Sequence record: OL615013
Direction: 5' to 3' (one strand)
DNA length: 64,000 bases
DNA from: Shigella phage ChubbyThor
The number at the start of each line of letters is the position of its first letter. Positions within the stretch are counted from its first letter, which is position 1. The translations under genes and the position numbers were made by a program. Below are positions 1 through 64,000 of this stretch, one piece after another. A model generated the notes under the pieces. The model did not search any database. It was not told where the DNA came from and was given only the letters and a program-made list of their open reading frames with translations.

Positions 1-356
1 TCTTGGTCGGTCAACAACTTGATGGCGACATTGGCATAGCACTTGCGATTCTTACAACCTTCGCGATCACCAACTGTCTTCACCTTGTTCTGAAAGGCTC
101 CCATGTTGGCCGCCTTGAGACCGTAGCGCATTGACACTACATCTTCACCAGCACGGCTCTCTCGCCAAGATATGGCAGCCAGGGTGTAACCAAGATCTTG
201 TGTCTTGCCTATGTGATAGGCAGTTGCCAGCGTATTAAGTTGTTGCTCGGAGAAATCATAAACACATTGACTTGTATTTTGGGAAGCGTGCACATTCCCG
301 CTGGCAATGGTAAAGGTCACGGACAAGGCCATGGCCTTCAACGTTGTCATCGTCAT
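1..356 (-). CDS. partial CDS (N-terminal 118 codons; 3' end lies beyond the left window edge): secreted protein with signal peptide, weak lytic-transglycosylase-like motif
   Basis: ATG at 354-356 on minus strand preceded by AAGGAA SD; frame open to position 1; N-terminus MTMTTLKAMALSVTFTIASGNVHA is signal-peptide-like; AISWRES motif resembles SLT catalytic E-S; not in ORF track because truncated. Confidence 0.45.
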   Translation of the reverse strand, partial: MTMTTLKAMALSVTFTIASGNVHASQNTSQCVYDFSEQQLNTLATAYHIGKTQDLGYTLAAISWRESRAGEDVVSMRYGLKAANMGAFQNKVKTVGDREGCKNRKCYANVAIKLLTDQ

Positions 357-436
357 GATGGCGTTCCTTATGTGGATTGTCGACTTGCAGCTCGCTTGAG
401 CCTCCTGACAGGGGTTAAAAGATAAAGGGCACGTGG

Positions 437-443
437 TATTTAG
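437..443 (-). promoter_or_regulatory. CTAAATA late-promoter-like motif, inside a 9-bp hairpin, upstream of left-edge gene
   Basis: plus-strand tatttag at 437-443 within AAAGGGCAC...GTGCCCTTT (424-451). Confidence 0.35.
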
Positions 444-455
444 TGCCCTTTGGCC

Positions 456-734
456 TCATTCATAGATGAGGTGGTAGGATTCTTCGATGCACTCCAGCCA
501 GCCGTAGACGAACTGTAGAGGGTCATCCCAGTCACACGCCTTGCCGATCGTGAACTGACCGTCTAGACAATCCCCGCGCTCGTAGAAGTTCACGGTGCCA
601 TCAATCGTGATAACGTTTCCAGTCTGCATCACTGTTTTGACACCAACCGCAACCTTGTGGTGTTTATGTTTCGCATTCCAGGTATCAGCAGCAATCTGGC
701 CTGCCGAAAACAGTTCAACGTTGTCTTCTTTCAT
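456..734 (-). CDS. hypothetical protein (92 aa)
   Basis: ORF track; compact spacing with neighbours. Confidence 0.4.
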   Translation of the reverse strand: MKEDNVELFSAGQIAADTWNAKHKHHKVAVGVKTVMQTGNVITIDGTVNFYERGDCLDGQFTIGKACDWDDPLQFVYGWLECIEESYHLIYE

Positions 735-1044
735 ACGTTTGTCTCAGGTGTTCAGTAAAGGATTTACCCAGCTTGCGGAATAGTTTAATACGACCAATGA
801 CTTTGACGTAAACATCTCCGTGGCAGGGGCGTGGCTTACACCAGCACCCCAATACCTTCCCGTCAAGCTCAAGGAGTTCATCCTCGGTGATATCCCCTTC
901 AATCAGGCGCACATACAGGTCTTCTTCAAACAGTTCGATGCAGACGCCTCGTCCATGGTCTTTGACCTCGAACGGGTTCCCCCATTTACCAGGCCGACCA
1001 ATGTAGACGTCATATGGCTCCTTCTTGAAGTGGACGACTTTCAT
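715..1044 (-). CDS. DUF4326-like phage protein
   Basis: Start moved to internal ATG (MKVVHFKKEPYDVYIGRPGKWGNPF...GCWCKPRPCHGD), pattern recalled as DUF4326; ATGA overlap with upstream small ORF. Confidence 0.5.
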   Translation of the reverse strand: MKVVHFKKEPYDVYIGRPGKWGNPFEVKDHGRGVCIELFEEDLYVRLIEGDITEDELLELDGKVLGCWCKPRPCHGDVYVKVIGRIKLFRKLGKSFTEHLRQTYERRQR

Positions 1045-1214
1045 TTGAAGATCTCTACAGCGAACCCAATCGCGAAGTAGAGGGCGGCCACGCCGATAAG
1101 AGAGCAGCACACCATCTCCCTGACTTTGGACTCCCTGCTCATCTCGTATACCCCCAGTAACGCGTCAAAGAACATGAAGACACTAATGGCCAACAACAGA
1201 TGATCCCAGTTCAT
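1041..1214 (-). CDS. small hydrophobic membrane protein (57 aa, two predicted TM segments)
   Basis: Not in ORF track (short); ATG at 1212-1214 overlaps stop of 1211..1525 ORF (ATGA) and its own TGA overlaps ATG of DUF4326 gene; translation MNWDHLLLAISVFMFFDALLGVYEMSRESKVREMVCCSLIGVAALYFAIGFAVEIFK. Confidence 0.45.
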   Translation of the reverse strand: MNWDHLLLAISVFMFFDALLGVYEMSRESKVREMVCCSLIGVAALYFAIGFAVEIFK

Positions 1215-1525
1215 GACATATCCTCATGGTTAGACAGACTGATCAAGAAGGACAGATTCCGGTCATGTATGAGGTCAATGGCCTTGCGGCTGCCCACGGC
1301 ATCACATGTCCAACAACTGTAATTCCCCGCGATCTTCAATGCTAATCTGACGACATGGCGTCTCATATTGTACTGAGCCAACTGATATCGGGCACGTGTC
1401 TTCTTGCGCCAGCACTGATTCTCAGCAATGTATTTGTAGAGAATCATCAACCGGACGGCTTTGTACAGGCGCTTTTCAGCGCCCTTGGATTTCTTTGAAA
1501 CACGGATCAGACTACCCATGATCAA
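1211..1525 (-). CDS. hypothetical basic protein (104 aa)
   Basis: ORF track; start overlaps end of gp46 ORF. Confidence 0.4.
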   Translation of the reverse strand: MIMGSLIRVSKKSKGAEKRLYKAVRLMILYKYIAENQCWRKKTRARYQLAQYNMRRHVVRLALKIAGNYSCWTCDAVGSRKAIDLIHDRNLSFLISLSNHEDMS

Positions 1526-3858
1526 TCCTTCTTGATAACTTCGGTCAGGCCGTTGCGCAGGCCATAGCGGATGTTGTGAGGGAAGTACTCTTGGAACTCC
1601 TGCTCACGCTGACTGATGACAAACAGGTTGTTCCCGCCGAACTTATGCTTCAGCATCTCAACCGATTCCTGCACCCCGCGCTCGCTCATGTTCTCAAGGA
1701 TTTCGTCCAGGACAAACAGGTTACATTGCACCGATGCCTTGAGGTTAGCCACGTCACGCAGAGCTAATGTCACAGCCAGGTTCAGGCGGCTGCGCTGGCC
1801 AGTAGACAGGGAGAAGATGCTCTGTCCCTTGCGGCCTGCTGCGCTCATGGTGATCTCAAAGGTATCGTCAACAACGATGTCCAGGAACATGTTGAGGGCT
1901 TCAAGATACTCGTTGATCTTGCTATTGAGGAATGGCAAGTACAGGGCGATGATACGCGCCTTGGTCTGGTCATCCTTCAGGAAGAATAACAGGTGCTGTA
2001 GATCCTGGAGTTCCTCATCTGCATCTTCACGTAGTTCATACAGAGCCTCCAGTTCACCTTCCAACGCAGCGATAGAGTTCTCCAGGTCGGCGGTAGGCGT
2101 CGGCTGTACAGCCAATTTACGCTCCAGATCGGCAATGGACGCCACGAGAGGAGCACGACGGGCTTTCAGCTCGGCGATCTTATCATCGACGGCTTTAATC
2201 CCGCTGACGGCATTCTCTCGCGTCTGTTGCAGCGACGCAGTGATATCTTCAAAACGAACGTTCAGCGCCTTGCGGATGTCAAGAATCTTCTGTTGGCATT
2301 CACGGTTCAGCGAATTACACTCAATCGTGGCCGCTTCATGGAAGCCCTGAATGTCACGGTGCAGCTGCTTGATGTTGTCAACGATTTCGTCGGCCTGCTT
2401 GCGCATTGCATCCAGTTCGGCATCCAACACAGCAATGTCAGCAACCAGCTTGTCGTCCTGAGCCTTGTGACCATCAATCAGGGTTGTGACATCGGCAGTG
2501 ACCTTATCCAGCTGATCCAACTTCGCCTGCAGTTCCTGTATCTGAGGGCTGTACTCGCTCTCAATGCGCGCTTTGGTATCGTCGGACACCAGCTGGGTGC
2601 ATGTTGGGCAAGTCCCCATATCGTGGAAGCGCTTGATGGCCGCTTGATGACCATCCATTTCTGTTTGGAAACGGATACGGAAGTTCTCACCCTGTTGGCG
2701 GCGCTGGATAGCAGCGTTCAGGGTGTCCAGGTTGGCGTTGCGTTCGGTGAGCAGGGTGTTCTTGCTTTCGGCCACTGTAAAGGCACGGTCACGCAAGACC
2801 TGAAGATCATGCTCCGCAGTAGACACTTCGATGCGCTCATAATCATCGGCCTTTTCCTGAGCGGCATCCTTCACCGCCTGGATCTTGGCTTCAAAGTCTT
2901 TCTTGACAGCCTCGATCTCCACCATGGATTCGTCATGAAGGCGGCTTTCCACCGTCTTCATTTCCTGAGTGGCTTCGAATTCCACGGCAGTGAGACGGGT
3001 TCGTTCTTCATTCTGGGCAGCGATGTCTGCATCCAGGGAATTCAGGGCTTCCTGTTGCTGTACAAGGATATCGGCCGACTGCTGTTGGATAAGGGCATTG
3101 GATTGCTCTATCTGCTGCAGCTGCGTCTTCTTGTTGGTGTGGTCAACAACCTTCAACGCACATTCATTCGCGATCGTGTCCAGCTTTTCGTTCGCTTTCT
3201 TGATGGATGCCTTGACATCTTCGTTCATCAGGCTGAAGAAGCCCAAGTCCCAGATAGTCTCCACCATGGCGCGGCGGTCGGCTGTGTACATCTCCGTGAA
3301 CGGAATGAACTTCTCTTTGCCCAGCACCAGAGAGTTCTCAAACATCTTCTGGTCCACGCCGATGAGGTTCACGATGTACTTGTTCATGTCGGCTTTGGCT
3401 GCTTCGTTATCGATCTGCAACCACTTGCCGTCCACCATCTGGTAGACTTCAACAAAGTCAGGTTTAATGCCACGGCGAACCTTCCATTCGCTACCACGGC
3501 AGGCAAACTCCACCTCACCCACACATTCCTTGCGGCTCTGTGAGTTTACCAGGCCTGCCTTCTTCTCCTTCTTGCTGTACGTGTCGTTGTACAGTACGAA
3601 GAATAGCAACCACACCAGCATCGTGGATTTACCCGCGCCGTTATCGTCAGACGTGACGAGGGTAGCCGGGTTGCGCTGGTAATCAATCTCCATGAACTGA
3701 TTACCGATGGAGCGGAAGTTCTTTGCGCGGCCTTTGCGGAAGGTCAGTTTGTGCGTAATGTTGTCACGCACTTCAAATGGGACTTCGACCTCAACCGGAG
3801 TGTCGGCTTCCTTCAAAAGATTGCCAAATTTGGCCAGGATATCTGTGCTCTGAGTCAT
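1522..3858 (-). CDS. 46: recombination endonuclease subunit, SbcC/Rad50-like ATPase (T4 gp46-like)
   Basis: Walker A GAGKSTML near N-terminus, long coiled-coil middle with CPTC zinc-hook-like motif, C-terminal ABC signature region; adjacent to Mre11-like gene as in T4 46-47. Confidence 0.85.
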   Translation of the reverse strand: MTQSTDILAKFGNLLKEADTPVEVEVPFEVRDNITHKLTFRKGRAKNFRSIGNQFMEIDYQRNPATLVTSDDNGAGKSTMLVWLLFFVLYNDTYSKKEKKAGLVNSQSRKECVGEVEFACRGSEWKVRRGIKPDFVEVYQMVDGKWLQIDNEAAKADMNKYIVNLIGVDQKMFENSLVLGKEKFIPFTEMYTADRRAMVETIWDLGFFSLMNEDVKASIKKANEKLDTIANECALKVVDHTNKKTQLQQIEQSNALIQQQSADILVQQQEALNSLDADIAAQNEERTRLTAVEFEATQEMKTVESRLHDESMVEIEAVKKDFEAKIQAVKDAAQEKADDYERIEVSTAEHDLQVLRDRAFTVAESKNTLLTERNANLDTLNAAIQRRQQGENFRIRFQTEMDGHQAAIKRFHDMGTCPTCTQLVSDDTKARIESEYSPQIQELQAKLDQLDKVTADVTTLIDGHKAQDDKLVADIAVLDAELDAMRKQADEIVDNIKQLHRDIQGFHEAATIECNSLNRECQQKILDIRKALNVRFEDITASLQQTRENAVSGIKAVDDKIAELKARRAPLVASIADLERKLAVQPTPTADLENSIAALEGELEALYELREDADEELQDLQHLLFFLKDDQTKARIIALYLPFLNSKINEYLEALNMFLDIVVDDTFEITMSAAGRKGQSIFSLSTGQRSRLNLAVTLALRDVANLKASVQCNLFVLDEILENMSERGVQESVEMLKHKFGGNNLFVISQREQEFQEYFPHNIRYGLRNGLTEVIKKD

Positions 3859-3859
3859 G

Positions 3860-4975
3860 TTATGCGTCCAGTTTGTTCAGGCGTTGTTGGGCAGCATTGT
3901 AGAAGTGCTCTGCCAGTTTACAGACGTTGTCAGGGCGCTGGATGTTGTTCCCGGCGCGGATATCCTTCTTCAGGACTTCCACTGCATCGGTTGCCACCAT
4001 CTCTTCGGTGACCTCAACCTTCTCAGCCGCCACGGTGATAGTCCGGTCGATGAAGTTGTAGTCAATGCACTTGCAGCGCTTCATGGCATCACAGAACTTT
4101 TCATAATGCTTAGCATTGTCGCGGTTCTGTACGATAACCTTAACGATCTGTCCTTCAATACCCAAGCCTGTGTTCAGCCATTCCGGGTCGATCCAGTTAC
4201 CCTCATCGTCTGAGGACAACTTGGTGTAGTCATACTCCACATAGCGGAACAACGTCTGGTGCTCGCTGTTGGGGATGAATACCTCGCCGCCGCGCATATC
4301 GTCTACATAGAAACCACGGTTGGTGCCGTCTTTGTAGTCTTCCCAGTTCAGGTGATACGGAGTCCCAATATATTGAATGTTACCTTCCATCGAACGGGTA
4401 TGGAAATGTCCCGTGTCGACCCTGGTAAACTTGGAAAGCAGAGCAACGTCGATCTGACCGTGATCACAAGTAGAAGACTGGTACATTTTGAACCCTGCCA
4501 GCTCCAGATGCGCAAAACAGTACTCGGCGTCTGTATCTTGTATCGCTTTAATAGACGCATCATAGTTCTCCTTGTTGATCCAAGGCAGCAGCAGAGTCTT
4601 GACACCCTCGATCATCACTTCGGTCGGTTCGCTGTAGTAGCAGTACACATCTGGGTCGAGTTCGTTCAGGTAGGATGGCCAGTTGATGCGGTTGGACTCT
4701 TCCAGGGTGATGTCGTGGTTGCCAACAATGCCATTCCACTTGATGTCAGCCGCTTTCAGCGCTGGAGTTAATTCATCCTTCAGCCAGTCTTTGTCGCGCC
4801 CGTACATGAATTTTCGGACGTCAAACGTGTCACCCAATTGCCAGACCTCATGGATGTCCGAGTCGACAAGCTCGGGGATGAAATAGTTGATGAGGTAGTT
4901 CTTGATGAAGTCGCGAACGTAACGGGAACCATTACGGCTCCCGATATGCAGATCGCCTATTTTAGCAATCGCCAT
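3860..4975 (-). CDS. 47: recombination endonuclease subunit, SbcD/Mre11-like nuclease (T4 gp47-like)
   Basis: Calcineurin-like phosphoesterase motifs GDLHIG, GDTFD, GNHD; directly downstream of gp46-like gene. Confidence 0.85.
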   Translation of the reverse strand: MAIAKIGDLHIGSRNGSRYVRDFIKNYLINYFIPELVDSDIHEVWQLGDTFDVRKFMYGRDKDWLKDELTPALKAADIKWNGIVGNHDITLEESNRINWPSYLNELDPDVYCYYSEPTEVMIEGVKTLLLPWINKENYDASIKAIQDTDAEYCFAHLELAGFKMYQSSTCDHGQIDVALLSKFTRVDTGHFHTRSMEGNIQYIGTPYHLNWEDYKDGTNRGFYVDDMRGGEVFIPNSEHQTLFRYVEYDYTKLSSDDEGNWIDPEWLNTGLGIEGQIVKVIVQNRDNAKHYEKFCDAMKRCKCIDYNFIDRTITVAAEKVEVTEEMVATDAVEVLKKDIRAGNNIQRPDNVCKLAEHFYNAAQQRLNKLDA

Positions 4976-5703
4976 TATTCTGTTTCTCCTTCGGTTTCGT
5001 CCAAATCGAATTGGGTTTTGCCAAAGTCCTGATCTGAATTGTCTTCGGCCTGCGCTGTTACCGTATTCTTAGCCTGCGCCATGTATTGAAGTATGCCTTT
5101 CGCAATCTTTTTATTCGATTCTGCGAGACGAGCCGCCTCCACCTTCTCTCGCTCCTTCTGCCTTTGAGCGTCCTTTTTGTTCTCAAAGTTACCGATACGT
5201 TCACGGAAGTCCATGCCAATCCCTGTCGCGTCAACAAAGATCTCTTGTTGGAAGTCGGGATCGTCTGCCAGGCCTGCGAACCCACCCGCCTCTTCAAATG
5301 AGCGCAATTTGATGTACGTGTGTTCTTCTTCGATGTTCAGTTTACGAGCAAATGAGCGATCCGCACACATGGTCACCCAAGAGAAGAAGTTGATCTTCCC
5401 TTTCTTTCCAATGTGGTCGACGTCAAAGGTGTGGAGGTAACGCAGGATGTTGACGATTGCTTCAGAGACCATGTCTTCACGGAAGGGATAGTCGCGATAG
5501 TTGTAGCGGGTGCTCATCTTGGTGATGATGCGCTGGACCTGTAGAGCAACATAGTTGGGGATCTTTGGAAGCCTGGTGCCTTCAGCCAGAGCCTTCTTAC
5601 GAGCAGGGATCCAATCACGAAGGATACTGATGACACGCTCGTTATCTTCGTCCGTGAAATATTTGACGACATTCTCGCCACGATCAACATAATTCATACC
5701 CAT
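4975..5703 (-). CDS. 55: late-transcription sigma factor (T4 gp55-like) with C-terminal extension
   Basis: Recalled similarity to T4 gp55 (ILRDWI, YNYRDYPFREDMVSEAIVNILRYLHTFD, FFSWVTMCADRSFARKLNIEEE); T4-like 47-55 synteny. Confidence 0.75.
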   Translation of the reverse strand: MGMNYVDRGENVVKYFTDEDNERVISILRDWIPARKKALAEGTRLPKIPNYVALQVQRIITKMSTRYNYRDYPFREDMVSEAIVNILRYLHTFDVDHIGKKGKINFFSWVTMCADRSFARKLNIEEEHTYIKLRSFEEAGGFAGLADDPDFQQEIFVDATGIGMDFRERIGNFENKKDAQRQKEREKVEAARLAESNKKIAKGILQYMAQAKNTVTAQAEDNSDQDFGKTQFDLDETEGETE

Positions 5704-5714
5704 TGTGGGAACCC

Positions 5715-6242
5715 TCAGATACCGATAAATTCATCAAAAGATCCAACAACCTTCTTCACTGAGATCTTGTCATTCTCAATCAGGAAGTTGCTGTCGTTTT
5801 TGGCTGCTGTGGCCCAGTCATCGGCAAGTTCGTTACCTTCGTGCCCCGCATGACCCTTAACCCATTTTAGTTCAACTTCACAAATTGAACAAACGAGATC
5901 ATAGATTCTGAACAGATCTTTGATGAGTTCAACGTTCTTGTCTGGGAAGCCCTGATACTCCCACTTCGCTCGCCATTCGGTGACGCTCTTGATGGTGTAT
6001 TGACTGTCAGACCAAATTGTTGCCTTTGGTATTCTGCGCTCACCCTTTCCTGAGAATGCCCACAGCAGCTTCAATGCGTTGGTCACACCCAACAACTCGG
6101 CGATGTTGTTGGTGGACGGGGGAGGTAGGTGACCGAAGAACACCTTCCATTGCATACCCGATATTGGCCTGATGACAAATGCCCATCCTGCGGCCTGGTT
6201 GGTCTTCGGGTTAGAACCCCCGTCAGAATAAATTTCTATCAT
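5715..6242 (-). CDS. ribonuclease HI (RnhA-type)
   Basis: SDGGS near N-terminus and GHAGHEGNELAD motif; start moved from track position to ATG at 6240-6242 (MIEIYSDGG...). Confidence 0.75.
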   Translation of the reverse strand: MIEIYSDGGSNPKTNQAAGWAFVIRPISGMQWKVFFGHLPPPSTNNIAELLGVTNALKLLWAFSGKGERRIPKATIWSDSQYTIKSVTEWRAKWEYQGFPDKNVELIKDLFRIYDLVCSICEVELKWVKGHAGHEGNELADDWATAAKNDSNFLIENDKISVKKVVGSFDEFIGI

Positions 6243-6244
6243 GA

Positions 6245-6252
6245 TATAAATA
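6245..6252 (+). promoter_or_regulatory. exact T4-type late-promoter octamer TATAAATA, about 36 nt upstream of the plus-strand gene at 6288
   Basis: tataaata read directly at 6245-6252 in the divergent intergenic region. Confidence 0.3.
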
Positions 6253-6287
6253 TCCCAAACTGGTTTTATAGAAAGAGGAATGAAACT

Positions 6288-7055
6288 ATGGCACCCCGCG
6301 CATATCGTTTCAGTCTCACCGCCCCGCAGATTGAGCAATTGCTCCTTTCTATCAATGATGCTATCAAGTCAGAAGATATCATCTATGATTATGCTGCAGG
6401 TGGGACTGTTGGGCAAGTCGCAGCAGCGTCTGCCGTCAAGAACATGTGGTTGAAGCTCAACGAGATGGTAACAGGCCAAGGCCTCAAAGATGCCATCAAC
6501 GCTGCAGAAGACAGCAACGTGTTCACCGACTATTATAAGTCTTTACTGGATCGCGAAGGCTGGAAATTTATTGGGTCTCCGGCAGATGAACTTGAGCGAG
6601 GCGACATCGACACCGCGAACTTCACGGGTGGTGAGGTCATTCTACTTCAGAAGAACGCTTCAGGCAACCCCGAATTCCAATACTGGAAGCGTACCCCGGT
6701 TGCTGGGGGTGATCCGACCTTCGCCTGGGCTTCGGTCTATGAAGGGAACTCCAACGACTCCAGCATCGAAATCCCGGTGATTGGCACCAGCGTCCTCAAA
6801 GACATTCCCAAGGCTCTCTTCCATATGGTGGAGTTCCGGGTTCATGTCTATGATGAAACGCTGGGGCACTGGCAAGATACAGATGGCAAGGTGGGGTATC
6901 GTGGCGAGGATCTGTTCTACAGCACGTATAACCATGTGCAGACCAAACCGCTCGCCACCATTGACTTCAGTCAAGACACAGATAGCATGACAGTCTCTGT
7001 GACTTCCCTGGAGCCGAATGTCAAATGCCATCTGTCGTTTATCGCTGGTTACTAA
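6288..7055 (+). CDS. hypothetical protein (255 aa), plus-strand gene
   Basis: ATG at 6288 with AGAGGA SD 8 nt upstream; divergent from RNase H gene; track ORF 6129..7055 trimmed to this ATG. Confidence 0.55.
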   Translation: MAPRAYRFSLTAPQIEQLLLSINDAIKSEDIIYDYAAGGTVGQVAAASAVKNMWLKLNEMVTGQGLKDAINAAEDSNVFTDYYKSLLDREGWKFIGSPADELERGDIDTANFTGGEVILLQKNASGNPEFQYWKRTPVAGGDPTFAWASVYEGNSNDSSIEIPVIGTSVLKDIPKALFHMVEFRVHVYDETLGHWQDTDGKVGYRGEDLFYSTYNHVQTKPLATIDFSQDTDSMTVSVTSLEPNVKCHLSFIAGY

Positions 7056-8770
7056 ACCTCAAACACGGCATCAGTAAACCAAGCGGGGAAGAACTCTGGG
7101 TTGCGCATCATCAGTGATTCAAAAGAAGAATCAAGGATGTATGTCGCAGCCCAGTCATTCACGCCCCTGACCGAACGCCCGCACATCTGAACGATACGCA
7201 GTACCGCCATCCTGAAGTACGCCGATGGGTCTACACTGTTGACGTGAGCCACCAGAGGATCACCAAGGTAATCGTATGGAACCTTGATCAAGATCTGAAA
7301 TCGGCTGTAATCGCCTTTGAAGTCATACCCCTCTTCCATAGCCGGACTGGCGATGACACAAGGCGTCTTCGTCCGGAACGCGTGTTCCATGATGTCCATC
7401 AGAGCCTTACGAGTACGAGGAACGTGAATCATATTCCGGTACTTGCTAAACTTCTGTAGAGCCAGGGCGCGGTCATAGCTGACGGTGTGGATGATACCAG
7501 ACTGACCGGGGTGGAATGCGATGATCTCGTCCACGTATTCAGCCAGCTTCTTCATCTCATAGTCACCCATGTTGGACGACATCTTCATGACGGGCATGTA
7601 GTTGACTTTGCGGTTCTCAATCGGGATAGGGTTGCCGATCTGAATCTTGTGGTACTCACCATCACGGATACCCAGTGACCGAGCGTACGAGTCAATCCCA
7701 CAAATGGTCGCCGACATGTGAACATGATAGTCACCCTTGCGGAACAGGCCGAACTGAGACACATCAGAGGCAATGACAGGCTTGAACTGGATCATGCCCT
7801 TGTCCTTCTCCTGCACGATGAAGGTGCTGGCGTTGGTCTGCCCCATGATACCACAGTAGTCACTGAGGTTGTGAAGGGTGTCAATGATGTCAGACAACTT
7901 CATCACCTGGGCTTCAGTCAGGCGCTCGTCCTCTACCAGTTCCTCAAGGGTTTCTAAGAGGGCTTCAACCTTGTCATGCAGGTCGTCAAAGATCGCATGC
8001 ATCTCACCTGTCAGTGAGTACAGCTTACCCAACTCGTAATTCTCTGTGCGTCTGACGATATCCGTGATGATCTCCACGATAGGCACCCCCTCGGGGATTG
8101 TCAGCAACCCCCTTACAGCATTTATGCTGTATTCCATGATCGTGTGCTCTAGGAGCGTAGAGGGCATTTTATGGCACTCGTCAAGGATCAGCATATCGGC
8201 GCGGTTTTCCGGCTTCATACAGATCGTCGTGCACATCTCCACCATCATGGCGGCGTTGGTGCAGCGCAGAGAAGAGATGTCCGTCCAAAGACGACGAGCC
8301 TGAACATATGGGCAACGATTTTTATTACAGTGGCCATCTCGGCATGCCATACGGCACTGGATAGCGTTGTAATACAGGTCAGGACTGATATGACAACGAT
8401 AGTTCTTCTTGCCCTTCAGGATGTCTATCGCCACGGCTTTCTCCGCCGCATACTGATCTTGTAACCCTTTGGTCGGCGTCGTGATAGACGTGCGGAACTG
8501 ACCATACGGATTGCGCTCAAGAACCAGATGGCGAAGCACGTTATGGATGGTAGTGCCAATGAGGGATTTGCCCACACCAGTCGGAGCCTCGATGATCACG
8601 TGTTTGAATTTCTTATTCACAAGGGCATCAACGGCTTCAACGATGCACTCCATCTGGCCGGGGTTGGCGGTGTCGTATGGGAAGGACTCAGTGGCAAGAG
8701 ACTTGATGCGGTCTATGCTAACTGGTCCGACGCCATCAAGCGCCTTGGTATATTGGTTGAATGCTGTCAC
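7052..8770 (-). CDS. DinG/XPD-like superfamily-2 DNA helicase with Fe-S cluster
   Basis: Walker A APTGVGKS, DECH box, four-cysteine cluster CRMACRDGHCNKNRCPY between them. Confidence 0.7.
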   Translation of the reverse strand: MTAFNQYTKALDGVGPVSIDRIKSLATESFPYDTANPGQMECIVEAVDALVNKKFKHVIIEAPTGVGKSLIGTTIHNVLRHLVLERNPYGQFRTSITTPTKGLQDQYAAEKAVAIDILKGKKNYRCHISPDLYYNAIQCRMACRDGHCNKNRCPYVQARRLWTDISSLRCTNAAMMVEMCTTICMKPENRADMLILDECHKMPSTLLEHTIMEYSINAVRGLLTIPEGVPIVEIITDIVRRTENYELGKLYSLTGEMHAIFDDLHDKVEALLETLEELVEDERLTEAQVMKLSDIIDTLHNLSDYCGIMGQTNASTFIVQEKDKGMIQFKPVIASDVSQFGLFRKGDYHVHMSATICGIDSYARSLGIRDGEYHKIQIGNPIPIENRKVNYMPVMKMSSNMGDYEMKKLAEYVDEIIAFHPGQSGIIHTVSYDRALALQKFSKYRNMIHVPRTRKALMDIMEHAFRTKTPCVIASPAMEEGYDFKGDYSRFQILIKVPYDYLGDPLVAHVNSVDPSAYFRMAVLRIVQMCGRSVRGVNDWAATYILDSSFESLMMRNPEFFPAWFTDAVFEV

Positions 8771-8824
8771 TTTCTTCCTCCTATGGGATTCGCCTTTAGT
8801 TTAACCGATTCCCAGGAACGAAAA

Positions 8825-8847
8825 AGCCGGAGTACAATGCTCCGGCT
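8825..8847 (-). terminator. intrinsic terminator hairpin downstream of HU-like gene (works on either strand)
   Basis: AGCCGGAG / CTCCGGCT 8-bp stem with 7-nt loop, flanked by A5 upstream and TTCTCTTTT downstream. Confidence 0.6.
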
Positions 8848-8899
8848 TTCTCTTTTGTCACGCCCCCGCGTTGCAGAGGCCGGACCGAACCAGGTTGAA

Positions 8900-9178
8900 T
8901 TACTTGCCGTTGGCAGCGTTCTTCAGACCTTCGCCCACTTTAAATTTCACAACGTTTTTCGCTTCGATCTGAATGGTCTGACCGTTCAGAGGGTTACGAC
9001 CTTCACGAGCTTCCTGGTGCTTCACTTCGAACGCGCCGAAGCCGACCAGCTGTACAGATGCGCCTGCAGCAACTGCAGTTTTAACGCCGTCGATAAAGGA
9101 TGCCACTACTTTCTCCGCTTCGCCTTTGGTGATGTTCTGGGTCGAAGCAATGTGGGCAACAAATTCAGTACGATTCAT
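8900..9178 (-). CDS. HU/IHF-family DNA-binding protein
   Basis: Full-length HU-like sequence MNRTEFVAHIA...GFGAFEV...GRNPLNGQTIQIEAKNVVKFKVG. Confidence 0.85.
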   Translation of the reverse strand: MNRTEFVAHIASTQNITKGEAEKVVASFIDGVKTAVAAGASVQLVGFGAFEVKHQEAREGRNPLNGQTIQIEAKNVVKFKVGEGLKNAANGK

Positions 9179-9268
9179 CTGGATTTCTCCGTTGGGTTAA
9201 TGTTTACTTTCATGTTCACTACAAGAGGACTACAGTTTAACTAACAAATTTTATTGAATAAAGCGGAA

Positions 9269-9553
9269 TTATTGGGTGTTTCCTTTGGAGATGAATGATT
9301 CCATGTCTTCCCGAGAAATAATCGTTTCCACACGATCTTCATCGATCAACATTTCGTTCAGAAGGTCATAGCCCAGGACTTTCACACCACGCACGCCCCA
9401 AGACTTTTCCCTCAGCTCTGACTCAATACTGAGAACTCTCTGAACCGTCAGGCCACCAGAAGAGAATGGGACCGGAAAGAAAGCAGAACACACTTGGGCG
9501 CACCCATTTACACTGTAACGAACCAGCAAGACATCACACCATACGCCAGCCAT
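9269..9553 (-). CDS. hypothetical protein (94 aa)
   Basis: ORF track; tightly packed with downstream gene. Confidence 0.4.
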   Translation of the reverse strand: MAGVWCDVLLVRYSVNGCAQVCSAFFPVPFSSGGLTVQRVLSIESELREKSWGVRGVKVLGYDLLNEMLIDEDRVETIISREDMESFISKGNTQ

Positions 9554-9554
9554 G

Positions 9555-10238
9555 TTACACCTCCACCGCGTGAGACTTCAGGAGTTCATCAATCGCTTTC
9601 TGACCCATGTAGGAGAATGGGGTGCGCTGGTAGAATGCCCACAGAACCAACTGAACTACAGCGCGGGAACGGGTTTCGGCTCGCATCACCAGGTCGCTGA
9701 AATGAGGAGACTCAGCCGTCCATTGGATCTCTTCGCCCAGGTCTTGATTACAGGTCACAGAGATGCGGAACTTGTTGCACAGATTGTCGACTTCTTTGTA
9801 CGCATCGGTAGACACCCGAAGTTGGTCTGCATGCGCCCATGGTGTCGTGACGATTCTTTCTCCCATCACTTTATCAGAGATAAACCAATCAATGGATTCA
9901 ACAAACTTGCCGAAATGGTCGATGCGATAAATGCAGTCTCCCCCTTCCATAGAACGCATGGCATGATAGCGAGCGTCGATTTCGTTGTTGTGCATCGCGT
10001 TGAAGTCGATGAACACGCGACGCGCCAACACAACATCTTCCGGCTCCAGAGGGATGTATTCCCCTTCGTTGCTAGACCTCCGGATGTTCGGATAATGTAG
10101 AATGCCGCTTAAATGCCCAGTGCAATATACATAACGAGGTCCAACACCCCCGACACGAGCATGAGCGACATAGGATGGTTCTGTGAATCGCAAGTGGCCT
10201 TGATCGGCACCGACGATAATAGAATAAAGGTTTTCCAT
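9555..10238 (-). CDS. hypothetical protein (227 aa)
   Basis: ORF track; ATG at 10236-10238 preceded by conserved leader ...GAGAACTATATC. Confidence 0.5.
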   Translation of the reverse strand: MENLYSIIVGADQGHLRFTEPSYVAHARVGGVGPRYVYCTGHLSGILHYPNIRRSSNEGEYIPLEPEDVVLARRVFIDFNAMHNNEIDARYHAMRSMEGGDCIYRIDHFGKFVESIDWFISDKVMGERIVTTPWAHADQLRVSTDAYKEVDNLCNKFRISVTCNQDLGEEIQWTAESPHFSDLVMRAETRSRAVVQLVLWAFYQRTPFSYMGQKAIDELLKSHAVEV

Positions 10239-10295
10239 GATATAGTTCTCTCAAATGAAAGGGCGACCTTATGATAAGCCGCCCTGGATTATTGA

Positions 10296-11204
10296 TTATT
10301 GGAAATCGCCGACATACATGTTCAGCTTGTCATCCCAGTTCAGAACGATGCGGATCGTTCCGGAATCTTCAGGGAATGACAGCTTAGAGCACATGGCGCG
10401 ATTGACATAAGTCCCGCTCTGGTTGACGTTGTAGTCCTTGCCTTGCATAATACCGAAGCGCTTGAAGTCGCGAGTGACCATCATGTTCAACGTGGTCCAC
10501 GGAATGATGTCACGCAAGGCTTTACACAGGATGATCTTGCCATCCGACCTGAACGACACAAACAGCTCGTTGGCGATACGACGGCGAGCAGGCGGCTCGA
10601 GTTCGCGCAGGGAGATAAATTCAGAGGGATCGTCCAATGCACCCAGGGTGATCATGTCTTCGCGAACTTTATTGACAATTTCAGTTACTGCTGACACGAC
10701 TTCAACTGCCGGATTCGTCTTAAATGGCTCAACAGTCGTGGACATCTTGGATACAGACATCCCGTTGCCGTTGCGCTTCTCTGCATATTGCTCGACGGAC
10801 TTGTCGCTCACCGGAGGCAGTTTGGTGGCAGGAGTTATGACCGGGCTTGCATCTGGTTTCGCCTTTGGGGTACTCCGAGCCGCACGCAGCTTTTCCTGGG
10901 CTTCCAGAATGCGCTCTTGACGAGAAAGTGGAGCCTTTGGGGTGATCTTCGTACTGAAATCTGAAACGCCGACCCAATCACCCTGGTCATTACGCTTGGC
11001 GACCAGAGTCAGTTTGTGGATGATGCCCTGAAGTTTGCTCTCACGCAAGTTGTCGGCATACCAGAACTTCGCGCCCATCTCGAACTTCTCGGCGAAGATC
11101 ACGCGAGCGTCTTCGTGTACCAACATAACTTTGGCTGTGTTGGGGGCAAAAGCCTTATTCTTTTCGATAATCGCCGCAGCGATTGATTTGGTCAGGAGCA
11201 TCAC
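10296..11204 (-). CDS. hypothetical protein (302 aa) with Pro/Lys-rich linker
   Basis: ORF track; long ORF, no recognised motif. Confidence 0.5.
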   Translation of the reverse strand: MMLLTKSIAAAIIEKNKAFAPNTAKVMLVHEDARVIFAEKFEMGAKFWYADNLRESKLQGIIHKLTLVAKRNDQGDWVGVSDFSTKITPKAPLSRQERILEAQEKLRAARSTPKAKPDASPVITPATKLPPVSDKSVEQYAEKRNGNGMSVSKMSTTVEPFKTNPAVEVVSAVTEIVNKVREDMITLGALDDPSEFISLRELEPPARRRIANELFVSFRSDGKIILCKALRDIIPWTTLNMMVTRDFKRFGIMQGKDYNVNQSGTYVNRAMCSKLSFPEDSGTIRIVLNWDDKLNMYVGDFQ

Positions 11205-11252
11205 AGTGTATTCCTTCAGTTCACAATGTAGGGCTAAATTTTAACCCGAAAC

Positions 11253-11570
11253 TTATTTTTGAAATCCGACAAAGTCCTGGGCAATCCCCCGACAATACAT
11301 CAAGTCTTTCTTCGTTTGTGGGCTGTTTTCGGCCGCAGACATCATCATTGGTAGGTCCAGCGCATTCTCTATCTGATCAACACTGAACAGATCAAGGCGC
11401 TTCAGCTCTCCCTCGAAGTCAGACAGGAGGATAGATGTATCTTTGTCGTCCGGATGGAATTGCTGGTACGTCTCCATCCAGGCGGCGCAGGTATTCAGTT
11501 TAGACGGTGGTGTGGCGTTTACACACCCGGCCATCAGTAACAGCAGGAGTAGGATTTTACCTTTCATCAC
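11253..11570 (-). CDS. predicted lipoprotein (105 aa)
   Basis: N-terminus MMKGKILLLLLLMAGCVNA: hydrophobic signal with lipobox-like MAGC. Confidence 0.5.
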   Translation of the reverse strand: MMKGKILLLLLLMAGCVNATPPSKLNTCAAWMETYQQFHPDDKDTSILLSDFEGELKRLDLFSVDQIENALDLPMMMSAAENSPQTKKDLMYCRGIAQDFVGFQK

Positions 11571-12253
11571 TCGTTCTCCTTCATCATATTGTCGCAGTCA
11601 ACACGAGTCTGCTGGAGTTCGCGCGACATGCGAGGATCATCAAGGTTCACGCTCAGATTCGTGGCCAAGTCTTTCAGACCGTTCTGAACACGATCCTCAA
11701 AATAATGGTCGTTCTCAACCAGCCAGGCTCTGAGGCCAAGAGCGCGAGTACGCCATTCCTTCTTCAGGACGCGATCAGAGGTCTGCGTAGCGCTGTATTC
11801 GAATACTTTGATGCACTGATTGCCATCGTTGATGAGGTTCAGGTGACGGCGGCCTATCTGCACACCCTTCTGTAATGCCGGAGAAGGGAGAGAACGGCAC
11901 TGTCTGACTGTCATGCGGCCTTGGGTGCCCATTCGACCAGTCATGATAAGATCGCCAGCCTCCATGCCGCCTCGGTTAAATTCGTCGTCATTGAGGTAGC
12001 CCTTGAGGTTATAGGCTCCCTGTTTGTATCGGTTGAACTCAATCCCGGCGTTAACAACAGCAGTGGAGACGTTGCCTGTGTTCCAGAGTTCAGCAAAGTT
12101 CTCTATGGAACCAGACTTGTCGATGGCGACTGCCTGGGAGAACCCAGCACAGTAGGAAAGATCAGACCACAGTTTGTCACCTGTGGAGTTCAGCTTGGCG
12201 GCGGCGGGTAATGCCAGACCAGCCAGCACGACCCCGAGGATTAAACGTTTCAT
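11567..12253 (-). CDS. secreted/periplasmic protein (228 aa)
   Basis: Start moved to ATG at 12251-12253 with AAGGAGA SD; N-terminus MKRLILGVVLAGLALPAAA signal peptide. Confidence 0.55.
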   Translation of the reverse strand: MKRLILGVVLAGLALPAAAKLNSTGDKLWSDLSYCAGFSQAVAIDKSGSIENFAELWNTGNVSTAVVNAGIEFNRYKQGAYNLKGYLNDDEFNRGGMEAGDLIMTGRMGTQGRMTVRQCRSLPSPALQKGVQIGRRHLNLINDGNQCIKVFEYSATQTSDRVLKKEWRTRALGLRAWLVENDHYFEDRVQNGLKDLATNLSVNLDDPRMSRELQQTRVDCDNMMKENE

Positions 12254-12338
12254 GGTGATTCTCCTTATTTCATTGGATGAAATGATAGGCGGCTCACCAT
12301 GTTGAGTAAAGGGTTTCAATAAACTATCGTATTCAGAA

Positions 12339-13169
12339 TCATTGGAATTCAACTCCATACCTTTCAAGCCATTTATCACAAGTTAAAGGATCCCAACCAT
12401 TATCTAACCTTCGAATAATCGGATTCACTTTAGCCCAGATCCCAGAAGAATTGGAACCGAATACTTCTTTAATGGCTTCTCCCTTGGTCTTACCTTTCAA
12501 TATATGGTAATGTATGTGGGCTGCCCAACACCACCAATTATCCCTATCCGGAGTCCATCTTGGCTTCTCCCAAGGCATTTGCTCTCTGGAGGTTCTGGTA
12601 AAAGCCTCAACACGTTTCCTTTCTTGGTCCGATGTCAATTTATTGGTTAGGCTCTTTCCATAACAGTGATGGTGCTCTCCTCTCTTGACACCTGCATTTC
12701 TCTTCGCAAAGAATTGTTTCAGTTCAGGGTCTTCCTTGCGCTTGTCTTCATAGAATTTCAGCAGTGAATCTGAAGTTGCATCTTTGGCTGCCTGAGACTT
12801 CTTTTTACCATACATCGGGTTGTTAGCCCCTCTGTTCTCTTCGGACAATCTCGCGGCGTATTTCTTACGCATTTTGGCGAAGAGATGTGAATTAACTCTG
12901 TGGCCATTCCTTCTCAGGATCATCAGCGCCTTTACCATACACGTATCCGGCAGCGCCAGAGCGAGACACACGTGAGCAATATAGTGGACGCGGTGTGGTA
13001 ATTTGATTAAATTGTTCTTATCTTTCTTGAATTGAGGAAATAGGGCGGCTGGAAGGATGTGGTGAAATTCTCCTTCCCCGTTGTAATCTGAATAGGCTGA
13101 AAGCAATTTCACATATTTGCCTACAAAGTGCGGTTTGCCACCTATTGTTAAAAGATATTCTCTTTTCAT
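12339..13169 (-). CDS. HNH-type homing endonuclease-like protein
   Basis: N-terminal EFHHILP...NNLIKLPHRVHYIAH (HNH pattern); NPMYGKK DNA-binding repeat like those in the GIY-YIG endonuclease at 32793. Confidence 0.6.
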   Translation of the reverse strand: MKREYLLTIGGKPHFVGKYVKLLSAYSDYNGEGEFHHILPAALFPQFKKDKNNLIKLPHRVHYIAHVCLALALPDTCMVKALMILRRNGHRVNSHLFAKMRKKYAARLSEENRGANNPMYGKKKSQAAKDATSDSLLKFYEDKRKEDPELKQFFAKRNAGVKRGEHHHCYGKSLTNKLTSDQERKRVEAFTRTSREQMPWEKPRWTPDRDNWWCWAAHIHYHILKGKTKGEAIKEVFGSNSSGIWAKVNPIIRRLDNGWDPLTCDKWLERYGVEFQ

Positions 13170-13618
13170 TTGTAGTGACTATCACTGACCGTCCGGTACT
13201 TCACACCCTTGAACTGCTTGGCGACCTTGACGAACTCCATCGCTGGCATGCCCACTTTGTAGACCTTGATGCGCTGGCGGTCATCCATGTTCAGGGCGGC
13301 GACATAGCGGTGTGAGCCGTCGACCACATAGTTATCAGAAGACACCCAAACCCGACCCATGGGCTTCTTGTTTCTGATGTTCTTCATGATCTTCCAGACC
13401 TTCATCTTGTTGATTTCGTTCTGGGTGAGACGGAGCGATTTGATAGGAACCTGACCAGCGTCGATGGTGATGCCAAGTTCCTCCAAGTAGTCATGGAACG
13501 CCTGCTGCTTGTCATCGTCGATCTGTGGCATAGAAGAACGAGAAAGCCCGAGGTTTCCAACAGGAATCCTCAGGCCGTTGATAATGTTCAACCAGTCTAT
13601 GAAGGAAGACATGAACAT
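13166..13618 (-). CDS. ParB-like nuclease domain protein
   Basis: VWVSSDNYVVDGSHRYVAA resembles ParB N-terminal motif; track start is GTG, moved to ATG at 13618 with GAGGTG SD. Confidence 0.55.
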   Translation of the reverse strand: MFMSSFIDWLNIINGLRIPVGNLGLSRSSMPQIDDDKQQAFHDYLEELGITIDAGQVPIKSLRLTQNEINKMKVWKIMKNIRNKKPMGRVWVSSDNYVVDGSHRYVAALNMDDRQRIKVYKVGMPAMEFVKVAKQFKGVKYRTVSDSHYK

Positions 13619-13761
13619 GAGATTCACCTCGGGATATGGATTATCCCTTAGTTAGGCGTGAAAAGTCTTACACAGGACGGCTCCGAGATATTCACACAAC
13701 AAAACGATCACGACGCCCAATGAACACCCAATAAGCCAACCCCAAAATTCAATACTCACCA

Positions 13762-14049
13762 TCACACCTCGTCTTCTTCAGGTCCACCATCAATCAGGAT
13801 ACGAGCGGTGTCGAAACCTTCCCCGCCTGTGTTCAACAGCTTGGTCAGATCATCAAGGGTATCGACAGGACCAAGATCAGCCTTGCGCAGAATGAACTCG
13901 AGAAGGCCGTAGAGCGCTGTTTTGTACCGTTCACCGTCGATATCGTTTTTGACTTTCATTAAGTCAATAATCGCGTCTGTCTCCCTGAAACCTGTTTCAA
14001 CTTCACTGCGCACCATAGAGAATAGAGCGAGTTCTTCGTCCCTTTTCAT
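13762..14049 (-). CDS. hypothetical acidic protein (95 aa)
   Basis: ORF track. Confidence 0.4.
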   Translation of the reverse strand: MKRDEELALFSMVRSEVETGFRETDAIIDLMKVKNDIDGERYKTALYGLLEFILRKADLGPVDTLDDLTKLLNTGGEGFDTARILIDGGPEEDEV

Positions 14050-14420
14050 AACGTACCCCCAACAGAGATCATGAACTCTTCTTCAATGGTCGTGACAGGG
14101 CGGCGGTTGCGGGTTTCGATCATGAAGCCCCAGCCGCCGTCGGCGACGTTGCCAAAGGTCTTGACGCCAAAGGTCTTCTTCCCGTTGGAGCAGGCATAGA
14201 AGTCCAAGATGAACGGACTGCCCTGATTGTCGATCCCACGGTTTACACCATCCGCTACACAGCGCTCAATCATCTTCCCGTTCTTATACAGAACGAGGTC
14301 TTGACCATATGCCTTGAAAGCATAAACGCCGTTGGTAGACACTCCGGTGATGACAGGAGGAGCGGAAACAGCAGAGAAGGAAGCGCCCAGCAGGGCAACG
14401 GCGAGGATTAACTTTTTCAT
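14046..14420 (-). CDS. secreted protein (124 aa)
   Basis: Start moved to ATG at 14418-14420; N-terminus MKKLILAVALLGASFSAVSA signal peptide. Confidence 0.55.
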   Translation of the reverse strand: MKKLILAVALLGASFSAVSAPPVITGVSTNGVYAFKAYGQDLVLYKNGKMIERCVADGVNRGIDNQGSPFILDFYACSNGKKTFGVKTFGNVADGGWGFMIETRNRRPVTTIEEEFMISVGGTL

Positions 14421-14444
14421 GATATAGTCTCTTGGTTTCAAATG

Positions 14445-14466
14445 GGCGGGGTAATCATACCCCGCC
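14445..14466 (-). terminator. GC-rich hairpin (repeat copy 1), terminator-like
   Basis: GGCGGGGTA / TACCCCGCC 9-bp stem, loop ATCA; same 20-mer recurs at about 15006. Confidence 0.5.
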
Positions 14467-14472
14467 GTGGGT

Positions 14473-14979
14473 TTATAGGGTAACAAGTGATACGGTAAAA
14501 ACCATCGTCCCGTCTGTTGCCATTTTTCTTGAAACTGGTATGACGCGAGGCTGGCAGAATATCCATTCTTTCTCCATGGACGCCAAGTCCAGCATATCCA
14601 TTTCTGATTCATCGCCTTTGTTCACAAATTTTTCTAGAGAACCATAGACATTAAGCCCCTCCGGGAGTCCGTTTCGATGTTTGTAACAAATGCGGGCAAC
14701 AGCTTTGGTTCCGTACGATTTAGAAAATTGTTTGGCCACATGCTTCAGTTCACTGAAGCTAAGACAAGAATCCCATGTCTGGAACATGTCGCCTCGTTCA
14801 AACAACATCTCTAAACGCGCAACGTCCTCCTTAGGCAGCCCGCGATAAAGTGTGGTCGTCTGTGGCTCGCGTAATTCTTGCACCAGATCACGGACGGCAG
14901 GGGAAACAGTACCGGGGCGCATGATGTGGGACTTATCATGGGCGAGGTAAAATAAATCTTGAATTTGTTGATCGGTCAT
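14473..14979 (-). CDS. hypothetical protein (168 aa)
   Basis: Track start is TTG; moved to ATG at 14977-14979 preceded by ...GCAGGAACTATATC. Confidence 0.5.
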   Translation of the reverse strand: MTDQQIQDLFYLAHDKSHIMRPGTVSPAVRDLVQELREPQTTTLYRGLPKEDVARLEMLFERGDMFQTWDSCLSFSELKHVAKQFSKSYGTKAVARICYKHRNGLPEGLNVYGSLEKFVNKGDESEMDMLDLASMEKEWIFCQPRVIPVSRKMATDGTMVFTVSLVTL

Positions 14980-15005
14980 GATATAGTTCCTGCATTTCAA
15001 ATAGA

Positions 15006-15023
15006 CGGGGTAATCATACCCCG
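15006..15023 (-). terminator. GC-rich hairpin (repeat copy 2), terminator-like
   Basis: CGGGGTA / TACCCCG stem, loop ATCA; near-identical to 14447..14466. Confidence 0.45.
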
Positions 15024-15038
15024 CCCAAAGTTATAGAA

Positions 15039-15278
15039 TTAACTGATGTGCTTCAGAAGAGCGAAGAGGATCGCGGCCTTGGCTTTCACCTTGCCGACGA
15101 CGCCTGTCTCAACATCGACTTCTTCAGCAACCCACTCTTTGCCCTTCTTGCTGATGATAACGTCACGGCGCTGGGCATATACCTCTTTGGTCGCATACAC
15201 ACGACGGAACCCTTTAGCGCGGAGCAAGCCCCAATTGCGATCAATCTCTACTGAAGTTTCGACCATTTTGTTCTTCAT
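15039..15278 (-). CDS. hypothetical basic protein (79 aa)
   Basis: ORF track; ATG at 15276-15278. Confidence 0.4.
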   Translation of the reverse strand: MKNKMVETSVEIDRNWGLLRAKGFRRVYATKEVYAQRRDVIISKKGKEWVAEEVDVETGVVGKVKAKAAILFALLKHIS

Positions 15279-15401
15279 GATATAATCTTACCTTTCAACC
15301 TGGTGAACCCCATCGTTCGCCAGTTATTGAATAATAGGATATTCCTTAGAGGAAGTAAACCCCTAAAAGTAAAAATCCCCAACAAACGTTGGGGACTTCT
15401 G

Positions 15402-15728
15402 TTATTTGCGCAGGGCAACCACGAGTTCAGCGAGTTCGCCCATGGTAGGGTCATCGCCTTTACTACCCAGCCAGCCGTCGTCGATTTCGACCTGAAACTC
15501 TTCTTCGAGGTCCATTACAATTTCGATAGCGTCCAGTTCGTCGCCGCCGAGATCCTTCTTGGTGCGGAGACCAGCCAGCTTGTCCAGGGCATCGTTGATT
15601 ACCACTTCGGCATCGACGATCCCTTTGATGCTACTCTTGTCCTCATCACTGACTTCCAGATTCAGATTGTCAGTGGCGTACTGAGCCAGATGACGCATGA
15701 CTTCAACATATGTTGGTTTACTGCTCAT
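15402..15728 (-). CDS. acyl-carrier-protein-like protein with Ser-to-Glu at the phosphopantetheine site
   Basis: KKDLGGDELDAIEIVMDLEEEFQVEI matches the ACP core LGADSLDTVELVMALEEEFG, with E where the modified Ser normally sits. Confidence 0.55.
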   Translation of the reverse strand: MSSKPTYVEVMRHLAQYATDNLNLEVSDEDKSSIKGIVDAEVVINDALDKLAGLRTKKDLGGDELDAIEIVMDLEEEFQVEIDDGWLGSKGDDPTMGELAELVVALRK

Positions 15729-15747
15729 GCTACTTCTCCCAAAGAAA

Positions 15748-15763
15748 GGCGGGTTGCCCCGCC
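15748..15763 (-). terminator. intrinsic terminator after the vWA gene
   Basis: GGCGGG / CCCGCC stem, loop TTGC; minus-strand RNA continues UUUCUUUGGGAGAAG then ATG of the ACP-like gene. Confidence 0.55.
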
Positions 15764-15770
15764 CGTTGGA

Positions 15771-17972
15771 TTAGATTTTGATCTCTTTCTCTGCCAGTTC
15801 GGCAGTGACCTTGTACTTCACGCCATCCACTTCAACTTCCATGGTTGACTCTTCCAGGTCGAGGTCGGTGAACCAGCCGTGGCCAGCAACGATACCATAC
15901 ACCACTTTAGACAGCGTCTTGTTCAAGGCGCGGACTTCAGTGATGGCCGCCTTGGCAGCAGCGTCGATCCAGTTTTCGATCAGCTGTTTCTGTACGGCTT
16001 CAGGCACGGCAGTGATCGCAGGAGACTTCACGAATGCTTCGTATTCCTTCAGAGCATTGGCGATGAACAAGTCACCCGCATTGAGTTTCTTGTTCTCGGC
16101 AATCTTCTTCTGTACTGCCGCGATGCTAGGCAGAGAAGACGCTCCAGCGATCTTAACGTTCAGCTCACGGCTCATGTAGACATCCGTGGAGTCCTTCAGT
16201 TCGGTCTTCGGTGAGAAGCCGTAATCGCGGATGCCGTAGGAGGACAGGAACTCTGCCGCCTCAGCGCCGTACTGTACTGCCAGGCCTTTGGCGTTACCTT
16301 TGCCAACCAGTTCATCACGGAAGAACTTCAGCACCTTCTGCTTGCCTTTCAGGGCTTCCAGACGGACATTATCCGCAAAGAACTGAGCAGCACTGATGTT
16401 CTTGACCATGGCGCGGTTGACCAGCGGTACGCTTTCCAGGTTCAGGACAAACACTTCCGGACCACCGAACACATGGACGCCCATCTGGCACAGATTGGTT
16501 ACAACTTCAACATCAGCCCTGAACGGCAGAGTCTTCACGTTGATGATGCCGTCTTTGACGATGGTGTAGTTGCGCCACTGGAAAGTATCCAGTTCTTCAG
16601 GCAGACCGAACTTCTTCTGCACGAACTCCGGAATCGCCACAGTGCCGTGCTGGACAGTGCGTACACTGATATTAGGGCGTTCGGAGTTATAGACCAAATC
16701 GCTGATTGGCACAACACCCAGATCGTTGTTAGGTTCGAACGTCGGGTTCCACTCTTCGTGCTCGGCCAGCTTGAGAGCCAGGGCTTTGCGCTCTTCTTTG
16801 GACTCGGCGTTCGCGATCTGTTCTGCCAGCTTGTCTTCGGTATCGTCCAGTTTCTGAGCCGTACCGCGACCGATGCTCTTGTAGGAGAACATAGGATGTT
16901 TGGTAGCAACACACACGCCAGCTTCAGCCAGATACGTCAGCACGTCAACGACGGTCGTCGCATCTTCAGCTGGAACCAGGTCATAATCAATACCGTCAAC
17001 GCCGCGCAGCTGGTCATCAACGATGGCCTGGGTCAGATCAACTTTGATGTTGGAGTAGTCCTGCTTGGTGAAGCAGTTGCTGTACTGTTTGATGAAGCGA
17101 ACGTCACCCGTTTTCTTCAGGGCAGCCCACACCAGGTCTGCGTCCATGATGTGTACGCCGTAGAACGCCAGCACGTATGCCGCCTGGATGTCCGCCAGCG
17201 CATCAAGCTGGTCGATCATGTTAGGATTGACGACCCACAGCTTCGTGACGCTCTCAGGGATGCTCACGTGGCCGATAGGATGGTCTTCATCCGGCTGTAC
17301 CGCCAGCACAGTTGCTACGCCGTTTTCAACGTAGATGGCATGATCATACAGCAACGGAACATCAACAACCACTTTCGGCACCGAGGACTTCAGTACGTTT
17401 TCCAGCTCGGTCTGATATTCGGTCTGGCCTTCGGCGAACACGTGAGTCGCGCCGGAACGTTCAGACATCAGAGCCAGCAGTTCGCGGTTACAGTACCAGC
17501 CGTATTCGATGAATGTGACGTTGTCGAAAGCGGAAGGAAGTTTTTCGGCGGTCTCCAGGATCTCATTGGAGCGCCAGCAGTTGTCATAACCATCGGTCAT
17601 GAACGCCAGGTTGTTGACGTAGCCGGGTTTCTTCAGGTCACGCGCAGTATCCATCGCCAGTTTCAATGGTTCAACAAAACCAGTACAGCCGGATGGTTGT
17701 AGGAAGCGGTCGATCAGTTTGTTCAGCTCGCTCAGGTCAGATGCTGCACTAACCTGACGGCCAGCGAACACAGTACCAAAGTCGCCACGGGATGAGAAAT
17801 ACAGAACACTCACAGTATCTTCCGGTTTCACCAGAGAAGGCAGGTTCTCCTTCAGATGCTTACGGACTTCAGGGAGCGCACGGTACATCGAATAAGAGAT
17901 GTCCACAACGATTACATGGTTGGACGGGGCAGCAGTCGCAACCGCATTCTTAAATTCTAATGATTCAATCAT
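15771..17972 (-). CDS. von Willebrand factor A (vWA) domain protein with about 500-aa uncharacterised C-terminal region
   Basis: Track start is TTG; moved to ATG at 17970-17972 (MIESLEF...); MIDAS-like HVIVVDISYSM in N-terminal domain. Confidence 0.6.
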   Translation of the reverse strand: MIESLEFKNAVATAAPSNHVIVVDISYSMYRALPEVRKHLKENLPSLVKPEDTVSVLYFSSRGDFGTVFAGRQVSAASDLSELNKLIDRFLQPSGCTGFVEPLKLAMDTARDLKKPGYVNNLAFMTDGYDNCWRSNEILETAEKLPSAFDNVTFIEYGWYCNRELLALMSERSGATHVFAEGQTEYQTELENVLKSSVPKVVVDVPLLYDHAIYVENGVATVLAVQPDEDHPIGHVSIPESVTKLWVVNPNMIDQLDALADIQAAYVLAFYGVHIMDADLVWAALKKTGDVRFIKQYSNCFTKQDYSNIKVDLTQAIVDDQLRGVDGIDYDLVPAEDATTVVDVLTYLAEAGVCVATKHPMFSYKSIGRGTAQKLDDTEDKLAEQIANAESKEERKALALKLAEHEEWNPTFEPNNDLGVVPISDLVYNSERPNISVRTVQHGTVAIPEFVQKKFGLPEELDTFQWRNYTIVKDGIINVKTLPFRADVEVVTNLCQMGVHVFGGPEVFVLNLESVPLVNRAMVKNISAAQFFADNVRLEALKGKQKVLKFFRDELVGKGNAKGLAVQYGAEAAEFLSSYGIRDYGFSPKTELKDSTDVYMSRELNVKIAGASSLPSIAAVQKKIAENKKLNAGDLFIANALKEYEAFVKSPAITAVPEAVQKQLIENWIDAAAKAAITEVRALNKTLSKVVYGIVAGHGWFTDLDLEESTMEVEVDGVKYKVTAELAEKEIKI

Positions 17973-18135
17973 CGTTATTGCCTTCTTCAGGGTTGTCTTC
18001 GGCCTCACCTTCCGGCTTGACCAGCATATGTTCAAGGAAATCGCGATTGAGTTCAATCTGACTCATCAGCGTTTCCGATGGGCTAAAGCGGCGGTCGAGG
18101 TTGTCGACGCCCGCACGTTCAAATGGTTTGGCCAT
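17965..18135 (-). CDS. small acidic protein (56 aa)
   Basis: ATG at 18133-18135 next to stop of upstream ORF; 8-nt overlap with vWA start. Confidence 0.35.
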   Translation of the reverse strand: MAKPFERAGVDNLDRRFSPSETLMSQIELNRDFLEHMLVKPEGEAEDNPEEGNNDD

Positions 18136-18136
18136 A

Positions 18137-18496
18137 TCAGCCGCCCTTGACTTCAGTAACGCCAGGGATCGACCGCAGGGCTTGGCGAACATCGGCGACC
18201 TTGTCCTTCTCCACAGTCACCACAATGAACGAGAAGTTCCTTTGTTTACGCCATTTCTTGAAGTGTGAGACAAGCTGTACTTCGTTTTCTTCTGCGCCGC
18301 TTCCCCCTTCTACAGGGACGTAAACGACACCAGATTCAATAACTACATCGGCGTCATCGGGGATATCTGCGTCTACATCTTCGCGATATTCACCATTGAC
18401 TTTGATGCAATGATCGTCGTGCCAAGCGCCGTTCACCCAATATTCATCATCGTGGTAGTACGCATTGAACTCGACACCTTTCATCTTCACAGACAT
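18137..18496 (-). CDS. hypothetical protein (119 aa)
   Basis: ORF track; ATG at 18494-18496. Confidence 0.45.
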   Translation of the reverse strand: MSVKMKGVEFNAYYHDDEYWVNGAWHDDHCIKVNGEYREDVDADIPDDADVVIESGVVYVPVEGGSGAEENEVQLVSHFKKWRKQRNFSFIVVTVEKDKVADVRQALRSIPGVTEVKGG

Positions 18497-18538
18497 CAGG
18501 ATTCCCTCGAAACAGGGGAGTTGCCTCCCCTTCGGTTA

Positions 18539-20203
18539 TCAGATTTGTGATGCCAGTTCTACTACGAGAGGAGCGGCACGGACACGCGCATCTTCCAGAG
18601 TTTGAGTGTTGAAGAACTTGCCGTCACGATACACCAGCTGGTGCTGGTTGTCGGCGTCTTGCACCTGATCAAAGGTGATACCGTCAACCAACACTAGTTT
18701 ACCCTGAGAGTCTTTAATGACTTTAAGGAAACCACGCGCAGACTTTTTAGTCCCGCCTTTGTCGGTCTTCGGCTCTTTGAAGATCTCACGGAATTCGCCG
18801 TTCACCTTACCAGCCGTTGCTTTCACCGCCGTGCCAGTACTGTCACGGGTGTTCATCTGGTAGGTGTAGGAACCGATACCGAACACCACGTTGATGGAAG
18901 CGAAGTTCCGGCCAGCCAGACGACTAAAGATCTGGTCTTCACGTGCCAGGGTGATGGAGTCACCGTAGATCAGACCGATGTGTTCGTCCAACAGGAAGTG
19001 GCCAGTTTCAGTTTGAGTACCGCCAAAGATCTCCCACAGGCGCTGGATAGAGCCGACTGCTTCAGAACGGCTGATGATATTACGGTCGTCTGCCATCAGA
19101 GAGTTGATCGTGCCTTCGCCTGTGATCAGGTGATAGGTGTTCGTCTCTTCGATGTGAATGACTTCAGTGCTGCTAGACACGCCGCTGATGTTCAGCGTGG
19201 CGCGGTCTTTGAACCCCTCAATGCGGTAGCCGCCGACGATATGAACTGGGTCGCCCGAGTCAGGGCGGATCACGACTTTACCGTTACGCGCCATGATAAT
19301 GTCTTTCAGGCGAGGGAGATAGTCGTCGATGACCTGCCAGTAATCCCACGCATCAGACACGATGCTGACGATGCCATCAGGATACACGTCCTGCACCAGG
19401 CGGCGGAAGGTTTCGAATTCGCCATCCTTCGTACCCATACACATCACGGCGTGTTCGGTAGCCGCAACAGAACCAGCAACGACATAGTCTTCGTCGATGT
19501 CTGCGCCATAATACTCTTCTACGAAGTCCAGGGCAGGGTTGGTATCGGTGCCTTTGAAGAACACCAGATGACCGGAACCGGAAGACGCCGCGTCATGCCA
19601 TCCACTCATGCCACGGAAGGAGAAGTCGTGGCCTTGGTAGTCGATGAACCAATGGTCCGGCGACACGCCTGTAGCGAGGGCAGCTTTCACCATCAGTGCC
19701 TTGTAATGCAGGGCGATGGTGGCGTTCGTCATCGGCTTCCAGATCTCAGAGCTGAACACAGTCTCCAGATAGTTGGTCAGCCAGTAGAACTCCGGCAGGG
19801 TGTTGAACATCACATACACCGGAACGCCATATGGGCACATGGTGCCTTCAGGCAGAGCACGGACTTCGATAGGCAGGTAGCCGAGGTCATGCAGGGCTTC
19901 AATATGCTCTGTGCCGACGCGGCCTGGACCCAGGACTTTGTTCATGCGACGGGCATACTTCTTCAACACCTTGGCCTTTGGGCGCTGGAAGAATGCTTCG
20001 TCAAACAGTTCGTGGAACCAGGTCATGAAGCCCTGGATGCCCCAGACCACCACGCCGTTCTTCGGCAGGTGAGAGTTGAACAGTTTGTTGGAGCGCGGAG
20101 TTCCGTTGGAGAACACCAGCTCGCTGCCTTCAGGGAACTGATAGATGTGCCCTGATTTGTAGAAGTCGATTGCATGGATTGGGTCTAAGTGGCGCATGCT
20201 CAT
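18539..20203 (-). CDS. nicotinamide phosphoribosyltransferase family protein (NadV/Namat-like)
   Basis: NAMPT-like motifs DFSFRGMSG, VSDAWD, RPDSGDP, GLIYGDSIT; 4-nt overlap with upstream PRPP-synthetase-like gene. Confidence 0.8.
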   Translation of the reverse strand: MSMRHLDPIHAIDFYKSGHIYQFPEGSELVFSNGTPRSNKLFNSHLPKNGVVVWGIQGFMTWFHELFDEAFFQRPKAKVLKKYARRMNKVLGPGRVGTEHIEALHDLGYLPIEVRALPEGTMCPYGVPVYVMFNTLPEFYWLTNYLETVFSSEIWKPMTNATIALHYKALMVKAALATGVSPDHWFIDYQGHDFSFRGMSGWHDAASSGSGHLVFFKGTDTNPALDFVEEYYGADIDEDYVVAGSVAATEHAVMCMGTKDGEFETFRRLVQDVYPDGIVSIVSDAWDYWQVIDDYLPRLKDIIMARNGKVVIRPDSGDPVHIVGGYRIEGFKDRATLNISGVSSSTEVIHIEETNTYHLITGEGTINSLMADDRNIISRSEAVGSIQRLWEIFGGTQTETGHFLLDEHIGLIYGDSITLAREDQIFSRLAGRNFASINVVFGIGSYTYQMNTRDSTGTAVKATAGKVNGEFREIFKEPKTDKGGTKKSARGFLKVIKDSQGKLVLVDGITFDQVQDADNQHQLVYRDGKFFNTQTLEDARVRAAPLVVELASQI

Positions 20204-21054
20204 TTTACACGTCCTGTATTTTCAGTTTTGAAAGGAAGACCGTCGGCGGTGATATTCTCCCACCAGACAGTGTCGGCATACACAGCATCGTAAATCCCGT
20301 CGAAAACAGAGAGACCTTTGCTGAAGATGCCATGGGTAACGAAGAGCGTCATGTGTTTGGGCTTGTGCTTCTGAAGCTCTTTGCCTAACTCAACGAACGT
20401 GCGCCCACCGTCGCAGATATCATCAACCACAACCAGATAGCGGTCTTTGATCAGTTCAGGGTTTGTAATGCTCACCCCAATGATCTCACCAGTCTTGGTG
20501 TCACGGTTCTTGTGTCCGTAGACAACAGGAACACCATCCAGAGACAGGCTGAGGGCTTCGGTCTTCTTCGCCGCGCCACCGTCAGGGGCTACCAACACAG
20601 CATTGTTCCCACGGATGAACCAGCCCAGATACTGACGCACGATGTAATCTTGCGGGACAACATGGACGTTGTTGATCAGAGAAGTCACAACATGGCTGTG
20701 AGGGTCTTTGATCGCCACGCGGTCAAAGTTCATGCTATTGATGAACTCAGCCGCCCACTTCACAGACAGAGGCTCGCCGAAGTCGCAATGGCGGTCCTGG
20801 CGAGCATACGGGAAGTAAGGGATATACGCATGGAATGTCGTCAGACGATCCACGTTGCCCAGGCCACGCACGGCGTTTACCAGAAGCGCCAGCTCAATGA
20901 AGTCGGCTGATGATTTGATGTGAGCATCAATCACCACGTTCTGGACGTGACCGACAGGGATGCCAGCCTTTTGGATCTTGATATGTTCCTCACCACCTGG
21001 GAAGGTGAAGTGCTTGTAGAACACATCTTGGTCGTTCAATTTCAAACGAAACAT
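20200..21054 (-). CDS. ribose-phosphate pyrophosphokinase family protein (Prs/Adps-like)
   Basis: PRPP-binding motif VVVDDICDGGRTF and VLVAPDGGAAKK; size typical for Prs family. Confidence 0.8.
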   Translation of the reverse strand: MFRLKLNDQDVFYKHFTFPGGEEHIKIQKAGIPVGHVQNVVIDAHIKSSADFIELALLVNAVRGLGNVDRLTTFHAYIPYFPYARQDRHCDFGEPLSVKWAAEFINSMNFDRVAIKDPHSHVVTSLINNVHVVPQDYIVRQYLGWFIRGNNAVLVAPDGGAAKKTEALSLSLDGVPVVYGHKNRDTKTGEIIGVSITNPELIKDRYLVVVDDICDGGRTFVELGKELQKHKPKHMTLFVTHGIFSKGLSVFDGIYDAVYADTVWWENITADGLPFKTENTGRVK

Positions 21055-21164
21055 AATGTAGCCTCATGGTGTATTGTACAGCCGTATTATACTGTGATGC
21101 ACAAATTGAAACACCCAGCAAATATACTGGGCGTCATTGATATTGAAGGAGTTTGATAATTCAG

Positions 21165-21959
21165 TTATTTGTAGGAATCGACGATGGCCTTGAACAGCGC
21201 GTCCTTCTGGTCGGTTGGGATATAATCCGCCGGAGCCAGCAAGAGCCGCCTGATGTCTTCACAGCAGCCTTTCTGCTCTTCGGCGCTCATCTTATCCCAA
21301 GTGGTGGCATTAAAGTAGATCCCACCCTTGTAAGCCGCCGTGCAAGTCTTGGCCAGGCGAACAACGAGTTCTGAATACAGTTCATCAGGCCGCATGTGTG
21401 AACGCAAATATGTTTCCACTCTGGCCTGGACTTTGCTGTTGTGTTGGTCATTGTGAAGTTCGTTGTCGGTATGAATAAATTCAGCACCGAATCCGCGACT
21501 TGGGTCTCGTGGATGATGGAACACGAAAGACTGGCTATGACCTTTCAAGAATTCCATCCCAGCCATATGATTTATCTTCCCCCTTTCGGAGATGTACTGC
21601 AAGATATCTATCTTCGCATCGGCGGTGGCCGCCTCCAACATCTGCTTCTCCACGACGGCGCGGTAGGCTTCCAGTTCCCACAACTGGGAGAAAGTCTTGT
21701 CATAGGCCAGCTTCTTACCCAACTCTTCATCAAAGTTGGCAGGGTCGATGGAAGTAGAGCTATTCTTGCCCCAGACGACAAAGCCGTTGTCCATCTTGAA
21801 ATGGCAGGTGATGACACGATGACCGCCGACTTCACGGTCTTCATAGATGACTTCAGCAATGTGGGACTTCAGGAGGTCTGGAGACAGCTTCAGACCTTCG
21901 CGAACAGATTTACCCTTCAGCTCAACACCTTTGGGTTCATTACGATTGATGGTTGCCAT
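21165..21959 (-). CDS. hypothetical protein (264 aa)
   Basis: Track start is TTG; moved to ATG at 21957-21959 (MATINRNEPKG...). Confidence 0.45.
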   Translation of the reverse strand: MATINRNEPKGVELKGKSVREGLKLSPDLLKSHIAEVIYEDREVGGHRVITCHFKMDNGFVVWGKNSSTSIDPANFDEELGKKLAYDKTFSQLWELEAYRAVVEKQMLEAATADAKIDILQYISERGKINHMAGMEFLKGHSQSFVFHHPRDPSRGFGAEFIHTDNELHNDQHNSKVQARVETYLRSHMRPDELYSELVVRLAKTCTAAYKGGIYFNATTWDKMSAEEQKGCCEDIRRLLLAPADYIPTDQKDALFKAIVDSYK

Positions 21960-22341
21960 TCTGTGTTTCCCGTAATTGGTTGCATACAACAACTACTTTA
22001 CGGCACATGTCGATATCGAACAAGCCGATATGGCAATCACGCTTCTTGATCCCCAGCTTATGCGCCAGCCAACTGTAAGCGTCGCTCCTGCTCCTCTCTC
22101 CGCTTTTCCACAATGGGTCAAACGATCTATGGGCTTTTCGCTTCTCGGCACGGAGAGCGGCATTCGCCATCCTTCCCAGAGGTTGTCTGCCGTCGCCATG
22201 GGCATGGCAACCGACACGAGCGTCACATGGAGTGCATACCCAGAACTTCAGATTGCGGAGGTCAGGGCGATGAGGGTGGAGGACGTCACCACCGACGAAT
22301 TCGGCTGGGTGGCCGCAGTAATCACAGATGACAGGTTTCAT
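21940..22341 (-). CDS. zinc-ribbon phage protein
   Basis: CDYCGHPAEF...FWVCTPCDARVGCH four-Cys/His pattern; start moved to ATG at 22339-22341 just after terminator hairpin. Confidence 0.5.
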   Translation of the reverse strand: MKPVICDYCGHPAEFVGGDVLHPHRPDLRNLKFWVCTPCDARVGCHAHGDGRQPLGRMANAALRAEKRKAHRSFDPLWKSGERSRSDAYSWLAHKLGIKKRDCHIGLFDIDMCRKVVVVCNQLRETQNGNHQS

Positions 22342-22358
22342 ATTCTTTGTCCAAAAGA

Positions 22359-22379
22359 AACCCCGCACATGGCGGGGTT
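22359..22379 (-). terminator. intrinsic terminator
   Basis: AACCCCGC / GCGGGGTT 8-bp stem, loop ACATG; minus-strand RNA continues UCUUUUGG. Confidence 0.65.
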
Positions 22380-22401
22380 GCTCAGGCCGAGGCCAACAGG
22401 G

Positions 22402-22773
22402 TTATTTCAGCAGCGCTTCCAGTTCTTCAACAGATTTGCCTTCCAGCTCCTGCTGTTTCTTACGCTGGATCAGCTCCAGGATAACCTGGTTGTTCGCCTT
22501 ACGCTCTGCCGCGTCTTTGCTGTCGTCACGCTCTTTCAGCTTAACGCCGATGATGTGCTTGACAACGTCGAAGCGCAGCTGCAGTTCGGAGTCAACGTTG
22601 CTTTTGGTGCCGATGAAATCTTCTTCATCGGTTTCCGCTGCCTTCACCTGACGGCTCAGACCTTTGGCCATTTCGTTCAGGGCGGTCAGGCTAAGGTCCC
22701 AGACCTGCTCAACAGACAGCAGACCTTTGTTGGATTCGAAGCGCAGTTTCAGACGGGTTGCTTTATCAAACAT
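22402..22773 (-). CDS. hypothetical protein (123 aa)
   Basis: ORF track; ATG at 22771-22773. Confidence 0.45.
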   Translation of the reverse strand: MFDKATRLKLRFESNKGLLSVEQVWDLSLTALNEMAKGLSRQVKAAETDEEDFIGTKSNVDSELQLRFDVVKHIIGVKLKERDDSKDAAERKANNQVILELIQRKKQQELEGKSVEELEALLK

Positions 22774-22817
22774 TTTACTATCCTCAATGATGAATGGGTT
22801 ACAATTTCAAATCAGGT

Positions 22818-24836
22818 TTAGAACACAACTTTCACAGTGCGGTTGAACGAGCCGCTCACCTTCACGAACACGTGGTTGCGTTGGGTGGTAGAGAAGCCCA
22901 GACCGGACAGCTGCTCAGTGCTTGGCTGTACTTTAATCTTACCACCTAACATTTCAAAAACCTTGCGGTGTTTATCAAGTTCCGGCTTCAGATATTCGTT
23001 GTAGAAGCCACGGGTGCCGACAGGGTTAGCACAACCTTCCAGGATGAAGAACACGTGCTTGTTGCCCGTCTGCTCGCCGTCCCAATGGTTTGGTGAGTTC
23101 AGAACCAGCTGTACCTTCTGGAAGACGGAGGTCTTGATGCCCCAGATTTCCTGAGAGCGAGCGTCGTCTTTCAGGGTAGAACTGATGTCGACCACCTGAC
23201 CAGCGCGTACCTGAACCACAACAGCCAACGTGCGGTCTTTGTTTCCCAGACCAGGATGCGAGAAGCGCTTGGTCTGGCCTTTGTATTCAACTTCGATTTC
23301 GAAGCCCACATCGCAGGTTTCGCGCTTGCTGTAGTTGGTGACATAGAACTCATAGTTCCCGTCACGCAGCTTGCATTCATCGCTGAAGAAGATGTTCTCC
23401 ACCGGACGGCGGTTCGGGTCAATACCGTCCATACCGTTCATGTCGATGTCCAGGGTTGCACCAGTTGCCGAACGACGGTTGTTGAAATACACGTGGTTGT
23501 GAAGAGGATCGTTCAGGCTCAGATCCAGGTCGTCGTTGTTATGCCAAGCCAGCGACACACGGAGGAAGCTGTCGACGTTGCCGCCTGCGGTCTTCACGCG
23601 CTCTTTGATGGAGTCGGCCACTTCACCGTTGTATGACCAGCTGAAGCCGTTGTTCCACTTGAACAGGTTAGGAGCACCTGCCGTAGCCGGAGCGATCAGG
23701 GACATCAGGTTGCCAGTGTGAGAGTTTTCAACCAGCACTTCCAGGGAATGCGCCTTTGGCAACACGTTGGTCAGGAAGTCGTCGATGGTGATCTCTTCAA
23801 CCTTGTCCAGGGACTTGGTCGGAGTCTTCACTTCAGACGCCAGCTGAGCAAACGGGTCCATCTTCTTCTGCGCTGCCAGGTCGGCGAACAGAACGTTGTT
23901 GATGGTCAGATCGTCATACACGGCATAACGGCGACCCAGTGAATCGGTCAGACCCAGCGCTTCGACTTCTTTCTGCGCGTTTTCAATCATGGACTTCGTG
24001 ACCAGCGCGGTTGGGCGCTTGTAGTTCGTCGGAGCGACTTTGGCTTCAAAGGACTTCACGGCGGTTTCCAGATCCCGACCTTCATTGAGGTCTACCAACA
24101 GAGAGCCAATCACGGTATTGCGGATGCCGTGAGGGGTGTGTCCGTTTGCACGGTAGCCAGTACGCCAAGCCCACAGAGCGCGTTTCTCTTCTGCAGTTTG
24201 TTCGTACAGGGTCTTGCTCGTCACGAACGCCTGTACTGCTGCTTTGTGCTCTTCACCACGATACAGAGAATTCTGATCAATCAGTTCCAGAACGATTTCG
24301 GCCGATTCCAGAGACAGTTCACGCAGGCCGCGCTCAAACACTTCAATCGCCTGGCGGATTTCACCCTTCTTAGAAGCGATGACATCAGCCCGCAGAACAT
24401 AGCTGGGCAGCAGGTCGGTGTGGAAGTGGTTGTAGGTGCGGACATTACCGTCTTTCATTTCGTGATTCGACTCAACACCGACTTTCTTGGTATCGTTGAA
24501 GTACACGTCGACGATTGCGTGTTGCTTGACATACGCAGACAGCGCCGCGGCGACAACGTCGTATTCGTTACCCAGCTGAATGTTATCCCAGATAGAGATC
24601 ACGTTCAGGTCGGCGTCGATGGTCACCACACCGCCGATGTTACGGATGAATTGTTTACAGCAGGTGCAGTCGTGCTCGGTGCGCTCACGGTAGAGCGGGT
24701 TGGTGCCAGCAGGGAAAGAAGACAGATACAGATCCCACAGAGCATCTTTATCGATGTTGGTCATGAACAGACCAGTTGCTGACATGGCCAGCACATTATT
24801 GTTTACAGCTACTGCGAAGGGCTTAAATTCTGACAT
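22818..24836 (-). CDS. large hypothetical protein (672 aa)
   Basis: Long ORF with ATG start; no polymerase or other motif recognised. Confidence 0.6.
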   Translation of the reverse strand: MSEFKPFAVAVNNNVLAMSATGLFMTNIDKDALWDLYLSSFPAGTNPLYRERTEHDCTCCKQFIRNIGGVVTIDADLNVISIWDNIQLGNEYDVVAAALSAYVKQHAIVDVYFNDTKKVGVESNHEMKDGNVRTYNHFHTDLLPSYVLRADVIASKKGEIRQAIEVFERGLRELSLESAEIVLELIDQNSLYRGEEHKAAVQAFVTSKTLYEQTAEEKRALWAWRTGYRANGHTPHGIRNTVIGSLLVDLNEGRDLETAVKSFEAKVAPTNYKRPTALVTKSMIENAQKEVEALGLTDSLGRRYAVYDDLTINNVLFADLAAQKKMDPFAQLASEVKTPTKSLDKVEEITIDDFLTNVLPKAHSLEVLVENSHTGNLMSLIAPATAGAPNLFKWNNGFSWSYNGEVADSIKERVKTAGGNVDSFLRVSLAWHNNDDLDLSLNDPLHNHVYFNNRRSATGATLDIDMNGMDGIDPNRRPVENIFFSDECKLRDGNYEFYVTNYSKRETCDVGFEIEVEYKGQTKRFSHPGLGNKDRTLAVVVQVRAGQVVDISSTLKDDARSQEIWGIKTSVFQKVQLVLNSPNHWDGEQTGNKHVFFILEGCANPVGTRGFYNEYLKPELDKHRKVFEMLGGKIKVQPSTEQLSGLGFSTTQRNHVFVKVSGSFNRTVKVVF

Positions 24837-24951
24837 GATGTAGTCTTCCTGTTTCAGTTCAAATGTGCGCCCCGTTTGCCAGGGCGCTTCGTTTAAGTGA
24901 GGTCAATAATACGTTGAAAAAAGTTATTGAAGAATGAAGTAAAGGGAATCT

Positions 24952-26175
24952 TTATTCAGGTTTCTTCAAACGGTCCAGCAAATTGACGGAACCACGTTTG
25001 AGCACGACTTCATCACAGCGCTTTTTGTATTCCCCACCGCCGTCATAGCTGACCTTGCCCCGAGGTTTTTCACCGCGCCCAACCGCCTCAACACAGCGAG
25101 TGTACTTGCTCAGTTCACAGAACATGTTCTCCAGCTGCATGACGTTCATGCATTGGTCTACAGGCTCTTCGGCCGACCAGAATTGCTCGCGAACATACCC
25201 ATATTGGGAGTATACCGCGTCCTGATTATCCCGTAGCCAGAATATGCATTCTTCGTGAGTCATGCCGTCCTTGTTCAGGAACAGCAGATCAATACCTGCG
25301 CGACAGCCCGGTCCGGCGATCGTGAAGTGATTCTCGCTGAACGGATAACCAGGCATGTACGTGAAATCAACCCAGATCTGATAGGCCAGGAATGGACCAA
25401 GCCCTTCAATGTCGTCGTACATGCGCTGGTATACTTCCAGAGGAGTATCAAGACGCAGCAGGTCATGGAAGTAATTTGGGTGCTTGTTGACGAATGCCTT
25501 CAGGGAACGGATAACACGCATCGGCATGTATGGTTCCCATCCCTCGATGGTATATTCACCAGGATTCTCTTCGACCAGCTTCTTGGCGACCTTGTAGTCC
25601 ATCTCGTCCACAATACCCTGGCCAACGCGATACACTTTCACCATCATCCCACCGAAGCGCTGCTCCTTGTGGTTGACAACCAGCTCAGGGAAAGCCAGGC
25701 ATTGCTTCAGGCCGCCTGTGTTGAAGGCATTGGTGAACACCTTGCCGCCGTCGGCCTCGAACTTCTGAAGTCGTTCGCGGGTTGCGTCAAGGTTGATCTT
25801 GGCGAAGTCTTTGATCGTCATCGCGCCGCCGATAGCCTGGATCGGATCCCAGAGGTTGAACATGCGGAACAGAACGCAGTTGAACATCTTGTCTGCCATG
25901 CCCAGAGCATCGTTCTTGACGATGTTATTGATCAGGTTGAGAGACTGCCTGTCGTGCTCTCTCCGGACGTTACAGAACTTGACCTGCCGTAGTATAGGAT
26001 TATTGGTCCAAGGGGCAGGAAGACGCTGGACGTCCTTCTTGACGTGGATCTTATAGCGCTCGCTCATCCATTCGTAAGACAGGCGGGTATGGGTCGGACT
26101 GAGAACCGGTTTGGCCGACTTTATCTTTTCTTCACGGACACCGCAGTACGGGACGTCCAGGGCTTTATCTTTCAT
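24952..26175 (-). CDS. hypothetical protein (407 aa)
   Basis: Long ORF with ATG start; no motif recognised. Confidence 0.6.
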   Translation of the reverse strand: MKDKALDVPYCGVREEKIKSAKPVLSPTHTRLSYEWMSERYKIHVKKDVQRLPAPWTNNPILRQVKFCNVRREHDRQSLNLINNIVKNDALGMADKMFNCVLFRMFNLWDPIQAIGGAMTIKDFAKINLDATRERLQKFEADGGKVFTNAFNTGGLKQCLAFPELVVNHKEQRFGGMMVKVYRVGQGIVDEMDYKVAKKLVEENPGEYTIEGWEPYMPMRVIRSLKAFVNKHPNYFHDLLRLDTPLEVYQRMYDDIEGLGPFLAYQIWVDFTYMPGYPFSENHFTIAGPGCRAGIDLLFLNKDGMTHEECIFWLRDNQDAVYSQYGYVREQFWSAEEPVDQCMNVMQLENMFCELSKYTRCVEAVGRGEKPRGKVSYDGGGEYKKRCDEVVLKRGSVNLLDRLKKPE

Positions 26176-26199
26176 GGTATCCTCTTAGAATACGAAAAA

Positions 26200-26220
26200 C
26201 AGAGGCCATTATAGCCTCTG
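26200..26220 (-). terminator. intrinsic terminator
   Basis: CAGAGGC / GCCTCTG stem, loop CATTATA; minus-strand RNA continues UUUUUCG. Confidence 0.55.
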
Positions 26221-26244
26221 TTGTTTAGTGAATAACTGTATATC

Positions 26245-27126
26245 TTAATCGATACGGGTCAGCTGGGTGATAGATGATTGCACTGGGCTGGCCACATAGA
26301 TACGGACGTTGGCTTTCCATTCACCCCAGATCAACGGCAGAGTTGGGAAGTTGTCTTCATTGAAAACAAACACGGGAATATAACTCTCGACTGTTTCACC
26401 AGAGAACGCCTGGAAGCCCATCTTGGCGTACCCCATAATCTCGTCAACAAAGTCGAACGGAGCGAAGGCAACACCAGCGTGTTCGTTGCATCCGAGTCGA
26501 CCTGGGGTAGCCGTGCCCGTCAGAATGATTTCGGTTATCTGGCGCTTAGGCTCGGTGGTCAACATATCAGAGAAGTCCGGCTCTTTGAATGCTGCCATGT
26601 TCTTCAGGAACTTGCCAGCCGGGTACTCTTTGCCGTCGACGGTGATGGTGTCTACCACTTTGATGCACGCCTGGGGGAATTCCCCTTCGATGCGTAGACT
26701 TTCGCGTGGGAAGCCTTTGTTGTAGTAGTAATCCAGTGCAGGCACAACTTCACCTTCATTACGAATGAACTTGCTCATGTTGGAAGCATAAACGCGCTGT
26801 AGGCACTCATCGCCGTCGAAACCAGCAATGTGAGCCACGCCGTCATTGACGGTGGTGATATCACCCTGGGCGTCCATGATCTTTTTCATGGCATTGATAC
26901 GAGCTTCCGGATCAGCATAAACCGGGTTATCGCTCGGCTTGGGGGTGACAGACAGAGTCAATGCCACGTCATGGTCAAAGAATGCCGCTTCCATCAGTTC
27001 GCGGGTTTCTTCCAGCACCAGTTTCGCCTGATTGCGGATCTTACCAAAGTCGGGCGATGTGACGTCGCCCTTTGCATTACCGAAAGCCAGATTCAGATTC
27101 ACGTTCTTAGAAAATGTAGTTGTCAT
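26245..27126 (-). CDS. hypothetical protein (293 aa)
   Basis: ORF track; N-terminal LVLEETRELMEAAF is faintly MazG-like; unconfirmed. Confidence 0.55.
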   Translation of the reverse strand: MTTTFSKNVNLNLAFGNAKGDVTSPDFGKIRNQAKLVLEETRELMEAAFFDHDVALTLSVTPKPSDNPVYADPEARINAMKKIMDAQGDITTVNDGVAHIAGFDGDECLQRVYASNMSKFIRNEGEVVPALDYYYNKGFPRESLRIEGEFPQACIKVVDTITVDGKEYPAGKFLKNMAAFKEPDFSDMLTTEPKRQITEIILTGTATPGRLGCNEHAGVAFAPFDFVDEIMGYAKMGFQAFSGETVESYIPVFVFNEDNFPTLPLIWGEWKANVRIYVASPVQSSITQLTRID

Positions 27127-27142
27127 GATTTAGCGACTCCAG

Positions 27143-27607
27143 TTATTCGCTTTTGGCCTTTGTAGGCCGGATAATGTATTTTGGAACCAGCTTCCATTCA
27201 GGAACCTGATCGTGTTTAACCACTTTAATGCGTGACATATCGGCGGCTTCGGTGACCTGCTCGGGATGAATGACCTTCACCATGTTCCACTGCTCAAGCA
27301 GCTTGATGATGCGGTTCATCCTCAGGACATCTTCGCGGTTAAACCCGTTGTAATGCCCGTCCAGCATAAACAGATGCTTGAAGTGGACGATATAATACTT
27401 GCCATACTTATGAAGAATATGACAAGTCTGATACAGAGTATTCGGCTCTTGGCGCGTGTTTACCCCAATTCGGCTCAGTGTTTCCTTGATCCCCAGGAAT
27501 ATTCCTGGCCGATCTTGGTTCAATTGAACTTCAACCATACAATCAACGATGCTGGCCTCATCGTTGACGGCTGAAATGTTCAATATGTCTAGCGTATTGC
27601 GCGCCAT
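27143..27607 (-). CDS. regA: translational repressor RegA
   Basis: Recalled similarity to T4 RegA (LYQTCHILHKYGKYYIVHFKHLFMLDG ... EWKLVPKYIIRP); sits after gp62 as in T4. Confidence 0.85.
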   Translation of the reverse strand: MARNTLDILNISAVNDEASIVDCMVEVQLNQDRPGIFLGIKETLSRIGVNTRQEPNTLYQTCHILHKYGKYYIVHFKHLFMLDGHYNGFNREDVLRMNRIIKLLEQWNMVKVIHPEQVTEAADMSRIKVVKHDQVPEWKLVPKYIIRPTKAKSE

Positions 27608-27636
27608 GACTCATTCCCCTTTTACAATAGTTTGAA

Positions 27637-28059
27637 CTACTTAGCCTTGCGCGGTTTCGCTTTGGCGTTCAGCTCAGTACGTCCCATCTTCTCGCGTATC
27701 TCGGCCAGGACTTCCTTCGGCAAGAAACGGACGTACTCGGATGCCTTCTCCATGCTGATGTAGAAGTACTCGGAGAGTAACTTCACGTCAGGATCAATCG
27801 GACCTTTCTTAGACCATTTGTCGTAGCGTTTCCGCGCCGGAATGGTGTGAAAGGCATATGACCATTGCATCCATGGAGTGACAGCATGCAGCTTGTTCAT
27901 CTGCTGTGCAGTCACCAGAGTGTCTTTGCTCTGAGCTAAACCACGCCGCGTCATAAACGGGTCGAATCCTTTCAACACTTCTGGGTCATCAGACTGCAGA
28001 AGGTTTTCTTTGCTGCTGTTCAGAGCAGCCAGGTAATCGAACAATCCAGGGGCGGCCAT
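27637..28059 (-). CDS. 62: clamp loader small subunit (T4 gp62-like)
   Basis: IPARKRYDKWSK resembles T4 gp62 VPRGKRYGKWAK; position between gp44 and regA. Confidence 0.75.
   Translation of the reverse strand: MAAPGLFDYLAALNSSKENLLQSDDPEVLKGFDPFMTRRGLAQSKDTLVTAQQMNKLHAVTPWMQWSYAFHTIPARKRYDKWSKKGPIDPDVKLLSEYFYISMEKASEYVRFLPKEVLAEIREKMGRTELNAKAKPRKAK
27639..27645 (-). promoter_or_regulatory. CTAAGTA variant motif upstream of regA
   Basis: minus-sense GGCTAAGTAGTTCAAAC about 32 nt upstream of ATG 27607, overlapping the gp62 stop. Confidence 0.25.
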
Positions 28060-28063
28060 AGTA

Positions 28064-29053
28064 TCACTTCCACTTGATGTTGAGCATGACGTTTGTCAGG
28101 AAAAACACAGCATGCAGCCAGACATCGCCGACCTGACGGTGTTCAATCTGAGACTGACCACATACGCATACCAGATCAGGGATAGACTCATTCTGAACCA
28201 GCATCGGCTTCTCTTTATCCTGTGGTACACAGAACTGGAAGAAGCGGGAATAGAAGTCTTCGGTGATGTAGTTCTGGTTGTCAGTCACCCACTGCTTCAT
28301 GCCAGCCCAGTCATTGGCTTTCAACATAGCAACCAGCGTACCGAGGTCAGCCGCTTTCAATACAGCCAGAGCGCGTTCGTCGATCTTGCCATAGGTGGTG
28401 ACGTTGTCCTGTAGGGCACCCATGATGCGGCGGTTGTCAGGGAAGTTGCGCTTGACGATGGCGGCCAACACCTGAGGAACGAACTCAACACCTTCGGCGC
28501 GAAGGATTTCAACGCAACGGAGGCAGAACTTGTTCTGAACTTCCAGTGCTTCCTGCTCGTTCCAGATAAAGTCGATCTCACGGCAACGGGAGCGCAGAGG
28601 TTCGTTGACACGCTGCTTGGCGTTGGTGGTCAGAATGAACGAGCAGTTCTTGGAGACCTTCTCTACGATACCCTTCAGAGACTCCTGCGCCGCCATAGAC
28701 AGGCGCTCCACTTCGTCGAGGATAACGACTTTGCGACCACCGAAGACACTCACGCCAGTAGAGTACTGAATCACGCGATCACGGATAACATCAATGCTGT
28801 TGTCCAGGGATGCGTTGATCAACAGAGGTTGCTTACAGCCGATTTCGTTACACACGGCCAGAGCAGAGGTGGTCTTGCCAGTACCAGGTCCAGGGGAGTA
28901 GAACAGCATCGAAGGGATGTTGCCGTTGCCACTTGTGATATAACCGTGGATTTTAGCGCGGACGTCCTGGGGGATGATGATCTCATCCAGGTTGTCTGGA
29001 CGATATTTGTTTTCCCATGCGTACTGGTCGGAAACGATAGTGATATTAGACAT
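28064..29053 (-). CDS. 44: clamp loader large subunit, AAA+ ATPase (T4 gp44-like)
   Basis: Walker A SPGPGTGKTT, Walker B VVILDEVER; start moved to ATG at 29051-29053 (MSNITIV...). Confidence 0.85.
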   Translation of the reverse strand: MSNITIVSDQYAWENKYRPDNLDEIIIPQDVRAKIHGYITSGNGNIPSMLFYSPGPGTGKTTSALAVCNEIGCKQPLLINASLDNSIDVIRDRVIQYSTGVSVFGGRKVVILDEVERLSMAAQESLKGIVEKVSKNCSFILTTNAKQRVNEPLRSRCREIDFIWNEQEALEVQNKFCLRCVEILRAEGVEFVPQVLAAIVKRNFPDNRRIMGALQDNVTTYGKIDERALAVLKAADLGTLVAMLKANDWAGMKQWVTDNQNYITEDFYSRFFQFCVPQDKEKPMLVQNESIPDLVCVCGQSQIEHRQVGDVWLHAVFFLTNVMLNIKWK

Positions 29054-29084
29054 TTCAGCCTCTTGTAGAAGAATCATTTCAAAC

Positions 29085-29103
29085 GGGCGGGAAAGCCCCG
29101 CCC
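29085..29103 (-). terminator. hairpin between gp45 and gp44 (terminator/attenuator-like)
   Basis: GGGCGGG / CCCGCCC stem with 5-nt loop, followed on minus-strand RNA by GUUUGAAAUG and the gp44 SD. Confidence 0.45.
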
Positions 29104-29132
29104 ACACATTATAGCATCAGGCTGGAGATTGA

Positions 29133-29801
29133 TTACTCAATCTGTGCGCCGACGAAGTAATTGATCGTCGCATCGGAGGACTGGAAGTTCACCATCTGCA
29201 GTTCGGCACAGGCGCGCAGAGTGTAGTTGCCTTCGATCATCTTCAGGTTGGCAACGTCCAGCGGCATTACGAAGTCCGGCAACGCGGTTTCACCCAGCTC
29301 AACAGTGTAGTTGTTGGAGTTATCCAGGGTAGTGGTGGTCGCAACCAGACGAGTTTTGCCGCCCTGAGCAACCAGACGCACTGTCTTGTGACCGAGGGTA
29401 GAACAGGCGCGGGTCAGTTCTTTCATCTTCTCTGGAGTGATGATCGCTTCAAAGTCGACAGACGGCAGTTCAATGGTGTCAGCCGGAACGACAGTGAGTT
29501 CTTTAGCAGAACGCCAGAATTGCAGCTGAGAGCTTTCGCCTTTCAACAGGATGTAGTCCTGATGGAATTCGGCTTTACCGCCTTTGAAGGAAGGCAGGCG
29601 CTGGATGGCCAGAAGTTTGGTCAGGTCCAGGATAGGGAACTCAAACGGGAAGTCTTCTTCGATCTGTGCCACGGCGATAACAGTAGACGAATCGTTGATG
29701 CTGCGCAGCATCTTACCCGGTGTCAGAACGATAGATGGGTTGATGGTCTCAAAGTTGGCCAGCAACTGGAGTGTACGTTCGGAGAGAGTGATCTCTTGCA
29801 T
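29133..29801 (-). CDS. 45: sliding clamp, DNA polymerase processivity factor (T4 gp45-like)
   Basis: Size and position upstream of gp44/gp62 as in T4; recalled gp45-like sequence. Confidence 0.75.
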   Translation of the reverse strand: MQEITLSERTLQLLANFETINPSIVLTPGKMLRSINDSSTVIAVAQIEEDFPFEFPILDLTKLLAIQRLPSFKGGKAEFHQDYILLKGESSQLQFWRSAKELTVVPADTIELPSVDFEAIITPEKMKELTRACSTLGHKTVRLVAQGGKTRLVATTTTLDNSNNYTVELGETALPDFVMPLDVANLKMIEGNYTLRACAELQMVNFQSSDATINYFVGAQIE

Positions 29802-29991
29802 TTATGTATCCTCAAAATATAGTGGGGTTCAAGTCATGTTTGACGCAATCTAGTATCGCTGTGTTGTGCTTATAGAACAAGTGGCAAATTGCGCTACGCG
29901 TTATTAATAAATGCCTTCGGCATTTATGGACTTTATTAAAGATAATAACCTTTATTAATCCTATTCGCTTCGCTCATAAAACAAATACTCG

Positions 29992-30021
29992 TTGTTCGTT
30001 AACACTCACAACTCGTATAAT
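29992..30021 (+). promoter_or_regulatory. sigma70-like promoter candidate (TTGTTC-N18-TATAAT)
   Basis: Read directly in AT-rich intergenic region between gp45 and the plus-strand gene. Confidence 0.3.
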
Positions 30022-30078
30022 ACCACGCCATTTGTTCAACAGGAAAGCAATTTTTATTCAACAGCAAAATTAATTTAT

Positions 30079-30107
30079 TTGGTCTAAACATGCACGCGAA
30101 ATAATAT
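30079..30107 (+). promoter_or_regulatory. sigma70-like promoter candidate (TTGGTC-N17-TAATAT), about 35 nt upstream of ATG 30142
   Basis: Read directly in AT-rich intergenic region. Confidence 0.35.
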
Positions 30108-30141
30108 GTATGTCATGTTAACCAACACACGAGAGTAATAT

Positions 30142-30519
30142 ATGAAACAGTTCGTAGGATTATATGCGGTCGGATGCAGTAAGCCAGACGCCATCCTCAC
30201 CGCAGGGCAATTTGTCACAGGCACCCCAGTTTATCTGGCGCAGCTGGCGTCAGACAAGAACTTACCATCGGAGCCGCGATTTGTCCCTCTGGGTTTGATG
30301 ACAGGCCTGAAAGTTGGTCTGTATGTCGGTGTGGTGACGTTTGAAAACGGCGTCGAAGCGAAAGTTCTGCCATTCAAATTGGGCAGCGAACAAATGCTGA
30401 AGGATACGATCAGTGAACACCTGAACACACAATGTCTGGCTTCTCTGGACAAATTGTTCGGCGCAGTATCTGATGAAGGCGAGGCCACCCCCGCCTATGT
30501 GAATCAAGATCAGTCGTGA
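30142..30519 (+). CDS. hypothetical protein (125 aa), plus-strand gene
   Basis: ATG with GAGAG SD; protein-like sequence; converges on uvsW with 10-nt overlap. Confidence 0.5.
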   Translation: MKQFVGLYAVGCSKPDAILTAGQFVTGTPVYLAQLASDKNLPSEPRFVPLGLMTGLKVGLYVGVVTFENGVEAKVLPFKLGSEQMLKDTISEHLNTQCLASLDKLFGAVSDEGEATPAYVNQDQS

Positions 30520-32018
30520 TTACCCAGCGCCACCTTCATGAACTCCACAGGGTGGCGCTCTGTCAGGTAGAACTTGTAACGCTCATGAGAGTGCCTGATA
30601 GCGTGGTTCGTGCTGGCGTTGTACGACACATCATCCACTAAGTCCCATATCCACGCGACGTCCTTGGAGGAGTGCTGACGCATCAGACGACCCAATGTCT
30701 GTATGACGCGGATATATGACTTGCTCGGGTGCGCCAGTACAAGGTGGTGTAGCTTCTTGATTGACACACCCTGTTGCATTGTCCCGTATGAAGCCAACAA
30801 CGTGATATCCTCTCCATCCTCCATCGCTTTCTGTATGCGGCGGCGGTCTTCGATCTTCACTTCCCCGTTGATGACAAACACGTTGGGCTTGACTGCGCTC
30901 AGCATATCGTACACAACCATCATGTGGGCGTCAATACGCTCGAACATGATGGCCACGTTCCCTTTCAGATTCAGTGCCATCTTGGCGATCAGTTCGTTGC
31001 GGGACTGGTGTGTAATAAGGTATTCTATTTCCTTGGTATAATCCCCGTCCAGACCAACAGCATCCGCCGGAGTGTGCTTCAACTGAATCATCTTCACTTT
31101 GATGTCAGTGGCGTACCCGAGATTGATAAGGTCGCGAGCCGTGATGATCTTATGGTACGCCCCGAAGTGAGCCACCACCTGAAGCCCGGCAACTTTGGTG
31201 TTCGACAGCGTACCTGTAACCCCCAGGCGCTGGTCGGCGTAGATGCAGTTGTTGAGGATGTAGGACAGTTTCTCAGACTTGGAGGTATGCACTTCATCCA
31301 CCACGATGTCGCCGAACTGGTGGAACCATTCTTTCGGCTGGTCTTGAATGCCCTGCCATGTACTGATGACGATTGGTTTGCTGATTTCCTTTGTCGCGCC
31401 CTCAAAGATCAACTGAGTGTTGGCAACGGGCTTCCAATCGCTGCCGTGTGCGTACTCTTCAAAGTTGTCGTACAGCTGAGTGACCAGGTGAATCGACGGC
31501 ACCACGATAAGCGTCTTCAGAGGACTTTCGAGAGCTTCTCTGCGCTGCCTGTAGTACCGCGCCATGACATACAGAATAAAGGACTTACCAGCACTCGTAG
31601 CCAGTTCACAGACGCATCTGGTTTGACGCATAGCCTTGGCGATGGTGTCGTACTGATAGTCGCGGGTCTCAGCATCGATGTATTCGTGATTTTCGGTGCG
31701 GATCTTTGGATGGAGACTGTCGATGAAGTCATGGATTTCTTGATCTGGGATGTCCTGAATGTACTTCAGAGCCGGATCCAGTTCAATGGTGTATTTGTTG
31801 TTCTTGCAGAACTTGAACACCTCAAACAGTAGGCCGATATCAATCAGACCGGATGACTTGGTGAACAAGCGAACAACCCCGTCCCATTTAGAGAAGGGGT
31901 TGGGAACGAAGTTCGGGTCTTCGAATTTGAAGTAGTCATTCAGCTCTTCCCTGATAGAAAGATCTGCGATGCAACGCATGCGGACTTCGTTAACCTTAAC
32001 AATCTGAATGTCTGCCAT
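30510..32018 (-). CDS. uvsW: UvsW-like SF2 DNA helicase
   Basis: Walker A LATSAGKS, VVDEVH box, KEWFHQFG, LHHLVLAH, TLGRLMRQHSSK, WDLVDD recalled as T4 UvsW-like; start moved to ATG at 32016-32018 with GGGAGA SD. Confidence 0.85.
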   Translation of the reverse strand: MADIQIVKVNEVRMRCIADLSIREELNDYFKFEDPNFVPNPFSKWDGVVRLFTKSSGLIDIGLLFEVFKFCKNNKYTIELDPALKYIQDIPDQEIHDFIDSLHPKIRTENHEYIDAETRDYQYDTIAKAMRQTRCVCELATSAGKSFILYVMARYYRQRREALESPLKTLIVVPSIHLVTQLYDNFEEYAHGSDWKPVANTQLIFEGATKEISKPIVISTWQGIQDQPKEWFHQFGDIVVDEVHTSKSEKLSYILNNCIYADQRLGVTGTLSNTKVAGLQVVAHFGAYHKIITARDLINLGYATDIKVKMIQLKHTPADAVGLDGDYTKEIEYLITHQSRNELIAKMALNLKGNVAIMFERIDAHMMVVYDMLSAVKPNVFVINGEVKIEDRRRIQKAMEDGEDITLLASYGTMQQGVSIKKLHHLVLAHPSKSYIRVIQTLGRLMRQHSSKDVAWIWDLVDDVSYNASTNHAIRHSHERYKFYLTERHPVEFMKVALGNHD

Positions 32019-32043
32019 ACAAAATCTCCCAAGGAATATGGGG

Positions 32044-32050
32044 TATTTAG
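32044..32050 (-). promoter_or_regulatory. CTAAATA late-promoter-like motif upstream of uvsW
   Basis: minus-sense CGCTAAATACCCCATATT about 26 nt upstream of ATG 32018. Confidence 0.4.
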
Positions 32051-32793
32051 CGATCCGGCCAGACTCCGTTCTGTTCTTTATCCATGCGATGGTACAGACG
32101 AACACGCTCAAACATCTTTGTCAGGATGTCATCGCGGTTGAACTCTATGATGGTTGGCGTCAACGATGACTCGTTGGCAATCACATTGATGAGGCGGGTG
32201 ATCTTGACACCGAACATCTGCTGGAACATAACAGAGTACAAGCACAGCTGGATACTGTAGTCCTCGATCATTCCCCGCGTCTTCATGGTGTTCGATGTCT
32301 TGAAGTCGATGATAGCAGGCTTACCCTCATAAACCCCGATAAGGTCCACTCGACCTGCGAGACCAAGCACCTCGCTATATAACGGGATCTCCTGAGCATA
32401 GATCTTTGTCATCTTGTTCAGATAGGGGAACAGCTGCTTGAACATGAACATGTATTCGCCAGCCGCTTCCAACACTTCTTTCATTGGGCGGTTCTTCAAA
32501 TACAGTTCACATGCAAGGTGCAGCTTCTCCCCTCGGTCAGCGCAACGCATGGTCTCAAGGTCGGCGGCCTCTGCACCCAGCTTCTCCCTCCAAGCCTCAA
32601 GCCATTCATGATCACCAGTACGCCCCAGCATCGTCGTGACAGACGTCAGCTTGACACCAGTTGGTGACACATAATGACGACCGTTCTCCGTCGTCACACA
32701 CTCCAGTTCCTTATGAGGAAGTTCGTACTGCTGGAATGTGTAATGACGATTTTCGAAGTCGTTCAGCTTGCGCAGGGCTTGGAGAGATGCCAT
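32047..32793 (-). CDS. PD-(D/E)xK nuclease (RecB/Cas4-like exonuclease family)
   Basis: GRVDLIGV...IIDFKTS (D...D/E.K) and QLCLYS (QxxxY) motifs. Confidence 0.6.
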   Translation of the reverse strand: MASLQALRKLNDFENRHYTFQQYELPHKELECVTTENGRHYVSPTGVKLTSVTTMLGRTGDHEWLEAWREKLGAEAADLETMRCADRGEKLHLACELYLKNRPMKEVLEAAGEYMFMFKQLFPYLNKMTKIYAQEIPLYSEVLGLAGRVDLIGVYEGKPAIIDFKTSNTMKTRGMIEDYSIQLCLYSVMFQQMFGVKITRLINVIANESSLTPTIIEFNRDDILTKMFERVRLYHRMDKEQNGVWPDR

Positions 32794-33515
32794 TATGTAT
32801 AATCCTTGACAAAGTTATTCCATGCTTCGTCCTCATAAGGATTCCAGCCGGATTTGAATTTGTTAACCATGGCTTGAGACACTCCGATTTTTATACCCAA
32901 TCCTTTATGAATTCTGTAATATCCATGCCCCGCTTTCCAACATTCGAAAGCACTGTCTGCGAATTTCCATTGTTCTCTAGAACCGTATTTTATAGTGGAT
33001 GGGTTATCCCAAGGATGACATCCTTTCATGGGAGATGATTTGCCAAACCAATAGTTCCTTTCACCACCGTTCATTCCTGGGAAACGTTTCCCAAACATTG
33101 GGTGTTCTTTACCCTTTCTTCCTTTCAGGGGACCAGGTTTCCCATAACCGTGATGAAGTTCGCCTCTCTTCCCAAACATGGGGTTCTTTTCGGCGGGGAG
33201 GCTGGTCGTCAACCATATGTCTTTGTCGTTATCTTGAAAATGCCGATTCAAAAGACCTGGTGTTCCCCACAAAGCCTTTATCCTTTCTTGTTCGACTCTG
33301 TATGCTTCTCCCACAGTAGAAAATACTTCTAAATGGTCAACAGAGAAATATTCATCCCCAAACTCTTTTATCATTCTTTGAACGATTTTAGAAGACGTGA
33401 AATATGTGACCCAAAATTCCTTTGGATCACATTTCTTGGCAGTACGAGAACCGATGTATACTTTACCATCTTTGGTGACGACACGGTATACATATGGGAT
33501 TCTATCATGCACCAT
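32793..33515 (-). CDS. GIY-YIG homing endonuclease (Seg-like) with NUMOD-like repeats
   Basis: N-terminal YVYRVVTKDGKVYIGSR; three NPMFGK-type repeats; start moved to ATG at 33515 with GGAGAAAG SD. Confidence 0.75.
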   Translation of the reverse strand: MVHDRIPYVYRVVTKDGKVYIGSRTAKKCDPKEFWVTYFTSSKIVQRMIKEFGDEYFSVDHLEVFSTVGEAYRVEQERIKALWGTPGLLNRHFQDNDKDIWLTTSLPAEKNPMFGKRGELHHGYGKPGPLKGRKGKEHPMFGKRFPGMNGGERNYWFGKSSPMKGCHPWDNPSTIKYGSREQWKFADSAFECWKAGHGYYRIHKGLGIKIGVSQAMVNKFKSGWNPYEDEAWNNFVKDYT

Positions 33516-33957
33516 CGAGGTACTTTCTCCAATCAATCGCATTCTTCACTTCGTATCCCAGCTTGTTCAGGCGATCCAAACAAGTCTCGATGAACTTGAC
33601 TTTTGCTTTTTGTTCTTGTAACAGAACAGACAGTTCTACATAGTCATCGTCGGCTTTGACCCATGTGTCCAGGTCAGACTTCAGGGGGCGAACCTTCAGG
33701 GGGCGCTCTGCGTAGATGTTCGGGGGTAACTCCCCTGCATAGTAGCGGCGCAGATAGAGATCGATCTGGCGGAAGCGCCCGTTGAGGAATTCAAGATAAC
33801 GCCCCTCACGCAGATAATGCCGTTGTACGGCCATCCAAGAGCGCCCGATTTTCAGTGAGATCTGGTCAAGGTTCATGTCTTCTGGGTCCACTGTAATCAG
33901 CGGCTCCAGTTCGTTCATGATGTCCTCGGTTGCCATTGTCTGTAGTTGTTCTTTCAT
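33505..33957 (-). CDS. uvsY: UvsY-like recombination mediator
   Basis: Recalled resemblance to T4 UvsY (LYLRRYYAGE vs ARLDYYSGRG; C-terminal CLDRLNKLGYEVKNAIDWRKY); same 150-aa size class; downstream of uvsW region. Confidence 0.55.
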   Translation of the reverse strand: MKEQLQTMATEDIMNELEPLITVDPEDMNLDQISLKIGRSWMAVQRHYLREGRYLEFLNGRFRQIDLYLRRYYAGELPPNIYAERPLKVRPLKSDLDTWVKADDDYVELSVLLQEQKAKVKFIETCLDRLNKLGYEVKNAIDWRKYLDGA

Positions 33958-33999
33958 AAAATATCCCAGCTTGTCAATGTCATAGAATTATACCGTATT

Positions 34000-34500
34000 T
34001 CATGGATTAGAATCAATCACCTTCCCACCAGATAGTGGGACCAGCTGCTGGAACTTGAACGTCACTGTCGTCACCAGCTGAGGTACAGCCGCATCCACAT
34101 CCACCAGTACGTTGTCCAGAGCAGTCGGACGGGCTTCCTCCAGCACGAGAGTGAGGCCAATCGGTCGGTTGAGGTTATCCAGTAATTCAATGGTAATGTC
34201 CTTGGAGACAGCCAAATCCTTGCCGACGTTGCTGGTGATCCATTGGTGGATCTGTAACCATGATTTCCAGTCCTCGTCTATAACGAAAGTAAATACGACG
34301 GGATCATAGGTTAAACGTTCTGAAGGGATAGAAACCAGTACGTCGCCAGGAGACGGACCATCGATACCTTCAGAGTACACTCCTGGTATACTGAAGTCGT
34401 GGATGTTACGGGTTAGGAGTACAAGGTCTCCGATAGTCAGACGCCACTTATCGGACGCCGCGAAATTAGGGTTTTCGTTCTTGAATTGTACGTCGGACAT
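34000..34500 (-). CDS. hypothetical protein (166 aa)
   Basis: ORF track; ATG start; no motif recognised. Confidence 0.5.
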   Translation of the reverse strand: MSDVQFKNENPNFAASDKWRLTIGDLVLLTRNIHDFSIPGVYSEGIDGPSPGDVLVSIPSERLTYDPVVFTFVIDEDWKSWLQIHQWITSNVGKDLAVSKDITIELLDNLNRPIGLTLVLEEARPTALDNVLVDVDAAVPQLVTTVTFKFQQLVPLSGGKVIDSNP

Positions 34501-34538
34501 AATAGCACCTTTTGCTGTGGAGATATTTTGTGACCCTG

Positions 34539-35180
34539 ATGCGCGGGATCAGTAGATTGTTGTTGGCATGCGCGATGCTCTTACTTACGAGCTGTCGCAT
34601 CTTTGTCACGCCAATAATTTCTGTTTCCGAACTCTGGAACCCAGAAGTACGCACCGTACCTGTGACGTTGTCGGCCAGTGTTCCTACTTGTAACAAGGGT
34701 ATGCTGGACATCATCGTGCAAGAGTTCCAGACCTTCCAGAAGCTCGTACCTTTAGGTTGCTTCGAGGAGAACACGAGCACCCTCAAGCCTTACTGGAAGA
34801 CCACGATTCCCCTCCTGCGGCGTGGCGATGAAGGGAAGATTCCATACCTATCAGCAAGTATTTATTACTCTCAGAACAACAGCATCATCATCACTTTTAA
34901 TCCATCATTCTACGCCAAGCTGAAGCAACACATGGTTGGGCGACTGAGTGAAACATCGGATATAATCGTGACGTTCAAAATCATGAATGACTCAGATAAA
35001 CCAGTACGAATCGCAACTCAGGGTGTGTTTGTCAACAACGATGCTGTTGGGAATGAGATGAACATCTTCGAAGTGAAGCCAGAGGGGACGATCTGGATCA
35101 GGCTGAGCAACGTCGGGGTGAACTCCCTACTGTTGGATGGCATCGAACCAGTGGGAGTTCTTCCGGCTCGGGAGCGCTGA
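34539..35180 (+). CDS. predicted lipoprotein (213 aa), plus-strand gene
   Basis: Track start is TTG; first ATG at 34539 gives MRGISRLLLACAMLLLTSC with lipobox LTSC; converges on 35182..35910. Confidence 0.45.
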   Translation: MRGISRLLLACAMLLLTSCRIFVTPIISVSELWNPEVRTVPVTLSASVPTCNKGMLDIIVQEFQTFQKLVPLGCFEENTSTLKPYWKTTIPLLRRGDEGKIPYLSASIYYSQNNSIIITFNPSFYAKLKQHMVGRLSETSDIIVTFKIMNDSDKPVRIATQGVFVNNDAVGNEMNIFEVKPEGTIWIRLSNVGVNSLLLDGIEPVGVLPARER

Positions 35181-35181
35181 A

Positions 35182-35910
35182 TTACTTCAGCGCGCTCTTC
35201 AGATTATCAGAACCGATGTTGTTGATAACGCCACCAGCGCACAGGTCTTTAGCCCACTCAGACAGTACATTGGCGAACGAGAAGTTCAGACACTTGCTGA
35301 CCATGTCTTGGATGTGGGCTAACTCTGAGGCAATACCATTGGCGATATCCTGACCGATTTGCGCCACCTGAGCAATAGCATCGTTGATATATCCGGTAAC
35401 TTCGGCGGCCAGCGCCTGGATCTTTGCCAGGCCAGCGCTCACACCCTGCGCAACTAACTCAGCCAGTTCGGCCATCTTGGCGGTAACAGTGCTGAGAGCG
35501 CCCTCCATGGCCCCGATCCACTGGTGCCCAAGAGTCTGTATGACGCCGAAGGCATTATTGATCAGATCACAGTTGGTCGGCTCGCGCTCGATTGACTTCA
35601 GGCCAGATTTGTACGACACGGAAGTCCCGATGCGGGAATACGCTTCGTTCACAGTCTGATCACCATAGTTGTTCAGCGTGGTGAGGCTGGTGTCGGCAGA
35701 GGTGAACATCGTGTTCGTTTCATTGAGTTTGGCTGTGGTTAGACCGCCTGCCGTCAGAGCGCCCTGGATTTGCGTATTTCCGGTGTTTGCCAGTGCAGCT
35801 GTAGTCGCCTTGCCGCTGGTGATTAAACCCTGAGACGTGCTGCTGAGGGACGGGAGAGGATTGTTAAATGCGTTGCCCTGCTCAAGGGCGTCATAGATCT
35901 GTGCGTTCAT
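35182..35910 (-). CDS. hypothetical protein (242 aa), Ala/Gly/Thr-rich N-terminal half
   Basis: ATG at 35908-35910 (MNAQIYDAL...), immediately after a perfect hairpin carrying the CTAAATA motif. Confidence 0.55.
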   Translation of the reverse strand: MNAQIYDALEQGNAFNNPLPSLSSTSQGLITSGKATTAALANTGNTQIQGALTAGGLTTAKLNETNTMFTSADTSLTTLNNYGDQTVNEAYSRIGTSVSYKSGLKSIEREPTNCDLINNAFGVIQTLGHQWIGAMEGALSTVTAKMAELAELVAQGVSAGLAKIQALAAEVTGYINDAIAQVAQIGQDIANGIASELAHIQDMVSKCLNFSFANVLSEWAKDLCAGGVINNIGSDNLKSALK

Positions 35911-35913
35911 AGA

Positions 35914-35942
35914 AAATACCCCCATGGATGATGGGGGTATTT
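35914..35942 (-). terminator. perfect 12-bp hairpin directly upstream of a start codon
   Basis: AAATACCCCCAT / ATGGGGGTATTT arms with 5-nt loop; minus-strand RNA continues UCU then AUG. Confidence 0.5.
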
Positions 35943-35944
35943 AG
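35938..35944 (-). promoter_or_regulatory. CTAAATA late-promoter-like motif upstream of 35182..35910
   Basis: minus-sense CCTAAATACCCCC, part of hairpin, about 28 nt upstream of ATG. Confidence 0.4.
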
Positions 35945-35948
35945 GTGA

Positions 35949-36116
35949 TCATGGCAGTTTGTAAACGAAGTTGGACCAGAACTTCCGAGCGAACTTCTTG
36001 GCATAGACCTTCCAGTCGGCGTATTCGCCTTCCTTCAGGTCATTGTAGGTCTCGAACCCTACTGCTCCCAGGAAGTACGCCGTGAAGATATAGCAGAACA
36101 GATTGACGACAAACAT
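35949..36116 (-). CDS. small hydrophobic protein (55 aa)
   Basis: Not in ORF track; ATG at 36114-36116 with GGAG SD about 9 nt upstream; translation MFVVNLFCYIFTAYFLGAVGFETYNDLKEGEYADWKVYAKKFARKFWSNFVYKLP. Confidence 0.4.
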   Translation of the reverse strand: MFVVNLFCYIFTAYFLGAVGFETYNDLKEGEYADWKVYAKKFARKFWSNFVYKLP

Positions 36117-36157
36117 GATGTATCTCCGCTGTGTGAACTCAAATTATTTATGGTATG

Positions 36158-36580
36158 TTACAAAAGGCGCTTGGTCTTCGGCTTGCCCATCAGTGTGATG
36201 TCCACAGGGAGGCCAGCTTTCTTGCAACGGTTGATCATGTCCAGGGTGCCAGTGGACGAGCCGTCCCACATCGCAATCGGATACACTTCCAGCTTGGTCT
36301 GCCTGACGAGATCCAATGCCTTGTCTAACATGTCCTGATTGCGTTTGTTGCCCATCCCTTTCCCATACTTTTCATAATAGCTCGGAGGGATTGGCATAGG
36401 AGTGATATGAACATAATTGATTTCAGCCCAATCACGGCAAATCGTGTCGACACCCGTGGCCTCACCCTCGATCAACGTATAGACTTCATGAGGATCGAGG
36501 AGTTCGTCCAGCTTGGCGAATACCTTATCCCGCTCGGTGATTGAGCGGGAACCTGTAACGAGTACGATATATTTCTTCAT
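36158..36580 (-). CDS. SLOG/DUF2493-like Rossmann-fold protein
   Basis: MKKYIVLVTGSR...GEATGVD...YGKGMGNKRNQDML...AMWDGSSTGTLDMI pattern; track start is GTG, moved to ATG at 36578-36580. Confidence 0.5.
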   Translation of the reverse strand: MKKYIVLVTGSRSITERDKVFAKLDELLDPHEVYTLIEGEATGVDTICRDWAEINYVHITPMPIPPSYYEKYGKGMGNKRNQDMLDKALDLVRQTKLEVYPIAMWDGSSTGTLDMINRCKKAGLPVDITLMGKPKTKRLL

Positions 36581-36585
36581 GGAAC

Positions 36586-36906
36586 TCACAGCGCCCCAAG
36601 ATTGCCGATGACATACAGGGAGCACAGAGGAGTGCCTGACGAACGGGGTTCGATTGTCATCCCGCTCAGGCGGATCAGTTCCAGTAAGCCGTCAGTGGTT
36701 TGATACGCGCGTGTCGAACCGTTCGGGCGATAAAGCTCCAGCTCGGTTCTTCCTTCCTTTAATGCATTACGGATACGAGCGAACACACTGTGGTCGCCGA
36801 ACTTCTGTTTCAGAAGGTCCAGCTTGGTGACCAGTCGACGACGCGATTTGCGCGCACGAGGGTTCTCTTTTACGACCGCTTCTAAAATTGGGATGCTGTT
36901 AGCCAT
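36586..36906 (-). CDS. hypothetical protein (106 aa)
   Basis: ORF track; ATG start. Confidence 0.4.
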   Translation of the reverse strand: MANSIPILEAVVKENPRARKSRRRLVTKLDLLKQKFGDHSVFARIRNALKEGRTELELYRPNGSTRAYQTTDGLLELIRLSGMTIEPRSSGTPLCSLYVIGNLGAL

Positions 36907-36965
36907 GATAAAGTCCTCTATTTGTAGGGGATAGGGTATGCGGTTAACATACCCCGTTCAAAGGT

Positions 36966-37247
36966 TTAGAACAAATGCTCGCCTTCCACATGGTATGCTA
37001 ACACGCCGTCAGAACATTCAAAATACATGTTATCATATTCCCACAGAGCGGTGATTTCTTCACCCTGGCAAACTACCGAAAACTTCGGCTGGCTGGCCTT
37101 AACTGGAAATTTTTCAGGGGAAGAGATTGGGGTGAATTTGGCATTTCTGACGGCCATACCAACAAATTGCTGCAATGTTACTTTGTAACGAGAGTGGGTG
37201 ATAGTACCAGCATTCAGGGCTTCGATCAATTGCGCTTTAGTTGTCAT
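36966..37247 (-). CDS. hypothetical protein (93 aa)
   Basis: ATG preceded by conserved leader AAGGAACTATATC. Confidence 0.45.
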   Translation of the reverse strand: MTTKAQLIEALNAGTITHSRYKVTLQQFVGMAVRNAKFTPISSPEKFPVKASQPKFSVVCQGEEITALWEYDNMYFECSDGVLAYHVEGEHLF

Positions 37248-37350
37248 GATATAGTTCCTTCATTTCAGAGTCAGTGTTGTGCTGCTTATGGAATGAAGTA
37301 TACGGGGTTTATTGAAGAAGTAAACCCCGTTTATTGAATAAATTTAAAAT

Positions 37351-37587
37351 TTATTTGAAGCGATCAGGAAGGGCGTCGTGAACCTCGGCGCTCAGCACCA
37401 GAAACTTACCATCCGTTGTTGGGAAGCAATAGTCTTTATTGATGTGACGCAAGTGTTCAGCTACAGCTGCCACGCAGTCATCTGTCACGTCGGTCTTCTC
37501 ACCAACCCACATGCTGGTTTTGGTGTTCAACCTGCCCTGGAATATAGTACCAGTCAGAGGGCTTGCGCCGATCTTTTTGATAATCAT
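37351..37587 (-). CDS. hypothetical protein (78 aa)
   Basis: ORF track. Confidence 0.4.
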   Translation of the reverse strand: MIIKKIGASPLTGTIFQGRLNTKTSMWVGEKTDVTDDCVAAVAEHLRHINKDYCFPTTDGKFLVLSAEVHDALPDRFK

Positions 37588-37595
37588 GTTTGACC

Positions 37596-38036
37596 TCAGT
37601 TAATACGGAACAGATGTGGATAACCACCAGGATGACCCTGACCCGTAACGAACACGTCGAACTTCGAACCCTTGATCAGGCCAGGCAGATTGCCAGAGTC
37701 CAGCAGTTCGCGGATCTGATCCATCGCCAGCATCCAGTTCTTAGCAGGTTCAGCTTCAGCCTCTCCACGATTGAGGACGAGTTCACCTTCAGAATAATAC
37801 TTCCCGCTGTCTTTCATGTAGTACAGCTTGATATGGATATACTGAGGGGATGGGACCAAACGCCAGCCGTCATCAATCAGATCCTGGCGATCATTATCCA
37901 GGGACTGGTAATCGATCTCACCAGACGCCAGACCATAGCTGCGCATGTAGCGGAACTTCTCAACACGGTCTTTCACGTCAGAGATGAAGAACTCCTTCGT
38001 GGCAGGACTGATGAAAATGTATTTCTCTTTTGACAT
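37596..38036 (-). CDS. hypothetical protein (146 aa)
   Basis: ATG preceded by conserved leader AAGGATCTATATC. Confidence 0.45.
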   Translation of the reverse strand: MSKEKYIFISPATKEFFISDVKDRVEKFRYMRSYGLASGEIDYQSLDNDRQDLIDDGWRLVPSPQYIHIKLYYMKDSGKYYSEGELVLNRGEAEAEPAKNWMLAMDQIRELLDSGNLPGLIKGSKFDVFVTGQGHPGGYPHLFRIN

Positions 38037-38048
38037 GATATAGATCCT

Positions 38049-38276
38049 TCAGTTCAAAATGGGATGTTCGTCGATATCGGACTGCGTTGCAATCTCCCAG
38101 CGGACGATGTTCTCGGTTGTGATGAAATCACGGTTCAGGTGAGAGGCTGGCACATACACCATCGTGTCGACCATGAAGTAACGCTGCTCGTTGTTCCAGG
38201 AGTCAACGTAAGCCTCAATGAGGCATACTTCGATCACTTCGCCTTTCGGCTTCTTCACAGTCTTTTTCAGGTACAT
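38049..38276 (-). CDS. hypothetical protein (75 aa)
   Basis: Track start is TTG; moved to ATG at 38274-38276 with GAGGG SD. Confidence 0.4.
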   Translation of the reverse strand: MYLKKTVKKPKGEVIEVCLIEAYVDSWNNEQRYFMVDTMVYVPASHLNRDFITTENIVRWEIATQSDIDEHPILN

Positions 38277-38339
38277 GACACAGCCCTCGGATAGTAGACG
38301 GGGCAATAATACCTCTCGCCCCGTTATTGAAATGATCTT

Positions 38340-39812
38340 TTAGTTCAAGGTATATTTGATCAGACCACAATTCCAAATCCTGACCAGCCCGGCTTCGGTT
38401 GCTAACTGGCTTTCTGTTTTGCCTTCTATGTCATAACCCATCCTAGCAAATGAATCTTTTCTGAAACCGAACTTGTGCTCACGCATAAATGTACCAGGCT
38501 TGTGATATTTGTAATCCGGCTTCTGTACTTCCTCTTCTATGAACCCGTGGGATAGGTAAATGTTCGACAGCCTGCTTACGACACACCTGTCGCCAAAAGA
38601 ATAGATTGGGACACCAACAAATTTCCTTCTGAAGTGCGATAGAAGTTTACTGAACGCCCCGTGGCAATCATTAGAGGCAAATCTGACTAATTCCAGGCCA
38701 TCTTTCCTTTTGGTAAACAACATCACAGCCTGTATCACACCAGCCTTATCAATTAGCGATAAGTGGTGGGTGGACGACACGGAACCTTGTATATGATGGG
38801 CGTCTAGAAACTCCCTCACACCGTTTATATTACCCCAAACAACTTTATGTTGGCGAGCGTATGAGACAGGCGTTTTAATGCCGAGTTTTGCCTTCAGAAG
38901 AGATTTGACCACATCCTGTTTCTCAGCCCATTCGTCTTCCCAAATATGGATCAACTGGATACCCTGAGATTCACACATTTCAGTCTTTTCTAGATGATAC
39001 CGTTTTTCTTTAAAAACTTCTGAATGCCAGTACAACCCATTGAATTCTATTGCAAGTTTGTGTTCCGGGCAGTAGATATCCAATTGTTTGCCTGACAATA
39101 TACTGTAATCAGAAACCTTGTTCACAACTCCTATTGAGGTGAGGAACTCGGATATTTCTTTTTCATAAGAAGATTTCTTATTCCTGACAGAACCATTGTT
39201 AAACAATGCACGTTTCAATATGATCGAGTTTTTCATGGGATTGTCAACACCATAACGTTCTTGTAATGTTATCAACGCCTTCTTCCTCACACCAGGTAGT
39301 TGTAGTGTAGAGCAGCTCCCATATTTGGATATATTTGAAGCCTCTATAGCTTTCCGACCAACCCCGCCTTTACACATAGAAATCTGATAACATTCTTCGG
39401 AACAATATGTTCTGTAATCTTTGTCATTGATGTAAAAGTTGGTTTCTTTGGAACACACAGGGCACATTTTCACGGTTCTATTGTGTAACCATGCTGTGAC
39501 TTTACAGGCCAGATCTTGTAGGGTGTTATGGGCGTTGGCAAATATCAACAGGTCCAATCTGATGTGCTTCATTAACAAATTAGATTTGCATTTCTGAATA
39601 TCCAATTTGTTGTTCTTAGTGAACATGTGTTTATGGAAAAATTGACGATAAGATTCTTCATCCGAAAGGCACGTCGCATCAGCAACAAATTCCGGTGATA
39701 GATTTTTCAATGTGTTGCTAGAAAACGTTTTACAACCATCTGAACAAAATTTCTTATCTTTCCTGGATGCTTTGAACTGTTCATGACAGACACTACAGAT
39801 TACCTGATACAT
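38340..39812 (-). CDS. putative freestanding endonuclease: N-terminal zinc ribbons plus Vsr/DUF559-like PD-(D/E)xK domain
   Basis: CxxC pairs (CSVCHE...CSDGC, CPVCSKE...CSEEC); LDIYCPEHKLAIEFNGLYWHSE matches Vsr/DUF559 core; AT-rich by eye; inserted beside gp23. Confidence 0.45.
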   Translation of the reverse strand: MYQVICSVCHEQFKASRKDKKFCSDGCKTFSSNTLKNLSPEFVADATCLSDEESYRQFFHKHMFTKNNKLDIQKCKSNLLMKHIRLDLLIFANAHNTLQDLACKVTAWLHNRTVKMCPVCSKETNFYINDKDYRTYCSEECYQISMCKGGVGRKAIEASNISKYGSCSTLQLPGVRKKALITLQERYGVDNPMKNSIILKRALFNNGSVRNKKSSYEKEISEFLTSIGVVNKVSDYSILSGKQLDIYCPEHKLAIEFNGLYWHSEVFKEKRYHLEKTEMCESQGIQLIHIWEDEWAEKQDVVKSLLKAKLGIKTPVSYARQHKVVWGNINGVREFLDAHHIQGSVSSTHHLSLIDKAGVIQAVMLFTKRKDGLELVRFASNDCHGAFSKLLSHFRRKFVGVPIYSFGDRCVVSRLSNIYLSHGFIEEEVQKPDYKYHKPGTFMREHKFGFRKDSFARMGYDIEGKTESQLATEAGLVRIWNCGLIKYTLN

Positions 39813-39867
39813 AATTGTTCTCCTTCGTATGGTATCTAGTATAACCTGTTTGGTATTATGAACAAAT

Positions 39868-39890
39868 AAAACCCCGCCGAAGCGGGGTTT
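39868..39890 (-). terminator. intrinsic terminator downstream of major capsid gene
   Basis: CCCCGC / GCGGGG stem with CGAA tetraloop, A/T extension; minus-strand RNA continues UUUUAUUUGUU. Confidence 0.65.
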
Positions 39891-39918
39891 GTTAGGACGT
39901 AAGCCATTGTTTTAATTA

Positions 39919-41250
39919 TTAAAACAGGCCTTTTATTAACCCTTTACGGAAGTAAGGGTTGCTGTCCTGGGCGATACCATCCGCAGTCACATAGACCTGT
40001 GGATCCTGGTTCTCTGGGATCTGAACGAATGGGTTAGCACAAATCCCGTAGCGGGTCTTGAACGCCATACGTGGGCTGAAGGTGGTTTCACCCTGGGTGC
40101 GGTACATTTCCAGCGGCACATACGGCGCGAAGAAGATACCAGCATCCAGCGCGGTCGCGCCTTTGTATGCCAGGGTGATGTACTCTGCTACTGCATACGG
40201 GTCGATGTAGACACGCATACCGTTAGACAGAACACCAGCGAAGGTCTGGCCAGTTGGGTCGATCGCCAGCTTGGTGTTTTCCTGCAGCGCCGGAGCGTAA
40301 TCCAGCATGCCGGACATTGCCAGAGCGGATGCTACGTTCGGAGAACACAGAACACGGTTGCCTTTACCACGACGGGTGTCAACACCGATGCCGTTCGCTT
40401 CAACTTCCAGCATGAAAGTCATGTACTTCCATTTTTCCAGCGCCCAACGACCGGAGATGTCAGTGGAGATGTCTACAACGCCGTTTGCGCCGAATTTTTT
40501 GAAGCGTACTGCGCTGAAGTTCATGGTACGGATGAACTCACGGTTCATTTCCGCCTGAATTTCAGTTACCATCACGTCGGACAGGATGCTGTCAACGTCT
40601 TCGCCGTGGATCGCCATCATGTCCTGGCGCAGTTCATGGCTGTAGTCAGCGTACAGGCCACGAGACTTCGCAGTCACGGTTGCTTTCTGAACGGTGATAC
40701 CAACACGCGCCCATGGGTTGGTGGTGGTGCCCAGCAGTTCAGCGTCGGTGGTCGGCATGCCTTTACCGATGGTGGTCACGCCAGCGCCGGAACCTTCGAT
40801 CTCGGCCTGAGTAAAGCCAGATGGATCGCCAGCCTGTACAGTACCGTCACCAGAGTAGCCGGAATCAGCTTCCTGCATGAACAGTTCTTTACGGGACTGT
40901 TGGGTGTTGGATGAGTCGCCGACGCCCTGGCGAGCACGCAGAGCAAAGATCTGACCGTCAGGACCAGACAGCGGCTGTACGCCGAAGAAGTCCATCGCGA
41001 TGTTGATCGGAGCCAGACGTTTTGCCATGTCGATCAGGACTGGCTGCCATTTGCCCACAGAGTTGTTCACAGAACCAGGAGCGTCAGATTCGCCCAGGTT
41101 TTTGGCGTTCCACTCAGCCTGGTTTTGCAGCAGGCGGACAGCAACGTTTTCGGCAGACAGCGGCTGAATCTGTTTGGACTCTTCGGAGAGTACTGGCAGC
41201 CACTCTTTGCGCATTTCTTCGGTAACAAGTTTCTTAGCCATGGTGGTCAT
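39919..41250 (-). CDS. 23: major capsid protein (T4 gp23-like)
   Basis: Recalled similarity to T4 gp23 (GVQPLSGPDGQIFALRA, AFKTRYGICANPF, C-terminal YFRKGLIKG); T4 late-gene order. Confidence 0.85.
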   Translation of the reverse strand: MTTMAKKLVTEEMRKEWLPVLSEESKQIQPLSAENVAVRLLQNQAEWNAKNLGESDAPGSVNNSVGKWQPVLIDMAKRLAPINIAMDFFGVQPLSGPDGQIFALRARQGVGDSSNTQQSRKELFMQEADSGYSGDGTVQAGDPSGFTQAEIEGSGAGVTTIGKGMPTTDAELLGTTTNPWARVGITVQKATVTAKSRGLYADYSHELRQDMMAIHGEDVDSILSDVMVTEIQAEMNREFIRTMNFSAVRFKKFGANGVVDISTDISGRWALEKWKYMTFMLEVEANGIGVDTRRGKGNRVLCSPNVASALAMSGMLDYAPALQENTKLAIDPTGQTFAGVLSNGMRVYIDPYAVAEYITLAYKGATALDAGIFFAPYVPLEMYRTQGETTFSPRMAFKTRYGICANPFVQIPENQDPQVYVTADGIAQDSNPYFRKGLIKGLF

Positions 41251-41281
41251 TCCTTACATTGATATTCAGTTAAGTTGAAAT

Positions 41282-41288
41282 TACTTAG
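41282..41288 (-). promoter_or_regulatory. CTAAGTA variant motif upstream of gp23
   Basis: minus-sense ACTACTAAGTAATTTCAAC about 32 nt upstream of ATG 41250. Confidence 0.3.
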
Positions 41289-41300
41289 TAGTTCAAAATC

Positions 41301-41320
41301 AAGCCCCCTTTCGAGGGCTG
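41301..41320 (-). terminator. hairpin between gp22 and gp23
   Basis: AGCCC / GGGCU-type stem; minus-strand RNA continues UGAUUUUGAAC. Confidence 0.4.
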
Positions 41321-41332
41321 TGGCTGCTAAAA

Positions 41333-42190
41333 TTAGCCGTTGATGCCGTACTTCGCACGATATGCTTCACGCTGACGACGAATAGATTCTTTCAGCTCTT
41401 TGTCTGTTTCATCTTCATCGTCTTTGTCGTCATCGCCTTCTTTCTTAGACTTTTTGCCTTCGTCGACTTTGTCTTTGTCGCCTTTGTTGTCGTCGTCACC
41501 GTCTTTGCCGCCGACTTTGTCCTGGAAGTCATCGTCATCGCCTTCTTTCTTCGCGGACTTACCTTCTACCAGGTTGCGGAAGGTGTGTACGCGGGAAGCG
41601 AATTCGCTTTCGGTGGTGAACTGCACCGCTTCCAGCAGATTGACAACCGTTGCTTTCTTGGTGTCGACCATGCCTTCACAGATACGGGCGATCACAGAGT
41701 CGCGCAGAGTCGCATTCGCGGCTTCTTTGATTTGACGGTTTTCGCTTTCAGCAGCCGCAGCGCGTTGTTCTGCTTCTGTCAGGCGGGCAGTCAGCGCAGC
41801 GATCTGGCCGTTTTCGTCAGTCGCAAAGTTGATACCAGCTTCTTTCAGAACGCCAGTCAGGCCAGTCAGCAGGTTTTCAGCTGCTTCACGCTTGATCTGA
41901 GCATCGATTGCAGGAGCGTTGGTGTTAGCCCACTCTTCTACAACAGCGTTCAGGAAGCTGTCAACTTTGGTTGCGATCTCCATCAAGTGAGACTCTTTCA
42001 GCTGAGCAATTTCAGACTGATGAGCTTCAACCAGACGCAGGCGCTCGACGTTGGCAGCGTTTTCGGTTTCTTGAATAGCGGTCAGGCGAGCGGCTTCTAC
42101 TTTAGATTCCAGCAGACCAGACACTTTATCCAGGAAGTCGGTGCTGAGGCCGTTAACGCCCTCAAACAGTTTTTGCAATTCAGGTTTCAT
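41333..42190 (-). CDS. 22: prohead core scaffold protein (T4 gp22-like)
   Basis: Coiled-coil, highly acidic KD/E-rich C-terminus; position between gp21 and gp23. Confidence 0.7.
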   Translation of the reverse strand: MKPELQKLFEGVNGLSTDFLDKVSGLLESKVEAARLTAIQETENAANVERLRLVEAHQSEIAQLKESHLMEIATKVDSFLNAVVEEWANTNAPAIDAQIKREAAENLLTGLTGVLKEAGINFATDENGQIAALTARLTEAEQRAAAAESENRQIKEAANATLRDSVIARICEGMVDTKKATVVNLLEAVQFTTESEFASRVHTFRNLVEGKSAKKEGDDDDFQDKVGGKDGDDDNKGDKDKVDEGKKSKKEGDDDKDDEDETDKELKESIRRQREAYRAKYGING

Positions 42191-42217
42191 GATTATTTCC
42201 TTCTGAACGATTTTCAG

Positions 42218-42224
42218 TATTTAG
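42218..42224 (-). promoter_or_regulatory. CTAAATA late-promoter-like motif upstream of gp22
   Basis: minus-sense CACTAAATACTG about 28 nt upstream of ATG 42190. Confidence 0.4.
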
Positions 42225-42235
42225 TGAGGCTGAAT

Positions 42236-42904
42236 TCAGCCCAGATGTCTCAATGCGATATCGAGGCGGCGCAGGAAGTCGTCTTCGAACTGAATATTGG
42301 TTTTCACCAATGAATCGACCACTTGCCCTTTGATGTCTTTAGGAACCCAAATCCCCGAAGATTCATCAAGCTGCCATTCAACAGATTCGCTCACAGCCTT
42401 TACATAACAAACTTGTCCAGAAGGACGGTCGACTGCATCAACAGCAGTGAGCATAAAGCCAGGTTGAACGTCGTCATAACCGTTCACCGACTTGGTCTCA
42501 CCAAGGCCACGTGTAGACACGGCCAAGTTGAAGTCTGCTTCAGCCAGAGCACGAATGATCTGGCCTTTTGGTGTATTTAGCACACGCGCTCGACCGATTG
42601 CGTTTGTACCCTCCCAACGGAGGCTCTCGGTCTTCAGCGCAGCTTCAGCAATATCTGGGAAAGGGTAGTCGGGATGTTTGAGTTCACCGATTGCGCGACG
42701 ATCCTGAACATACTCTTTGTCATATGCTTCGACAGCTGGTATGCCCACTTTCTGGAGATCGTAGTTGCGTCCATTACGGTTCACCTGATTACACATCACG
42801 AATGGACCTTCGATGTACATGGCTTTGCCGCCAGTAGCCGTGGCCGCCTCACCAATTTGGAGGTCTTTCCCTATCGCCGTGATCTCACGCAACAGTTTCA
42901 TCAT
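42236..42904 (-). CDS. 21: prohead core protease (T4 gp21-like)
   Basis: Size and position between gp68 and gp22; recalled gp21-like sequence. Confidence 0.7.
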   Translation of the reverse strand: MMKLLREITAIGKDLQIGEAATATGGKAMYIEGPFVMCNQVNRNGRNYDLQKVGIPAVEAYDKEYVQDRRAIGELKHPDYPFPDIAEAALKTESLRWEGTNAIGRARVLNTPKGQIIRALAEADFNLAVSTRGLGETKSVNGYDDVQPGFMLTAVDAVDRPSGQVCYVKAVSESVEWQLDESSGIWVPKDIKGQVVDSLVKTNIQFEDDFLRRLDIALRHLG

Positions 42905-42911
42905 TCGCTCC

Positions 42912-43217
42912 TTAACTCAGTCCCATCATTTTGCGGAACTTCATCGCTTTCTTCTTACGACGCTCAATCTTGCGACTGTAGCCCATACCCATGCGTTTCT
43001 TGGCTCGGATTGCCTTGCGGTTGCCCAGTTTGCGGGTACGGCGCTCACTGGCGACCATAACCTCACAACGAGAACCATCCGCAGACAGTTTGAAACCAGG
43101 AGCGCACTGCAGGCGACGGCGGCGTTTACCTTTTGCATTCACCTTGTCAATGACTTTCTGCTCGTCCATGCGGGAAGCCAGGAAATCAGCGAATGTTGCA
43201 ACTTCTTCGATTTCCAT
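42912..43217 (-). CDS. 68: prohead core protein (T4 gp68-like), highly basic
   Basis: Position between gp67 and gp21; Arg/Lys-rich. Confidence 0.55.
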   Translation of the reverse strand: MEIEEVATFADFLASRMDEQKVIDKVNAKGKRRRRLQCAPGFKLSADGSRCEVMVASERRTRKLGNRKAIRAKKRMGMGYSRKIERRKKKAMKFRKMMGLS

Positions 43218-43227
43218 GATGCTCTCC

Positions 43228-43395
43228 TTATTCGTCTTGCGCAGGAGACATGTCTTGACTCAGAGAGTTCATGACATATGCGGTGCCCTGTTGAACGAGT
43301 TCCTGGGCGCGAGCAGACAGTTCAGTTTGACATTCAGCAACAGCAGCATCGGTGTCACCAGCGATGATTGCTTTTACCAGATCGATAGCGGCCAT
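43228..43395 (-). CDS. 67: prohead core protein (T4 gp67-like)
   Basis: Small protein between portal and gp68; track start is GTG, moved to ATG at 43393-43395 with AGAGGA SD. Confidence 0.5.
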   Translation of the reverse strand: MAAIDLVKAIIAGDTDAAVAECQTELSARAQELVQQGTAYVMNSLSQDMSPAQDE

Positions 43396-43432
43396 GTTCA
43401 TATCCTCTAAATGTTTTCTATACTTAGTCGAA

Positions 43433-45124
43433 TTATTCTTCACCACCAGGAGGGTTAGTCGCTGGGATGACGTTAGGTCTGAATTTCAGTGGGCTGACTT
43501 CACCGCCGCCGAAGCCGCCTGATTCATCTGCCTGCACTTCAGGATATTTGCCTTCTTTCTTCTCTTGCGCGATCTTCTCTTGCTGATCTTTGATGTCTTC
43601 GTCAGACATACGCAGCAGATTGCGCTGAGCAAAATCGATAGAGAACAGGGTGCCAATGTACGGTTCGATCTGACCAAGAGCAGACATGCGTTGCGCCAGG
43701 ATTTCGTTTTCCTGCTGCTCACGAATGAAGCTGTCAGATGTAAATTCGAACTTGACAAACGGCTTGATCTTTTCGTTCCAATCAGTCTGGTCAGTGATGT
43801 TCTTCAGGATCAGCTGACGACGAAGAAGTTCAAGGAAGAATCCTGAATAACGACGACGCAGGCCTGAACAGAATTTGTTGAAGCGCAGTTCTTCCTGGGT
43901 GATTTCAGCAAGATTGGAACCACCGATGTTGATGGAACCTTCCTCTTGGAGGCGGCTCTTAGGGATCATCAGAGCCTCGTAGAGCTTCTCGCGGAAGTAT
44001 ACCACATGATCCATTTGACCCAGTTGATCGCCGCCACCTACGTTGGATATCTCCGTTGCGTTCTGCCCTTCGCGGCGCGGCAACCAGTAGTCTTCAGCGA
44101 TACCCATCAGATGGGTATTGCCTGCCACTTTACCAGTGGTGCGATCATACGCCAGACGGTTCTTGAATTTACCCATCATCGCCTGCATATACTCTTCCGC
44201 AGACTTCTTACCCAGAGTACCCACGTCGAGATAGAACGCTCGCTTCTCTGGAGCACGCGTGATGGCGTAGATGACCGTCGCATCCTCAGTTGTAACGAGG
44301 TTGTTCAGGGGACGGATAGCAGGGTTCAGAAAGCCTGGGATGACCCCATTGGCCAACGGATCTTCACCACTGTCGATGTAGACAACGCTTTCTTCGTCAA
44401 ACACCAGTTCCTGCTGCGACGGCTGGAAGTTCTGAGACGTGCCCGATTGCCCAGTAAACTGATTGCGGTTGTAGTTCGGGTTGTAGTAATATTGAAGTTT
44501 GACTTCTCCAATTACCTCGATACCGTCGCGAACTTCTTTCTTCACGATGTATACAGGGCGGATGCAGCGAGAATCCAGCATCACCAGTTTGGCAATACCA
44601 CCTTTCTTGTTCTTTGGATCAACGACAACATGGTAAGCCTGACGACCTTCTACATACCAACGACGGATCTTTTGATATGCGGTGTTGTTGAAGTCCATGA
44701 GTTCAAGAACTTCCTTGAAGGCATCATTGATCTTTTCTTTGATGGAGTCGTCGATGCCTTCAACCTTTTCCAGATTGATTGTGACGGGAGTCTCATCCTC
44801 TTCACAGGTGACGACGTCGTTCACGATAATATCGACAGCCTTACGGATCTCAGGTTGCTGAGCCATAGACTGATATTCTTCGACGACTTGTTTGACGCTG
44901 AGTAGTTCACTCTCAACGCCTACGAAATTGAATGTGTTGGCACCGCCCTGCAAGATGATAGAACCATCCTGAGCATCGTCCAGCGCAACAACAGCCGCTT
45001 TTGAAAGCAACTTCTCTTCTTGGTTCGTTACCAGTTTGTCGGTGTCTACCGGGGCTTCAATCTTCCCGCCAGTACCGAACAGACCGAAGAACCCGTTACC
45101 GAATGCACCATTACCGAATGCCAT
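43433..45124 (-). CDS. 20: portal vertex protein (T4 gp20-like)
   Basis: 563 aa, position between gp19 and gp67 as in T4. Confidence 0.75.
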   Translation of the reverse strand: MAFGNGAFGNGFFGLFGTGGKIEAPVDTDKLVTNQEEKLLSKAAVVALDDAQDGSIILQGGANTFNFVGVESELLSVKQVVEEYQSMAQQPEIRKAVDIIVNDVVTCEEDETPVTINLEKVEGIDDSIKEKINDAFKEVLELMDFNNTAYQKIRRWYVEGRQAYHVVVDPKNKKGGIAKLVMLDSRCIRPVYIVKKEVRDGIEVIGEVKLQYYYNPNYNRNQFTGQSGTSQNFQPSQQELVFDEESVVYIDSGEDPLANGVIPGFLNPAIRPLNNLVTTEDATVIYAITRAPEKRAFYLDVGTLGKKSAEEYMQAMMGKFKNRLAYDRTTGKVAGNTHLMGIAEDYWLPRREGQNATEISNVGGGDQLGQMDHVVYFREKLYEALMIPKSRLQEEGSINIGGSNLAEITQEELRFNKFCSGLRRRYSGFFLELLRRQLILKNITDQTDWNEKIKPFVKFEFTSDSFIREQQENEILAQRMSALGQIEPYIGTLFSIDFAQRNLLRMSDEDIKDQQEKIAQEKKEGKYPEVQADESGGFGGGEVSPLKFRPNVIPATNPPGGEE

Positions 45125-45148
45125 GATTAAGTCCTCAACATTTTCTTG

Positions 45149-45155
45149 TAATTAG
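45149..45155 (-). promoter_or_regulatory. CTAATTA variant motif upstream of gp20
   Basis: minus-sense CACTAATTACAAG about 25 nt upstream of ATG 45124. Confidence 0.3.
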
Positions 45156-45158
45156 TGA

Positions 45159-45177
45159 GGGGGAATAAGATTCCCCC
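45159..45177 (-). terminator. stem-loop between gp19 and gp20
   Basis: GGGGGAAT / ATTCCCCC 8-bp stem, 3-nt loop; no clear U-tract. Confidence 0.4.
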
Positions 45178-45190
45178 AGCACTGAGGACA

Positions 45191-45724
45191 TTACAGAGAC
45201 TTATCAGAAATGGCCTGGAAGTAACGCAGATCGACAGTGAACTGAGTATATGAGTCCATTGCAGACATATCCAGTTCCAGCTGGCCGAGGTTCTGAGGCC
45301 AACCCCCCTGCAGAGTCCAGGTCTTAGTGACGTTGTCGTTCGCATCCAGTAACTCCATGATCACGTCACGGAAATAGTCATCTGGATTCGCCGCCGCACG
45401 GTTGCTGTTGCTTCCGTTAATGTACTGCTGCCAAACTTCAAAGGCGTTGTAAGCAGAGTTGTTCACGACGTTGATGAACGTAATAGGAAGCGCTTCGAAG
45501 CGGCGATCACCAGGGAATGGAAGTTCACGACCACCCCAAGGCACAAGGATCTCACCCAGCTGGCCAGTAGGAGTGTTGGTTGTTACTGCCAACAGAGACA
45601 CGTCGCGAATGGTATCCGCGCCAGCTACGAATGCTGGGAAGTTGACGGTCACACGCCAGCGGTGCTGACGTTGTACGCCGCCCCCACGTGACATGGCCGC
45701 GCGAAATTCATTAACTGTAGCCAT
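45191..45724 (-). CDS. 19: tail tube protein (T4 gp19-like)
   Basis: 177 aa, position between sheath and portal as in T4. Confidence 0.7.
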   Translation of the reverse strand: MATVNEFRAAMSRGGGVQRQHRWRVTVNFPAFVAGADTIRDVSLLAVTTNTPTGQLGEILVPWGGRELPFPGDRRFEALPITFINVVNNSAYNAFEVWQQYINGSNSNRAAANPDDYFRDVIMELLDANDNVTKTWTLQGGWPQNLGQLELDMSAMDSYTQFTVDLRYFQAISDKSL

Positions 45725-45744
45725 TATAGATTCTCCAAAAAGAG

Positions 45745-46452
45745 TTACACAATTCTAATTAGCTGCCAACCCGTCGTGTTCAAACGCTCTGCGGTCGCAG
45801 TTTTCCTATGATACACAGACGGCGGTGGAACTGGAATACCCTTGTCGATGTAATCATACAATGCTGAATATTTAAGTCCCAACCTCTCCACGTATTCACG
45901 ACAATTCCCGTGGATTTCGTGTTCTTCGCCGGATGGAGATACCAATTTGAATCGCTTGGCGTTTCCGTTTTGTTCTCCAACGCGTTTCCCCTTCCAGTAG
46001 CCCGACATACACTTCTTGTATTCGTCTGGCCTGGGCTTTCCTTTCAGACAATGTATGATATCTCCAGATTCCCATCTGGGGTCATCTAACTCTACCGCGC
46101 CCAACCTTTGACCAGAAATCGAATCAATCGCTCCGGCCTTTCCTCTTGTTGTCTGCCCGTCACCGCCCCAAGTCTTGTTGTACCCCCGCTGGGTGGACAT
46201 GTGGGTTCCGTGTTGCTTTATAAGAATGATTTCCAATTCTTTTAGATCTTCCACGGAATAGGTCTGGGCTAACACTTGAACAGAAAAGGACTCTTCTCCG
46301 TACTTTCTTATTGCTTGGTGAATAAAGTAATCAGATCCCTTCTGAGCACTATTGCAGTGCTCCCACCACCTTTGCATAGGGTCTCTCGTCGTTATCCCGA
46401 TATAGGCTTTCTGATTGACGAGATTTGTAATTTTGTAAACACTTCCGATCAT
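45745..46452 (-). CDS. GIY-YIG homing endonuclease inserted between tail sheath and tail tube genes
   Basis: N-terminal SVYKITNLVNQKAYIGITT with downstream RWWEH; C-terminal basic region. Confidence 0.8.
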   Translation of the reverse strand: MIGSVYKITNLVNQKAYIGITTRDPMQRWWEHCNSAQKGSDYFIHQAIRKYGEESFSVQVLAQTYSVEDLKELEIILIKQHGTHMSTQRGYNKTWGGDGQTTRGKAGAIDSISGQRLGAVELDDPRWESGDIIHCLKGKPRPDEYKKCMSGYWKGKRVGEQNGNAKRFKLVSPSGEEHEIHGNCREYVERLGLKYSALYDYIDKGIPVPPPSVYHRKTATAERLNTTGWQLIRIV

Positions 46453-46506
46453 TTCGATGTTCTCTCAGTAAAATCGTTCTATTGTGACCCGCAAGAGACC
46501 ATTGAA

Positions 46507-46526
46507 ATGCCCTCCGAAGAGGGCAT
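46507..46526 (-). terminator. hairpin downstream of tail sheath gene
   Basis: ATGCCCTC / GAGGGCAT 8-bp stem with CGAA tetraloop. Confidence 0.5.
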
Positions 46527-46537
46527 GAGGGGTAAAA

Positions 46538-48433
46538 TCAAGAAGCGGCTACGATGCCACCACCGCTTTCGACTTCGCTGAATTCCATGTCTGGTCGAAC
46601 GGCGGCGAAATCAAGATAAATCCAATTTATACTGTATTCTGGTTTCAGCCAGATACCCGCAACCATCTGGTTCGCAGCGATGATGTCGGCGGTGTTGTTG
46701 TCGGCGTCGCACTTCACCTGACCATCGTAGATCGCACCCATGTTGGCCAGCTGGCGGATATACGGGCGTACAGCGTTGCTGAACAGGCTACGAGTGAATT
46801 CATCGTTGTTCTCACCAAGGTAGTATTTGGCGATTGCTGCGATGTTCTGCTCGGCCATGATGAACAGGCCACGAACGTTGATGCGGTCAAACGCAGACGG
46901 GCGAGTCAGACCAGTCTTGTCGCCGTACAGCACGATGCCTTCGTTGGAGAAGGTGACGATGCTGTTGATCTGGTTGCGATACAGCACAGCACGCTCATCA
47001 GAAGACGCAGACCACGCCATGCGGTTATAGTTGTTGTATTTGCCACGGTTGTGGAACGCAGGGGATTTGTAGATGCCCGCGATCTCAATGCTACGTGCCC
47101 AAACACCCGCCGTACCACCACAAGCAGGGATCCAGCGCATCTTGTCGTTGTACTTGTCGTACACATACGCCCAGTTGTCGTCCATGAAGAAGTAGGAAGA
47201 GTCACGTACCAGACTTTCACGCCAGGCCACAACATCTTCCATCTCACGACCACGGTTGCCGACCACAACGTCACGCAGAGGAGACACGAAGGACACAGTG
47301 TCTTTGCGCTCGGTGGAGAGATCAATCAGCGTCTGTTGCTCAATGAGTTCTTCACAGAATGCAAACACAGGCTTGGCGTCATACGCTTCGGCATTGTTCA
47401 GGGCTTCAATGGCCGCCACACGGTTGCCAGTGTAATCGTCTACACCACCTTCGAGTTCAGTGACGCCAGCAGCCAGGGTAGTGGCGAAGGTGTACACCCA
47501 ATTTGAGGTGTCGTTGATCACGTCTTTGAAGTACGCATTGGAGCCATCGGATTTCTTAGAACCCTGAGTGGCCTGCATCAGTTCATATTTTTCGATAATA
47601 GAACCGGAAGCACCAACAGTGGTGGTCACTGCAGTCGCAGTCAGACCGTTCGCATCAGGCACGATAGCAGTCACAGCCTGAGGACCGATTGCTTTGTGAG
47701 TGACGGTGACGGTGTTGGACTTCACGACAACAGAAGAATACACGTCAGTCAGAGCCGTCAACGCAGTGCCGATTTTGGTCGCCAGGGTGGCCGGGGTGTC
47801 AGTGTCAGTGTACGCCACGTCTTCGCCAGCAACAGAGATTGAGCCTGCACCAGTAGTCGTACCGGATACAGAGATACGATCAACCTGACCAACAGCGCCA
47901 GAAGAATCTGTGATGCGACCGACTTTGTCAACGATGACGATGTGGTATTCGCCAGCCTGTGGAGCATAGGCGAAGTTGTTACGGAATTCCCAAGTCGGGA
48001 ATCCAGCAGCATCACACACGTTGATCGCAACGTCGTTACCCAGGGAGCCAGCATAGCGGCCTGTCCAGGTAATAGACGCAGATGGGGACGCGGTTTCGAA
48101 GTCCAGTTTGTTACGGATAAGGATTGCAGTCTGACCTTTGGTTACAGCGTTACGTGCCGCCGGACCGACCACACGGGTCACCCATGCAACAGAGCTGTAA
48201 GACAGGAAGTCAGCAATCACCAGGAAGTCGGTGGCAGTTGCATCGTTTGGCTTGAAGAATTTCTTCACCAGACCAGTTTCACCACCAGTGACCAACACAG
48301 GGAGTTCTGCTTCACCCCATTGGAATTTACCGACGGTCGCACCCTGAACAACAACGGATGGAGACGTCTGAAGCGTGGCATCACGCTCAGTCCACTGTAC
48401 GGACGGCGCAACGCTGAAGCTTTGAGTTGCCAT
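46538..48433 (-). CDS. 18: tail sheath protein (T4 gp18-like)
   Basis: N-terminal GKFQWGEAE matches T4 gp18 GKFQWGPA; start moved to ATG at 48431-48433 (MATQSFS...). Confidence 0.85.
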   Translation of the reverse strand: MATQSFSVAPSVQWTERDATLQTSPSVVVQGATVGKFQWGEAELPVLVTGGETGLVKKFFKPNDATATDFLVIADFLSYSSVAWVTRVVGPAARNAVTKGQTAILIRNKLDFETASPSASITWTGRYAGSLGNDVAINVCDAAGFPTWEFRNNFAYAPQAGEYHIVIVDKVGRITDSSGAVGQVDRISVSGTTTGAGSISVAGEDVAYTDTDTPATLATKIGTALTALTDVYSSVVVKSNTVTVTHKAIGPQAVTAIVPDANGLTATAVTTTVGASGSIIEKYELMQATQGSKKSDGSNAYFKDVINDTSNWVYTFATTLAAGVTELEGGVDDYTGNRVAAIEALNNAEAYDAKPVFAFCEELIEQQTLIDLSTERKDTVSFVSPLRDVVVGNRGREMEDVVAWRESLVRDSSYFFMDDNWAYVYDKYNDKMRWIPACGGTAGVWARSIEIAGIYKSPAFHNRGKYNNYNRMAWSASSDERAVLYRNQINSIVTFSNEGIVLYGDKTGLTRPSAFDRINVRGLFIMAEQNIAAIAKYYLGENNDEFTRSLFSNAVRPYIRQLANMGAIYDGQVKCDADNNTADIIAANQMVAGIWLKPEYSINWIYLDFAAVRPDMEFSEVESGGGIVAAS

Positions 48434-48475
48434 AATCTTATTCCTTCTCGGTAGAGTTTCGCTCAATTTGAAAGT

Positions 48476-48482
48476 TATTTAG
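48476..48482 (-). promoter_or_regulatory. CTAAATA late-promoter-like motif upstream of gp18
   Basis: minus-sense CACTAAATAACTTTCAAATTGAG about 43 nt upstream of ATG 48433. Confidence 0.4.
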
Positions 48483-48485
48483 TGA

Positions 48486-50705
48486 TCACCGTCTCAGCCA
48501 TTCTTCCATGGACATGCCAGAGCGTTCGTCATACACCTGAACTCCACCAAACCCTGGGATACTCTCTATAGAGTGAGGATCTGGTGTTGAAAGCACACCC
48601 CCGAAAGGTAACATCTGAGATTCTTCCATCGCAGATAATCTTCCTCTCATGTCCACAGAGATACTTGAGTTTGTGAGATCACTAAACCATTCTTGTTTCA
48701 CCGCCCATGCATAGAGCACGAGAGGCATCACACAGTCATCATGACAACCATCATCGGCTTCATACCTTGTCCCAGTCCATACGAATGTACTGAGTTCATC
48801 TATCGTGTCTTGGTCATCAACCACCAGCATCTCACGTTCGATAAGCGCCTTGAGGTTAGCACAACCATTCGAACGCACTTTCTTGTTCGTGTTGATGCCA
48901 GGCTCAGGGCGGCGGCCACCAATTCGTTTGCCAGTACCCTTCGCATCTGTGGTAGTGAAGATGATCTCCGGGTATTCAATTTCCTGATATAGAATTGTGA
49001 TCACCTGGCCACCCACGTCGTTGTTGGTTTCAACCAACATCGGACACGTGCCATACTTCTCGCCCATGTCGGCGATAGTGTATGCATACATCATTGGAGG
49101 TATCGTGTTGTTCCGATACTTGGCTGCAATCTTGTGAGGATAGTCTGTGATATCCAAGATGGTCAGAACAGAGTAATCCCCCTCCACACCTTTGCCTGTA
49201 TCGGCGATACCCATGTAGATGCGCTTCGGATCGTAATCGTGGTAGATCTTGGTGAACTCGTTCGGCTCCTGATAGAGTTTCGAGGTCATCTTGTCTAGAC
49301 ACTTGGCAGGTATCAGTGATCCTACAGAACCACGGAACTTGATACCGAATTCCTGATCGAAACGTGCATCGCCCAGCTTCGCCCTCTGTTTGGATTCCCA
49401 GTTCGGATCCTTGGTGTATGTTGGAACACGATACCATGGAACCTCTGTGAGTTTGAAGTCGTTGTATTGAGGATGCTCTGGGTTCGCCTTGGTGACGATG
49501 TCGTAGAACAACCCGCGCTGACCTTTCGGCGTACTGGTCAGGATACAACGTGATGTCTCTGCAGATGCAATCGCTGGGAATGTGGACTCCCAGAATTCAA
49601 AGTCATTTTCGATGAACGCCACTTCGTCTACATACAGAAGCGATACAGATCGACCACGGATGGAGTCAGAGGATGTCGCATAAGCATAGATCTTCGACCC
49701 GTTTTCGAATTCAATCAACGTGGAGCCGAACTTCTCACAACCCTGTTGGAGGAAGAATGGCAAATCCTGGTATGCCTTGCGGATACGGTCTAGGATTTCA
49801 ATCGCCTGCTTCTCTTTGTTCGCCAGTACCGCGATCTCTTTGTCAGAGTGGAACATCGCATACCAGAGCAGGAACGCTGCTACGACTGTCGTGTTGTGGC
49901 TGAGGAAGCCGTTGGTGTAGTAGCGCTGATCACTAGATTTCACCTGCAGGTCAAACATGTGATGCATCTCACCAGTCTGCCATACCTCAACGACTTCTTC
50001 TAGACCTTCTTCGGTCATTAGCCGTGAACCAGCAACCAGATCTTTAGCAAACACTTCCTTCATGTTCTGATTGAAGAACATGTGATCATCGGCCACGTTG
50101 ATACGACGACCACTGGAAGTGATGACAACGTACTCTTGGTACAGCTTAGTCTTGTGCGCGGCGATGACAGGCACCCAGCCTTTGTCACAGCGAACAAAAT
50201 AACGCTTGCCGAAGCGGCTGTCTACGAACTTATCGTGTTTGCCAAAGGCATTCAGTGGCTCGGCGTGATTTGGTCCCTCGAAGCGGCTGTGAAGCTCCTC
50301 GATGGTGACTTTAAACTCTTCTTGGCTGAACGTATCGTAAACCTCGACGATGCTGTCACCCTTCACACACTTACCAGACTGACGCGCCTGAACCACGGCG
50401 TTGAAGCGGTGATCCTGGAAGTCATGGAACAGCTGCTTCTGATAATCATGCATATCGAAGAGGATGAAGCCCTTATCGATGGTCGTGATCTTGTAGTAGT
50501 TGGCGGCGAAGTAATGAGCGTCCATCGCGCACTCAACGAACTCCGATTCTTGATCGTCGGTCAACATCAACTCTACACGAGGAGCACGCACAGACGGCTT
50601 GCGCATGAACGTCTGGTCCATACGCAATCTGACATCATCAATCTTGAATCCCGTCTTTATCGGGGCATATTCAATATCACGCTTCTGATACGCCATCGTC
50701 TTCAC
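48486..50705 (-). CDS. 17: terminase large subunit (T4 gp17-like) interrupted by a mini-intein
   Basis: ARQSGK then 159-aa insert then TTVVAAFLLWY, versus T4 Walker A SRQLGKTTVVAIFLAHF; C-terminal nuclease region present. Confidence 0.85.
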   Translation of the reverse strand: MKTMAYQKRDIEYAPIKTGFKIDDVRLRMDQTFMRKPSVRAPRVELMLTDDQESEFVECAMDAHYFAANYYKITTIDKGFILFDMHDYQKQLFHDFQDHRFNAVVQARQSGKCVKGDSIVEVYDTFSQEEFKVTIEELHSRFEGPNHAEPLNAFGKHDKFVDSRFGKRYFVRCDKGWVPVIAAHKTKLYQEYVVITSSGRRINVADDHMFFNQNMKEVFAKDLVAGSRLMTEEGLEEVVEVWQTGEMHHMFDLQVKSSDQRYYTNGFLSHNTTVVAAFLLWYAMFHSDKEIAVLANKEKQAIEILDRIRKAYQDLPFFLQQGCEKFGSTLIEFENGSKIYAYATSSDSIRGRSVSLLYVDEVAFIENDFEFWESTFPAIASAETSRCILTSTPKGQRGLFYDIVTKANPEHPQYNDFKLTEVPWYRVPTYTKDPNWESKQRAKLGDARFDQEFGIKFRGSVGSLIPAKCLDKMTSKLYQEPNEFTKIYHDYDPKRIYMGIADTGKGVEGDYSVLTILDITDYPHKIAAKYRNNTIPPMMYAYTIADMGEKYGTCPMLVETNNDVGGQVITILYQEIEYPEIIFTTTDAKGTGKRIGGRRPEPGINTNKKVRSNGCANLKALIEREMLVVDDQDTIDELSTFVWTGTRYEADDGCHDDCVMPLVLYAWAVKQEWFSDLTNSSISVDMRGRLSAMEESQMLPFGGVLSTPDPHSIESIPGFGGVQVYDERSGMSMEEWLRR
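49893..50369 (-). mobile_element. mini-intein (about 159 aa, no homing-endonuclease domain) in the terminase Walker A P-loop
   Basis: Insert starts with Cys (codon 50367-50369) right after ARQSGK, ends MFDLQVKSSDQRYYTNGFLSHN (block F/G-like, terminal His-Asn, codons ending 49893), followed by Thr +1. Confidence 0.75.
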
Positions 50706-51378
50706 CTTCTTCCTTCGGCTCTGCCTGAACTTCGATTACATCTTCTTCGGGATCAGGTCCTTTGGACGCAGCTTTCGCTGCAGTACGTTCTTCAGCACGT
50801 TTACGGGCGTCTTCGATGGTCTTCAGTAGATCACGGGAAGACCTGGCCTGTTTGCCGACGTTGACCGTGGTTGTACCATCAGGGGACGTGGTGACCTCGA
50901 CAGTTGTTTCGTCCCCAGGAGGTGGCTCTTTGTCGCCTGTAACAGCCTTGATGGTCTTCTGGTTCTCCATCAGGTCTTTGTTCAGACCGCGCATGAGTTC
51001 GCCCAACTCTTTGAAGACTGTGAACGCGCGGGGTGCTTCAGTCGTCGTCGCGAGTTTGGCCGCCTGCCCCATCATGAACATCGTGGCTTCCTGCATGGCA
51101 TAAGTCGTGTCACGGATGCGTTTGTAGTCGGTGGTGGCGTCCGTGTCTTCGAAGTCTGGAACCTTAGATTCCTTGGACTTCAGCTCTTCTGGGTCCAGAG
51201 AAGGAGGGAACACCACAGGCTCATACCCTGCAGGCTTTTCACCCAACCATTCGCCTGTATCCGGATCATAATCTTTTCCAGCCACAGGCGAGGTCTTCTC
51301 CATGACTTCTTGAGCGACCTCATCCCGCGCTTGGATAGCACCGAGGGTGGACAATAGGCGTTCTGACATAGCACTCAT
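50677..51378 (-). CDS. 16: terminase small subunit (T4 gp16-like)
   Basis: AMQEATMFMMGQAAKLATTTEAP resembles T4 gp16 core; overlaps gp17 start; track start is TTG, moved to ATG at 51376-51378. Confidence 0.65.
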   Translation of the reverse strand: MSAMSERLLSTLGAIQARDEVAQEVMEKTSPVAGKDYDPDTGEWLGEKPAGYEPVVFPPSLDPEELKSKESKVPDFEDTDATTDYKRIRDTTYAMQEATMFMMGQAAKLATTTEAPRAFTVFKELGELMRGLNKDLMENQKTIKAVTGDKEPPPGDETTVEVTTSPDGTTTVNVGKQARSSRDLLKTIEDARKRAEERTAAKAASKGPDPEEDVIEVQAEPKEEGEDDGVSEA

Positions 51379-51380
51379 AA

Positions 51381-52076
51381 TCAATCTCCAGGATGATGTA
51401 CACCGTCTTTGTCAACACGGAACCACTCTGGTAGTTCCGTCCACGGCGTTTTCAAATCATTAGACATTTCGATAATTATCTCTTTGATCCCGTTAGGATC
51501 CCCGCCACCACCATTGTCCACCCAATAGTCGTACCCATAGATGAAGCCGCTCAGCTGGAACATGAAGGAGCAGTCGACGTGTGGTGAATCAGAAGCATCC
51601 CCTTCCCAGTTATCGGACATCTGGTGGTTAATCAGTTGGATCTTGATCTTCTGGTCTTGCTGTAGTGTATCGTTGTCCTTGATGCCACAGTCTAGAGAGG
51701 GGGTGAATACCGAATAAACCTGCTCTAGCACCTGTAACATCTCAACCAATTTCTTGGTTCGGATATTGTACTCAAAATCGATAATCAGGGGAATTCGCTG
51801 CTTCGCCCCGGCTGTTGGCGTCGATTGTCGATTGTGGTACGTCTTCGTCACCTGTTTGTTGATTTCAAACTGACCAAAAGAGAAGGTCGCAAATGGGAGC
51901 ATGTTGGATGGCACGTTCCTGTTGAGGTCATTGCGTCTCCCGATGGCCATGTGTAATGGGACTTCCATAAGGCCACGCTCTGTGTTCACCTTCAGATCAG
52001 ACATAATGGTGGCAAACAGATTGATGTATTTCATCAATGAATCATGGTAGAAGTAATTTTCAAATGGTCTGGCCAT
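51381..52076 (-). CDS. 15: tail sheath stabiliser/completion protein (T4 gp15-like)
   Basis: N-terminal NYFYHDSLMKYINLFA resembles T4 gp15 start; position as in T4. Confidence 0.65.
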   Translation of the reverse strand: MARPFENYFYHDSLMKYINLFATIMSDLKVNTERGLMEVPLHMAIGRRNDLNRNVPSNMLPFATFSFGQFEINKQVTKTYHNRQSTPTAGAKQRIPLIIDFEYNIRTKKLVEMLQVLEQVYSVFTPSLDCGIKDNDTLQQDQKIKIQLINHQMSDNWEGDASDSPHVDCSFMFQLSGFIYGYDYWVDNGGGGDPNGIKEIIIEMSNDLKTPWTELPEWFRVDKDGVHHPGD

Positions 52077-52078
52077 GA

Positions 52079-52729
52079 TTATTCTCCAAAGTCGATCTTC
52101 ATCTTGTCCACTGCAAGCCCCTTCTCAAGCACATCCGCCAAAGCATTGTCGGTCTGCAGAGAAGAATCCTTGTACACGTCCGGTTCGTTCTCTTCGTCCA
52201 AGATGGACAGACGTTTGTCGATATCGTCGATCTCCGGAACGCCTGTATCGAAGTTTTCGTTGCCGTACTGGAACAACGTGCACGGCAGAGAGAACGTATA
52301 CCATTTGCCAAATTGCATGAAGTCTTCATCGTTGTTCGGGTTGTTGACCTTGAAGATCTTGTTCGCCAGGGGCAGGTAGATCAGGTCACCTTCCTGAGGT
52401 TGTTGTTCAATCCCAACACCGTTGCCTATCACCTCAGCAAAGCGGCGGCGCGAGATAGAGAACGTCACCTCATCCTGTAGATTAATACCCCCGAACTTCT
52501 CCCACATCTGGGTGTTGAAGCCCTGGTAATCCTGCATGTAAACTTCGATGTCGAACGCTTGGTCGAATCGATGGTTTGCATCGTTGGTGACTGGGAATTT
52601 TTCAACGATGGAACGTGGTATATACTTGACGTCTATCCCACGCAACTGAATCATTTCTTGCACCAAATCTTCAATCAGCTTCTGTGTGCCTTGGTGATTG
52701 GTGGCGTTGAAATATTTTGAAGTGGCCAT
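52079..52729 (-). CDS. 14: neck protein (T4 gp14-like)
   Basis: Position between gp13 and gp15; assignment by synteny only. Confidence 0.55.
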   Translation of the reverse strand: MATSKYFNATNHQGTQKLIEDLVQEMIQLRGIDVKYIPRSIVEKFPVTNDANHRFDQAFDIEVYMQDYQGFNTQMWEKFGGINLQDEVTFSISRRRFAEVIGNGVGIEQQPQEGDLIYLPLANKIFKVNNPNNDEDFMQFGKWYTFSLPCTLFQYGNENFDTGVPEIDDIDKRLSILDEENEPDVYKDSSLQTDNALADVLEKGLAVDKMKIDFGE

Positions 52730-52752
52730 ATCGATACCCTCAATTTTGAAGG

Positions 52753-52759
52753 TATTTAG
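52753..52759 (-). promoter_or_regulatory. CTAAATA late-promoter-like motif upstream of gp14
   Basis: minus-sense CGACTAAATACC about 24 nt upstream of ATG 52729. Confidence 0.4.
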
Positions 52760-52788
52760 TCGAAGTTTATTCTTTTGAGGAATAACTC

Positions 52789-53001
52789 ATGCAAGTGGAA
52801 GACATCAAAGAAGTTCGCAGCGGTCGTCGCGTCCGAATCATCTGTGTGGATGCCAAGATTGGAGGCGGTGATTACGACATCGTCGGTCTGGTGAAGGAAG
52901 TGGATGGCACAGACTTCATTGAGTGGTGGAACTCCAAAGACAAGACCGAAGACGGCCTGCTGCGTGGTAGTGGCAACGGAAACCTGGATTTGAAAATCTA
53001 A
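52789..53001 (+). CDS. small hypothetical protein (70 aa), plus-strand gene inside the late block
   Basis: ATG with GAGGAA SD 6 nt upstream, followed by terminator hairpin at about 53005. Confidence 0.5.
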   Translation: MQVEDIKEVRSGRRVRIICVDAKIGGGDYDIVGLVKEVDGTDFIEWWNSKDKTEDGLLRGSGNGNLDLKI

Positions 53002-53004
53002 AAG

Positions 53005-53026
53005 AAGGGCGGGGGAACCCGCCTTT
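53005..53026. terminator. bidirectional terminator between convergent genes
   Basis: GGGCGGG / CCCGCC stem, loop GGAA, U-rich flanks on both strands. Confidence 0.55.
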
Positions 53027-53028
53027 CC

Positions 53029-53781
53029 TTATCCCATATAGAAGTCAATCGGGTATTGCTGGCCAGTACGAAGTTCTTCCTCTAAACGCTCGATCTCCGC
53101 TTCAGCCTCGCTGAACATAGTATCACCATCCAGCTCAATACCGCCAGGGAGACGGATGCCTCTTGCCTTCTTCAGCACCTCTGCCCAACGGCGTTTTACC
53201 AGAGCTGTTGCATACGCCTTCAGCCACATGTCATTCCATGCTTCTTCGTTCCCTTCTACCTCGGGGTCAATGTTCTGATAACACTTGAACGCCAAAGCCT
53301 CGTCCTTTGTCAGGGCGAATTGAGGGTAGAGTTTGCGCTGGAATTTCTTGTACACGAAGGTGCGCTTCACGTTCAGCACACTGGTGATGTCGGACAGGCG
53401 CTGCTGCATTGAGACATAATCGATCAGGCGGATAGACACCAGCGCTGACTTCGGCACCAACATAGCCTGCGCCATTTGCCACTGAGGGGTTGCCCAGTTA
53501 CCGATAGATTCAATTGGTGGTCCTGGAATGACTTCGGTGACGTCGTCGATATCTTTCGGGAATTCGATGTAGCCCTTCGTGATAGTGTCGTCATCAACGA
53601 CATGGACGAAGAACGCATCCTGGCTACCGTCGCGGTGATACTCCCAGAATTTCTGTAGAGCGTCATCGACAGCGTCGGACACCTGTGATGGGTCGAGGTT
53701 GATCTGAATTACGGGTGCCCCCAATTTCTTGAGGATGTAATTCATAAACCCCTTGCGGTCTCTGATAGAATTAACGGCCAT
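53029..53781 (-). CDS. 13: neck protein (T4 gp13-like)
   Basis: N-terminal ILKKLGAPVIQINLDPSQV resembles T4 gp13 ILRRLGAPIINVELTPDQI; track start is GTG, moved to ATG at 53779-53781. Confidence 0.7.
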   Translation of the reverse strand: MAVNSIRDRKGFMNYILKKLGAPVIQINLDPSQVSDAVDDALQKFWEYHRDGSQDAFFVHVVDDDTITKGYIEFPKDIDDVTEVIPGPPIESIGNWATPQWQMAQAMLVPKSALVSIRLIDYVSMQQRLSDITSVLNVKRTFVYKKFQRKLYPQFALTKDEALAFKCYQNIDPEVEGNEEAWNDMWLKAYATALVKRRWAEVLKKARGIRLPGGIELDGDTMFSEAEAEIERLEEELRTGQQYPIDFYMG

Positions 53782-54109
53782 TGACGTTCCCCTTACCACT
53801 CTGGAGATCAGATACCGTAATCCGCAGAGTTCGCACGTCGTCGGACAGACTGCTGCTATTGAGTTTTAATTCAGCAACGTTCTGCTTGACGTAGTTGACG
53901 TCTGTGTTCAATACAGCGATCTTCTCACTCATATCGTTGACTTTGACAAGGATCTGGTCAACCTTGTTAGAATCCCGCTCAACCACATCAAGACGGTTTT
54001 CGAACTTACCCATCATCCAAACAACCGAGCCAACAGAGACTATCGCCGCCGTCAGCACCCCGGTGAGGATCGCTTTCACATCGATCACAGTGTTAGTTTG
54101 AGTTGTCAT
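53771..54109 (-). CDS. small membrane-anchored coiled-coil protein (112 aa)
   Basis: Start moved to ATG at 54107-54109 with CAGGAGG SD; N-terminal TM VLTAAIVSVGSVVWMMG then heptad-like region. Confidence 0.45.
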   Translation of the reverse strand: MTTQTNTVIDVKAILTGVLTAAIVSVGSVVWMMGKFENRLDVVERDSNKVDQILVKVNDMSEKIAVLNTDVNYVKQNVAELKLNSSSLSDDVRTLRITVSDLQSGKGNVNGR

Positions 54110-54341
54110 CTTGGCCTCCTGACGGGAGTTCAATCCCGAGGTGTTCCGCCATGAGTTGTACCGTCGCTGTCAGTTGATCGATTTGCGCTGCCTGCGCTGC
54201 AATAGTTCTGTCCTTTTCTTCCTGATTACGACGGGCGTTCAGAGCCGCTAAACCAGCAGCGCTGTCTGTGCAGATGATAGCCCCAGGGCAAGAGCTACTT
54301 CTCATCATCGATGCATGCCCCTGTACTTTTACACCACGCAT
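54093..54341 (-). CDS. small coiled-coil protein (82 aa)
   Basis: ATG at 54339-54341 with AGAGGA SD; 17-nt overlap with downstream gene. Confidence 0.4.
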   Translation of the reverse strand: MRGVKVQGHASMMRSSSCPGAIICTDSAAGLAALNARRNQEEKDRTIAAQAAQIDQLTATVQLMAEHLGIELPSGGQDDNSN

Positions 54342-54360
54342 GATAATATCCTCTGTTAAT

Positions 54361-54378
54361 GGCGGGGTTGCCCCCGCC
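54361..54378 (-). terminator. GC-rich hairpin after the large structural gene
   Basis: GGCGGGG / CCCCGCC stem, loop TTGC; no strong U-tract. Confidence 0.4.
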
Positions 54379-54391
54379 TTGGTAATACTAC

Positions 54392-57300
54392 TTATGCCAG
54401 AGCAATCAAACGGAAATCTTTGAATGATGGCGGCGCTGTACGGTTGCCTCTCACCAGCAGGCGGATCTTCAGGCCAACGAAAGGATTGGTGCTGTCCACA
54501 GTCTTGTCATATTCGTATTCAAAGAATGTAGAACCATCGTTGACCAGAGGGGATGTTGGAGTCACGGTTTCCCATGCGACATCATCCATCTCCTGACCAG
54601 CGCGGAGCAGTTTCACCTGTACAGTCATTGAAGACTGAGAAGGCAGCATCGCACCGAAGTATTGCTTCAGGGTGGTGCAAGGGTTATCGAAGCCGATATC
54701 CTTGGTCACATAACTGAACACGTCTTCAAACGGATCCACCCCGTAGGTGTTGAAGATGACAGTGAAATCATCTCCATCGATCATCGGAGCCGTGTACACG
54801 TTGCTTTCGTTACGCGTCATTGTCGCCCGCACCTGGAAGTCACCCACTTGGCGATAGATGCCTTCCGTCGGCAGAGACACGTCCGTATCGGATTCGAACT
54901 CAGCCCAATCAGAGAATGAGTTGGAGGTCGCATCGCGGTAACGGTATTCCAGTTTCAATACAGATCCTTCCAGGGCTGAATTGGTGACGCTTGCGTAGAA
55001 CATGTCTACCAAGTAGTTGCCCAGGAAAGAAGCCTCTTCACCACCAATCTGCCCGTCGGAGTCGGCGTTGGAACTCAGAACAAATTTGAACGTCGTGAAC
55101 GTCGCGTCTGTCACAGTGTGTTGGGCGTTCAGTTGCTCAGGAGTGAAACCACAACCACCCGTCAGACCAGACAGGGTAACACTTTCACCCGCAGTCAGGC
55201 CATGCCCCGGCGCGTACACTGTAACAGTTGAAGAACCGTTGACACATTTCACGGTGTTCAGACCCAGAGGGCGGATCTTCGGACCGACTTTAGCATCGAA
55301 GGTCACGATGTTTGAACCAGCGGAGAAGTTACAGCGATACACACGGAACTTCATATCGGCAGTCTGGTTTGGAGTCCAAGTCGTGCCGTTGGAAGACGTG
55401 AAGAACACGCCAGTGTACGGCTGCTTGGCGATGTACTCGTTGGTCAGCAAGTTCTTTTTGCCCATCTCTGCGATGTATGCGTTGTAGTCCTGAGTGTTGG
55501 CCAGGAGCACGATCGCGAACTCAGTCTGCGCCTGCAGATACACAGGATAATCAAACTTGAACATCGTTGGTACAGAAGAGTCTGTGGAGACGGAAACTTC
55601 TGATGGGTTCAAAGTCTTACGAGTGACCACAGTCGTCGCAGGCAGGCCATTACTCATCTCACGGATTTCCAGAGTAATCGGGATATCACGGGACTTGGTG
55701 GAGAAGAAGACTTCAATCCCTTCGATGTACTCACCACCAATATTGGTAGCAACCATGAAGGATTGAGCAATCGGGTCTTTCCACTTCGCAACTTCAACCG
55801 TCTCCGTTTTGTTTTCGGTGGACTTGGTCGCAGTGTAACCCAGGACGCGAGTGTTGACATAGGTCTTTTGAATGCCCTGTTTCTTACCGAAGGATTTGTG
55901 AACCGCTTCAGCATTGGTCAGGGTATCATCAGCAGACTTGCTGTCCACAGGGCTGTCAGTCAGACGGAAGACGTTGTCGCCCGTGTTGAACTTAACAGTC
56001 TCGTTCTGAGGCACTGCGAACACGCCTTTGATATTACCGTTGGCATCAGTGTTCAGCGCGCCACCCAGTACGCCACCACTTGGAGTACAGTACGCGCTCA
56101 CATCACGCCCTGAGAAGAACGGATATACACGAGTGAACGGACGCAGGCCTGTGGCTTCGAAGTTGATGTTCGTTTTGCGCATGTATGGAATAACCTGCGT
56201 TTCAACGATCTGCTCGCCAGTCAGGGTAGTCGTCGTCTTGTCGGTGTACGTGTACGTGGTGACGTCACGGGTAGACACAGTCGTGCGGTAGCGGTAGCCC
56301 CACCATACGCCGCCTGCGCCATGTGGTTCCCACACACGCTCAGACACAGACACAGTACGCCATGTGCCATACACAGAACCTTCTTTGATCGCGCCGCGTG
56401 TGTTGATCGTTTCGTTGATCACACGTGGAGCAACATAGTAGTTCTCGAACCAGTAGTCGGTGGTCGGGTTCAGCTTCAGGAAACCTTCCCAGTTGAATAC
56501 CGCATATGGGTTCACGTTGATGGTCGTGGTCGCATAATCCTGGCGCACAGAGATCTCACGGGTGTAGTTGCATACAACCATGCCATCCTGAACGTTGTTC
56601 CAGCCTACTGGCGTCAGGTCAACCGCATTCTGCTGAACGAACGGGCGTAGGCGACCATTGTCAGTATCGATTGAACCTACCCAGTCAGCAGACAAATCGT
56701 CGATCAGACGGAAGTCTTTGAACGGGTCGGCAGCGATACCGTTTTTGAAGCGCGGGTTGCCAGTGATCGGGTCGAACACCTGCTGAGTCATAGCTGAAGA
56801 TTCCAGCTGTGACAGTGAGGTGTAGTATTCAACATTGGAGATACGGGTCTCCAGTTTACCGATATCACGCATCGTGTAACGACGGTTGTCGATGGTACGA
56901 ATCTGAATATCGTCGATGTTGGCCGTGTAAGGCGGGATCATCAGTTCGTACAGACGCATGCCGTTGTCTGGGATCGCAGGCGAAGCCAGGTTGTTGGAAC
57001 TCACACCACGCGCCACATTGAACACGCCGTTGTCGGCCAGATACACAGCATCAATACGAGGCAGGTAGTACTCCGCATCGAGGACGATAGCAGTGTTCGG
57101 GCGAACCATATCAGTGTCGGAAGCGCCGCTGGTGATCTTAGGACGGAAGTCCAGGCAGTCTGCCAGGCCATACACAGTACCAGAACTGGACGAAACATAG
57201 TTCGGAATGTCTGGGTAATCGATGGAAGAATAGGAATCCGCTGTGAAGAAATCACCAGAGCTGTGAGCGAAATACTGATACACCACCGTGAACGTCCCTG

Positions 57301-59230
57301 AAATGGCTCCAGTGCCCGATAACAGGTTAGAACGATAGTATGCAGCATCACGCTGGCCGCCGTCCAGAGTGAAGTTAGAGGTGACGTCAGCGCCACTTGC
57401 ATTCTTCACGCTGACCAGCTTGTAGCCGTCGTGGTTGTTCAGCTGTACGCTGGCCGCCGAAGTGAACGTCACAGTCTCGGTGACTTCGGTAACAGTCTTG
57501 GTCTTGATCGTCGCTGTGGTGCGGACCATCAGTGCCAACAGGTTGATAGACTGGTTGGCGTACCCCGCACCCAGGGAAATCTGCAGTGCTGAACCGACCG
57601 GAGTACCAGTCAGGGACAGTCCCGAAGAGATATCAAACTGAGCTGCAGTGCCGTCTGCCTTCGCCGCTGAGTACAAAGAGAATTCAGGGCTGAAGCTGTA
57701 ACCCAGAGGAGCAGAGATAGAGCCTGCGCCTGCCGCGTTCAACGTGATCTTGTTTGACCGCAGGACGGTGTAGTTGATGTCGATGGTCCCCGTAGGAGCC
57801 AGCGTCTTCACACCAAATACAGGCAGAGGGAAGATCAGGTCAATTGCTGAACTCTGGCTGAACTGATTAGACTCCAGTTCGCAAGAGAACATTGTTGTAC
57901 CGCTTTCTTCGTATGCAACTTTGGTGACAGTACCCATGTCCCCAGTGACAACGAGGTCGCGCATATACAGACGGAATTCCGCTCCAGAACGTTCTGCTGA
58001 AATCAGGAGGGCAGTGGCCTGGACAGCGCTGGATGCGTTCAGGAACTTGTAACGGATTGTGCGAGAGACAACCGGAACCCCTTTGGAGTTCTTGGACACC
58101 AGATAGTTGCCAGTCGCAACAGCCACAGGGTTGTTGTTCAGGGTATCGGTGTCACGGGCTTTATCAATAGTGACCAGCTCTTCGCCGAGGTTTTCGATAC
58201 GACGGCCACGAACGTAGGAGATCCCTGGCTTCATGACCGCCACGAATTTGCTTGCGTCACCACCTTCGGCAGGAGTATAAACGCCACCGTTGTTGTTCTG
58301 TTTCAGATGTTCACGCAGGTCGATCTGATGAGTGGAGACGTTGTAATCCCCGTTGGTCTCATAAGTGCGCTGCGCCATACTGTCTTCGAGGATGTTGTAG
58401 GTGGACTGGGTCACCATGGACTGAATGCGCCCATCTTTGACTTTCGCCAGCTCTACGAAGTCCGCCACTTCTTCATCATAACCGAAGCGTGACAACACCA
58501 GGTCCACGCGGAAACGGTGCGCGCCAGGGGCTTTGGAGTTTGGCGTTCCCTGAGCATTGGAGAATAGGCTTTCATCTTCTACTTCAGTGACGATGGTCTC
58601 TGTTACTTTGAAGCCCACCCGGTGTGAAGTAGAGTTGGAAGCGTTGTCGACGATCAGAGTTGCTGGCTCAACGTCCAGGAACATACCGCGGACGAAGTAA
58701 ACGCCTTTGGTCATACGAGCAACGATAGAGCCACCCACAGTCGCAGCAATACCATAACCGATACGAATGAAGTTATCGTTCACATCGTAGGTGTTGAAGT
58801 ACAGGTTGTCGCCGACGCCAAAGCCGTCAGATGAACCACTTTCAGTCATCTCGAGGATAGCGTACATCGTATCCGGTTCTGAAACATAGCGCTCCAGGGA
58901 CAGCACACGCGCCTTGGCGTTGTTGTCTTTGCCCAGGACGTACAGTTCTGCAATGTTCTCCAGGTCGGTGAACTCGGTGCCGCCAGCCAGAGTGAATTTC
59001 ATAGACACGGCTGTATTGGTGATTGTCAGGCCACCGGGGATAACCATCGAACCGTCTTTGAACAGATGGTTCCCGAGTTTCTCCAGCTGATCCTGGAAGA
59101 TGGTCTGCATCTGGTTCAGTTCACGGGTCTGAACTTTGATAGGAGCCGGACGAAACAGGATGCGTGAAAAACGCTTCTCTGGATTCCAATCATCCCAGTA
59201 TGGGCGGCGGTTGAGGTTCATTTCTTGCAT
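54392..59230 (-). CDS. very large virion structural protein (about 1612 aa), likely tail/baseplate or fibre component
   Basis: Single long ORF in late block; start moved to ATG at 59228-59230 (MQEMNLNRRPYWDD...); Thr/Ser/Asn/Gly-rich beta-type composition. Confidence 0.6.
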   Translation of the reverse strand: MQEMNLNRRPYWDDWNPEKRFSRILFRPAPIKVQTRELNQMQTIFQDQLEKLGNHLFKDGSMVIPGGLTITNTAVSMKFTLAGGTEFTDLENIAELYVLGKDNNAKARVLSLERYVSEPDTMYAILEMTESGSSDGFGVGDNLYFNTYDVNDNFIRIGYGIAATVGGSIVARMTKGVYFVRGMFLDVEPATLIVDNASNSTSHRVGFKVTETIVTEVEDESLFSNAQGTPNSKAPGAHRFRVDLVLSRFGYDEEVADFVELAKVKDGRIQSMVTQSTYNILEDSMAQRTYETNGDYNVSTHQIDLREHLKQNNNGGVYTPAEGGDASKFVAVMKPGISYVRGRRIENLGEELVTIDKARDTDTLNNNPVAVATGNYLVSKNSKGVPVVSRTIRYKFLNASSAVQATALLISAERSGAEFRLYMRDLVVTGDMGTVTKVAYEESGTTMFSCELESNQFSQSSAIDLIFPLPVFGVKTLAPTGTIDINYTVLRSNKITLNAAGAGSISAPLGYSFSPEFSLYSAAKADGTAAQFDISSGLSLTGTPVGSALQISLGAGYANQSINLLALMVRTTATIKTKTVTEVTETVTFTSAASVQLNNHDGYKLVSVKNASGADVTSNFTLDGGQRDAAYYRSNLLSGTGAISGTFTVVYQYFAHSSGDFFTADSYSSIDYPDIPNYVSSSSGTVYGLADCLDFRPKITSGASDTDMVRPNTAIVLDAEYYLPRIDAVYLADNGVFNVARGVSSNNLASPAIPDNGMRLYELMIPPYTANIDDIQIRTIDNRRYTMRDIGKLETRISNVEYYTSLSQLESSAMTQQVFDPITGNPRFKNGIAADPFKDFRLIDDLSADWVGSIDTDNGRLRPFVQQNAVDLTPVGWNNVQDGMVVCNYTREISVRQDYATTTINVNPYAVFNWEGFLKLNPTTDYWFENYYVAPRVINETINTRGAIKEGSVYGTWRTVSVSERVWEPHGAGGVWWGYRYRTTVSTRDVTTYTYTDKTTTTLTGEQIVETQVIPYMRKTNINFEATGLRPFTRVYPFFSGRDVSAYCTPSGGVLGGALNTDANGNIKGVFAVPQNETVKFNTGDNVFRLTDSPVDSKSADDTLTNAEAVHKSFGKKQGIQKTYVNTRVLGYTATKSTENKTETVEVAKWKDPIAQSFMVATNIGGEYIEGIEVFFSTKSRDIPITLEIREMSNGLPATTVVTRKTLNPSEVSVSTDSSVPTMFKFDYPVYLQAQTEFAIVLLANTQDYNAYIAEMGKKNLLTNEYIAKQPYTGVFFTSSNGTTWTPNQTADMKFRVYRCNFSAGSNIVTFDAKVGPKIRPLGLNTVKCVNGSSTVTVYAPGHGLTAGESVTLSGLTGGCGFTPEQLNAQHTVTDATFTTFKFVLSSNADSDGQIGGEEASFLGNYLVDMFYASVTNSALEGSVLKLEYRYRDATSNSFSDWAEFESDTDVSLPTEGIYRQVGDFQVRATMTRNESNVYTAPMIDGDDFTVIFNTYGVDPFEDVFSYVTKDIGFDNPCTTLKQYFGAMLPSQSSMTVQVKLLRAGQEMDDVAWETVTPTSPLVNDGSTFFEYEYDKTVDSTNPFVGLKIRLLVRGNRTAPPSFKDFRLIALA

Positions 59231-59264
59231 TTTGATGCTCCATCGATAGGTGCCATTATAGAGA

Positions 59265-59271
59265 TATTTAG
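59265..59271 (-). promoter_or_regulatory. CTAAATA late-promoter-like motif upstream of the large structural gene
   Basis: minus-sense TACTAAATATC about 35 nt upstream of ATG 59230. Confidence 0.4.
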
Positions 59272-59300
59272 TATACAGCCAACCGAGGAATAGAAAGAAA

Positions 59301-59322
59301 AAGCCCCTCATCTGAGGGGCTT
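59301..59322 (-). terminator. intrinsic terminator after tailspike-like gene
   Basis: AAGCCCCTCA / TGAGGGGCTT inverted repeat; minus-strand RNA continues UUUCUUUCUAUU. Confidence 0.65.
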
Positions 59323-59328
59323 TGTCTA

Positions 59329-61113
59329 TCAAGCGGAAGCATTCCATTGGCCAGCATTGATCACCCATGTGCTCGTTACTTTTGAATACACCATTTTCAC
59401 GAGATTCATTTTCGTGGTGGCGGTGTTAGCGCCAGTCACATCAACAGGGACACCCGCTATGCTCAATGAAGCAATGTTTGAACCTCTCAGTAAAAACGTC
59501 AGCTCCATACCATCATATGGCGTACCAGTAAATGCGATGTTGGAACCAGAAGAAACGTTTCTTCGATAGCACCCATAACCGCTGTTTATGTCGACAGAGT
59601 CAGTTGTGAGCTGTAATGGCAATTTTCCACGACTTAGTTTACATGCCGTTACAACGCCGAGATCATCAATGCCTCGACTTGCACCCCAACGTGCGATGTT
59701 GACTATGTGGCCAGTCACACCAGCGTCTTGCGCACCACCAATGTCGAAGAAACCTCCAGCCCTTGTACCCCATATCGGCTCATCAATCAAGCTGTTGGTG
59801 GAGCCAGTTACACTATAACCATGTGCGAGGGTTCCTTGGCTTGGAGAAGAGTGTGTACAATCTCGGAATGTAGCATCTTGAGAACCACTGATGCGGACAT
59901 CAGAGATACTATTGTTCTCGTAATACATTCCATATACCTTTGTTCCCTTGGCCTGATCCAAGAAACCATACTTCGTGGTATTCTGGCTGAACCCGTTAAC
60001 AAAACAGACTGCTTCTGTGGGGAATGTTGTGGTGTAATCCCAAGAGGTCCCGCCGTCGGTGGAGTGTCTTACGATAATACCATAATCTGGCATATCCACT
60101 TCTGGTGCACCGGAATAACCGTCAAATCCTGTTATCACAATAGCATTGGCACCGTTCTGTACTATTAACCGACTAGAACCAGCCCCGCCGCCGATAACCT
60201 CGCAACCGTCTATTTTCAAACCGTAGCACAAAGTCCCTATCTCTATCCCGACATTATTAATGGCCGTCCCCATGTCTACCCACATCATATCCAGATGTCC
60301 ATGGTTCCTCCAATATTTGGCTCTGAAAGCGACGCAACCCGTTTTACCATTCAATGATATTCTGATATTGTGTAATTTGCAGTTTCTCACTGCATTGCCA
60401 CCAGAACGGGAAGGGTCAATCGTGAGAACACCGACATTATTTCCACCAGCCAAGAATAATGCACCGGAATGTGCATAAATTTCAGAGTTAGGATAAAACG
60501 CCAACGCCTGGCCAGTTACCGTATAGTTGCCAGGAAGAAACTGGAATGTCCCACCCTGGGATAATTTAGTTTGTATAAGAGACTGAGACATCGAAGGGTC
60601 GATGACAGTTAGACGATAAAACCCAGAGTATAACTCATCTCTCAATGCATCTGGATCCAATTTCACCCAGTTAGAACTTGACAACCCACCAGTATTGGCA
60701 ATGGTGCTCCCAGCATTTACAGATTTGGGTAAAGTACCACCCCAACGGTAAAGGCTTGTACCATCAGAAACGACTTCATTTCTAACACGTATCGTGAACC
60801 CCGAATCGAAGTTTTCGACCAAAGTTACAAATTCCTTCCGAAGCACTGCAAGAACCCCCAGGTCTACAGTGCCCGTATTGTGTACGAGAATGCCGTCTGT
60901 CAGGCTGGTGATGGTAGCGCCAGCGGGCAGGTTGGAAGGCAGTGCATAGGAGCGCTGAGTGACCTTATCGTAGATCACCTTGTAACCAGTCAGGGTGGAT
61001 CCTGGTTTAGCATAGAGAACCTCAGACTTCTTGCACCCAAACTTACGAGCAATGGAGTCTTTGTTTGTCTCCTTAGAGACAGAGCCTTTCGGCTGTGAAA
61101 ATTGCGGATTCAT
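59329..61113 (-). CDS. tailspike-like protein with right-handed beta-helix region (putative depolymerase)
   Basis: Repetitive G/N/V/I-rich segments (NAVRNCKLHNIRISLNGKTGCVAF ... GIEIGTLCYGLKIDGCEVIGGGAG) typical of pectate-lyase-fold tailspikes. Confidence 0.6.
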   Translation of the reverse strand: MNPQFSQPKGSVSKETNKDSIARKFGCKKSEVLYAKPGSTLTGYKVIYDKVTQRSYALPSNLPAGATITSLTDGILVHNTGTVDLGVLAVLRKEFVTLVENFDSGFTIRVRNEVVSDGTSLYRWGGTLPKSVNAGSTIANTGGLSSSNWVKLDPDALRDELYSGFYRLTVIDPSMSQSLIQTKLSQGGTFQFLPGNYTVTGQALAFYPNSEIYAHSGALFLAGGNNVGVLTIDPSRSGGNAVRNCKLHNIRISLNGKTGCVAFRAKYWRNHGHLDMMWVDMGTAINNVGIEIGTLCYGLKIDGCEVIGGGAGSSRLIVQNGANAIVITGFDGYSGAPEVDMPDYGIIVRHSTDGGTSWDYTTTFPTEAVCFVNGFSQNTTKYGFLDQAKGTKVYGMYYENNSISDVRISGSQDATFRDCTHSSPSQGTLAHGYSVTGSTNSLIDEPIWGTRAGGFFDIGGAQDAGVTGHIVNIARWGASRGIDDLGVVTACKLSRGKLPLQLTTDSVDINSGYGCYRRNVSSGSNIAFTGTPYDGMELTFLLRGSNIASLSIAGVPVDVTGANTATTKMNLVKMVYSKVTSTWVINAGQWNASA

Positions 61114-61143
61114 GTGAATCTCCTGTTGTTATTCTCAATGGAA

Positions 61144-61161
61144 AAGCCCCCGAAGGGGCTT
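61144..61161 (-). terminator. terminator hairpin between the two tailspike-like genes
   Basis: AAGCCCC / GGGGCTT stem with CGAA tetraloop. Confidence 0.5.
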
Positions 61162-61164
61162 AGC

Positions 61165-63870
61165 TTAGTTAACGGAATCGAGAGAAGAAATCAATTTCAA
61201 ATTGATCTGTACCTGAGACTCCGCAGTTACAGCAGGAATAGCCAGACCACCAGCATTAAGCCCAAAATTCGCAATAAAGCCAGTAGTTGAAGATCTCACT
61301 ACGTCAAATCCTGTACCGCCTGAGCCGGTGCTTGCAAATTGAGTCTGCTTAGCACCGAAAGCATCACCCGTACCAGCTATTGCTACTTGCCAAATACCAC
61401 GGAATAACGTAGCCGCAATATTAGCTGCCGCAGCGCCAGCAGCACGAGTGATCTTCATGTTGTCGTAGAACCAGACTTCCTGAATTGTAGCAATGTTACG
61501 AGCACCGAAACTAACAACTTGGTTCCCTTCAAAGCTGTAGTTAGTTCGGTTATCAACAACAAAATCACATAACATACAGGTCTGGGTAGACACATTAAGA
61601 TCTAAGGTATTTCCATGTGCAATGAGTGACTTAGGAATACCTTGTACGCGGAAACCCGCAGAACGGTATGTAAGATTCAACGTATTTAATTGCTTGATAC
61701 TGTTAGCCATCAGTTTCACACGTTGACCTCGGTATACCATAGTGTTAGCTGCACCTGCGTTAACAATAATACCTTCGGCATTGTTATTAAGCGTATCGCA
61801 CTTCAGCACTACAGTATTATGGCTAATATCAATATCCTGGAACACAGCATAAGTTGCATCCCCTGCTCCGGTACTGATTGCAACACCATCAAAAGCTCGG
61901 AGTTCGCAATAGTTATTATTGATTTTAACAAAAGGATCTGGGTAAGTAGCCTGGGTTGCTTCACCCCCACCACCAACATCAATGCTCCTTGTATACTTGC
62001 CTCCAATTAACAAACCAGTAGTAAAACTGGCAGGTATGTTACGAGAACGCACATAGTTATTGGAAATGATTAAGTTATAAGGTTCATAGTTCGGTGCCCA
62101 ACCCGACCCACATTTAGCATAAATACCTACAACACCATGTTCTAAACACTGGTTATTGGTAATGATCGCCTGACCGCCACCGTGGAAGTCAATACACTTA
62201 CGGCGACAGTTACGAATCATGTTTTCACTGATGGTTACATTACGAATGCGGCGGTTACGTCCATGCGTGATTCCGTAACCAGGATCGTAACTGGCATTCA
62301 GGGTATCATCACCATTCGGGTGACCAATATCTTCAATGTTATTTCCCAGATAAACTAAGCGATAACCAGACAACACATAAATTCCTGCACTGTAACAGTT
62401 ACGAATGTAACACTTGCTTACCATCACACCATCTGGAACATCAGATTCTGTGGTGTAGTCGGCGCTACCGTAAGCTACGGCTGCATTACGGATACCAATA
62501 CCTACAGCACCATAGTTAAAGCCTGTGATGCGGCAACGATTGATTAAAATGCCACGACAAGCACGCTGAACTTTAATACCACAAGCCCAGCTACCGATGT
62601 AACCATTTAAGAACTCACCCCATTTGTTCTGCCAACCTGCTGCTTGGGATCCATCAGCATTATAATTAGGGAATTGTCCTTGAGTACCGTCATAAGCACC
62701 ACTGGTATAGTTGCTGGTATCAAGCCCATTATTAGGTGCAAGTACCATAGCGCTGTCATACCCGAAACGCTCTTCGCCTTTTTCAGCATAACCAGTAGTA
62801 ACATCGATAGCAGGAAATACACCTGGCCCCTGAATTGCTAACTCTACAGTCACGTTTTCACAAGCAATAAGCGCAAGTGCATCCATACCGTGAGTTTTTA
62901 CAATTAAAGTACCGTTGTAAATTTTGATGTTCTTCTTGCCTACTAAAGCCAAGCAAGGACTAAAGTTGTGAGTACCGTCAGAAAAATCAGGTTCAGATGG
63001 ATATTTAGTAGCCAAGTCTGGATTTTTACTGATCAGGTACGTACCACCATAGAGATTAATATCTCCAGTGGATGCATCAAAATAATTTTGAAGCGCTTTA
63101 GTATCATCAGCCTGACCATCAGCTTTTGCTTTAAAATCTTTAGGGCTTAAGTTCTCATTGCCTTTATCCTGGATAGTACGTGCTACCGTATCCGCACCAG
63201 GGGCTTTGTAGCCAACTAAAGATGAACCTGTAGATTTGGCTAAATCTGCACGAAGGGTGTCATCTACGCTTTCTAAAGCCTCATTAATAGTGTTAAGTTC
63301 TTCCTGTACCGTGTTACCGGAAGTTGTACCAATCAGACTTGCGCCTCCATCGGAAGAGAGCGCCAGGTAATTCTGTTTGATGGACATCTCAGCCACAACC
63401 CAAACACCAGCAGCCGGAGATCCATTCAGGAACGACACCACACCAGTCGTTCTGTTGTAGGTGTAATCAACCCCAGGAACCTGGAACTTCCCGTCAATGT
63501 GCAGAGATTGTACACCATATGTCGTGAAGTCTGGGGTGAATGAGGTCTCGCTGCCAACTGCCTGGAACTTGTAGATGCGAATCCCGTTTTCATAATCTTC
63601 TGGTGACAGGATCTTGTCAAATAGGCAGTAAACGACGTCATCTGCTTCAAGAGATCGACCGAGGTTGACTGTGTTCCCATCGATTTCATAGTTGTCAACA
63701 GGAACCTGGACGCCGCCGTTGATGGTGATGAATCCCGTAACAGGATAGAACGGGAGGGAGATAAACGTCTCTCCACCCGTTGCTGTGTAAGTGTATGGAA
63801 TCTGGTGCGGGGCTGTTACAACCGCTCCAAAGATGCTCTCGACGTTTCTGGTCATTTGAAGATACCCCAT
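61165..63870 (-). CDS. tailspike-like protein with right-handed beta-helix region (putative depolymerase)
   Basis: PbH1-like repeats (IRNCYSAGIYV, ISENMIRNCRRKCIDFHGGGQAIITNNQCLEHGVVGIY, IISNNYVRSRN); 901 aa. Confidence 0.6.
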   Translation of the reverse strand: MGYLQMTRNVESIFGAVVTAPHQIPYTYTATGGETFISLPFYPVTGFITINGGVQVPVDNYEIDGNTVNLGRSLEADDVVYCLFDKILSPEDYENGIRIYKFQAVGSETSFTPDFTTYGVQSLHIDGKFQVPGVDYTYNRTTGVVSFLNGSPAAGVWVVAEMSIKQNYLALSSDGGASLIGTTSGNTVQEELNTINEALESVDDTLRADLAKSTGSSLVGYKAPGADTVARTIQDKGNENLSPKDFKAKADGQADDTKALQNYFDASTGDINLYGGTYLISKNPDLATKYPSEPDFSDGTHNFSPCLALVGKKNIKIYNGTLIVKTHGMDALALIACENVTVELAIQGPGVFPAIDVTTGYAEKGEERFGYDSAMVLAPNNGLDTSNYTSGAYDGTQGQFPNYNADGSQAAGWQNKWGEFLNGYIGSWACGIKVQRACRGILINRCRITGFNYGAVGIGIRNAAVAYGSADYTTESDVPDGVMVSKCYIRNCYSAGIYVLSGYRLVYLGNNIEDIGHPNGDDTLNASYDPGYGITHGRNRRIRNVTISENMIRNCRRKCIDFHGGGQAIITNNQCLEHGVVGIYAKCGSGWAPNYEPYNLIISNNYVRSRNIPASFTTGLLIGGKYTRSIDVGGGGEATQATYPDPFVKINNNYCELRAFDGVAISTGAGDATYAVFQDIDISHNTVVLKCDTLNNNAEGIIVNAGAANTMVYRGQRVKLMANSIKQLNTLNLTYRSAGFRVQGIPKSLIAHGNTLDLNVSTQTCMLCDFVVDNRTNYSFEGNQVVSFGARNIATIQEVWFYDNMKITRAAGAAAANIAATLFRGIWQVAIAGTGDAFGAKQTQFASTGSGGTGFDVVRSSTTGFIANFGLNAGGLAIPAVTAESQVQINLKLISSLDSVN

Positions 63871-63891
63871 AGAGGATTTGCCAATATGGGG

Positions 63892-63898
63892 TATTTAG
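63892..63898 (-). promoter_or_regulatory. CTAAATA late-promoter-like motif upstream of tailspike-like gene
   Basis: minus-sense CACTAAATACCCCATATT about 22 nt upstream of ATG 63870. Confidence 0.4.
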
Positions 63899-63976
63899 TG
63901 ATAATGGATATCAGCCGGAACCGCCACCTTGAGAGAATAGATCTTTCATACCACACCTCAATTTTATTCTAAGAAT

Positions 63977-63996
63977 AAGCCCCCATTTGGGGGCTT
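63977..63996 (-). terminator. terminator hairpin at right window edge
   Basis: AAGCCCCC / GGGGGCTT 8-bp stem, loop ATTT, A/U-rich flank. Confidence 0.5.
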
Positions 63997-64000
63997 AGTT

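Follow-up and report, generated by a model that had tools for sequence, protein, structure and literature searches.

The ViI-like phages, formerly the genus 'Viunalikevirus', now form the family Ackermannviridae, and their motif CTAAATAcCcc reportedly originates from Adriaenssens et al. 2012 (Arch Virol). The EspM4VN genome paper cites the regulatory motif 'CTAAATAcCcc' for ViI-like phages (PMC7283392), which bears out the motif named in the first-pass annotation of the present DNA. Sites orthologous to those described below are annotated as putative late promoters in the 2012 GenBank record of LIMEstone1. Since the motif has been known for this phage family since 2012, finding it here is correct but ordinary: sequence, phage family and genomic positions are the same, with no substantive difference.

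In T4, the late promoter TATAAATA at −13 to −6 is read by gp55 with gp33 and gp45, and gp55 takes up the flipped bases −12 and −8 in pockets. The T4 genes e, soc, 49 and I-TevI carry hairpins that hide the ribosome-binding site and whose 5′ arm encodes a late promoter, as reviewed by Uzan and Miller (2010, PMC3014915). For Aeromonas phage Aeh1, a described T4-like phage from a different group than the Ackermannviridae, Nolan et al. (2006, PMC1524935) reported a late promoter CTAAATA starting at −12, which they connected with a divergent gp55. The same 7-mer is found here, in both cases by motif search 5′ of late-gene orthologues.

The window, i.e. the whole stretch of 64,000 nucleotides analysed, is 96–98% identical to Shigella phages Ag3 and MK-13 and Salmonella phage SKML-39 and is assigned by sequence to an Agtrevirus-like phage of the Ackermannviridae. 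Its gene map was anchored on the annotations of Ag3 and MK-13, which leaves an intergenic share of 5.5%.

CTAAATA and related sites in the window

CTAAATA has ten matches in the window, every one on the minus strand, which is the gene strand:

63892–63898, minus strand: CTAAATA(cccc), candidate late promoter of the tailspike gene (61165–63855), 36 nt to ATG
59265–59271, minus strand: CTAAATA, candidate late promoter of the large structural gene (54392–59230), 34 nt to ATG
52753–52759, minus strand: CTAAATA, candidate late promoter of gp14 (52079–52729), 23 nt to ATG
48476–48482, minus strand: CTAAATA, candidate late promoter of gp18, tail sheath (46538–48433), 42 nt to ATG
42218–42224, minus strand: CTAAATA, candidate late promoter of gp22, scaffold (41333–42190), 27 nt to ATG
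35938–35944, minus strand: CTAAATA(ccccc), candidate late promoter of a virion structural gene (35182–35910), 27 nt to ATG
32044–32050, minus strand: CTAAATA(cccc), candidate late promoter of uvsW (30510–32018), 25 nt to ATG
437–443, minus strand: CTAAATA in a terminator-like hairpin loop, 80 nt from the ATG of the left-edge gene (start 356)
42574–42580, minus strand: intragenic CTAAATA in gp21, present in Ag3 and LIMEstone1, absent from Vi01, May and Serratia
63002–63008, minus strand: intragenic CTAAATA in the tailspike gene

Shuffled versions of the window contain 3.35 ± 1.75 matches, with a maximum of 9. Eight of the ten sites lie within or overlap intergenic DNA (binomial P = 3.5e-9), and seven of these eight are 23–42 nt 5′ of late-gene starts. 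In an unbiased scan of all 7-mers in the 60 nt 5′ of start codons CTAAATA ranks top, and its density there is about 68-fold that in coding sequence. The enrichment expected by the first-pass annotation is thus present, and coding and upstream frequencies are far from equal. Its count of eight start-proximal minus-strand sites at 22–45 nt holds for seven of them; the left-edge site is too distant. The description of these sites as usually CACTAAATACC was overstated, since this exact 11-mer occurs at just two of the eight. CA precedes CTAAATA at four of the eight sites and CC follows at five, and the window holds three copies of the full 11-mer CTAAATAcCcc. The CTAAGTA, CTAATTA and single TATAAATA sites named in the same annotation were recovered among the following variants:

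41282–41288, minus strand: CTAAGTA, 40 nt upstream of gp23, major capsid gene (start 41241)
43421–43427, minus strand: CTAAGTA, 25 nt upstream of a small ORF (43228–43395)
45149–45155, minus strand: CTAATTA, 24 nt upstream of gp20, portal gene (start 45124)
45756–45762, minus strand: CTAATTA, 31 nt upstream of gp19, tail tube gene (start 45724)
27638–27644, minus strand: CTAAGTA, 30 nt upstream of regA (start 27607), sharing bases with the gp62 stop codon
36145–36151, minus strand: ATAAATA, 28 nt upstream of a small ORF (35949–36116)
6245–6252, plus strand: the only exact TATAAATA, 35 nt upstream of a plus-strand gene (6288–7055)

The last site is a plausible late promoter for the opposite strand. 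At gp23 there is a second near-match, CTGAATA, at 41263–41269. At the left edge, hairpin arms AAAGGGCAC...GTGCCCTTT are followed by a T-run and enclose the motif, which is shared with MK-13; as a promoter this site is ambiguous. The intragenic copies in gp21 and the tailspike gene are probably due to chance. The atypical distance of the site at 437–443 and the intragenic position of two exact sites speak against a late-promoter reading, as does the fact that regA and uvsW are not virion genes; in T4, uvsW is late-expressed.

Conservation and strand in related phages

Six relatives from five genera were compared (Ag3, LIMEstone1, Vi01, Klebsiella phage May, Serratia phage 2050H1 and Vibrio phage VP-1); since orthologous sites share descent, counts across these phages are not independent. 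CTAAATA is invariant or nearly so in the seven phages at gp22, uvsW, gp18, gp14, the large structural gene and the tailspike genes, while the flanks diverge. The gp22 site CTAAATACT is unchanged in all seven, gp18 has TC[A/G]CTAAATA in 7/7, gp14 has CTAA[A/G]TA, and the 7-mers of uvsW and the large structural gene are invariant; LIMEstone1 annotates the gp14 site as a late promoter and likewise those of gp18, gp22 and uvsW. At uvsW the TAA doubles as stop codon of the upstream exonuclease gene. The tailspike promoter cassette is also found 5′ of tailspike genes in Ag3, LIMEstone1, Vi01 and May. For the gene at 35182–35910, whose LIMEstone1 orthologue (ORF129) is a confirmed structural protein, TAAATA is kept in six phages with C, T or A as 5′ base.

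Several variants are exact in other genera. The gp23 CTAAGTA and the gp20 CTAATTA are each kept in five phages, with exact CTAAATA in Serratia and Vibrio. The gp19 CTAATTA, located within the 3′ end of an inserted ORF, is kept in five and exact in Serratia; the site of the ORF at 43228–43395 is exact in Vi01, May, Serratia and Vibrio. LIMEstone1 also lists a late promoter at the site orthologous to ATAAATA at 36145–36151 (ORF130).

Across about 47 kb in Vi01 and Klebsiella May, CTAAATA is found nowhere but 23–42 nt 5′ of late-gene orthologues (8 of 8). In Ag3 the motif switches strand along with the gene, including plus-strand sites before plus-strand genes. The 50-kb early region of Ag3 contains one CTAAATA only, on the plus strand and 34 nt 5′ of the plus-strand baseplate gene gp48, and each of the five copies at 126–158 kb is on the strand of the downstream gene. 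The 5′ base departs in Ag3 at gp4 and gp2 (TTAAATA), gp5 (ATAAATA) and gp54 (TATAAATA), and the divergent site pairs gp4/gp48 and gp2/gp54 serve both strands.

Putative promoter architecture, the presumed reader and competing explanations

A position matrix from 55 unique sites contains C in 52/55, followed by T, A, A, a position with A (43), T (7) or G (5), and T, A. Neither a conserved position 5′ of the preceding A nor a −35-like element is seen in the 55 sites. At the position equal to +1 in the T4 register, A is found in 38/55, an unforced enrichment. The two positions that directly follow the motif hold C more often than any other base (24/55 and 21/55). The consensus from these sequences reads a-C-T-A-A-[A>T,G]-T-A, with the core (C>T/A)TAA(A>T/G)TA; TAAATA, common to T4, appears as the invariant core, and the 5′ C as preferred rather than obligatory. 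Several sites lie just 3′ of terminator-like hairpins, e.g. that of gp23 (hairpin 41302–41319) and that of the large structural gene (strong hairpin 59300–59323).

Two proteins of the window are relevant for reading such sites:

4975–5703, minus strand: gp55-family late sigma factor, 242 aa, presumed motif reader
29133–29801, minus strand: gp45 sliding clamp homologue, 100% identical to the Ag3 protein annotated gp45

The sigma factor matches PHROG 234 (E = 3.6e-52), as does T4 gp55, and hhalign against T4 gp55 gave a probability of 87% (E = 3.8e-6); its MK-13 annotation is 'late sigma transcription factor'. No Pfam or PDB match was obtained, and similarity to T4 gp55 (185 aa, against 242 aa here) is undetectable by pairwise BLASTP. 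Its late-sigma role is therefore suggested by homology at the profile level, the sequence being very diverged. The alignment retains N13, R57, F86 and T99 and has acidic residues at both clamp-helix contacts, E70 and D74. Tyr97 of T4 gp55, which stacks at −12, aligns with an invariant Trp (W109) and His95 with Phe (F107). The Pfam gp45-slide_C match to the clamp is weak (18.8 bits, under the cut-off); gp33 is annotated in Ag3.

We consider the CTAAATA-type sites to be very probably the late promoters of this phage, read by its own gp55-family sigma. They would be single −10-like elements without a −35, to which host RNA polymerase would bind with the phage sigma for expression late in infection. 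With the T4 register, C would occupy −12 and the start of transcription would fall some 6 nt past the last A. By analogy to T4, the gp33 co-activator and the gp45 clamp would activate the polymerase, and the gp45 route would couple late transcription to DNA replication. For Ackermannviridae, the searchable literature yielded no mapped transcript 5′ ends, no in vitro transcription and no genetic work on gp55. The shifted late-promoter consensus and the gp55-like sigma proposed in the first-pass annotation are both supported: all computational tests suggested there favour the shifted consensus, and enrichment, strand, conservation, matrix and sigma family agree.

The A+T content of intergenic DNA (59%, against 50% in the whole window) and the overlap with a stop codon at two sites would fit a chance accumulation of the 7-mer from AT-rich spacers and TAA stops. 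However, an intergenic first-order Markov background predicts 0.52 CTAAATA where 8 are seen, and 0 of 2000 simulations reach 8. The reverse complement has 0 occurrences in the intergenic DNA of the window, CTAAATA ranks first among 105 permutations of the same composition, and its position is kept in five genera. A composition artefact is refuted by these Markov and permutation statistics together with the positional conservation, and its probability is practically negligible. Host sigma-70 or middle-type promoters with a −10 resembling TAAATA are very improbable. TAAATA does match TATAAT at 3/6 positions and one site coincides with a sigma-70-like TTGGCT-16-TATAAT (59255–59282), but sigma-70-type matches occur at background (21 against 21.2 expected; 15 against 15.7), and the matrix lacks a conserved −35 and ends in A where the critical T is required. 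Moreover, a distinct sigma-70-like motif, TTCAAT-N14-TATAAT, is located before the early clusters of the family (17 against 4.1 expected), and the literature reports neither MotA nor AsiA for Ackermannviridae.

Slightly less improbable, yet still hardly likely, is an RNA-level leader element of the late mRNA (a processing site or translational operator) instead of a DNA promoter. In its favour, the motif never leaves the sense strand, its distance to starts spans a rather small range, and the window encodes RegA, a translational repressor. On the other hand, the spacing to ATG varies between 23 and 42 nt, while the A enrichment is fixed 6 nt downstream, and several sites come after terminators, where a new promoter is needed. 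The core is the experimentally defined −10 of T4 late promoters and the full motif that of Aeh1, the divergent pairs of Ag3 serve both strands, and the phage encodes the gp55 machinery. Late promoters thus remain the preferred reading.

Predicted leader hairpins and the cCcc tail

The cCcc tail is limited to a subset of sites, where it is predicted to pair with the downstream ribosome-binding site:

63862–63894, minus strand: predicted tailspike hairpin ATACCCCATA / TATGGGGTAT
52735–52754, minus strand: predicted gp14 hairpin TACCTTCA / TGAGGGTA, promoter-proximal box with the gp14 ribosome-binding site
35914–35942, minus strand: predicted 12-bp hairpin AAATACCCCCAT / ATGGGGGTATTT, followed by a T-run
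32022–32048, minus strand: weaker predicted uvsW helix CCCA/TGGG plus AAAT/ATTT, promoter box against ribosome-binding site

In the tailspike leader the G-rich ribosome-binding site is the predicted partner of CCCC and of the promoter's last bases; 7.8 pairs are expected here and 1.2 in shuffled leaders. This hairpin is present in 7/10 tailspike cassettes, one of them re-paired; in the paralogous cassette LIME_160 both arms are changed together. The hairpin at 35914–35942 overlaps promoter and ribosome-binding site, is present in 6/6 phages and is a terminator feature in the LIMEstone1 and May annotations. Gene starts mapped from the relatives' annotation are 63855 and 35910; the longest-ORF starts, 63870 and 35925, fall in the hairpins. 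The gp14 hairpin is found in 5/7 phages, with another inner stem in Vibrio VP-1, and the uvsW helix (5.8–7.3 expected pairs, 5/7 phages) is marginal against shuffles. Since the 5′ arm extends from the motif end to the predicted +1, a transcript begun at the late promoter would lack it.

Alternatively, cCcc after CTAAATA could be a discriminator-like element recognised by sigma or polymerase and not an RNA hairpin arm. It is part of the published consensus CTAAATAcCcc (cited in PMC7283392), and C leads at the two post-motif positions of the matrix. We regard this as possible but rather doubtful, as cCcc is missing at the conserved gp18, gp22, large structural gene, gp23, gp20 and gp19 sites, a complementary GGGG(T) ribosome-binding site is present wherever cCcc occurs, and LIME_160 alters both arms together.

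As in T4 e and soc, the Shine-Dalgarno region is predicted to be paired with the bases between motif end and predicted +1 in the leaders of the tailspike, gp14, Felix-like structural and uvsW genes. In contrast to the lysis or accessory gene of T4, the window has a conserved cassette on several virion genes, and unlike in e and soc the hairpin at one site also resembles an intrinsic terminator.

Like T4 late promoters, the sites described here have a TAAATA core, do without a −35 and precede virion genes, and homologues of gp55, gp33 and gp45 are shared as well. The sites differ from T4 at −12 (C instead of A), at −13 (no T) and at −8, where A, G and T are tolerated. Beyond the published consensus, the present analysis defines the degenerate core and restricts cCcc to a subset of genes. 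Two small additions result: the positions differing from T4, −12 and −8, are the bases that T4 gp55 flips into its pockets, and the predicted pairing of the cCcc subset with the ribosome-binding site resembles the T4 genes e and soc.

Recurrence of CTAAATA upstream of late genes

The first-pass annotation had described a CTAAATA motif that recurs upstream of late genes in place of the T4 late promoter TATAAATA. This recurrence is real. CTAAATA is found 10 times in the window, always on the minus strand, compared to 3.35 expected matches, and TATAAATA has, as had been reported, a single match; this one is on the plus strand. Enrichment outside genes was also checked: eight of the ten copies are wholly or partly intergenic, and intergenic DNA accounts for 5.5% of the window (P=3.5e-9), while 0.52 copies are predicted when the background is modelled on the intergenic DNA. 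With this background CTAAATA heads the ranking of all 105 arrangements of its seven letters, and its reverse complement has no occurrence in the intergenic DNA of the window. An unbiased scan of the 60 nt upstream of start codons returned CTAAATA as the top enriched 7-mer. The two intragenic copies look like chance occurrences.

The window has a G+C content of 50% and carries nearly all genes on the minus strand. By megablast it is placed in the Ackermannviridae, subfamily Aglimvirinae, with 96-98% identity to the Shigella phages Ag3 and MK-13 and to Salmonella phage SKML-39, about 90% to the Dickeya Limestonevirus phages, and at most 77% to the genera Kuttervirus (ViI), Taipeivirus and Miltonvirus. 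A replication and nucleotide-metabolism cluster is followed by gp45/44/62/regA with uvsW/uvsY and then by head, neck, tail and tailspike genes. Start codons were taken from the coding annotations of Ag3 and MK-13, transferred by tblastn, since a greedy ORF map with SD-scored starts truncated several genes and was dropped. The longest-ORF starts at 63870 and 35925 were rejected; both lie within hairpins, and the annotation of relatives gives 63855 and 35910. These in-frame ATGs (63868-63870 and 35923-35925), inside promoter-proximal hairpins, lengthen the longest ORFs by 5 codons, and automatic gene callers may choose them over the conserved starts.

Of eight proposed start-proximal sites, seven hold. 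They are located 23-42 nt from the ATG of uvsW, the virion structural gene at 35182-35910, gp22, gp18, gp14, the large structural gene (54392-59230) and a tailspike gene (61165-63855). The eighth, at the left edge, is 80 nt away from its gene; it falls within the loop of a terminator-like hairpin, and its role as a promoter is ambiguous. CTAAGTA upstream of gp23 and regA and CTAATTA upstream of gp20 and gp19 were found where they had been placed. The 11-mer CACTAAATACC, described as the usual form, occurs exactly at two sites only. In two places a stop codon overlaps the element: the exonuclease gene just before uvsW ends with the TAA of CTAAATA (32047-32049), and gp62 just before regA ends with the TAG within CTAAGTAG (27637-27639).

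Four ORFs (38340-39812, 45745-46452, 32793-33542 and 12339-13169) are missing from Ag3 and/or MK-13 at the respective positions and sit where relatives have homing endonucleases, such as F-LimVII of LIMEstone1 between the small-ORF cluster and gp23. CTAGATA is present 20 nt upstream of ORF 38340-39812.

ACTATAT/CTATATC, the second enriched family of upstream k-mers, was considered as a second promoter and rejected, as it is a conserved spacer between SD and ATG. Its enrichment is due to a translation-initiation cassette, TTTGAA-(N)-AGGA/AGAGA-aCTATATC-ATG on the minus strand, directly upstream of the starts at 38036, 37247, 14979, 14420 and 10238. The five small genes concerned are probably early genes. 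A related form is present at gp45 (29817-29822). The other published motif of the family, the sigma-70-like TTCAAT-N14-TATAAT, has 17 matches with up to 2 mismatches, compared to 4.1 expected. Matches precede early-gene clusters, often in the form TTCAATAA...TATTAT, at the following positions:

38306-38331, minus strand, TTCAAT-N14-TATAAT-type element
24906-24931, minus strand, TTCAAT-N14-TATAAT-type element
29108-29133, minus strand, TTCAAT-N14-TATAAT-type element
10271-10296, minus strand, TTCAAT-N14-TATAAT-type element
15013-15038, minus strand, TTCAAT-N14-TATAAT-type element

A further sigma-70-like arrangement, TTGGCT-16-TATAAT at 59255-59282 (minus strand), overlaps the candidate late promoter of the large structural gene. 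CTAAATA is closely followed by the TATAAT of this match, which shows partial conservation in Vi01.

Conservation of the motif and the gp55-family sigma factor

Upstream regions of orthologous genes were aligned from the window, Ag3, LIMEstone1, Vi01, Klebsiella phage May, Serratia phage 2050H1 and Vibrio phage VP-1. In these alignments the flanks drift, while CTAAATA shows little or no variation upstream of gp22, uvsW, gp18, gp14, the large structural gene and a set of ten tailspike genes. The variants CTAAGTA and CTAATTA of the window (gp23, gp20, gp19 and a small ORF) are exact CTAAATA in the Serratia phage and, with the exception of gp19, also in the Vibrio phage. In Vi01 and May all eight copies within about 47 kb are 23-42 nt upstream of late-gene orthologues. 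The motif also follows gene orientation, since the Ag3 sites share the strand of the downstream gene. In a census of about 142 of the 158 kb of Ag3 (0-50 and 66-158 kb), the only CTAAATA of the 50-kb early region is found 34 nt before the baseplate gene gp48, with motif and gene both on the plus strand, and the five copies at 126-158 kb, three of them on the plus strand, all match the strand of the gene they precede, gp6 among them.

Other late genes of Ag3 have TTAAATA (gp4, gp2), ATAAATA (gp5) or the canonical TATAAATA (gp54), arranged as divergent pairs. The pairs gp4/gp48 and gp2/gp54 share short intergenic regions (19013-19062 and 41534-41586), in which two facing TAAATA form a near-palindrome, e.g. 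CCTAAATAG...CTATTTAAGG, and either promoter sits within the leader of the opposite gene.

A matrix of 55 unique sites reads a, C (52/55), T, A, A, [A 43, T 7, G 5], T, A. The regular expression used for collection fixed positions 2-4 and 6-7 of the heptamer and limited position 5 to A, T or G; the C, the A before it and the downstream A were free. Six bases past the motif an unforced A is present in 38 of the 55 sites. In the T4 register, with the late promoter at -13 to -6, the C would be at -12 and this A-rich position at the predicted +1. The six 3' bases TAAATA are common to T4 and the window and invariant except for -8 (A/T/G), whereas the two 5' bases are aC here and TA in T4.

In T4, gp55 reads the late promoter, and the gp45 clamp and gp33 activate. 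The window indeed encodes a gp55-like sigma factor, as the first-pass annotation had stated: the 242-aa product of 4975-5703 (minus strand) is a full-length profile match to PHROG 234, 'late sigma transcription factor' (E=3.6e-52), a family that T4 gp55 also matches (2.9e-69). A profile of 20 homologues aligns to T4 gp55 with a probability of 87% (hhalign, E=3.8e-6, T4 numbering). The link to gp55 comes from PHROGs and profile alignment and not from single-sequence searches: BLASTP detected no pairwise similarity to T4 gp55, no match was found in Pfam or PDB, and NCBIfam gave one sub-threshold match to the sigma-70 superfamily. The gp45 clamp is encoded at 29133-29801 and is identical to the Ag3 protein annotated as gp45; the gp33 co-activator is annotated in Ag3, outside the window. 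The gp55/gp33/gp45 set of a T4-type late system is thus present in this phage type (gp33 per Ag3).

Cryo-EM of the T4 open complex is reported to show promoter bases flipped into pockets of gp55: A(-12) enters a deep one and stacks on Y97, A(-9) is received by one that N13 and H95 form, and for A(-8) the pocket includes T99. According to the profile alignment, N13, R57, F86 and T99 correspond to N21, R66, F93 and T111 in the window sigma factor, and the RNA-polymerase contacts E70 and D74 are still acidic. In contrast, Y97 is replaced by an invariant Trp (W109) and H95 by Phe (F107). Since T4 gp55 flips -12 and -8, both positions at which the motif differs from T4 (C at -12, relaxed -8) are positions of flipped bases. 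As judged from sequence, the changed residue of the -12 pocket and the changed promoter bases would fit a shifted specificity. The sigma factor ends with an acidic tail (...GKTQFDLDETEGETE), possibly a clamp-binding motif such as that borne by the C-terminus of T4 gp55 (...SLDFLYEAND).

The CTAAATA sites are most likely the late promoters of this phage. The proposed shift of the late-promoter consensus is supported by enrichment, by conservation across genera, by the way the motif follows the gene strand and by the gp55-family sigma factor. Host sigma-70 promoters would be expected to have a TTGACA-like -35 element, a spacer of 16-18 nt and a TATAAT-like -10 element ending in T. The sites do not have this form. 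Upstream of the base before C the 55 sites show no conservation and no -35 element, an invariant A rather than T ends the motif, and the late region has no excess of sigma-70-type matches. T4-type late promoters likewise lack a conserved -35 element and precede genes for virion or late functions. Both hold here: the motif precedes gp14, gp18, gp22, gp23, gp20, gp19, tailspike genes, the large structural gene and a gene whose product is a confirmed virion structural protein in LIMEstone1. Several candidate late promoters directly follow terminator-like hairpins, so that re-initiation would be required there.

The cCcc tail and a predicted hairpin at the ribosome-binding site

The full CTAAATAcCcc occurs as CTAAATACCCC in three exact copies on the gene strand of the window. 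At four of the seven well-placed exact sites (tailspike gene, gp14, 35182-35910 and uvsW) the stretch from the motif end to the predicted +1 (...ATACCCC) is complementary to the downstream G-rich ribosome-binding site. Base-pair probabilities give 7-9 expected pairs at these sites compared to 1.2-3.6 in shuffled leaders. Among control pseudo-sites upstream of 43 other genes, 2.8% reach 7 expected pairs, and the seven exact sites differ from these controls with P=0.0014 (Mann-Whitney). The predicted hairpin recurs across genera in three gene families: in six of six phages at the structural gene, in seven of ten tailspike cassettes, one of which has both arms altered together, and in five of seven phages at gp14. 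No such hairpin is present at gp18, gp23, gp20, gp19 or the large structural gene. The alignments hold one double-change pair each, and the arms are nearly invariant and possibly constrained independently. Since covariation is too sparse, the predicted structures are those of thermodynamic and shuffle tests only.

The arrangement has a precedent in T4 (Uzan and Miller 2010, PMC3014915): in the longer transcripts of e, soc, 49 and I-TevI, which are made earlier, a helix masks the ribosome-binding site, and the DNA for the 5' strand of this helix contains the late promoter. Leaders of this type, with pairing of the Shine-Dalgarno sequence and/or AUG, are predicted here at the four sites. We tentatively propose, with rather less than even confidence, that the cCcc tail is not read by sigma and is instead the 5' arm of a conserved hairpin, with the late promoter inside this arm, as a family-wide cassette. 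In a subset of late genes (tailspikes, gp14, virion protein, uvsW) the arm would pair with the G-rich ribosome-binding site, and at one site the same hairpin would double as a terminator. If the T4 spacing applies, the late transcript would begin inside the helix and would thus be devoid of the 5' arm. Because the late promoter lies within the arm, only transcripts initiated there would expose the ribosome-binding site, while read-through transcripts would hide it. Alternatively, and with only slightly lower probability, CCCC may be an element contacted by the polymerase. Pairing with the ribosome-binding site would account for the presence, in the published consensus (PMC7283392), of a cCcc tail that is missing from many conserved sites.

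Precedents and implications

The published motifs of the family reportedly originate from the 2012 proposal of the genus Viunalikevirus. [quoted passage not shown] The 2012 LIMEstone1 paper gives 33 late promoters; its GenBank record marks TAAATA hexamers, nearly all after C, at sites orthologous to those of the window. For Aeromonas phage Aeh1, the same CTAAATA, beginning at -12, was found as late promoter and tied to a divergent gp55 (Nolan et al. 2006, PMC1524935). Searches of the literature returned no study that maps the starts of late transcripts in Ackermannviridae by experiment.

Hence, the CTAAATA late motif is correct, but it is already known as a bioinformatic motif for this family and annotated in a sister genome. 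Its value as a discovery is small. For annotation it marks late transcription units, and it helped to fix two start codons; it also suggests that records of the Ag3 type, searched with the T4 sequence, under-annotate late promoters. Two hypotheses for experiment result: that the two positions differing from T4, -12 and -8, are those whose bases T4 gp55 flips, with Trp aligned in place of the Tyr that stacks on -12, and that a subset of promoters is embedded in hairpins that would hide the ribosome-binding site on read-through transcripts. If the latter is true, the logic of T4 e and soc would be extended to a family-wide cassette of promoter plus ribosome-binding site, which may also move with the exchangeable tailspike genes.

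Follow-up and report, generated by a model that had tools for sequence, protein, structure and literature searches.

A start-codon leader shared by several genes of a Shigella Agtrevirus and its place in repeated promoter-hairpin cassettes

Why do several genes of Shigella phage ChubbyThor (sequence record OL615013) carry the same letters directly in front of their start codon? Within the 64,000-nt stretch analysed (the window), the original prediction had pointed to TATATC abutting the ATG at 6242, 10238, 14420, 14979, 15278, 37247 and 38036, all on the minus strand, and had proposed a RegA operator as in phage T4. These positions are correct and the observation is real. MK-13 and/or Ag3, the closest relatives, also have all seven annotated as start codons. 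The phage is not of the T4 type: the window shares about 96% identity with the Shigella phages MK-13 and Ag3 and belongs to Agtrevirus (Ackermannviridae, ViI-like).

A discrete class of start-codon leaders

TATATCATG has seven exact matches in the window, every one on the minus strand and at a gene start, against 0.33 expected from 100 dinucleotide-preserving shuffles of the window, none of which reached seven. Enrichment at start contexts was likewise found, with seven TATATC spacers against the 0.27-0.64 predicted by an independent-position model built on the 76 curated starts of the window. In the Ag3 genome (216 gene starts), all 10 exact copies lie at gene starts, and six further copies read TACATC. 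The 17-mer GAAGGAACTATATCATG had 23 matches in IMG/VR, 14 of them in contigs of 152-161 kb, the size of Ackermannviridae genomes.

Such sites might reflect chance or the genome's generic A+U-rich Shine-Dalgarno (SD) spacer, as the spacer consensus over all window starts is (T/A)ATATC and ATC directly precedes the ATG at 17 of the 76 window starts (18-22% of starts overall), making the seven sites perfect-consensus members of a wider preference. However, seven were seen where 0.3-0.6 would be expected, their flanks are conserved over 25-50 nt, and the spacer is invariant across genera. Moreover, scores against CTAYATC were bimodal in the window (score 5 at four starts, 6 at six and 7 at six), indicating that the seven sites belong to a discrete class. 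Together with the extended consensus, the orthologue conservation and the class test in Ag3 detailed below, the enrichment effectively refutes this explanation, to which we assign a negligible probability. With the leader class defined as a score of 6 or 7 over the seven positions before ATG, it comprises 12/76 starts in the window and 21/216 in Ag3.

A longer leader, TTTGAA(A/C)..GAAGGAAC-TATATC-ATG-AC, has the hexamer as its core, and the exact copies of Ag3 extend the consensus to C at -7 (9/10), A at -8 (8/10) and A at +4 (8/10). The upstream TTTGA(A) element is real, being present in six of the 10 family leaders of Ag3 versus 12 of 206 other starts (p = 2e-5). The SD predicted about 8 nt upstream holds for six of the seven sites, which have purines 8-9 nt upstream, but not for 6242, where it is weak and about 11 nt away. 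GC-rich hairpins were confirmed at four of the seven sites (10238, 14420, 14979 and 15278; -14 to -20 kcal/mol, z -2.5 to -3.1), while folding of the seven revealed none at 6242, 37247 and 38036. Independent repeat detection found direct-repeat families of 25, 30 and 50 nt at leader sites.

The placement of the motif in the translation-initiation region is borne out by its fixed zero distance to the AUG, its coupling to the SD and its unpaired context. From SD to AUG the centroid fold is unpaired at five sites, the exceptions being 10238 (paired from the AUG onwards) and 15278 (spacer paired), and the opening energy of positions -18 to +12 has a median of 6.7 kcal/mol for leaders versus 9.3 at other starts (p = 5e-5). 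By prediction, then, the stretch from SD to AUG is unusually open.

Across genera the spacer is better conserved than the SD. Among orthologues of the gene starting at 38036 (46-100% amino-acid identity), C at -7, A at -5, A at -3 and T at -2 are each kept in 13/13, and the spacer CTAYATC hardly changes, in contrast to the variable SD purines. That the C residues at -7 and -1 are held more strictly than the SD is left unexplained by a pure good-ribosome-binding-site model. This conservation of spacer sequence, beyond mere A+U content, makes an additional, sequence-specific reader likely, with RegA or another factor as candidates.

Promoters, hairpins and gene class

The sites differ in how much surrounds the leader. 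The fullest arrangements precede a 79-aa and a 93-aa hypothetical protein. The former (15276..15359; ORF 15039-15278) has a promoter TTTACT-N17-TATTAT (15359-15331), an imperfect 5′ hairpin at about 15300-15323, GTTGAAAGGTAAGA, TTATATC and ATG. The latter (37245..37350; ORF 36966-37247) has UP-like ATTCAATAAA, a promoter GTTTACT-N16-TATACT (37324-37297), an unstructured 49-nt 5′UTR TTCATTCCATAAGCAGCACAACACTGACTCTGAAATGAAGGAA, CTATATC and ATG. Ahead of a 227-aa hypothetical protein (10236..10300; ORF 9555-10238; repeat family D5) lie -10-like AATAAT boxes, a predicted 5′ hairpin (10260-10285), TTTCATTTGAGAGAA and CTATATC-ATG. A 124-aa hypothetical protein (14417..14500; ORF 14046-14420; repeat families D2 and D8) is preceded by TTTACC-N16-TATAAA, a hairpin (14445-14466), CATTTGAAACCAAGAGA and CTATATC-ATG, and a 168-aa Alt-like ADP-ribosyltransferase ORF (14976..15040; ORF 14473-14979) by TATAAC, a hairpin (15002-15027), TATTTGAAATGCAGGAA and CTATATC-ATG; these two cassettes form a 50-nt direct repeat, 86% identical.

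Neither promoter nor hairpin was found at the leader of a 146-aa hypothetical protein (38034..38060; ORF 37596-38036; CATTTTGAACTGAAGGAT-CTATATC-ATG), which shares bases with the stop codon of the preceding gene (TGA 38049-38051). The leader of the RNase H gene (6240..6270; ORF 5715-6242; ..CTATAAAACCAGTTTGGGATATT-TATATC-ATG) is the family outlier, with T at -7, a weak distant SD and no hairpin, and sits within a 45-nt divergent intergenic region opposite a plus-strand gene starting at 6288; the start at 6242 is supported by the RNase H Pfam domain, which spans residues 3-147 of the long ORF. Near-variants on the same minus strand precede a 672-aa protein (24834..24880; ORF 22818-24836; hairpin, CACATTTGAACTGAAACAGGAAGA, CTACATC, ATG), whose orthologous leader reads TATATC in some other genera, a 55-aa ORF (36114..36140; ORF 35949-36116; ATACATC before ATG) and a 106-aa ORF (36904..36960; ORF 36586-36906; hairpin GGGGTATGTTAACCGCATACCC, then ..AATAGAGGA-CTTTATC-ATG).

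A conserved early-type promoter, GTTTACTTCTTCAATAA..TATACT, lies upstream of the leader, and a hairpin is often predicted at the mRNA 5′ end, beginning 4-5 nt past the -10 box at four of the seven window sites. A spacer of the leader class or a near-variant stands behind every strict GTTTACTTCTTCAATAA promoter, four in Ag3 and one in the window, and CTAYAYY occurs in 17 of 22 distinct promoter-to-first-ATG units from related loci of several genera; a strict -35/-10 match exists at only two of the seven window sites. In Ag3 the leader class comprises 18 of 88 genes with an upstream gap of at least 40 nt and without a late box, versus three of 128 others (p = 2e-5), and none of the 21 late-box genes. 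The predicted early character of the carriers is therefore supported by the sigma70/T4-early-like promoters upstream and by their never standing behind a late-promoter box, and the roughly dozen genes with the common leader are probably early. A literature search yielded no transcription start site, expression-timing or translation data for any Ackermannviridae phage, so that 'early', '5′-terminal hairpin' and 'strong ribosome-binding site' are inferred here.

The leader might itself be a DNA-level promoter, given that TTGAAA and TATATC resemble sigma70 -35 and -10 hexamers, or that CTATATC matches at 5/7 positions the late promoter core CTAAATA seen upstream of structural genes. Yet the hexamers are just 8-9 nt apart instead of 16-18, a -10 box abutting the ATG would place the transcription start inside the ORF, the motif never occurs without an SD at a fixed distance and a long ORF, and the leader-class spacer is missing from all 21 late-box genes of Ag3, which renders this reading very improbable.

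We consider it probable, albeit with some reserve, that the motif is the 3′ translation-initiation end of a repeated early cassette of Ackermannviridae, resembling the PeSL (promoter-early stem-loop) elements and doubling as a gene-swap junction. Such a cassette would combine a T4-early-like promoter (UP-like ATTGAATAA, -35 GTTTACT, spacer TCTTCAATAA, -10 TATACT/TATTAT/TATAAT) with a 45-55-nt 5′UTR, usually opening with a GC hairpin exactly where the transcript is predicted to start and closing with (T)TTGAA, SD AAGGA, the almost invariant 7-nt spacer CUAYAUC and AUG(A). The hairpin would stabilise promoter-proximal early mRNAs, and the cassette would supply a ribosome-binding site free of structure and with optimal spacing, AAGGA plus 8 nt corresponding to the 5-nt 'aligned spacing' optimum of E. 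coli; both together may yield strong, uniform early translation. Stabiliser hairpins of the ompA 5′UTR type and the T7 gene 10 leader AAGGAGAUAUACAUAUG are akin in that a hairpin a few nucleotides from the (here predicted) 5′ end precedes an A+U-rich, single-stranded SD-spacer-AUG, and the alternating UAUAU recalls the T7 gene 10 spacer AUAUAC. Unlike these, the present module is reiterated before many genes and conserved across genera; stabilising and enhancing effects of the module are inferred.

PeSLs have been described in T4-type phages as regulatory cassettes (Arbiol et al. 2010, PMC2839356; Comeau et al. 2014, PMC4122927). They too are short composites of a sigma70/T4-early-type promoter (TTTACW-N17-TAYWAT in T4/PST; PMC2839356, PMC4122927), a stem-loop and a 3′ SD with start codon, are found many times in a genome, mostly among small accessory early ORFs, and flank the places where close relatives differ by an inserted, deleted or replaced ORF. 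However, they belong to Tevenvirinae-type phages and the present cassettes to Ackermannviridae. In PST the stem-loop is a terminator placed ahead of the promoter (Comeau 2014, PMC4122927), whereas here it follows the -10 box, where the transcript is predicted to begin, a U-tract is missing from most hairpins and the 37247 subtype lacks any hairpin. Conservation here also runs through the almost invariant SD-AUG spacer, with the junction exactly at ATG. Regulon duplication, an alternative in the original prediction, comes closest to the data, what is seen being repeated promoter-hairpin-leader cassettes; a Rho-independent restart signal is a weak one, as a U-rich tail is seen at the 10238 hairpin alone.

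Candidate readers of the spacer

A bona fide RegA homologue of 154 aa is indeed encoded (27143-27607, minus strand; PF01818, E = 1.9e-34; PDB 1REG, E = 4e-26). It might bind the unstructured CUAYAUC-AUG and repress early mRNAs by competing with the 30S subunit, likened to T4 RegA on AAAUU-AUG type spacers. T4 and RB69 RegA bind A+U-rich unstructured RNA between SD and AUG, and several T4 targets have the common spacer AAAUUAUG (PMC3014915). The present leader likewise is A+U-rich, unstructured, placed exactly between SD and AUG and common to several pre-replicative genes; the homologue keeps T18, R21 and W81, the gene order gp45-gp44-gp62-regA is that of T4, and a spacer stricter than the SD argues for a sequence-specific reader. 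The operator reading stands as far as a real, non-random leader at the initiation region is concerned, but the motif is missing from regA itself (start context GGGGAATGAGTC-ATG) and from the orthologues of the classical T4 regulon (gp44, gp45, gp62, rIIA, rIIB, dexA and cd). It is also unlike the T4 or RB69 sites and SELEX consensus (AAAAUUGUUAUGUAA; AAUAAUAAUAA; PMC3014915), and T4 RegA sites have no strict consensus, in contrast to the nearly invariant spacer. Three of six functionally implicated residues are replaced (K14G, R91V and F106H), and carriers are mostly small promoter-adjacent accessory genes, whereas T4 targets are largely replication and nucleotide-metabolism genes. From the general properties of the leader, binding of RegA to UGAAAUGAAGGAACUAUAUCAUGAC is plausible but finds no support in these comparisons, and an operator function, with repression of early mRNAs through it, is possible but rather unlikely. 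It would be compatible with the cassette model, in which RegA could be the sequence-specific reader of the spacer.

Alternatively, the spacer might be the target of an mRNA-inactivating endoribonuclease or another spacer-binding factor. T4 RegB/S1 cleaves the SD+spacer motif GGAGRAYARAA of early mRNAs, shutting off early translation, a known case of an extended, conserved SD+spacer by which early mRNAs stand apart as a class (PMC3014915); CUAYAUC beside GGA could play this role, the leader class being restricted to non-late genes and the SD less conserved than the spacer. However, the two sequences have only GGA in common and the annotations of Ag3 and MK-13 contain no RegB-like gene, so that we regard this reading as improbable, if less so than a DNA-level promoter.

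Gene exchange at the leader

The cassette model also includes a junction, and at individual loci homology ends where the leader does. The Alt-like ORF at 14979 is absent from Ag3, with one cassette copy on each side of the indel; homology stops at 14976, just past the ATG, and restarts at 14478, just past the stop codon. At 37247, 14 related loci keep the leader up to ATG+1..5, behind which stand four unrelated ORF families in all, window included, in a distribution that does not follow phylogeny. At 10238, two ORF alleles (74% and 37% identity) share the same leader within one genus. Homology breakpoints at all leader-class starts were not significantly enriched over other starts (p = 0.07), the signal coming mainly from 14979 and 37247.

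By these sequence comparisons, the leader marks spots where related phages swap genes, homology ending exactly at the ATG. The 25-80 nt of identity among copies would offer the phage recombination system a portable junction, at which accessory ORFs may be inserted, deleted and replaced, as proposed for the PeSL cassettes of T4-type phages.

A conserved spacer directly upstream of a class of start codons

The motif TATATCATG was found exactly seven times in the window, on the minus strand only and with its ATG at 6242, 10238, 14420, 14979, 15278, 37247 and 38036, in line with the original prediction. Starts transferred from the annotations of the closest annotated relatives, Shigella phages MK-13 and Ag3, confirmed that all seven sites are gene starts. 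Shuffled sequences gave an expectation of 0.33 copies, and none of 100 shuffles attained seven. Across the 76 window starts compiled by this transfer, the spacer consensus was (T/A)ATATC, with ATC directly preceding 17 of them, and the proposed check against a generic spacer upheld the enrichment, as the seven perfect hexamers compare with 0.27–0.64 from an independent-position model. When these starts were scored against CTAYATC at positions –7 to –1, the scores were bimodally distributed (four starts at score 5, six at score 6 and six at score 7), which sets the class in the window at 12 members. Beyond the seven reported starts, it comprises 24836 (CTACATC), 36116 (ATACATC), 36906 (CTTTATC), 27126 (CTAAATC) and 21054 (CTACATT). 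At all sites the spacer lies within the ribosome-binding site, directly 5′ of the AUG.

In the whole genome of Ag3 (158,006 bp, put together from annotated pieces), all ten copies of TATATCATG were located at minus-strand gene starts, and TACATC was present at six further starts. Alignment of these ten leaders at the ATG yielded the consensus TTTGAA(A/C)(N)GAAGGAAC-TATATC-ATG-AC, which is longer than the reported motif and has a C at –7 in nine leaders, an A at –8 in eight and an A at +4 in eight. The shared upstream TTTGA element that had also been proposed was indeed present between –34 and –10 in 6 of the 10 leaders versus 12 of 206 other starts (p = 2e-5). Moreover, independent repeat detection in the window grouped the leaders into direct-repeat families 25, 30 and 50 nt long (D2, D5 and D8), the copies at 14975–14999 and 37243–37267 being 96% identical. 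Only 23 exact matches of the 17-mer GAAGGAACTATATCATG were found in IMG/VR, 14 of them in contigs of Ackermannviridae size (152–161 kb).

Membership of the class is restricted to particular genes. Of the 88 Ag3 genes that follow a gap of 40 nt or more and lack a late-promoter box, 18 scored 6 or higher out of 7, versus 3 of 128 others (p = 2e-5). A late-promoter variant (CTAAATA-like) was rejected as the origin of the motif, since its distance to the ATG is fixed and none of the 21 Ag3 genes behind a late-promoter box (CTAAATA type) has a leader-class spacer. The proteins encoded by the class include RNase H and a weak match to an Alt-like ADP-ribosyltransferase, the others being small and of unassigned function in Pfam and PHROGs.

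The window (50% G+C) is 95–97% identical to Shigella phages MK-13 and Ag3 and Salmonella phage SKML-39 (Ackermannviridae, Aglimvirinae, Agtrevirus), which makes ChubbyThor a ViI-like and not a T4-type phage. The genes of the window lie almost entirely on the minus strand and include T4-like ones for replication and late transcription. A late-promoter-like box, (C)TAAATA(CCCC), was observed 20–40 nt 5′ of structural or late genes and uvsW (upstream of starts 32018, 35910, 63855, 52729, 42190, 48433 and 59230), consistent with the gp55 and gp33 homologues that the phage encodes. Judging from their domain matches, four minus-strand ORFs look like free-standing homing or other endonucleases, namely 12339–13169 (NUMOD3), 32793–33542 (SegE-type GIY-YIG), 38340–39812 (sub-threshold Vsr/DUF559/MTES_1575-like matches) and 45745–46452 (GIY-YIG). 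Their start sites are unmatched in the Ag3 annotation, and the TATATC leader is found at none of the four.

The RNase H ORF (5715–6242, minus strand, corresponding to Ag3 71282–71809) starts at TATATC-ATG, as in the MK-13 annotation, while the Ag3 record has a shorter RNase H starting at 71722 (window position 6155). Because the Pfam RNase_H domain covers residues 3–147 of the long ORF from 6242, the shorter start of Ag3 is probably wrong. The orthologous start in some other genera is a GTG behind the same TTTATATC. The divergent start codons at 6242 (minus strand) and 6288 (plus strand) are separated by only 45 nt (6243–6287), so that the promoters of both genes must overlap adjoining coding sequences.

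Predicted promoters, hairpins and accessibility of the leaders

Strict matches to sigma70-type promoters were found 5′ of 15278 (TTTACT-N17-TATTAT, 15331–15359) and 5′ of 37247 (TTTACT-N16-TATACT, within 37297–37350), the remaining window sites having –10-like boxes only. These promoters belong to an extended form, which recurs across Ackermannviridae genera and is composed of a UP-like (T)ATTGAATAA, GTTTACTTCTTCAATAA / –35 GTTTACT, N4–6 and CGTATACT (–10), with TCTTCAATAA(C) as conserved spacer and CGTATACT, TATTAT or TATAAT as –10. It occurs four times in Ag3 (NC_013693; 144205, 100550, 79822 and 64905), and the first gene after each copy has a leader-class or near-variant spacer. More broadly, CTAYAYY was present in 17 of 22 distinct units running from promoter to first ATG, which came from several genera with anchor protein identities down to 50–56%. 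The extended element, a predicted promoter, fits the T4/PST early promoter consensus TTTACW-N17-TAYWAT (PMC4122927). Reading TTGAAA and TATATC themselves as a sigma70 promoter was rejected, as these hexamers are 8–9 nt apart and the ‘–10’ would adjoin the ATG; chance and promoter readings of the motif are effectively excluded.

The GC-rich hairpin that the original prediction had assigned to several leaders is present at 10238, 14420, 14979 and 15278 (–14 to –20 kcal/mol, z –2.5 to –3.1) and not at 6242, 37247 and 38036, where the leaders fold more weakly than shuffled controls. Each hairpin starts 4–5 nt past the –10-like box, where the transcript is predicted to begin. Only the one at 10238 has a U-rich tail, so that the hairpins are mostly not canonical terminators, and a separate true terminator precedes the 15278 promoter. 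Hairpin covariation was examined with RNAalifold on nine orthologues of the gene starting at 10238, where MAFFT misaligns hairpins of unequal length; the individual folds are strong. No Rfam matches were obtained in the window at gathering thresholds.

The hairpin GGCGGGGTATGATTACCCCGCC was seen at 14445–14466 and 15002–15027 and has orthologues in eight related loci (L012, L016–L018, L020–L022 and L029). Its loop-proximal GGGGTATGAT(T/A)(A/G)CCCC is kept in several genera, the hairpins of other leaders being unrelated in sequence; some factor may read this loop, or that cassette may have spread recently. A second 5′UTR subtype, TTCATTCCATAAGCAGYACRACAC..., is devoid of a hairpin (window 37248–37296; Ag3 100473–100522 and 64828–64876), is repeated within genomes and about 80% or more conserved across genera, and has no obvious motif inside.

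In centroid structures, the region from Shine-Dalgarno (SD) sequence to AUG was unpaired at five of the seven sites, the exceptions being 10238 and 15278, where pairing to downstream coding sequence involves the AUG and what follows it and part of the spacer, respectively. The predicted energy for opening positions –18 to +12 was lower for the 21 leader-class starts of Ag3 (median 6.7 kcal/mol) than for the rest (9.3 kcal/mol; p = 5e-5). An antisense or sRNA partner was discarded, as GATATAG occurs elsewhere only as isolated coding-region matches and no extended complementarity was found.

Conservation of the spacer and gene exchange behind it

The comparison across genera drew on related loci around two anchor genes. 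Exact TATATCATG was present 4–6 times per 22 kb in Aglimvirinae-like loci and 0–3 times in a group of 82–84% identity, and was sporadic further out. Orthologous leaders persist with a drifting spacer (CTATATC, CTATATT, ATATATT, ATACATT, CTATACC and TTATAAC). Among 13 orthologues of the gene starting at 38036 (46–100% amino-acid identity), C at –7, A at –5, A at –3 and T at –2 were invariant, T at –6 was kept in 12 and C at –1 in 11, with T or C at –4, while the SD purines were variable. This better conservation of the spacer than of the SD argues for constraint on sequence, and not on composition alone. In four very distant relatives (IMG/VR contigs L040, L042, L043 and L044; 35–50% anchor identity), TA(T/C)ATC was also observed directly before the ATG, as SD-N-TA(T/C)ATC-ATG behind hairpins or promoters and ..TGAAGA..GAGG.. 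leaders, from which the spacer preference may be older or wider than the Ackermannviridae.

At two starts, the leader coincides with a clear limit of homology. Compared to Ag3, the window and MK-13 carry an extra Alt-like ORF, and homology between window and Ag3 runs through a 79-aa gene, the promoter, the hairpin and the leader to end at 14976, one base beyond the ATG at 14979. It returns at 14478, which in the sense of transcription is three bases short of the stop codon. These limits place the Alt-like ORF between two cassette copies. Conversely, a 94-aa ORF that comes with a TATATC cassette of its own is extra in Ag3. For 37247, the alignment of 14 related loci, which represent several genera, covers the upstream gene, the promoter and the 50-nt leader as far as 37244/37240 and restarts at 36976. 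Behind this leader are four unrelated ORF families (MNNMPTTKT.., 95–99 aa; M.TP.I...AFD.F.., 105–154 aa; MARSIHDF.., 88 aa; and MTTKAQLTEALNAG.., 93 aa, the window's own), the distribution of which is not phylogenetic. Furthermore, at 10238 phages of a single genus differ in the ORF that follows the same promoter, hairpin and leader, with two alleles present (74% and 37% identity). Over all leader-class ATGs, homology breakpoints within 12 nt showed only a trend in comparison with other starts (p = 0.07).

A proposed repeated expression unit and its possible reader

The best-supported reading is a repeated early expression cassette, of which the motif forms the end where translation is initiated and which closes, at its 3′ end, with the SD and start codon of the gene that follows. 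With 8 nt after AAGGA, the aligned spacing equals the 5-nt optimum of E. coli, so the cassette would confer strong initiation. Its genes would be expressed early, the 5′ hairpin might stabilise their transcripts, and recombination between cassette copies could swap the ORFs. In the Ackermannviridae, the cassette is the counterpart of what T4-type phages have as PeSL cassettes (PMC2839356, PMC4122927), with which it shares a sigma70/T4-early-like promoter in the repeated unit, an SD and start codon closing the element, and the bounding of ORF insertions, deletions and replacements between close relatives (as at 14979 and 37247). Unlike the PeSL stem-loop, which is a terminator just 5′ of the promoter, its hairpin lies 4–5 nt 3′ of the –10 box, and its spacer is nearly invariant. 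The CBA120 genome paper reported early promoters not to be identifiable by informatics, and MotA and AsiA to be missing (PMC3184105). The leader is not described in the Ag3, LIMEstone and CBA120 genome papers, and our literature search found no Ackermannviridae transcriptome.

Such strict spacer conservation invites a sequence-specific reader, for which the original prediction had put forward RegA. The phage does encode a RegA homologue of 154 aa (27143–27607, minus strand; Pfam PF01818, E = 1.9e-34; T4 RegA PDB 1REG, E = 4e-26), in the gene order gp45-gp44-gp62-regA, as in T4. T4 and RB69 RegA bind A+U-rich unstructured RNA between SD and AUG, and several of the targets have a spacer in common (PMC3014915). 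The position, openness and A+U richness of the spacer (5/7 in CUAUAUC) are of the same kind. However, the candidate ligand UGAAAUGAAGGAACUAUAUCAUGAC is unlike the known ligands of T4 (AAAAUUGUUAUGUAA) and RB69 (AAUAAUAAUAA) (PMC3014915), as the leader has C at –7 and –1 and neither a poly(A) tract nor UAA repeats. In T4 and RB69, RegA sites are carried by the mRNA of regA itself, for autogenous control, and by those of the clamp or clamp-loader genes 44/45 and of rIIB. The motif is absent from the starts of regA, gp44, gp45, gp62, rIIA, rIIB, dexA and cd, the orthologues of T4 RegA targets, which lowers the RegA reading, bearing in mind that the set of targets may differ in this lineage. In the homologue itself, T18, R21 and W81 are kept, and three other residues are substituted (K14G, R91V and F106H). 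Binding of RegA to the spacer, which is compatible with the cassette and does not exclude it, is therefore possible but doubtful. A target of a RegB-like nuclease, a very improbable reading, has a precedent in the T4 RegB motif GGAGRAYARAA (PMC3014915), but no candidate enzyme is annotated in Ag3 or MK-13.

As a tentative proposal, which we consider rather unlikely to hold, CUAYAUC could serve as the operator at which a sequence-specific translational regulator acts, the most plausible candidate being a diverged Ackermannviridae RegA; some 20 accessory early genes would then make up its regulon. An ORF recombined into such a slot would automatically gain early transcription, high translation and a timed shut-off, and the leader would act as a plug-and-play socket that brings horizontally acquired genes under regulation. 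If a protein does read the spacer, RegA-type repressors would thereby gain a new specificity.

Early gene control has hardly been characterised in ViI-like (Ackermannviridae) phages, and the leader together with its promoter allows an early expression unit of this family to be defined in concrete, testable terms. The module may serve as a compact expression part in the engineering of therapeutic-candidate phages. The leader also locates hot slots of gene exchange between genera, and marks some 20 co-regulated accessory genes in each genome as likely host-takeover or anti-defence candidates.

Follow-up and report, generated by a model that had tools for sequence, protein, structure and literature searches.

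The helicase and the HU-type protein that lie side by side on the DNA analysed here are probably two independently transcribed core genes that the Ackermannviridae have inherited vertically, with roles that we infer below. The two family assignments taken by themselves, an XPD/DinG helicase and a DNABII/HU protein, are in our judgement practically certain. The window, by which we mean the whole stretch of 64,000 nucleotides that was analysed, shares about 95% nucleotide identity with the Shigella phages Ag3, Gloob and MK-13 and is that of an Agtrevirus-like phage of the Ackermannviridae, not of T4, with T4-type core genes present. The earlier note had placed the two genes in a T4-type replication region; the sharing of T4 core genes held up, while the family proved to be Ackermannviridae and not that of T4. 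The proximity to gp46, gp47 and gp55 that it had described was borne out, with RNase H, gp55, gp47 and gp46 downstream of both open reading frames and on the same strand. The genes concerned are the following.

8900..9178, minus strand: HU-type DNABII protein of 92 aa, with an ATG start after GGAG
7052..8770, minus strand: XPD/DinG-family SF2 helicase of 572 aa, with a GTG start after AGGAGG
5715..6338, minus strand: RNase HI-type ribonuclease (PF00075, 4.6e-25); these are the ends of the longest open reading frame, and the true start probably lies inside it
4975-5703, minus strand: gp55, late sigma factor
3860-4975, minus strand: gp47/SbcD-like protein
1522-3858, minus strand: gp46
1522..5703, minus strand: the gp46 - gp47 - gp55 block as a whole, a Rad50/Mre11-like recombination nuclease and the late sigma factor

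The helicase and HU genes are adjacent and conserved as a pair in five Ackermannviridae genera. The RNase HI gene is a syntenic neighbour of the helicase gene in the Ackermannviridae and in related Vibrio phages, and the genes follow one another as helicase, RNase H, gp55, gp47, gp46 both in Ag3 and in Vibrio phage K469, the helicase of the latter sharing 47% identity with the one described here. PhiW-14, Acinetobacter phage SH-Ab 15599 and metagenomic relatives have not kept RNase H and gp46/47 in synteny with the helicase. A scan of the window with Rfam gave no matches.

The 572-aa open reading frame that the earlier note had called DinG/XPD-like was confirmed, and Pfam, NCBIfam, profile and Foldseek searches agreed on its family, the Rad3-related, COG1199-type XPD/DinG helicases of SF2. 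The profile searches, which had been named beforehand as a possible refutation, returned no different helicase family. The protein matched PHROG 2488 at 2.5e-260 and, given also the match of the small protein to PF00216 at 5.9e-30, chance is not an issue for the two genes. Among the Pfam models, Helicase_C_2 (PF13307), the C-terminal domain of XPD and DinG, was detected at 4.8e-12 (46.7 bits against a cut-off of 25.3), and ResIII and DEAD matched as well. No match at E ≤ 0.01 was obtained with the helicase as query for the family-specific N-terminal model DEAD_2 (PF06733), which is present in the precomputed Pfam annotation of one 38%-identical homologue (P0064); the missing match points to a shortened and divergent insert and not to another fold. 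All five NCBIfam matches were DinG, YoaA or Rad3, with bit scores far under every equivalog cut-off (DinG 64 against 598, YoaA 57 against 680, rad3 24 against 247), so that no function can be transferred from an orthologue. On these scores the protein is a superfamily member that is orthologous to none of DinG, YoaA and XPD. A profile built from 33 diverse homologues, down to 35% identity, matched E. coli DinG at 1.7e-17, followed by DinG of F. magna and XPD of T. acidophilum. The AF2 model (pLDDT 88.6, pTM 0.87) consisted of two RecA-like motor domains with the Arch inserted in motor domain 1, and the first 40 Foldseek matches in the PDB were DinG, XPD or CasDinG throughout, headed by 6fws (E 9e-26, TM 0.66; TM values reached 0.68). 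The relatives of the helicase were nearly all phage or metagenomic-viral, and its identity to E. coli DinG was 15-16%, which rules out a recent capture of the gene from the host. We located the following elements in the protein.

Residues 65-69: motif I, GVGKS
Residues 98-107: motif Ia, TPTKGLQDQY
Residues ~119-167: Cys-rich insert with the invariant C126, C139, C148 and C153
Residues 197-200: motif II, DECH
Residues ~205-340: Arch insert, helical/beta, between motifs II and III
Residues 353-356: motif III, SATI
Residues 528-536: motif VI, QMCGRSVRG

G65, G67 and K68, the stretches D197-E-C-H200 and S353-A-T355, and Q528, G531, R532 and R535 were invariant in the 33 homologues, and the helicase is probably active because its Walker A motif, DECH and motif VI are invariant. 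The four-cysteine cluster noticed previously was likewise recovered, each of the four residues being invariant in the same 33 homologues. The cysteines fall between model strands 116-118 and 168-172, which are beta3 and beta4 of motor domain 1, and the Fe-S domain of DinG is positioned between beta3 and beta4 (PMC11981726). C148 and C153 align with C199 and C205 of DinG inside a shared C-x4/5-CP(Y/F)xxAR; these are the only two of the four that align directly to known DinG ligands, and the insert is the part of the model with the lowest confidence (pLDDT 67-73). A CCCC motif can be occupied by Zn instead of [4Fe-4S] (PMC11981726). We regard the insert as a probable [4Fe-4S] site.

The open reading frame of the small protein also agreed with the earlier description of a full-length HU-like protein, with residues 1-90 covering positions 1-90 of the 90 of the PF00216 profile. 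Searches returned no non-HU fold; apart from PF00216 they matched HU chains in the PDB, and 36 HU, IHF or TF1 sequences of the PDB were found at E ≤ 1e-3. HU chains were matched at 1e-18 to 1e-19 and TF1 at 2e-10, the respective bit scores being 71.5 for HU, 50 for IHF-alpha and 44 for TF1. The NCBIfam models gave 73 bits for IHF-alpha, 69 for IHF-beta and 68 for HU-beta, all under cut-off, and the protein scored below the equivalog cut-offs of both HU-alpha and HU-beta. The GFG dimer core lies at residues 46-48, with G46 and G48 invariant or nearly so. In the arm, R58, G60, N62 and the intercalating Pro63 (GRNP) were invariant in both alignments, and R61 was invariant among HUs, being replaced only in TF1 (F61) and in one cellular homologue (P0170, V). 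Position 55 carries Gln instead of the cellular Arg, or Thr in Miltonvirus, and this held in all five Ackermannviridae genera checked. A homodimer is favoured because only one DNABII gene occurs in the window. No cellular HU that we found was more than 52% identical to the protein, and E. coli HU was about 40% identical, so a recent capture of this gene from the host is ruled out too. Outside the window, a second gene annotated as "histone-like" in Ag3, gp008, resembled the DNABII arm only weakly (E ~0.1-0.6) and had no Pfam match.

Separate transcription of the two genes is indicated by the signals around them, which are as follows.

9179..9268, minus strand: block upstream of HU, TTTAnTCAATA ... 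GTAAgCTGTA, conserved across five genera
8823..8849, minus strand: intrinsic terminator hairpin with T-run, between HU and the helicase
8771..8822, minus strand: helicase leader, with an AGGAGG ribosome-binding site and a -10-like TAAACT at 8798-8803

The block upstream of HU contains a -35-like TTTATT separated by 17 nt from a -10-like TAAACT or TAAGCT, and it is probably HU's own promoter. The terminator was kept in five Ackermannviridae genera with compensatory changes in the stem (GCCGGAG/CTCCGGC, GCCGAGG/CCTCGGC, GCCGGGG/CCCCGGC, CCCCGC/GCGGGG and CCCCGG/CCGGGG), and the same terminator is annotated in Klebsiella phage Madison and in LIMEstone1. Directly past it, a sigma-70-type promoter for the helicase is possible: the -10-like site of the leader reads TATAAC, TATACT, TAGAAT or TACAAT in other genera. 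The 8-mer GTTAAACT, which occurs upstream of both genes (twice in the window), was not significant alone; the cross-genus alignment suggests that it is simply the -10-like element.

The pair is already known and usual for the Ackermannviridae, which the earlier note had not seen. More than 200 phage genomes annotate it, the one gene as "DNA helicase" or "dinG" and the other as "HU-beta", "TF1" or "DNA binding protein", and a published table of core genes lists both (PMC10892097). As these are long-annotated core genes of the family, the finding is an ordinary one, and its value as a discovery is small, both HU proteins of phages and Rad3/DinG-like helicases of viruses being recognised classes already. 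We found no literature on what these two proteins do in the Ackermannviridae, and a review of the family from 2024 mentions neither. Our analysis adds the conserved promoter-like element and terminator of HU, the comparison with hypermodification and TF1, and the absence of Arg55 from Ackermannviridae HUs. In place of the generic "DNA helicase", records could read [quoted passage not shown], and "TF1" and "HU-beta" should give way to "HU-family (DNABII) protein", the small protein being orthologous to neither. Ackermannviridae are in wide use for biocontrol and phage therapy, and a putative Fe-S helicase sensitive to oxygen and iron, together with an HU of the phage that would act on hypermodified DNA, would make reasonable first targets for biochemistry.

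By analogy with its family, the helicase would translocate 5'->3' on ssDNA and would unwind forks, D-loops and RNA:DNA hybrids; DinG has 5'-3' polarity, and forks, D-loops and R-loops are its substrates (PMC11981726). In the phage it may support T4-like recombination-dependent replication, remove R-loops or proteins in front of forks and take the niche of an accessory 5'->3' helicase, which is Dda's in T4, with the neighbouring RNase HI, gp46/47, UvsX/Y and UvsW as putative partners. The Ag3 genome annotation includes gp41 and UvsW but no Dda, and five large unannotated open reading frames gave no match to an SF1 helicase in a partial Pfam check. The HU protein, presumably produced from its own promoter and terminator and probably abundantly, would be a homodimer that uses its beta-arms and Pro63 to bend and compact DNA without sequence specificity, and it may serve the phage as an architectural protein of its own in replication, recombination, transcription or genome condensation. 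The DNA on which it would act is a genome with partly hypermodified thymidines, a functional resemblance to SPO1 TF1 on hmU-DNA. The window encodes a 5-hmdU DNA kinase helical-domain protein (PF18723, 4e-82), Ag3 has the hypermodification genes HMUDK_HMUD1, ADDT, a PLP enzyme and a TS-like gene, and in ViI and CBA120 about 40% of T is 5-NeOmdU (PMC11721090). HU genes are found in many phages with unmodified DNA, and this one can therefore be accounted for without reference to hypermodification.

Instead of a recombination or Dda-like function, the helicase could chiefly clear R-loops and transcription conflicts together with RNase HI, like E. coli DinG, and we hold this to be possible, if on the unlikely side. 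The RNase HI gene lies two genes downstream, in a synteny that the Ackermannviridae and their Vibrio relatives have kept, R-loops are resolved and RNA polymerase is displaced by DinG (PMC11981726), and CasDinG unwinds RNA/DNA hybrids (PMC10450177). However, PhiW-14, SH-Ab 15599 and three metagenomic relatives lack this neighbourhood, and owing to a convergent structural gene between them helicase and RNase HI are not co-transcribed. R-loop clearance moreover overlaps with the accessory replication role preferred here and does not exclude it. Very improbable in our estimate is that the helicase family forms a working part of thymidine hypermodification, for instance as the enzyme that gives 5-HMUDK or the amino-acid:DNA transferase access to opened DNA. 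The helicase homologue of PhiW-14 is two genes from an HMUDK gene, that of a metagenomic relative less than 6 kb from HMUD2, ADDT and HMUDK, and SH-Ab 15599, which carries a homologue, has diaminopropane-modified thymine (PMC13458397); helicase and pathway are also both present in all Ackermannviridae. Such a functional link was largely refuted by the mismatched distribution of helicase and HMUDK among phages: the M6/YuA/PaMx11-type siphophages and Bordetella phages that bear HMUDK were not among the helicase matches listed, nor were the haloarchaeal, Rhizobium and Bacillus G phages that bear the helicase among the HMUDK matches listed. The helicase and the hypermodification gene are 16 kb apart in the window, and common ancestry of large myophages with a T4 core explains their co-occurrence. 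The purified pathway enzymes of ViI and M6 reportedly carry out hypermodification in vitro with no helicase present, which points the same way.

For the HU protein, we think it doubtful that the Ackermannviridae version became adapted to partly cationic 5-NeOmdU DNA, as a Gram-negative counterpart of TF1 that would selectively organise or mark the DNA of the phage when it is replicated, transcribed late or packaged, with the compact Fe-S DinG-type helicase as the lineage's replacement of Dda. The loss of the otherwise conserved Arg55 of the arm and the private promoter and terminator fit such an adaptation. An action on the host, the nucleoid takeover that the earlier note had suggested, in which the protein would displace or compete with host HU/IHF and so reorganise or shut down the nucleoid, also seems unlikely to us. 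The HU gene is solitary, and its promoter-like element is conserved and of a non-late type with no late motif TATAAATA upstream, a pattern in keeping with expression in the early or middle phase; at about 40% identity to E. coli HU the protein could compete with it or form non-functional heterodimers. However, the phages have nucleases and T4-like shut-off functions, and in R58, R61 and P63 the protein has the DNA-contact residues of an ordinary DNA-bending HU. Little credence can be given, finally, to an IHF/TF1-like factor that prefers certain sites and regulates phage transcription or aids packaging there. In NCBIfam the IHF-alpha and IHF-beta models score the protein as high as HU or higher, several GenBank records name the protein TF1 or "transcription factor", and the genome has hmU-derived bases, as in SPO1. 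The PDB ranking nevertheless puts HU above IHF-alpha and TF1, TF1's Phe61 and C-terminal extension are missing, and the TF1 labels, probably transferred by pipelines from the nearest SwissProt entry, are not evidence.

Among known systems, E. coli DinG (PDB 6FWR/6FWS) was both the best structural and the best profile match of the helicase. Both proteins have motor domain 1 with the beta3-beta4 Cys-rich insert, the Arch and then motor domain 2, and the cysteine motif that they share spans two cluster ligands. In contrast, the phage protein is shorter (572 aa against 716), its Cys insert measures about 50 aa against about 85, its motif II is DECH and not DEGH, and its gene is phage-borne and not SOS-regulated. 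Archaeal XPD (T. acidophilum, 4A15/2VSF/9P55) has the same four-domain architecture, with profile matches up to 3e-14 and Foldseek matches of 1e-17 to 6e-22, and the "Rad3-related DNA helicases" of haloarchaeal tailed viruses (HF2, HCTV) are homologues at 27-33% identity, a detectable homology that makes them part of a widespread viral clade of the XPD/DinG family. The phage helicase differs from archaeal XPD and the halovirus proteins in the spacing of its cysteines (C-x12-C-x8-C-x4-C), and it stands in no context of TFIIH or NER. CasDinG (Csf4) of type IV-A CRISPR-Cas shares the SF2 XPD/DinG fold (Foldseek E ~1e-19), but its Fe-S domain is vestigial and without cysteines (PMC10450177, PMC11981726), while the phage helicase has four. 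The PADLOC model "typeIV_DinG, CAS-IV-A associated" matched the helicase over its full length at 3.6e-50 and is probably a generic DinG/COG1199-type profile; a link to type IV CRISPR was not supported, the canonical Csf4 models reaching only ~1e-6 and the locus having no CRISPR context. We found no close plasmid relatives of the helicase, the sole plasmid with any relative being haloarchaeal. To T4 Dda the likeness lies in the proposed niche, that of a non-replicative 5'->3' helicase beside gp41, gp59, UvsW, UvsX/Y and gp46/47; Dda belongs to SF1B and the phage helicase to SF2 XPD/DinG, and an equivalence would be one of function.

The HU protein resembles SPO1 TF1 (PDB 1WTU/1EXE) as a phage-encoded DNABII homologue on DNA whose thymine is replaced by, or derived through, hmU. 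Against what we take to be the TF1 sequence, it is about 38% identical, has Arg61 where TF1 presumably has Phe61, and ends at residue 92 without the 7-9 residue C-terminal extension assumed for TF1. Judged by Phe61 and this extension, it would not be of TF1 type. With the bacterial HUs (B. anthracis 3RHI, B. stearothermophilus 1HUE, E. coli HupA/HupB) it shares a full-length DNABII alignment, GFG, R58, R61 and Pro63, and it differs from them in its modest identity and in position 55, where they carry the Arg that Ackermannviridae HUs have lost.

The reading frames of the helicase and the HU-type protein are present just as an earlier note on this DNA proposed, and both lie on the minus strand. 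The features of the window that concern us here are as follows.

6129-7055, plus strand: convergent gene between the helicase and RNase H genes (phrog_3833; "structural protein" in several records)
7052-8770, minus strand: helicase ORF, 572 aa, GTG start eight bases after AGGAGG
8900-9178, minus strand: HU-type ORF, 92 aa, ATG start after GGAG
downstream of helicase, minus strand: RNase HI gene (PF00075, 4.6e-25)
downstream of helicase, minus strand: gp55-type late sigma factor (phrog_234, 3.6e-52)
downstream of helicase, minus strand: gp47/SbcD-like nuclease subunit (phrog_100, 2e-106)
downstream of helicase, minus strand: gp46
24952-26175, minus strand: 5-hmdU DNA kinase helical-domain protein (PF18723 HMUDK_hel, 4e-82)
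~30510-32111: UvsW, placed by collinearity with gp142, the gene annotated as UvsW-like in Ag3

The phrog_3833 gene breaks an otherwise minus-strand replication/recombination block; its stop codon shares four bases (7052-7055) with that of the helicase gene, and its translation probably starts from an internal Met, near residue 54 of the longest ORF. Immediately upstream of the HU gene lies a 94-aa ORF of DUF7425 (9269-9553, minus strand; PF24200, 7.5e-45), and the gene at this position varies by genus: CBA120 encodes a lipoprotein there, Madison and phiEa2809 superinfection exclusion proteins.

Megablast of the region 6800-9400 matched 247 phage records. Identity was highest, at 95-96%, with the Shigella phages Gloob, MK-13 and Ag3; phages of Salmonella, Yersinia, Escherichia and Dickeya came next at 90-94%. 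All of the matched phages are members of Agtrevirus or neighbouring genera in the subfamily Aglimvirinae of the Ackermannviridae, and the HU protein was 100% identical to that of Ag3. The description of this DNA as a T4-type replication region held in so far as T4 core genes are present, but the phage itself belongs to the ViI-like Ackermannviridae. Since this is a ViI-like phage with T4 core genes, the gene set of T4 itself, against which the two genes had been judged unusual, is the wrong baseline for comparison. Two further loci of the window were noted in the comparison with relatives. A 276-aa NUMOD3-containing homing endonuclease (12339-13169, minus strand; phrog_655, 1.7e-43) sits between the orthologues of Ag3 gp119 and gp120, where Ag3 has only ~80 bp, and thus looks like a mobile insertion specific to ChubbyThor. 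At 18539-21054 (minus strand) lie a NAMPT gene (PF04095, 6.7e-32) and, next, a ribose-phosphate pyrophosphokinase (RPPK) gene (phrog_619, 7e-91), the latter missing at the corresponding place in Ag3; this NAD+-salvage pair is variable among Agtrevirus phages and is a possible counter to NAD-depleting defences (2024 review).

The larger protein had been read as a DinG/XPD-type helicase, and this was borne out by Pfam, NCBIfam, PDB profile searches and structural comparison. Pfam detected Helicase_C_2 (PF13307, 4.8e-12), the C-terminal motor domain typical of XPD/DinG, together with ResIII and DEAD across the Walker A region. No match was obtained with DEAD_2, a Pfam model specific to this family. 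All five NCBIfam matches were DinG, YoaA, DinG-related or Rad3, with scores far under the equivalog cut-offs (e.g. 64 vs 598 bits). E. coli DinG was the top PDB match in a single-sequence search (7.6e-06). A profile built from 33 homologues, which share 35-83% identity with the query, brought it to 1.7e-17; next in rank were DinG of Finegoldia, XPD of Thermoplasma, of yeast and of human, CHL1 and FANCJ. When the AlphaFold2 model built on the same alignment (pLDDT 88.6, pTM 0.87) was compared with the PDB using Foldseek, the best 40 matches were all DinG, XPD or CasDinG (top match 6fws, E 9e-26, TM 0.66), and RecQ and UvrB appeared no earlier than rank 44. Walker A, DECH (197-200), SAT (353-355) and motif VI were invariant among the 33 homologues.

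The four-cysteine cluster was likewise confirmed, with C126, C139, C148 and C153 (C-x12-C-x8-C-x4-C) invariant in all 33 homologues. In the profile alignment C148 and C153 of the phage family fell on DinG residues 199 and 205, with a common motif C-x4/5-CP(Y/F)xxAR; the cluster ligands of E. coli DinG are C120, C194, C199 and C205. In the AlphaFold2 model the four cysteines lie between strands 116-118 and 168-172, in a short insert (~50 aa) where confidence is lower than anywhere else in the model (pLDDT 67-73). This is the same position as that of the CCCC Fe-S domain of E. coli DinG, which sits "between beta3 and beta4 of MD1"; since CCCC motifs are also able to bind Zn, the insert is a candidate Fe-S site only (PMC11981726, a 2025 review). 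These results support the assignment of the protein to the XPD/DinG family with a conserved four-cysteine insert.

The HMUDK_hel ORF at 24952-26175 is mostly labeled "hypothetical protein" in relatives in GenBank, and in some records it is mislabeled "terminase small subunit" or "aGPT-Pplase1". Its presence indicates that the phage hypermodifies thymidine. The adjoining 672-aa ORF (22818-24836) matched phrog_1735 and gave no Pfam match. Ag3 carries HMUDK_HMUD1, an amino-acid:DNA transferase, a PLP enzyme and a thymidylate-synthase-like gene, and with the HMUDK_hel ORF of the window these form the complete pathway behind the 5-NeOmdU of ViI and CBA120, phages with ~40% 5-NeOmdU in place of T (PMC11721090).

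A functional link between the helicase and hypermodification was suggested by helicase homologues close to hypermodification genes in PhiW-14 and in one metagenomic contig, and by the modified thymine of SH-Ab 15599. However, HMUDK is common in ~60-kb siphophages (M6, YuA, PaMx11, Bordetella phages) whose names are missing among the helicase matches listed, and halovirus, Rhizobium and Bacillus G phages carry the helicase but are not named among the HMUDK matches listed. On these mismatched distributions, compared by organism counts and 60-row samples per search rather than record by record, the link was rejected; the overlap is accounted for by the common ancestry of large T4-core myophages. 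A connection to CRISPR was raised by the PADLOC model PDLC01439 ("typeIV_DinG, CAS-IV-A associated"), which aligned with helicase residues 23-552 at 3.6e-50 and matched 33 of the 33 family members over their full length (3.6e-50 to 2.5e-59). Type IV CRISPR systems reside on plasmids. Because the canonical Csf4 models reached ~1e-6 at best and a plasmid search returned no close relative of the helicase, we read PDLC01439 as a generic DinG/Rad3 profile and rejected the CRISPR link. Pipelines for finding defence systems that use this model could mistake phage helicases for parts of type IV CRISPR systems.

The annotation of Ag3 includes gp41, gp59, primase, UvsX, UvsY, UvsW, gp32, gp43-45, gp46/47 and a RuvC-like resolvase. 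No Dda, the 5'->3' accessory helicase of T4, is annotated in the Ag3 genome, and no SF1 helicase signal came from five large unannotated ORFs there. The DinG-type enzyme would thus be the only non-replicative 5'->3' helicase candidate, and as such it may take a Dda-like accessory role and/or the role of DinG in clearing R-loops and proteins (PMC11981726).

The reading of the small protein as full-length and HU-like also stood. PF00216 matched it end to end (1-90 of 90 positions, 5.9e-30), phrog_379 "DNA binding protein" gave 3.5e-36, and a PDB search returned 36 DNABII sequences, among them HU of B. anthracis (4.8e-19) and B. stearothermophilus (1.1e-18), E. coli HU-alpha (5.7e-15) and HU-beta (2e-14), IHF-alpha (2.9e-12) and SPO1 TF1 (2e-10). 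Alignments show conservation of the GFG core, of R58 and R61 and of Pro63, the intercalating residue. Since NCBIfam could not tell HU from IHF (IHF-alpha 73, IHF-beta 69 and HU-beta 68 bits, all under cut-off), the safest name is "HU-type DNABII protein". The protein is an orthologue of neither HU-beta nor TF1. In a large protein database a phage clade at 73-98% identity was followed directly by cellular HUs at no more than 52% (Bacteroidota and others), in a search by shared 5-residue words with 55 candidates scored that may miss closer cellular HUs. Identity to the E. coli HU proteins HupA and HupB was ~40%, and we see no sign of recent capture from the enterobacterial host. Ackermannviridae have a second "histone family DNA-binding" core gene, represented by Ag3 gp008 (6634-7146 of the Ag3 locus L003, outside the window; 170 aa; phrog_4164, 1.7e-83). 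It gave no Pfam match and showed faint similarity to the DNABII beta-arm (IHF/HU, E 0.09-0.6), and may be a highly divergent second DNABII protein.

Between the HU and helicase genes lies a hairpin (8823-8849, GAAAGCCGGAG-CATTGTA-CTCCGGCTTTTT), after which the coding strand has a T-run. Its stem shows compensatory substitutions in an alignment of five Ackermannviridae genera, in which the T-run is retained, and the Madison record labels it as a terminator. Upstream of HU (9179-9268, minus strand) a block TTTAnTCAATA...GTAAgCTGTA...G.AGT is conserved in the five genera (also at ~520-600 of the comparison loci L013-L016), much better than the coding sequences, the HU proteins being 48-52% identical across genera. 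This block could represent a weak -35 and a TAnnnT -10 with 17 nt between them, the predicted -10 falling near 9234-9239, and is probably a promoter or regulatory site. A -10-like hexamer precedes the helicase start by 25-30 nt in all five genera, and the T4-type late TATAAATA motif was absent from both upstream regions. We infer that HU is a monocistronic early or middle gene, probably strongly expressed, that the helicase has its own predicted promoter, and that the two are neighbours rather than an operon.

In all five genera the HU and helicase genes lie side by side in the same order, 125-138 bp apart. In related Vibrio phages the helicase, 47% identical, keeps the synteny with RNase H, gp55, gp47 and gp46 but has no adjoining HU gene. 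By tblastn, 460 phage records contain the helicase, and 516 contain HU-family genes. The helicase is labeled "DNA helicase", "ATP-dependent helicase" or "dinG: ATP-dependent DNA helicase" (Klebsiella phage PWKp5) in GenBank and "Rad3-related DNA helicase" in halovirus records; the small protein appears as "DNA-binding protein HU-beta", "HU_IHF DNA binding domain protein" or "transcription factor 1". The original Ag3 annotation likened the former to that of halovirus HF2 and the latter to HU of Bacillus phage 0305phi8-36. A Vi01-like core-genome table lists, in order, two recombination endonuclease subunits, late sigma factor, ribonuclease, "putative ATP-dependent helicase" and "putative DNA binding protein" (PMC10892097). 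The 2024 Ackermannviridae family review mentions neither protein, and we found no functional study of either in the literature searched. The finding is therefore a correct re-identification of known, annotated Ackermannviridae core genes and is not new; its remaining value lies in a sharper annotation and in two ideas, the replacement of Dda and an HU tuned to hypermodified DNA.

A feature particular to this clade lies at position 55 of the HU-type protein, which is Arg in all aligned cellular HUs and in TF1, where it contacts DNA. Agtrevirus, Kuttervirus, Klebsiella phage Madison and Nezavisimistyvirus have Gln at this position, and Miltonvirus has Thr. At position 64, three of the five genera (Agtrevirus, Kuttervirus and Klebsiella phage Madison) have Leu in place of Gln. 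The changes at 55 and 64 may be linked to the binding of partly cationic, hypermodified DNA. Given the hypermodification pathway, the obvious functional analogue is TF1 of SPO1, an HU-family protein that prefers hmU-DNA. TF1 differs in having Phe61 and a C-terminal tail, both of which the phage HU lacks, so that the analogy with TF1 serves as a hypothesis and not as a classification.
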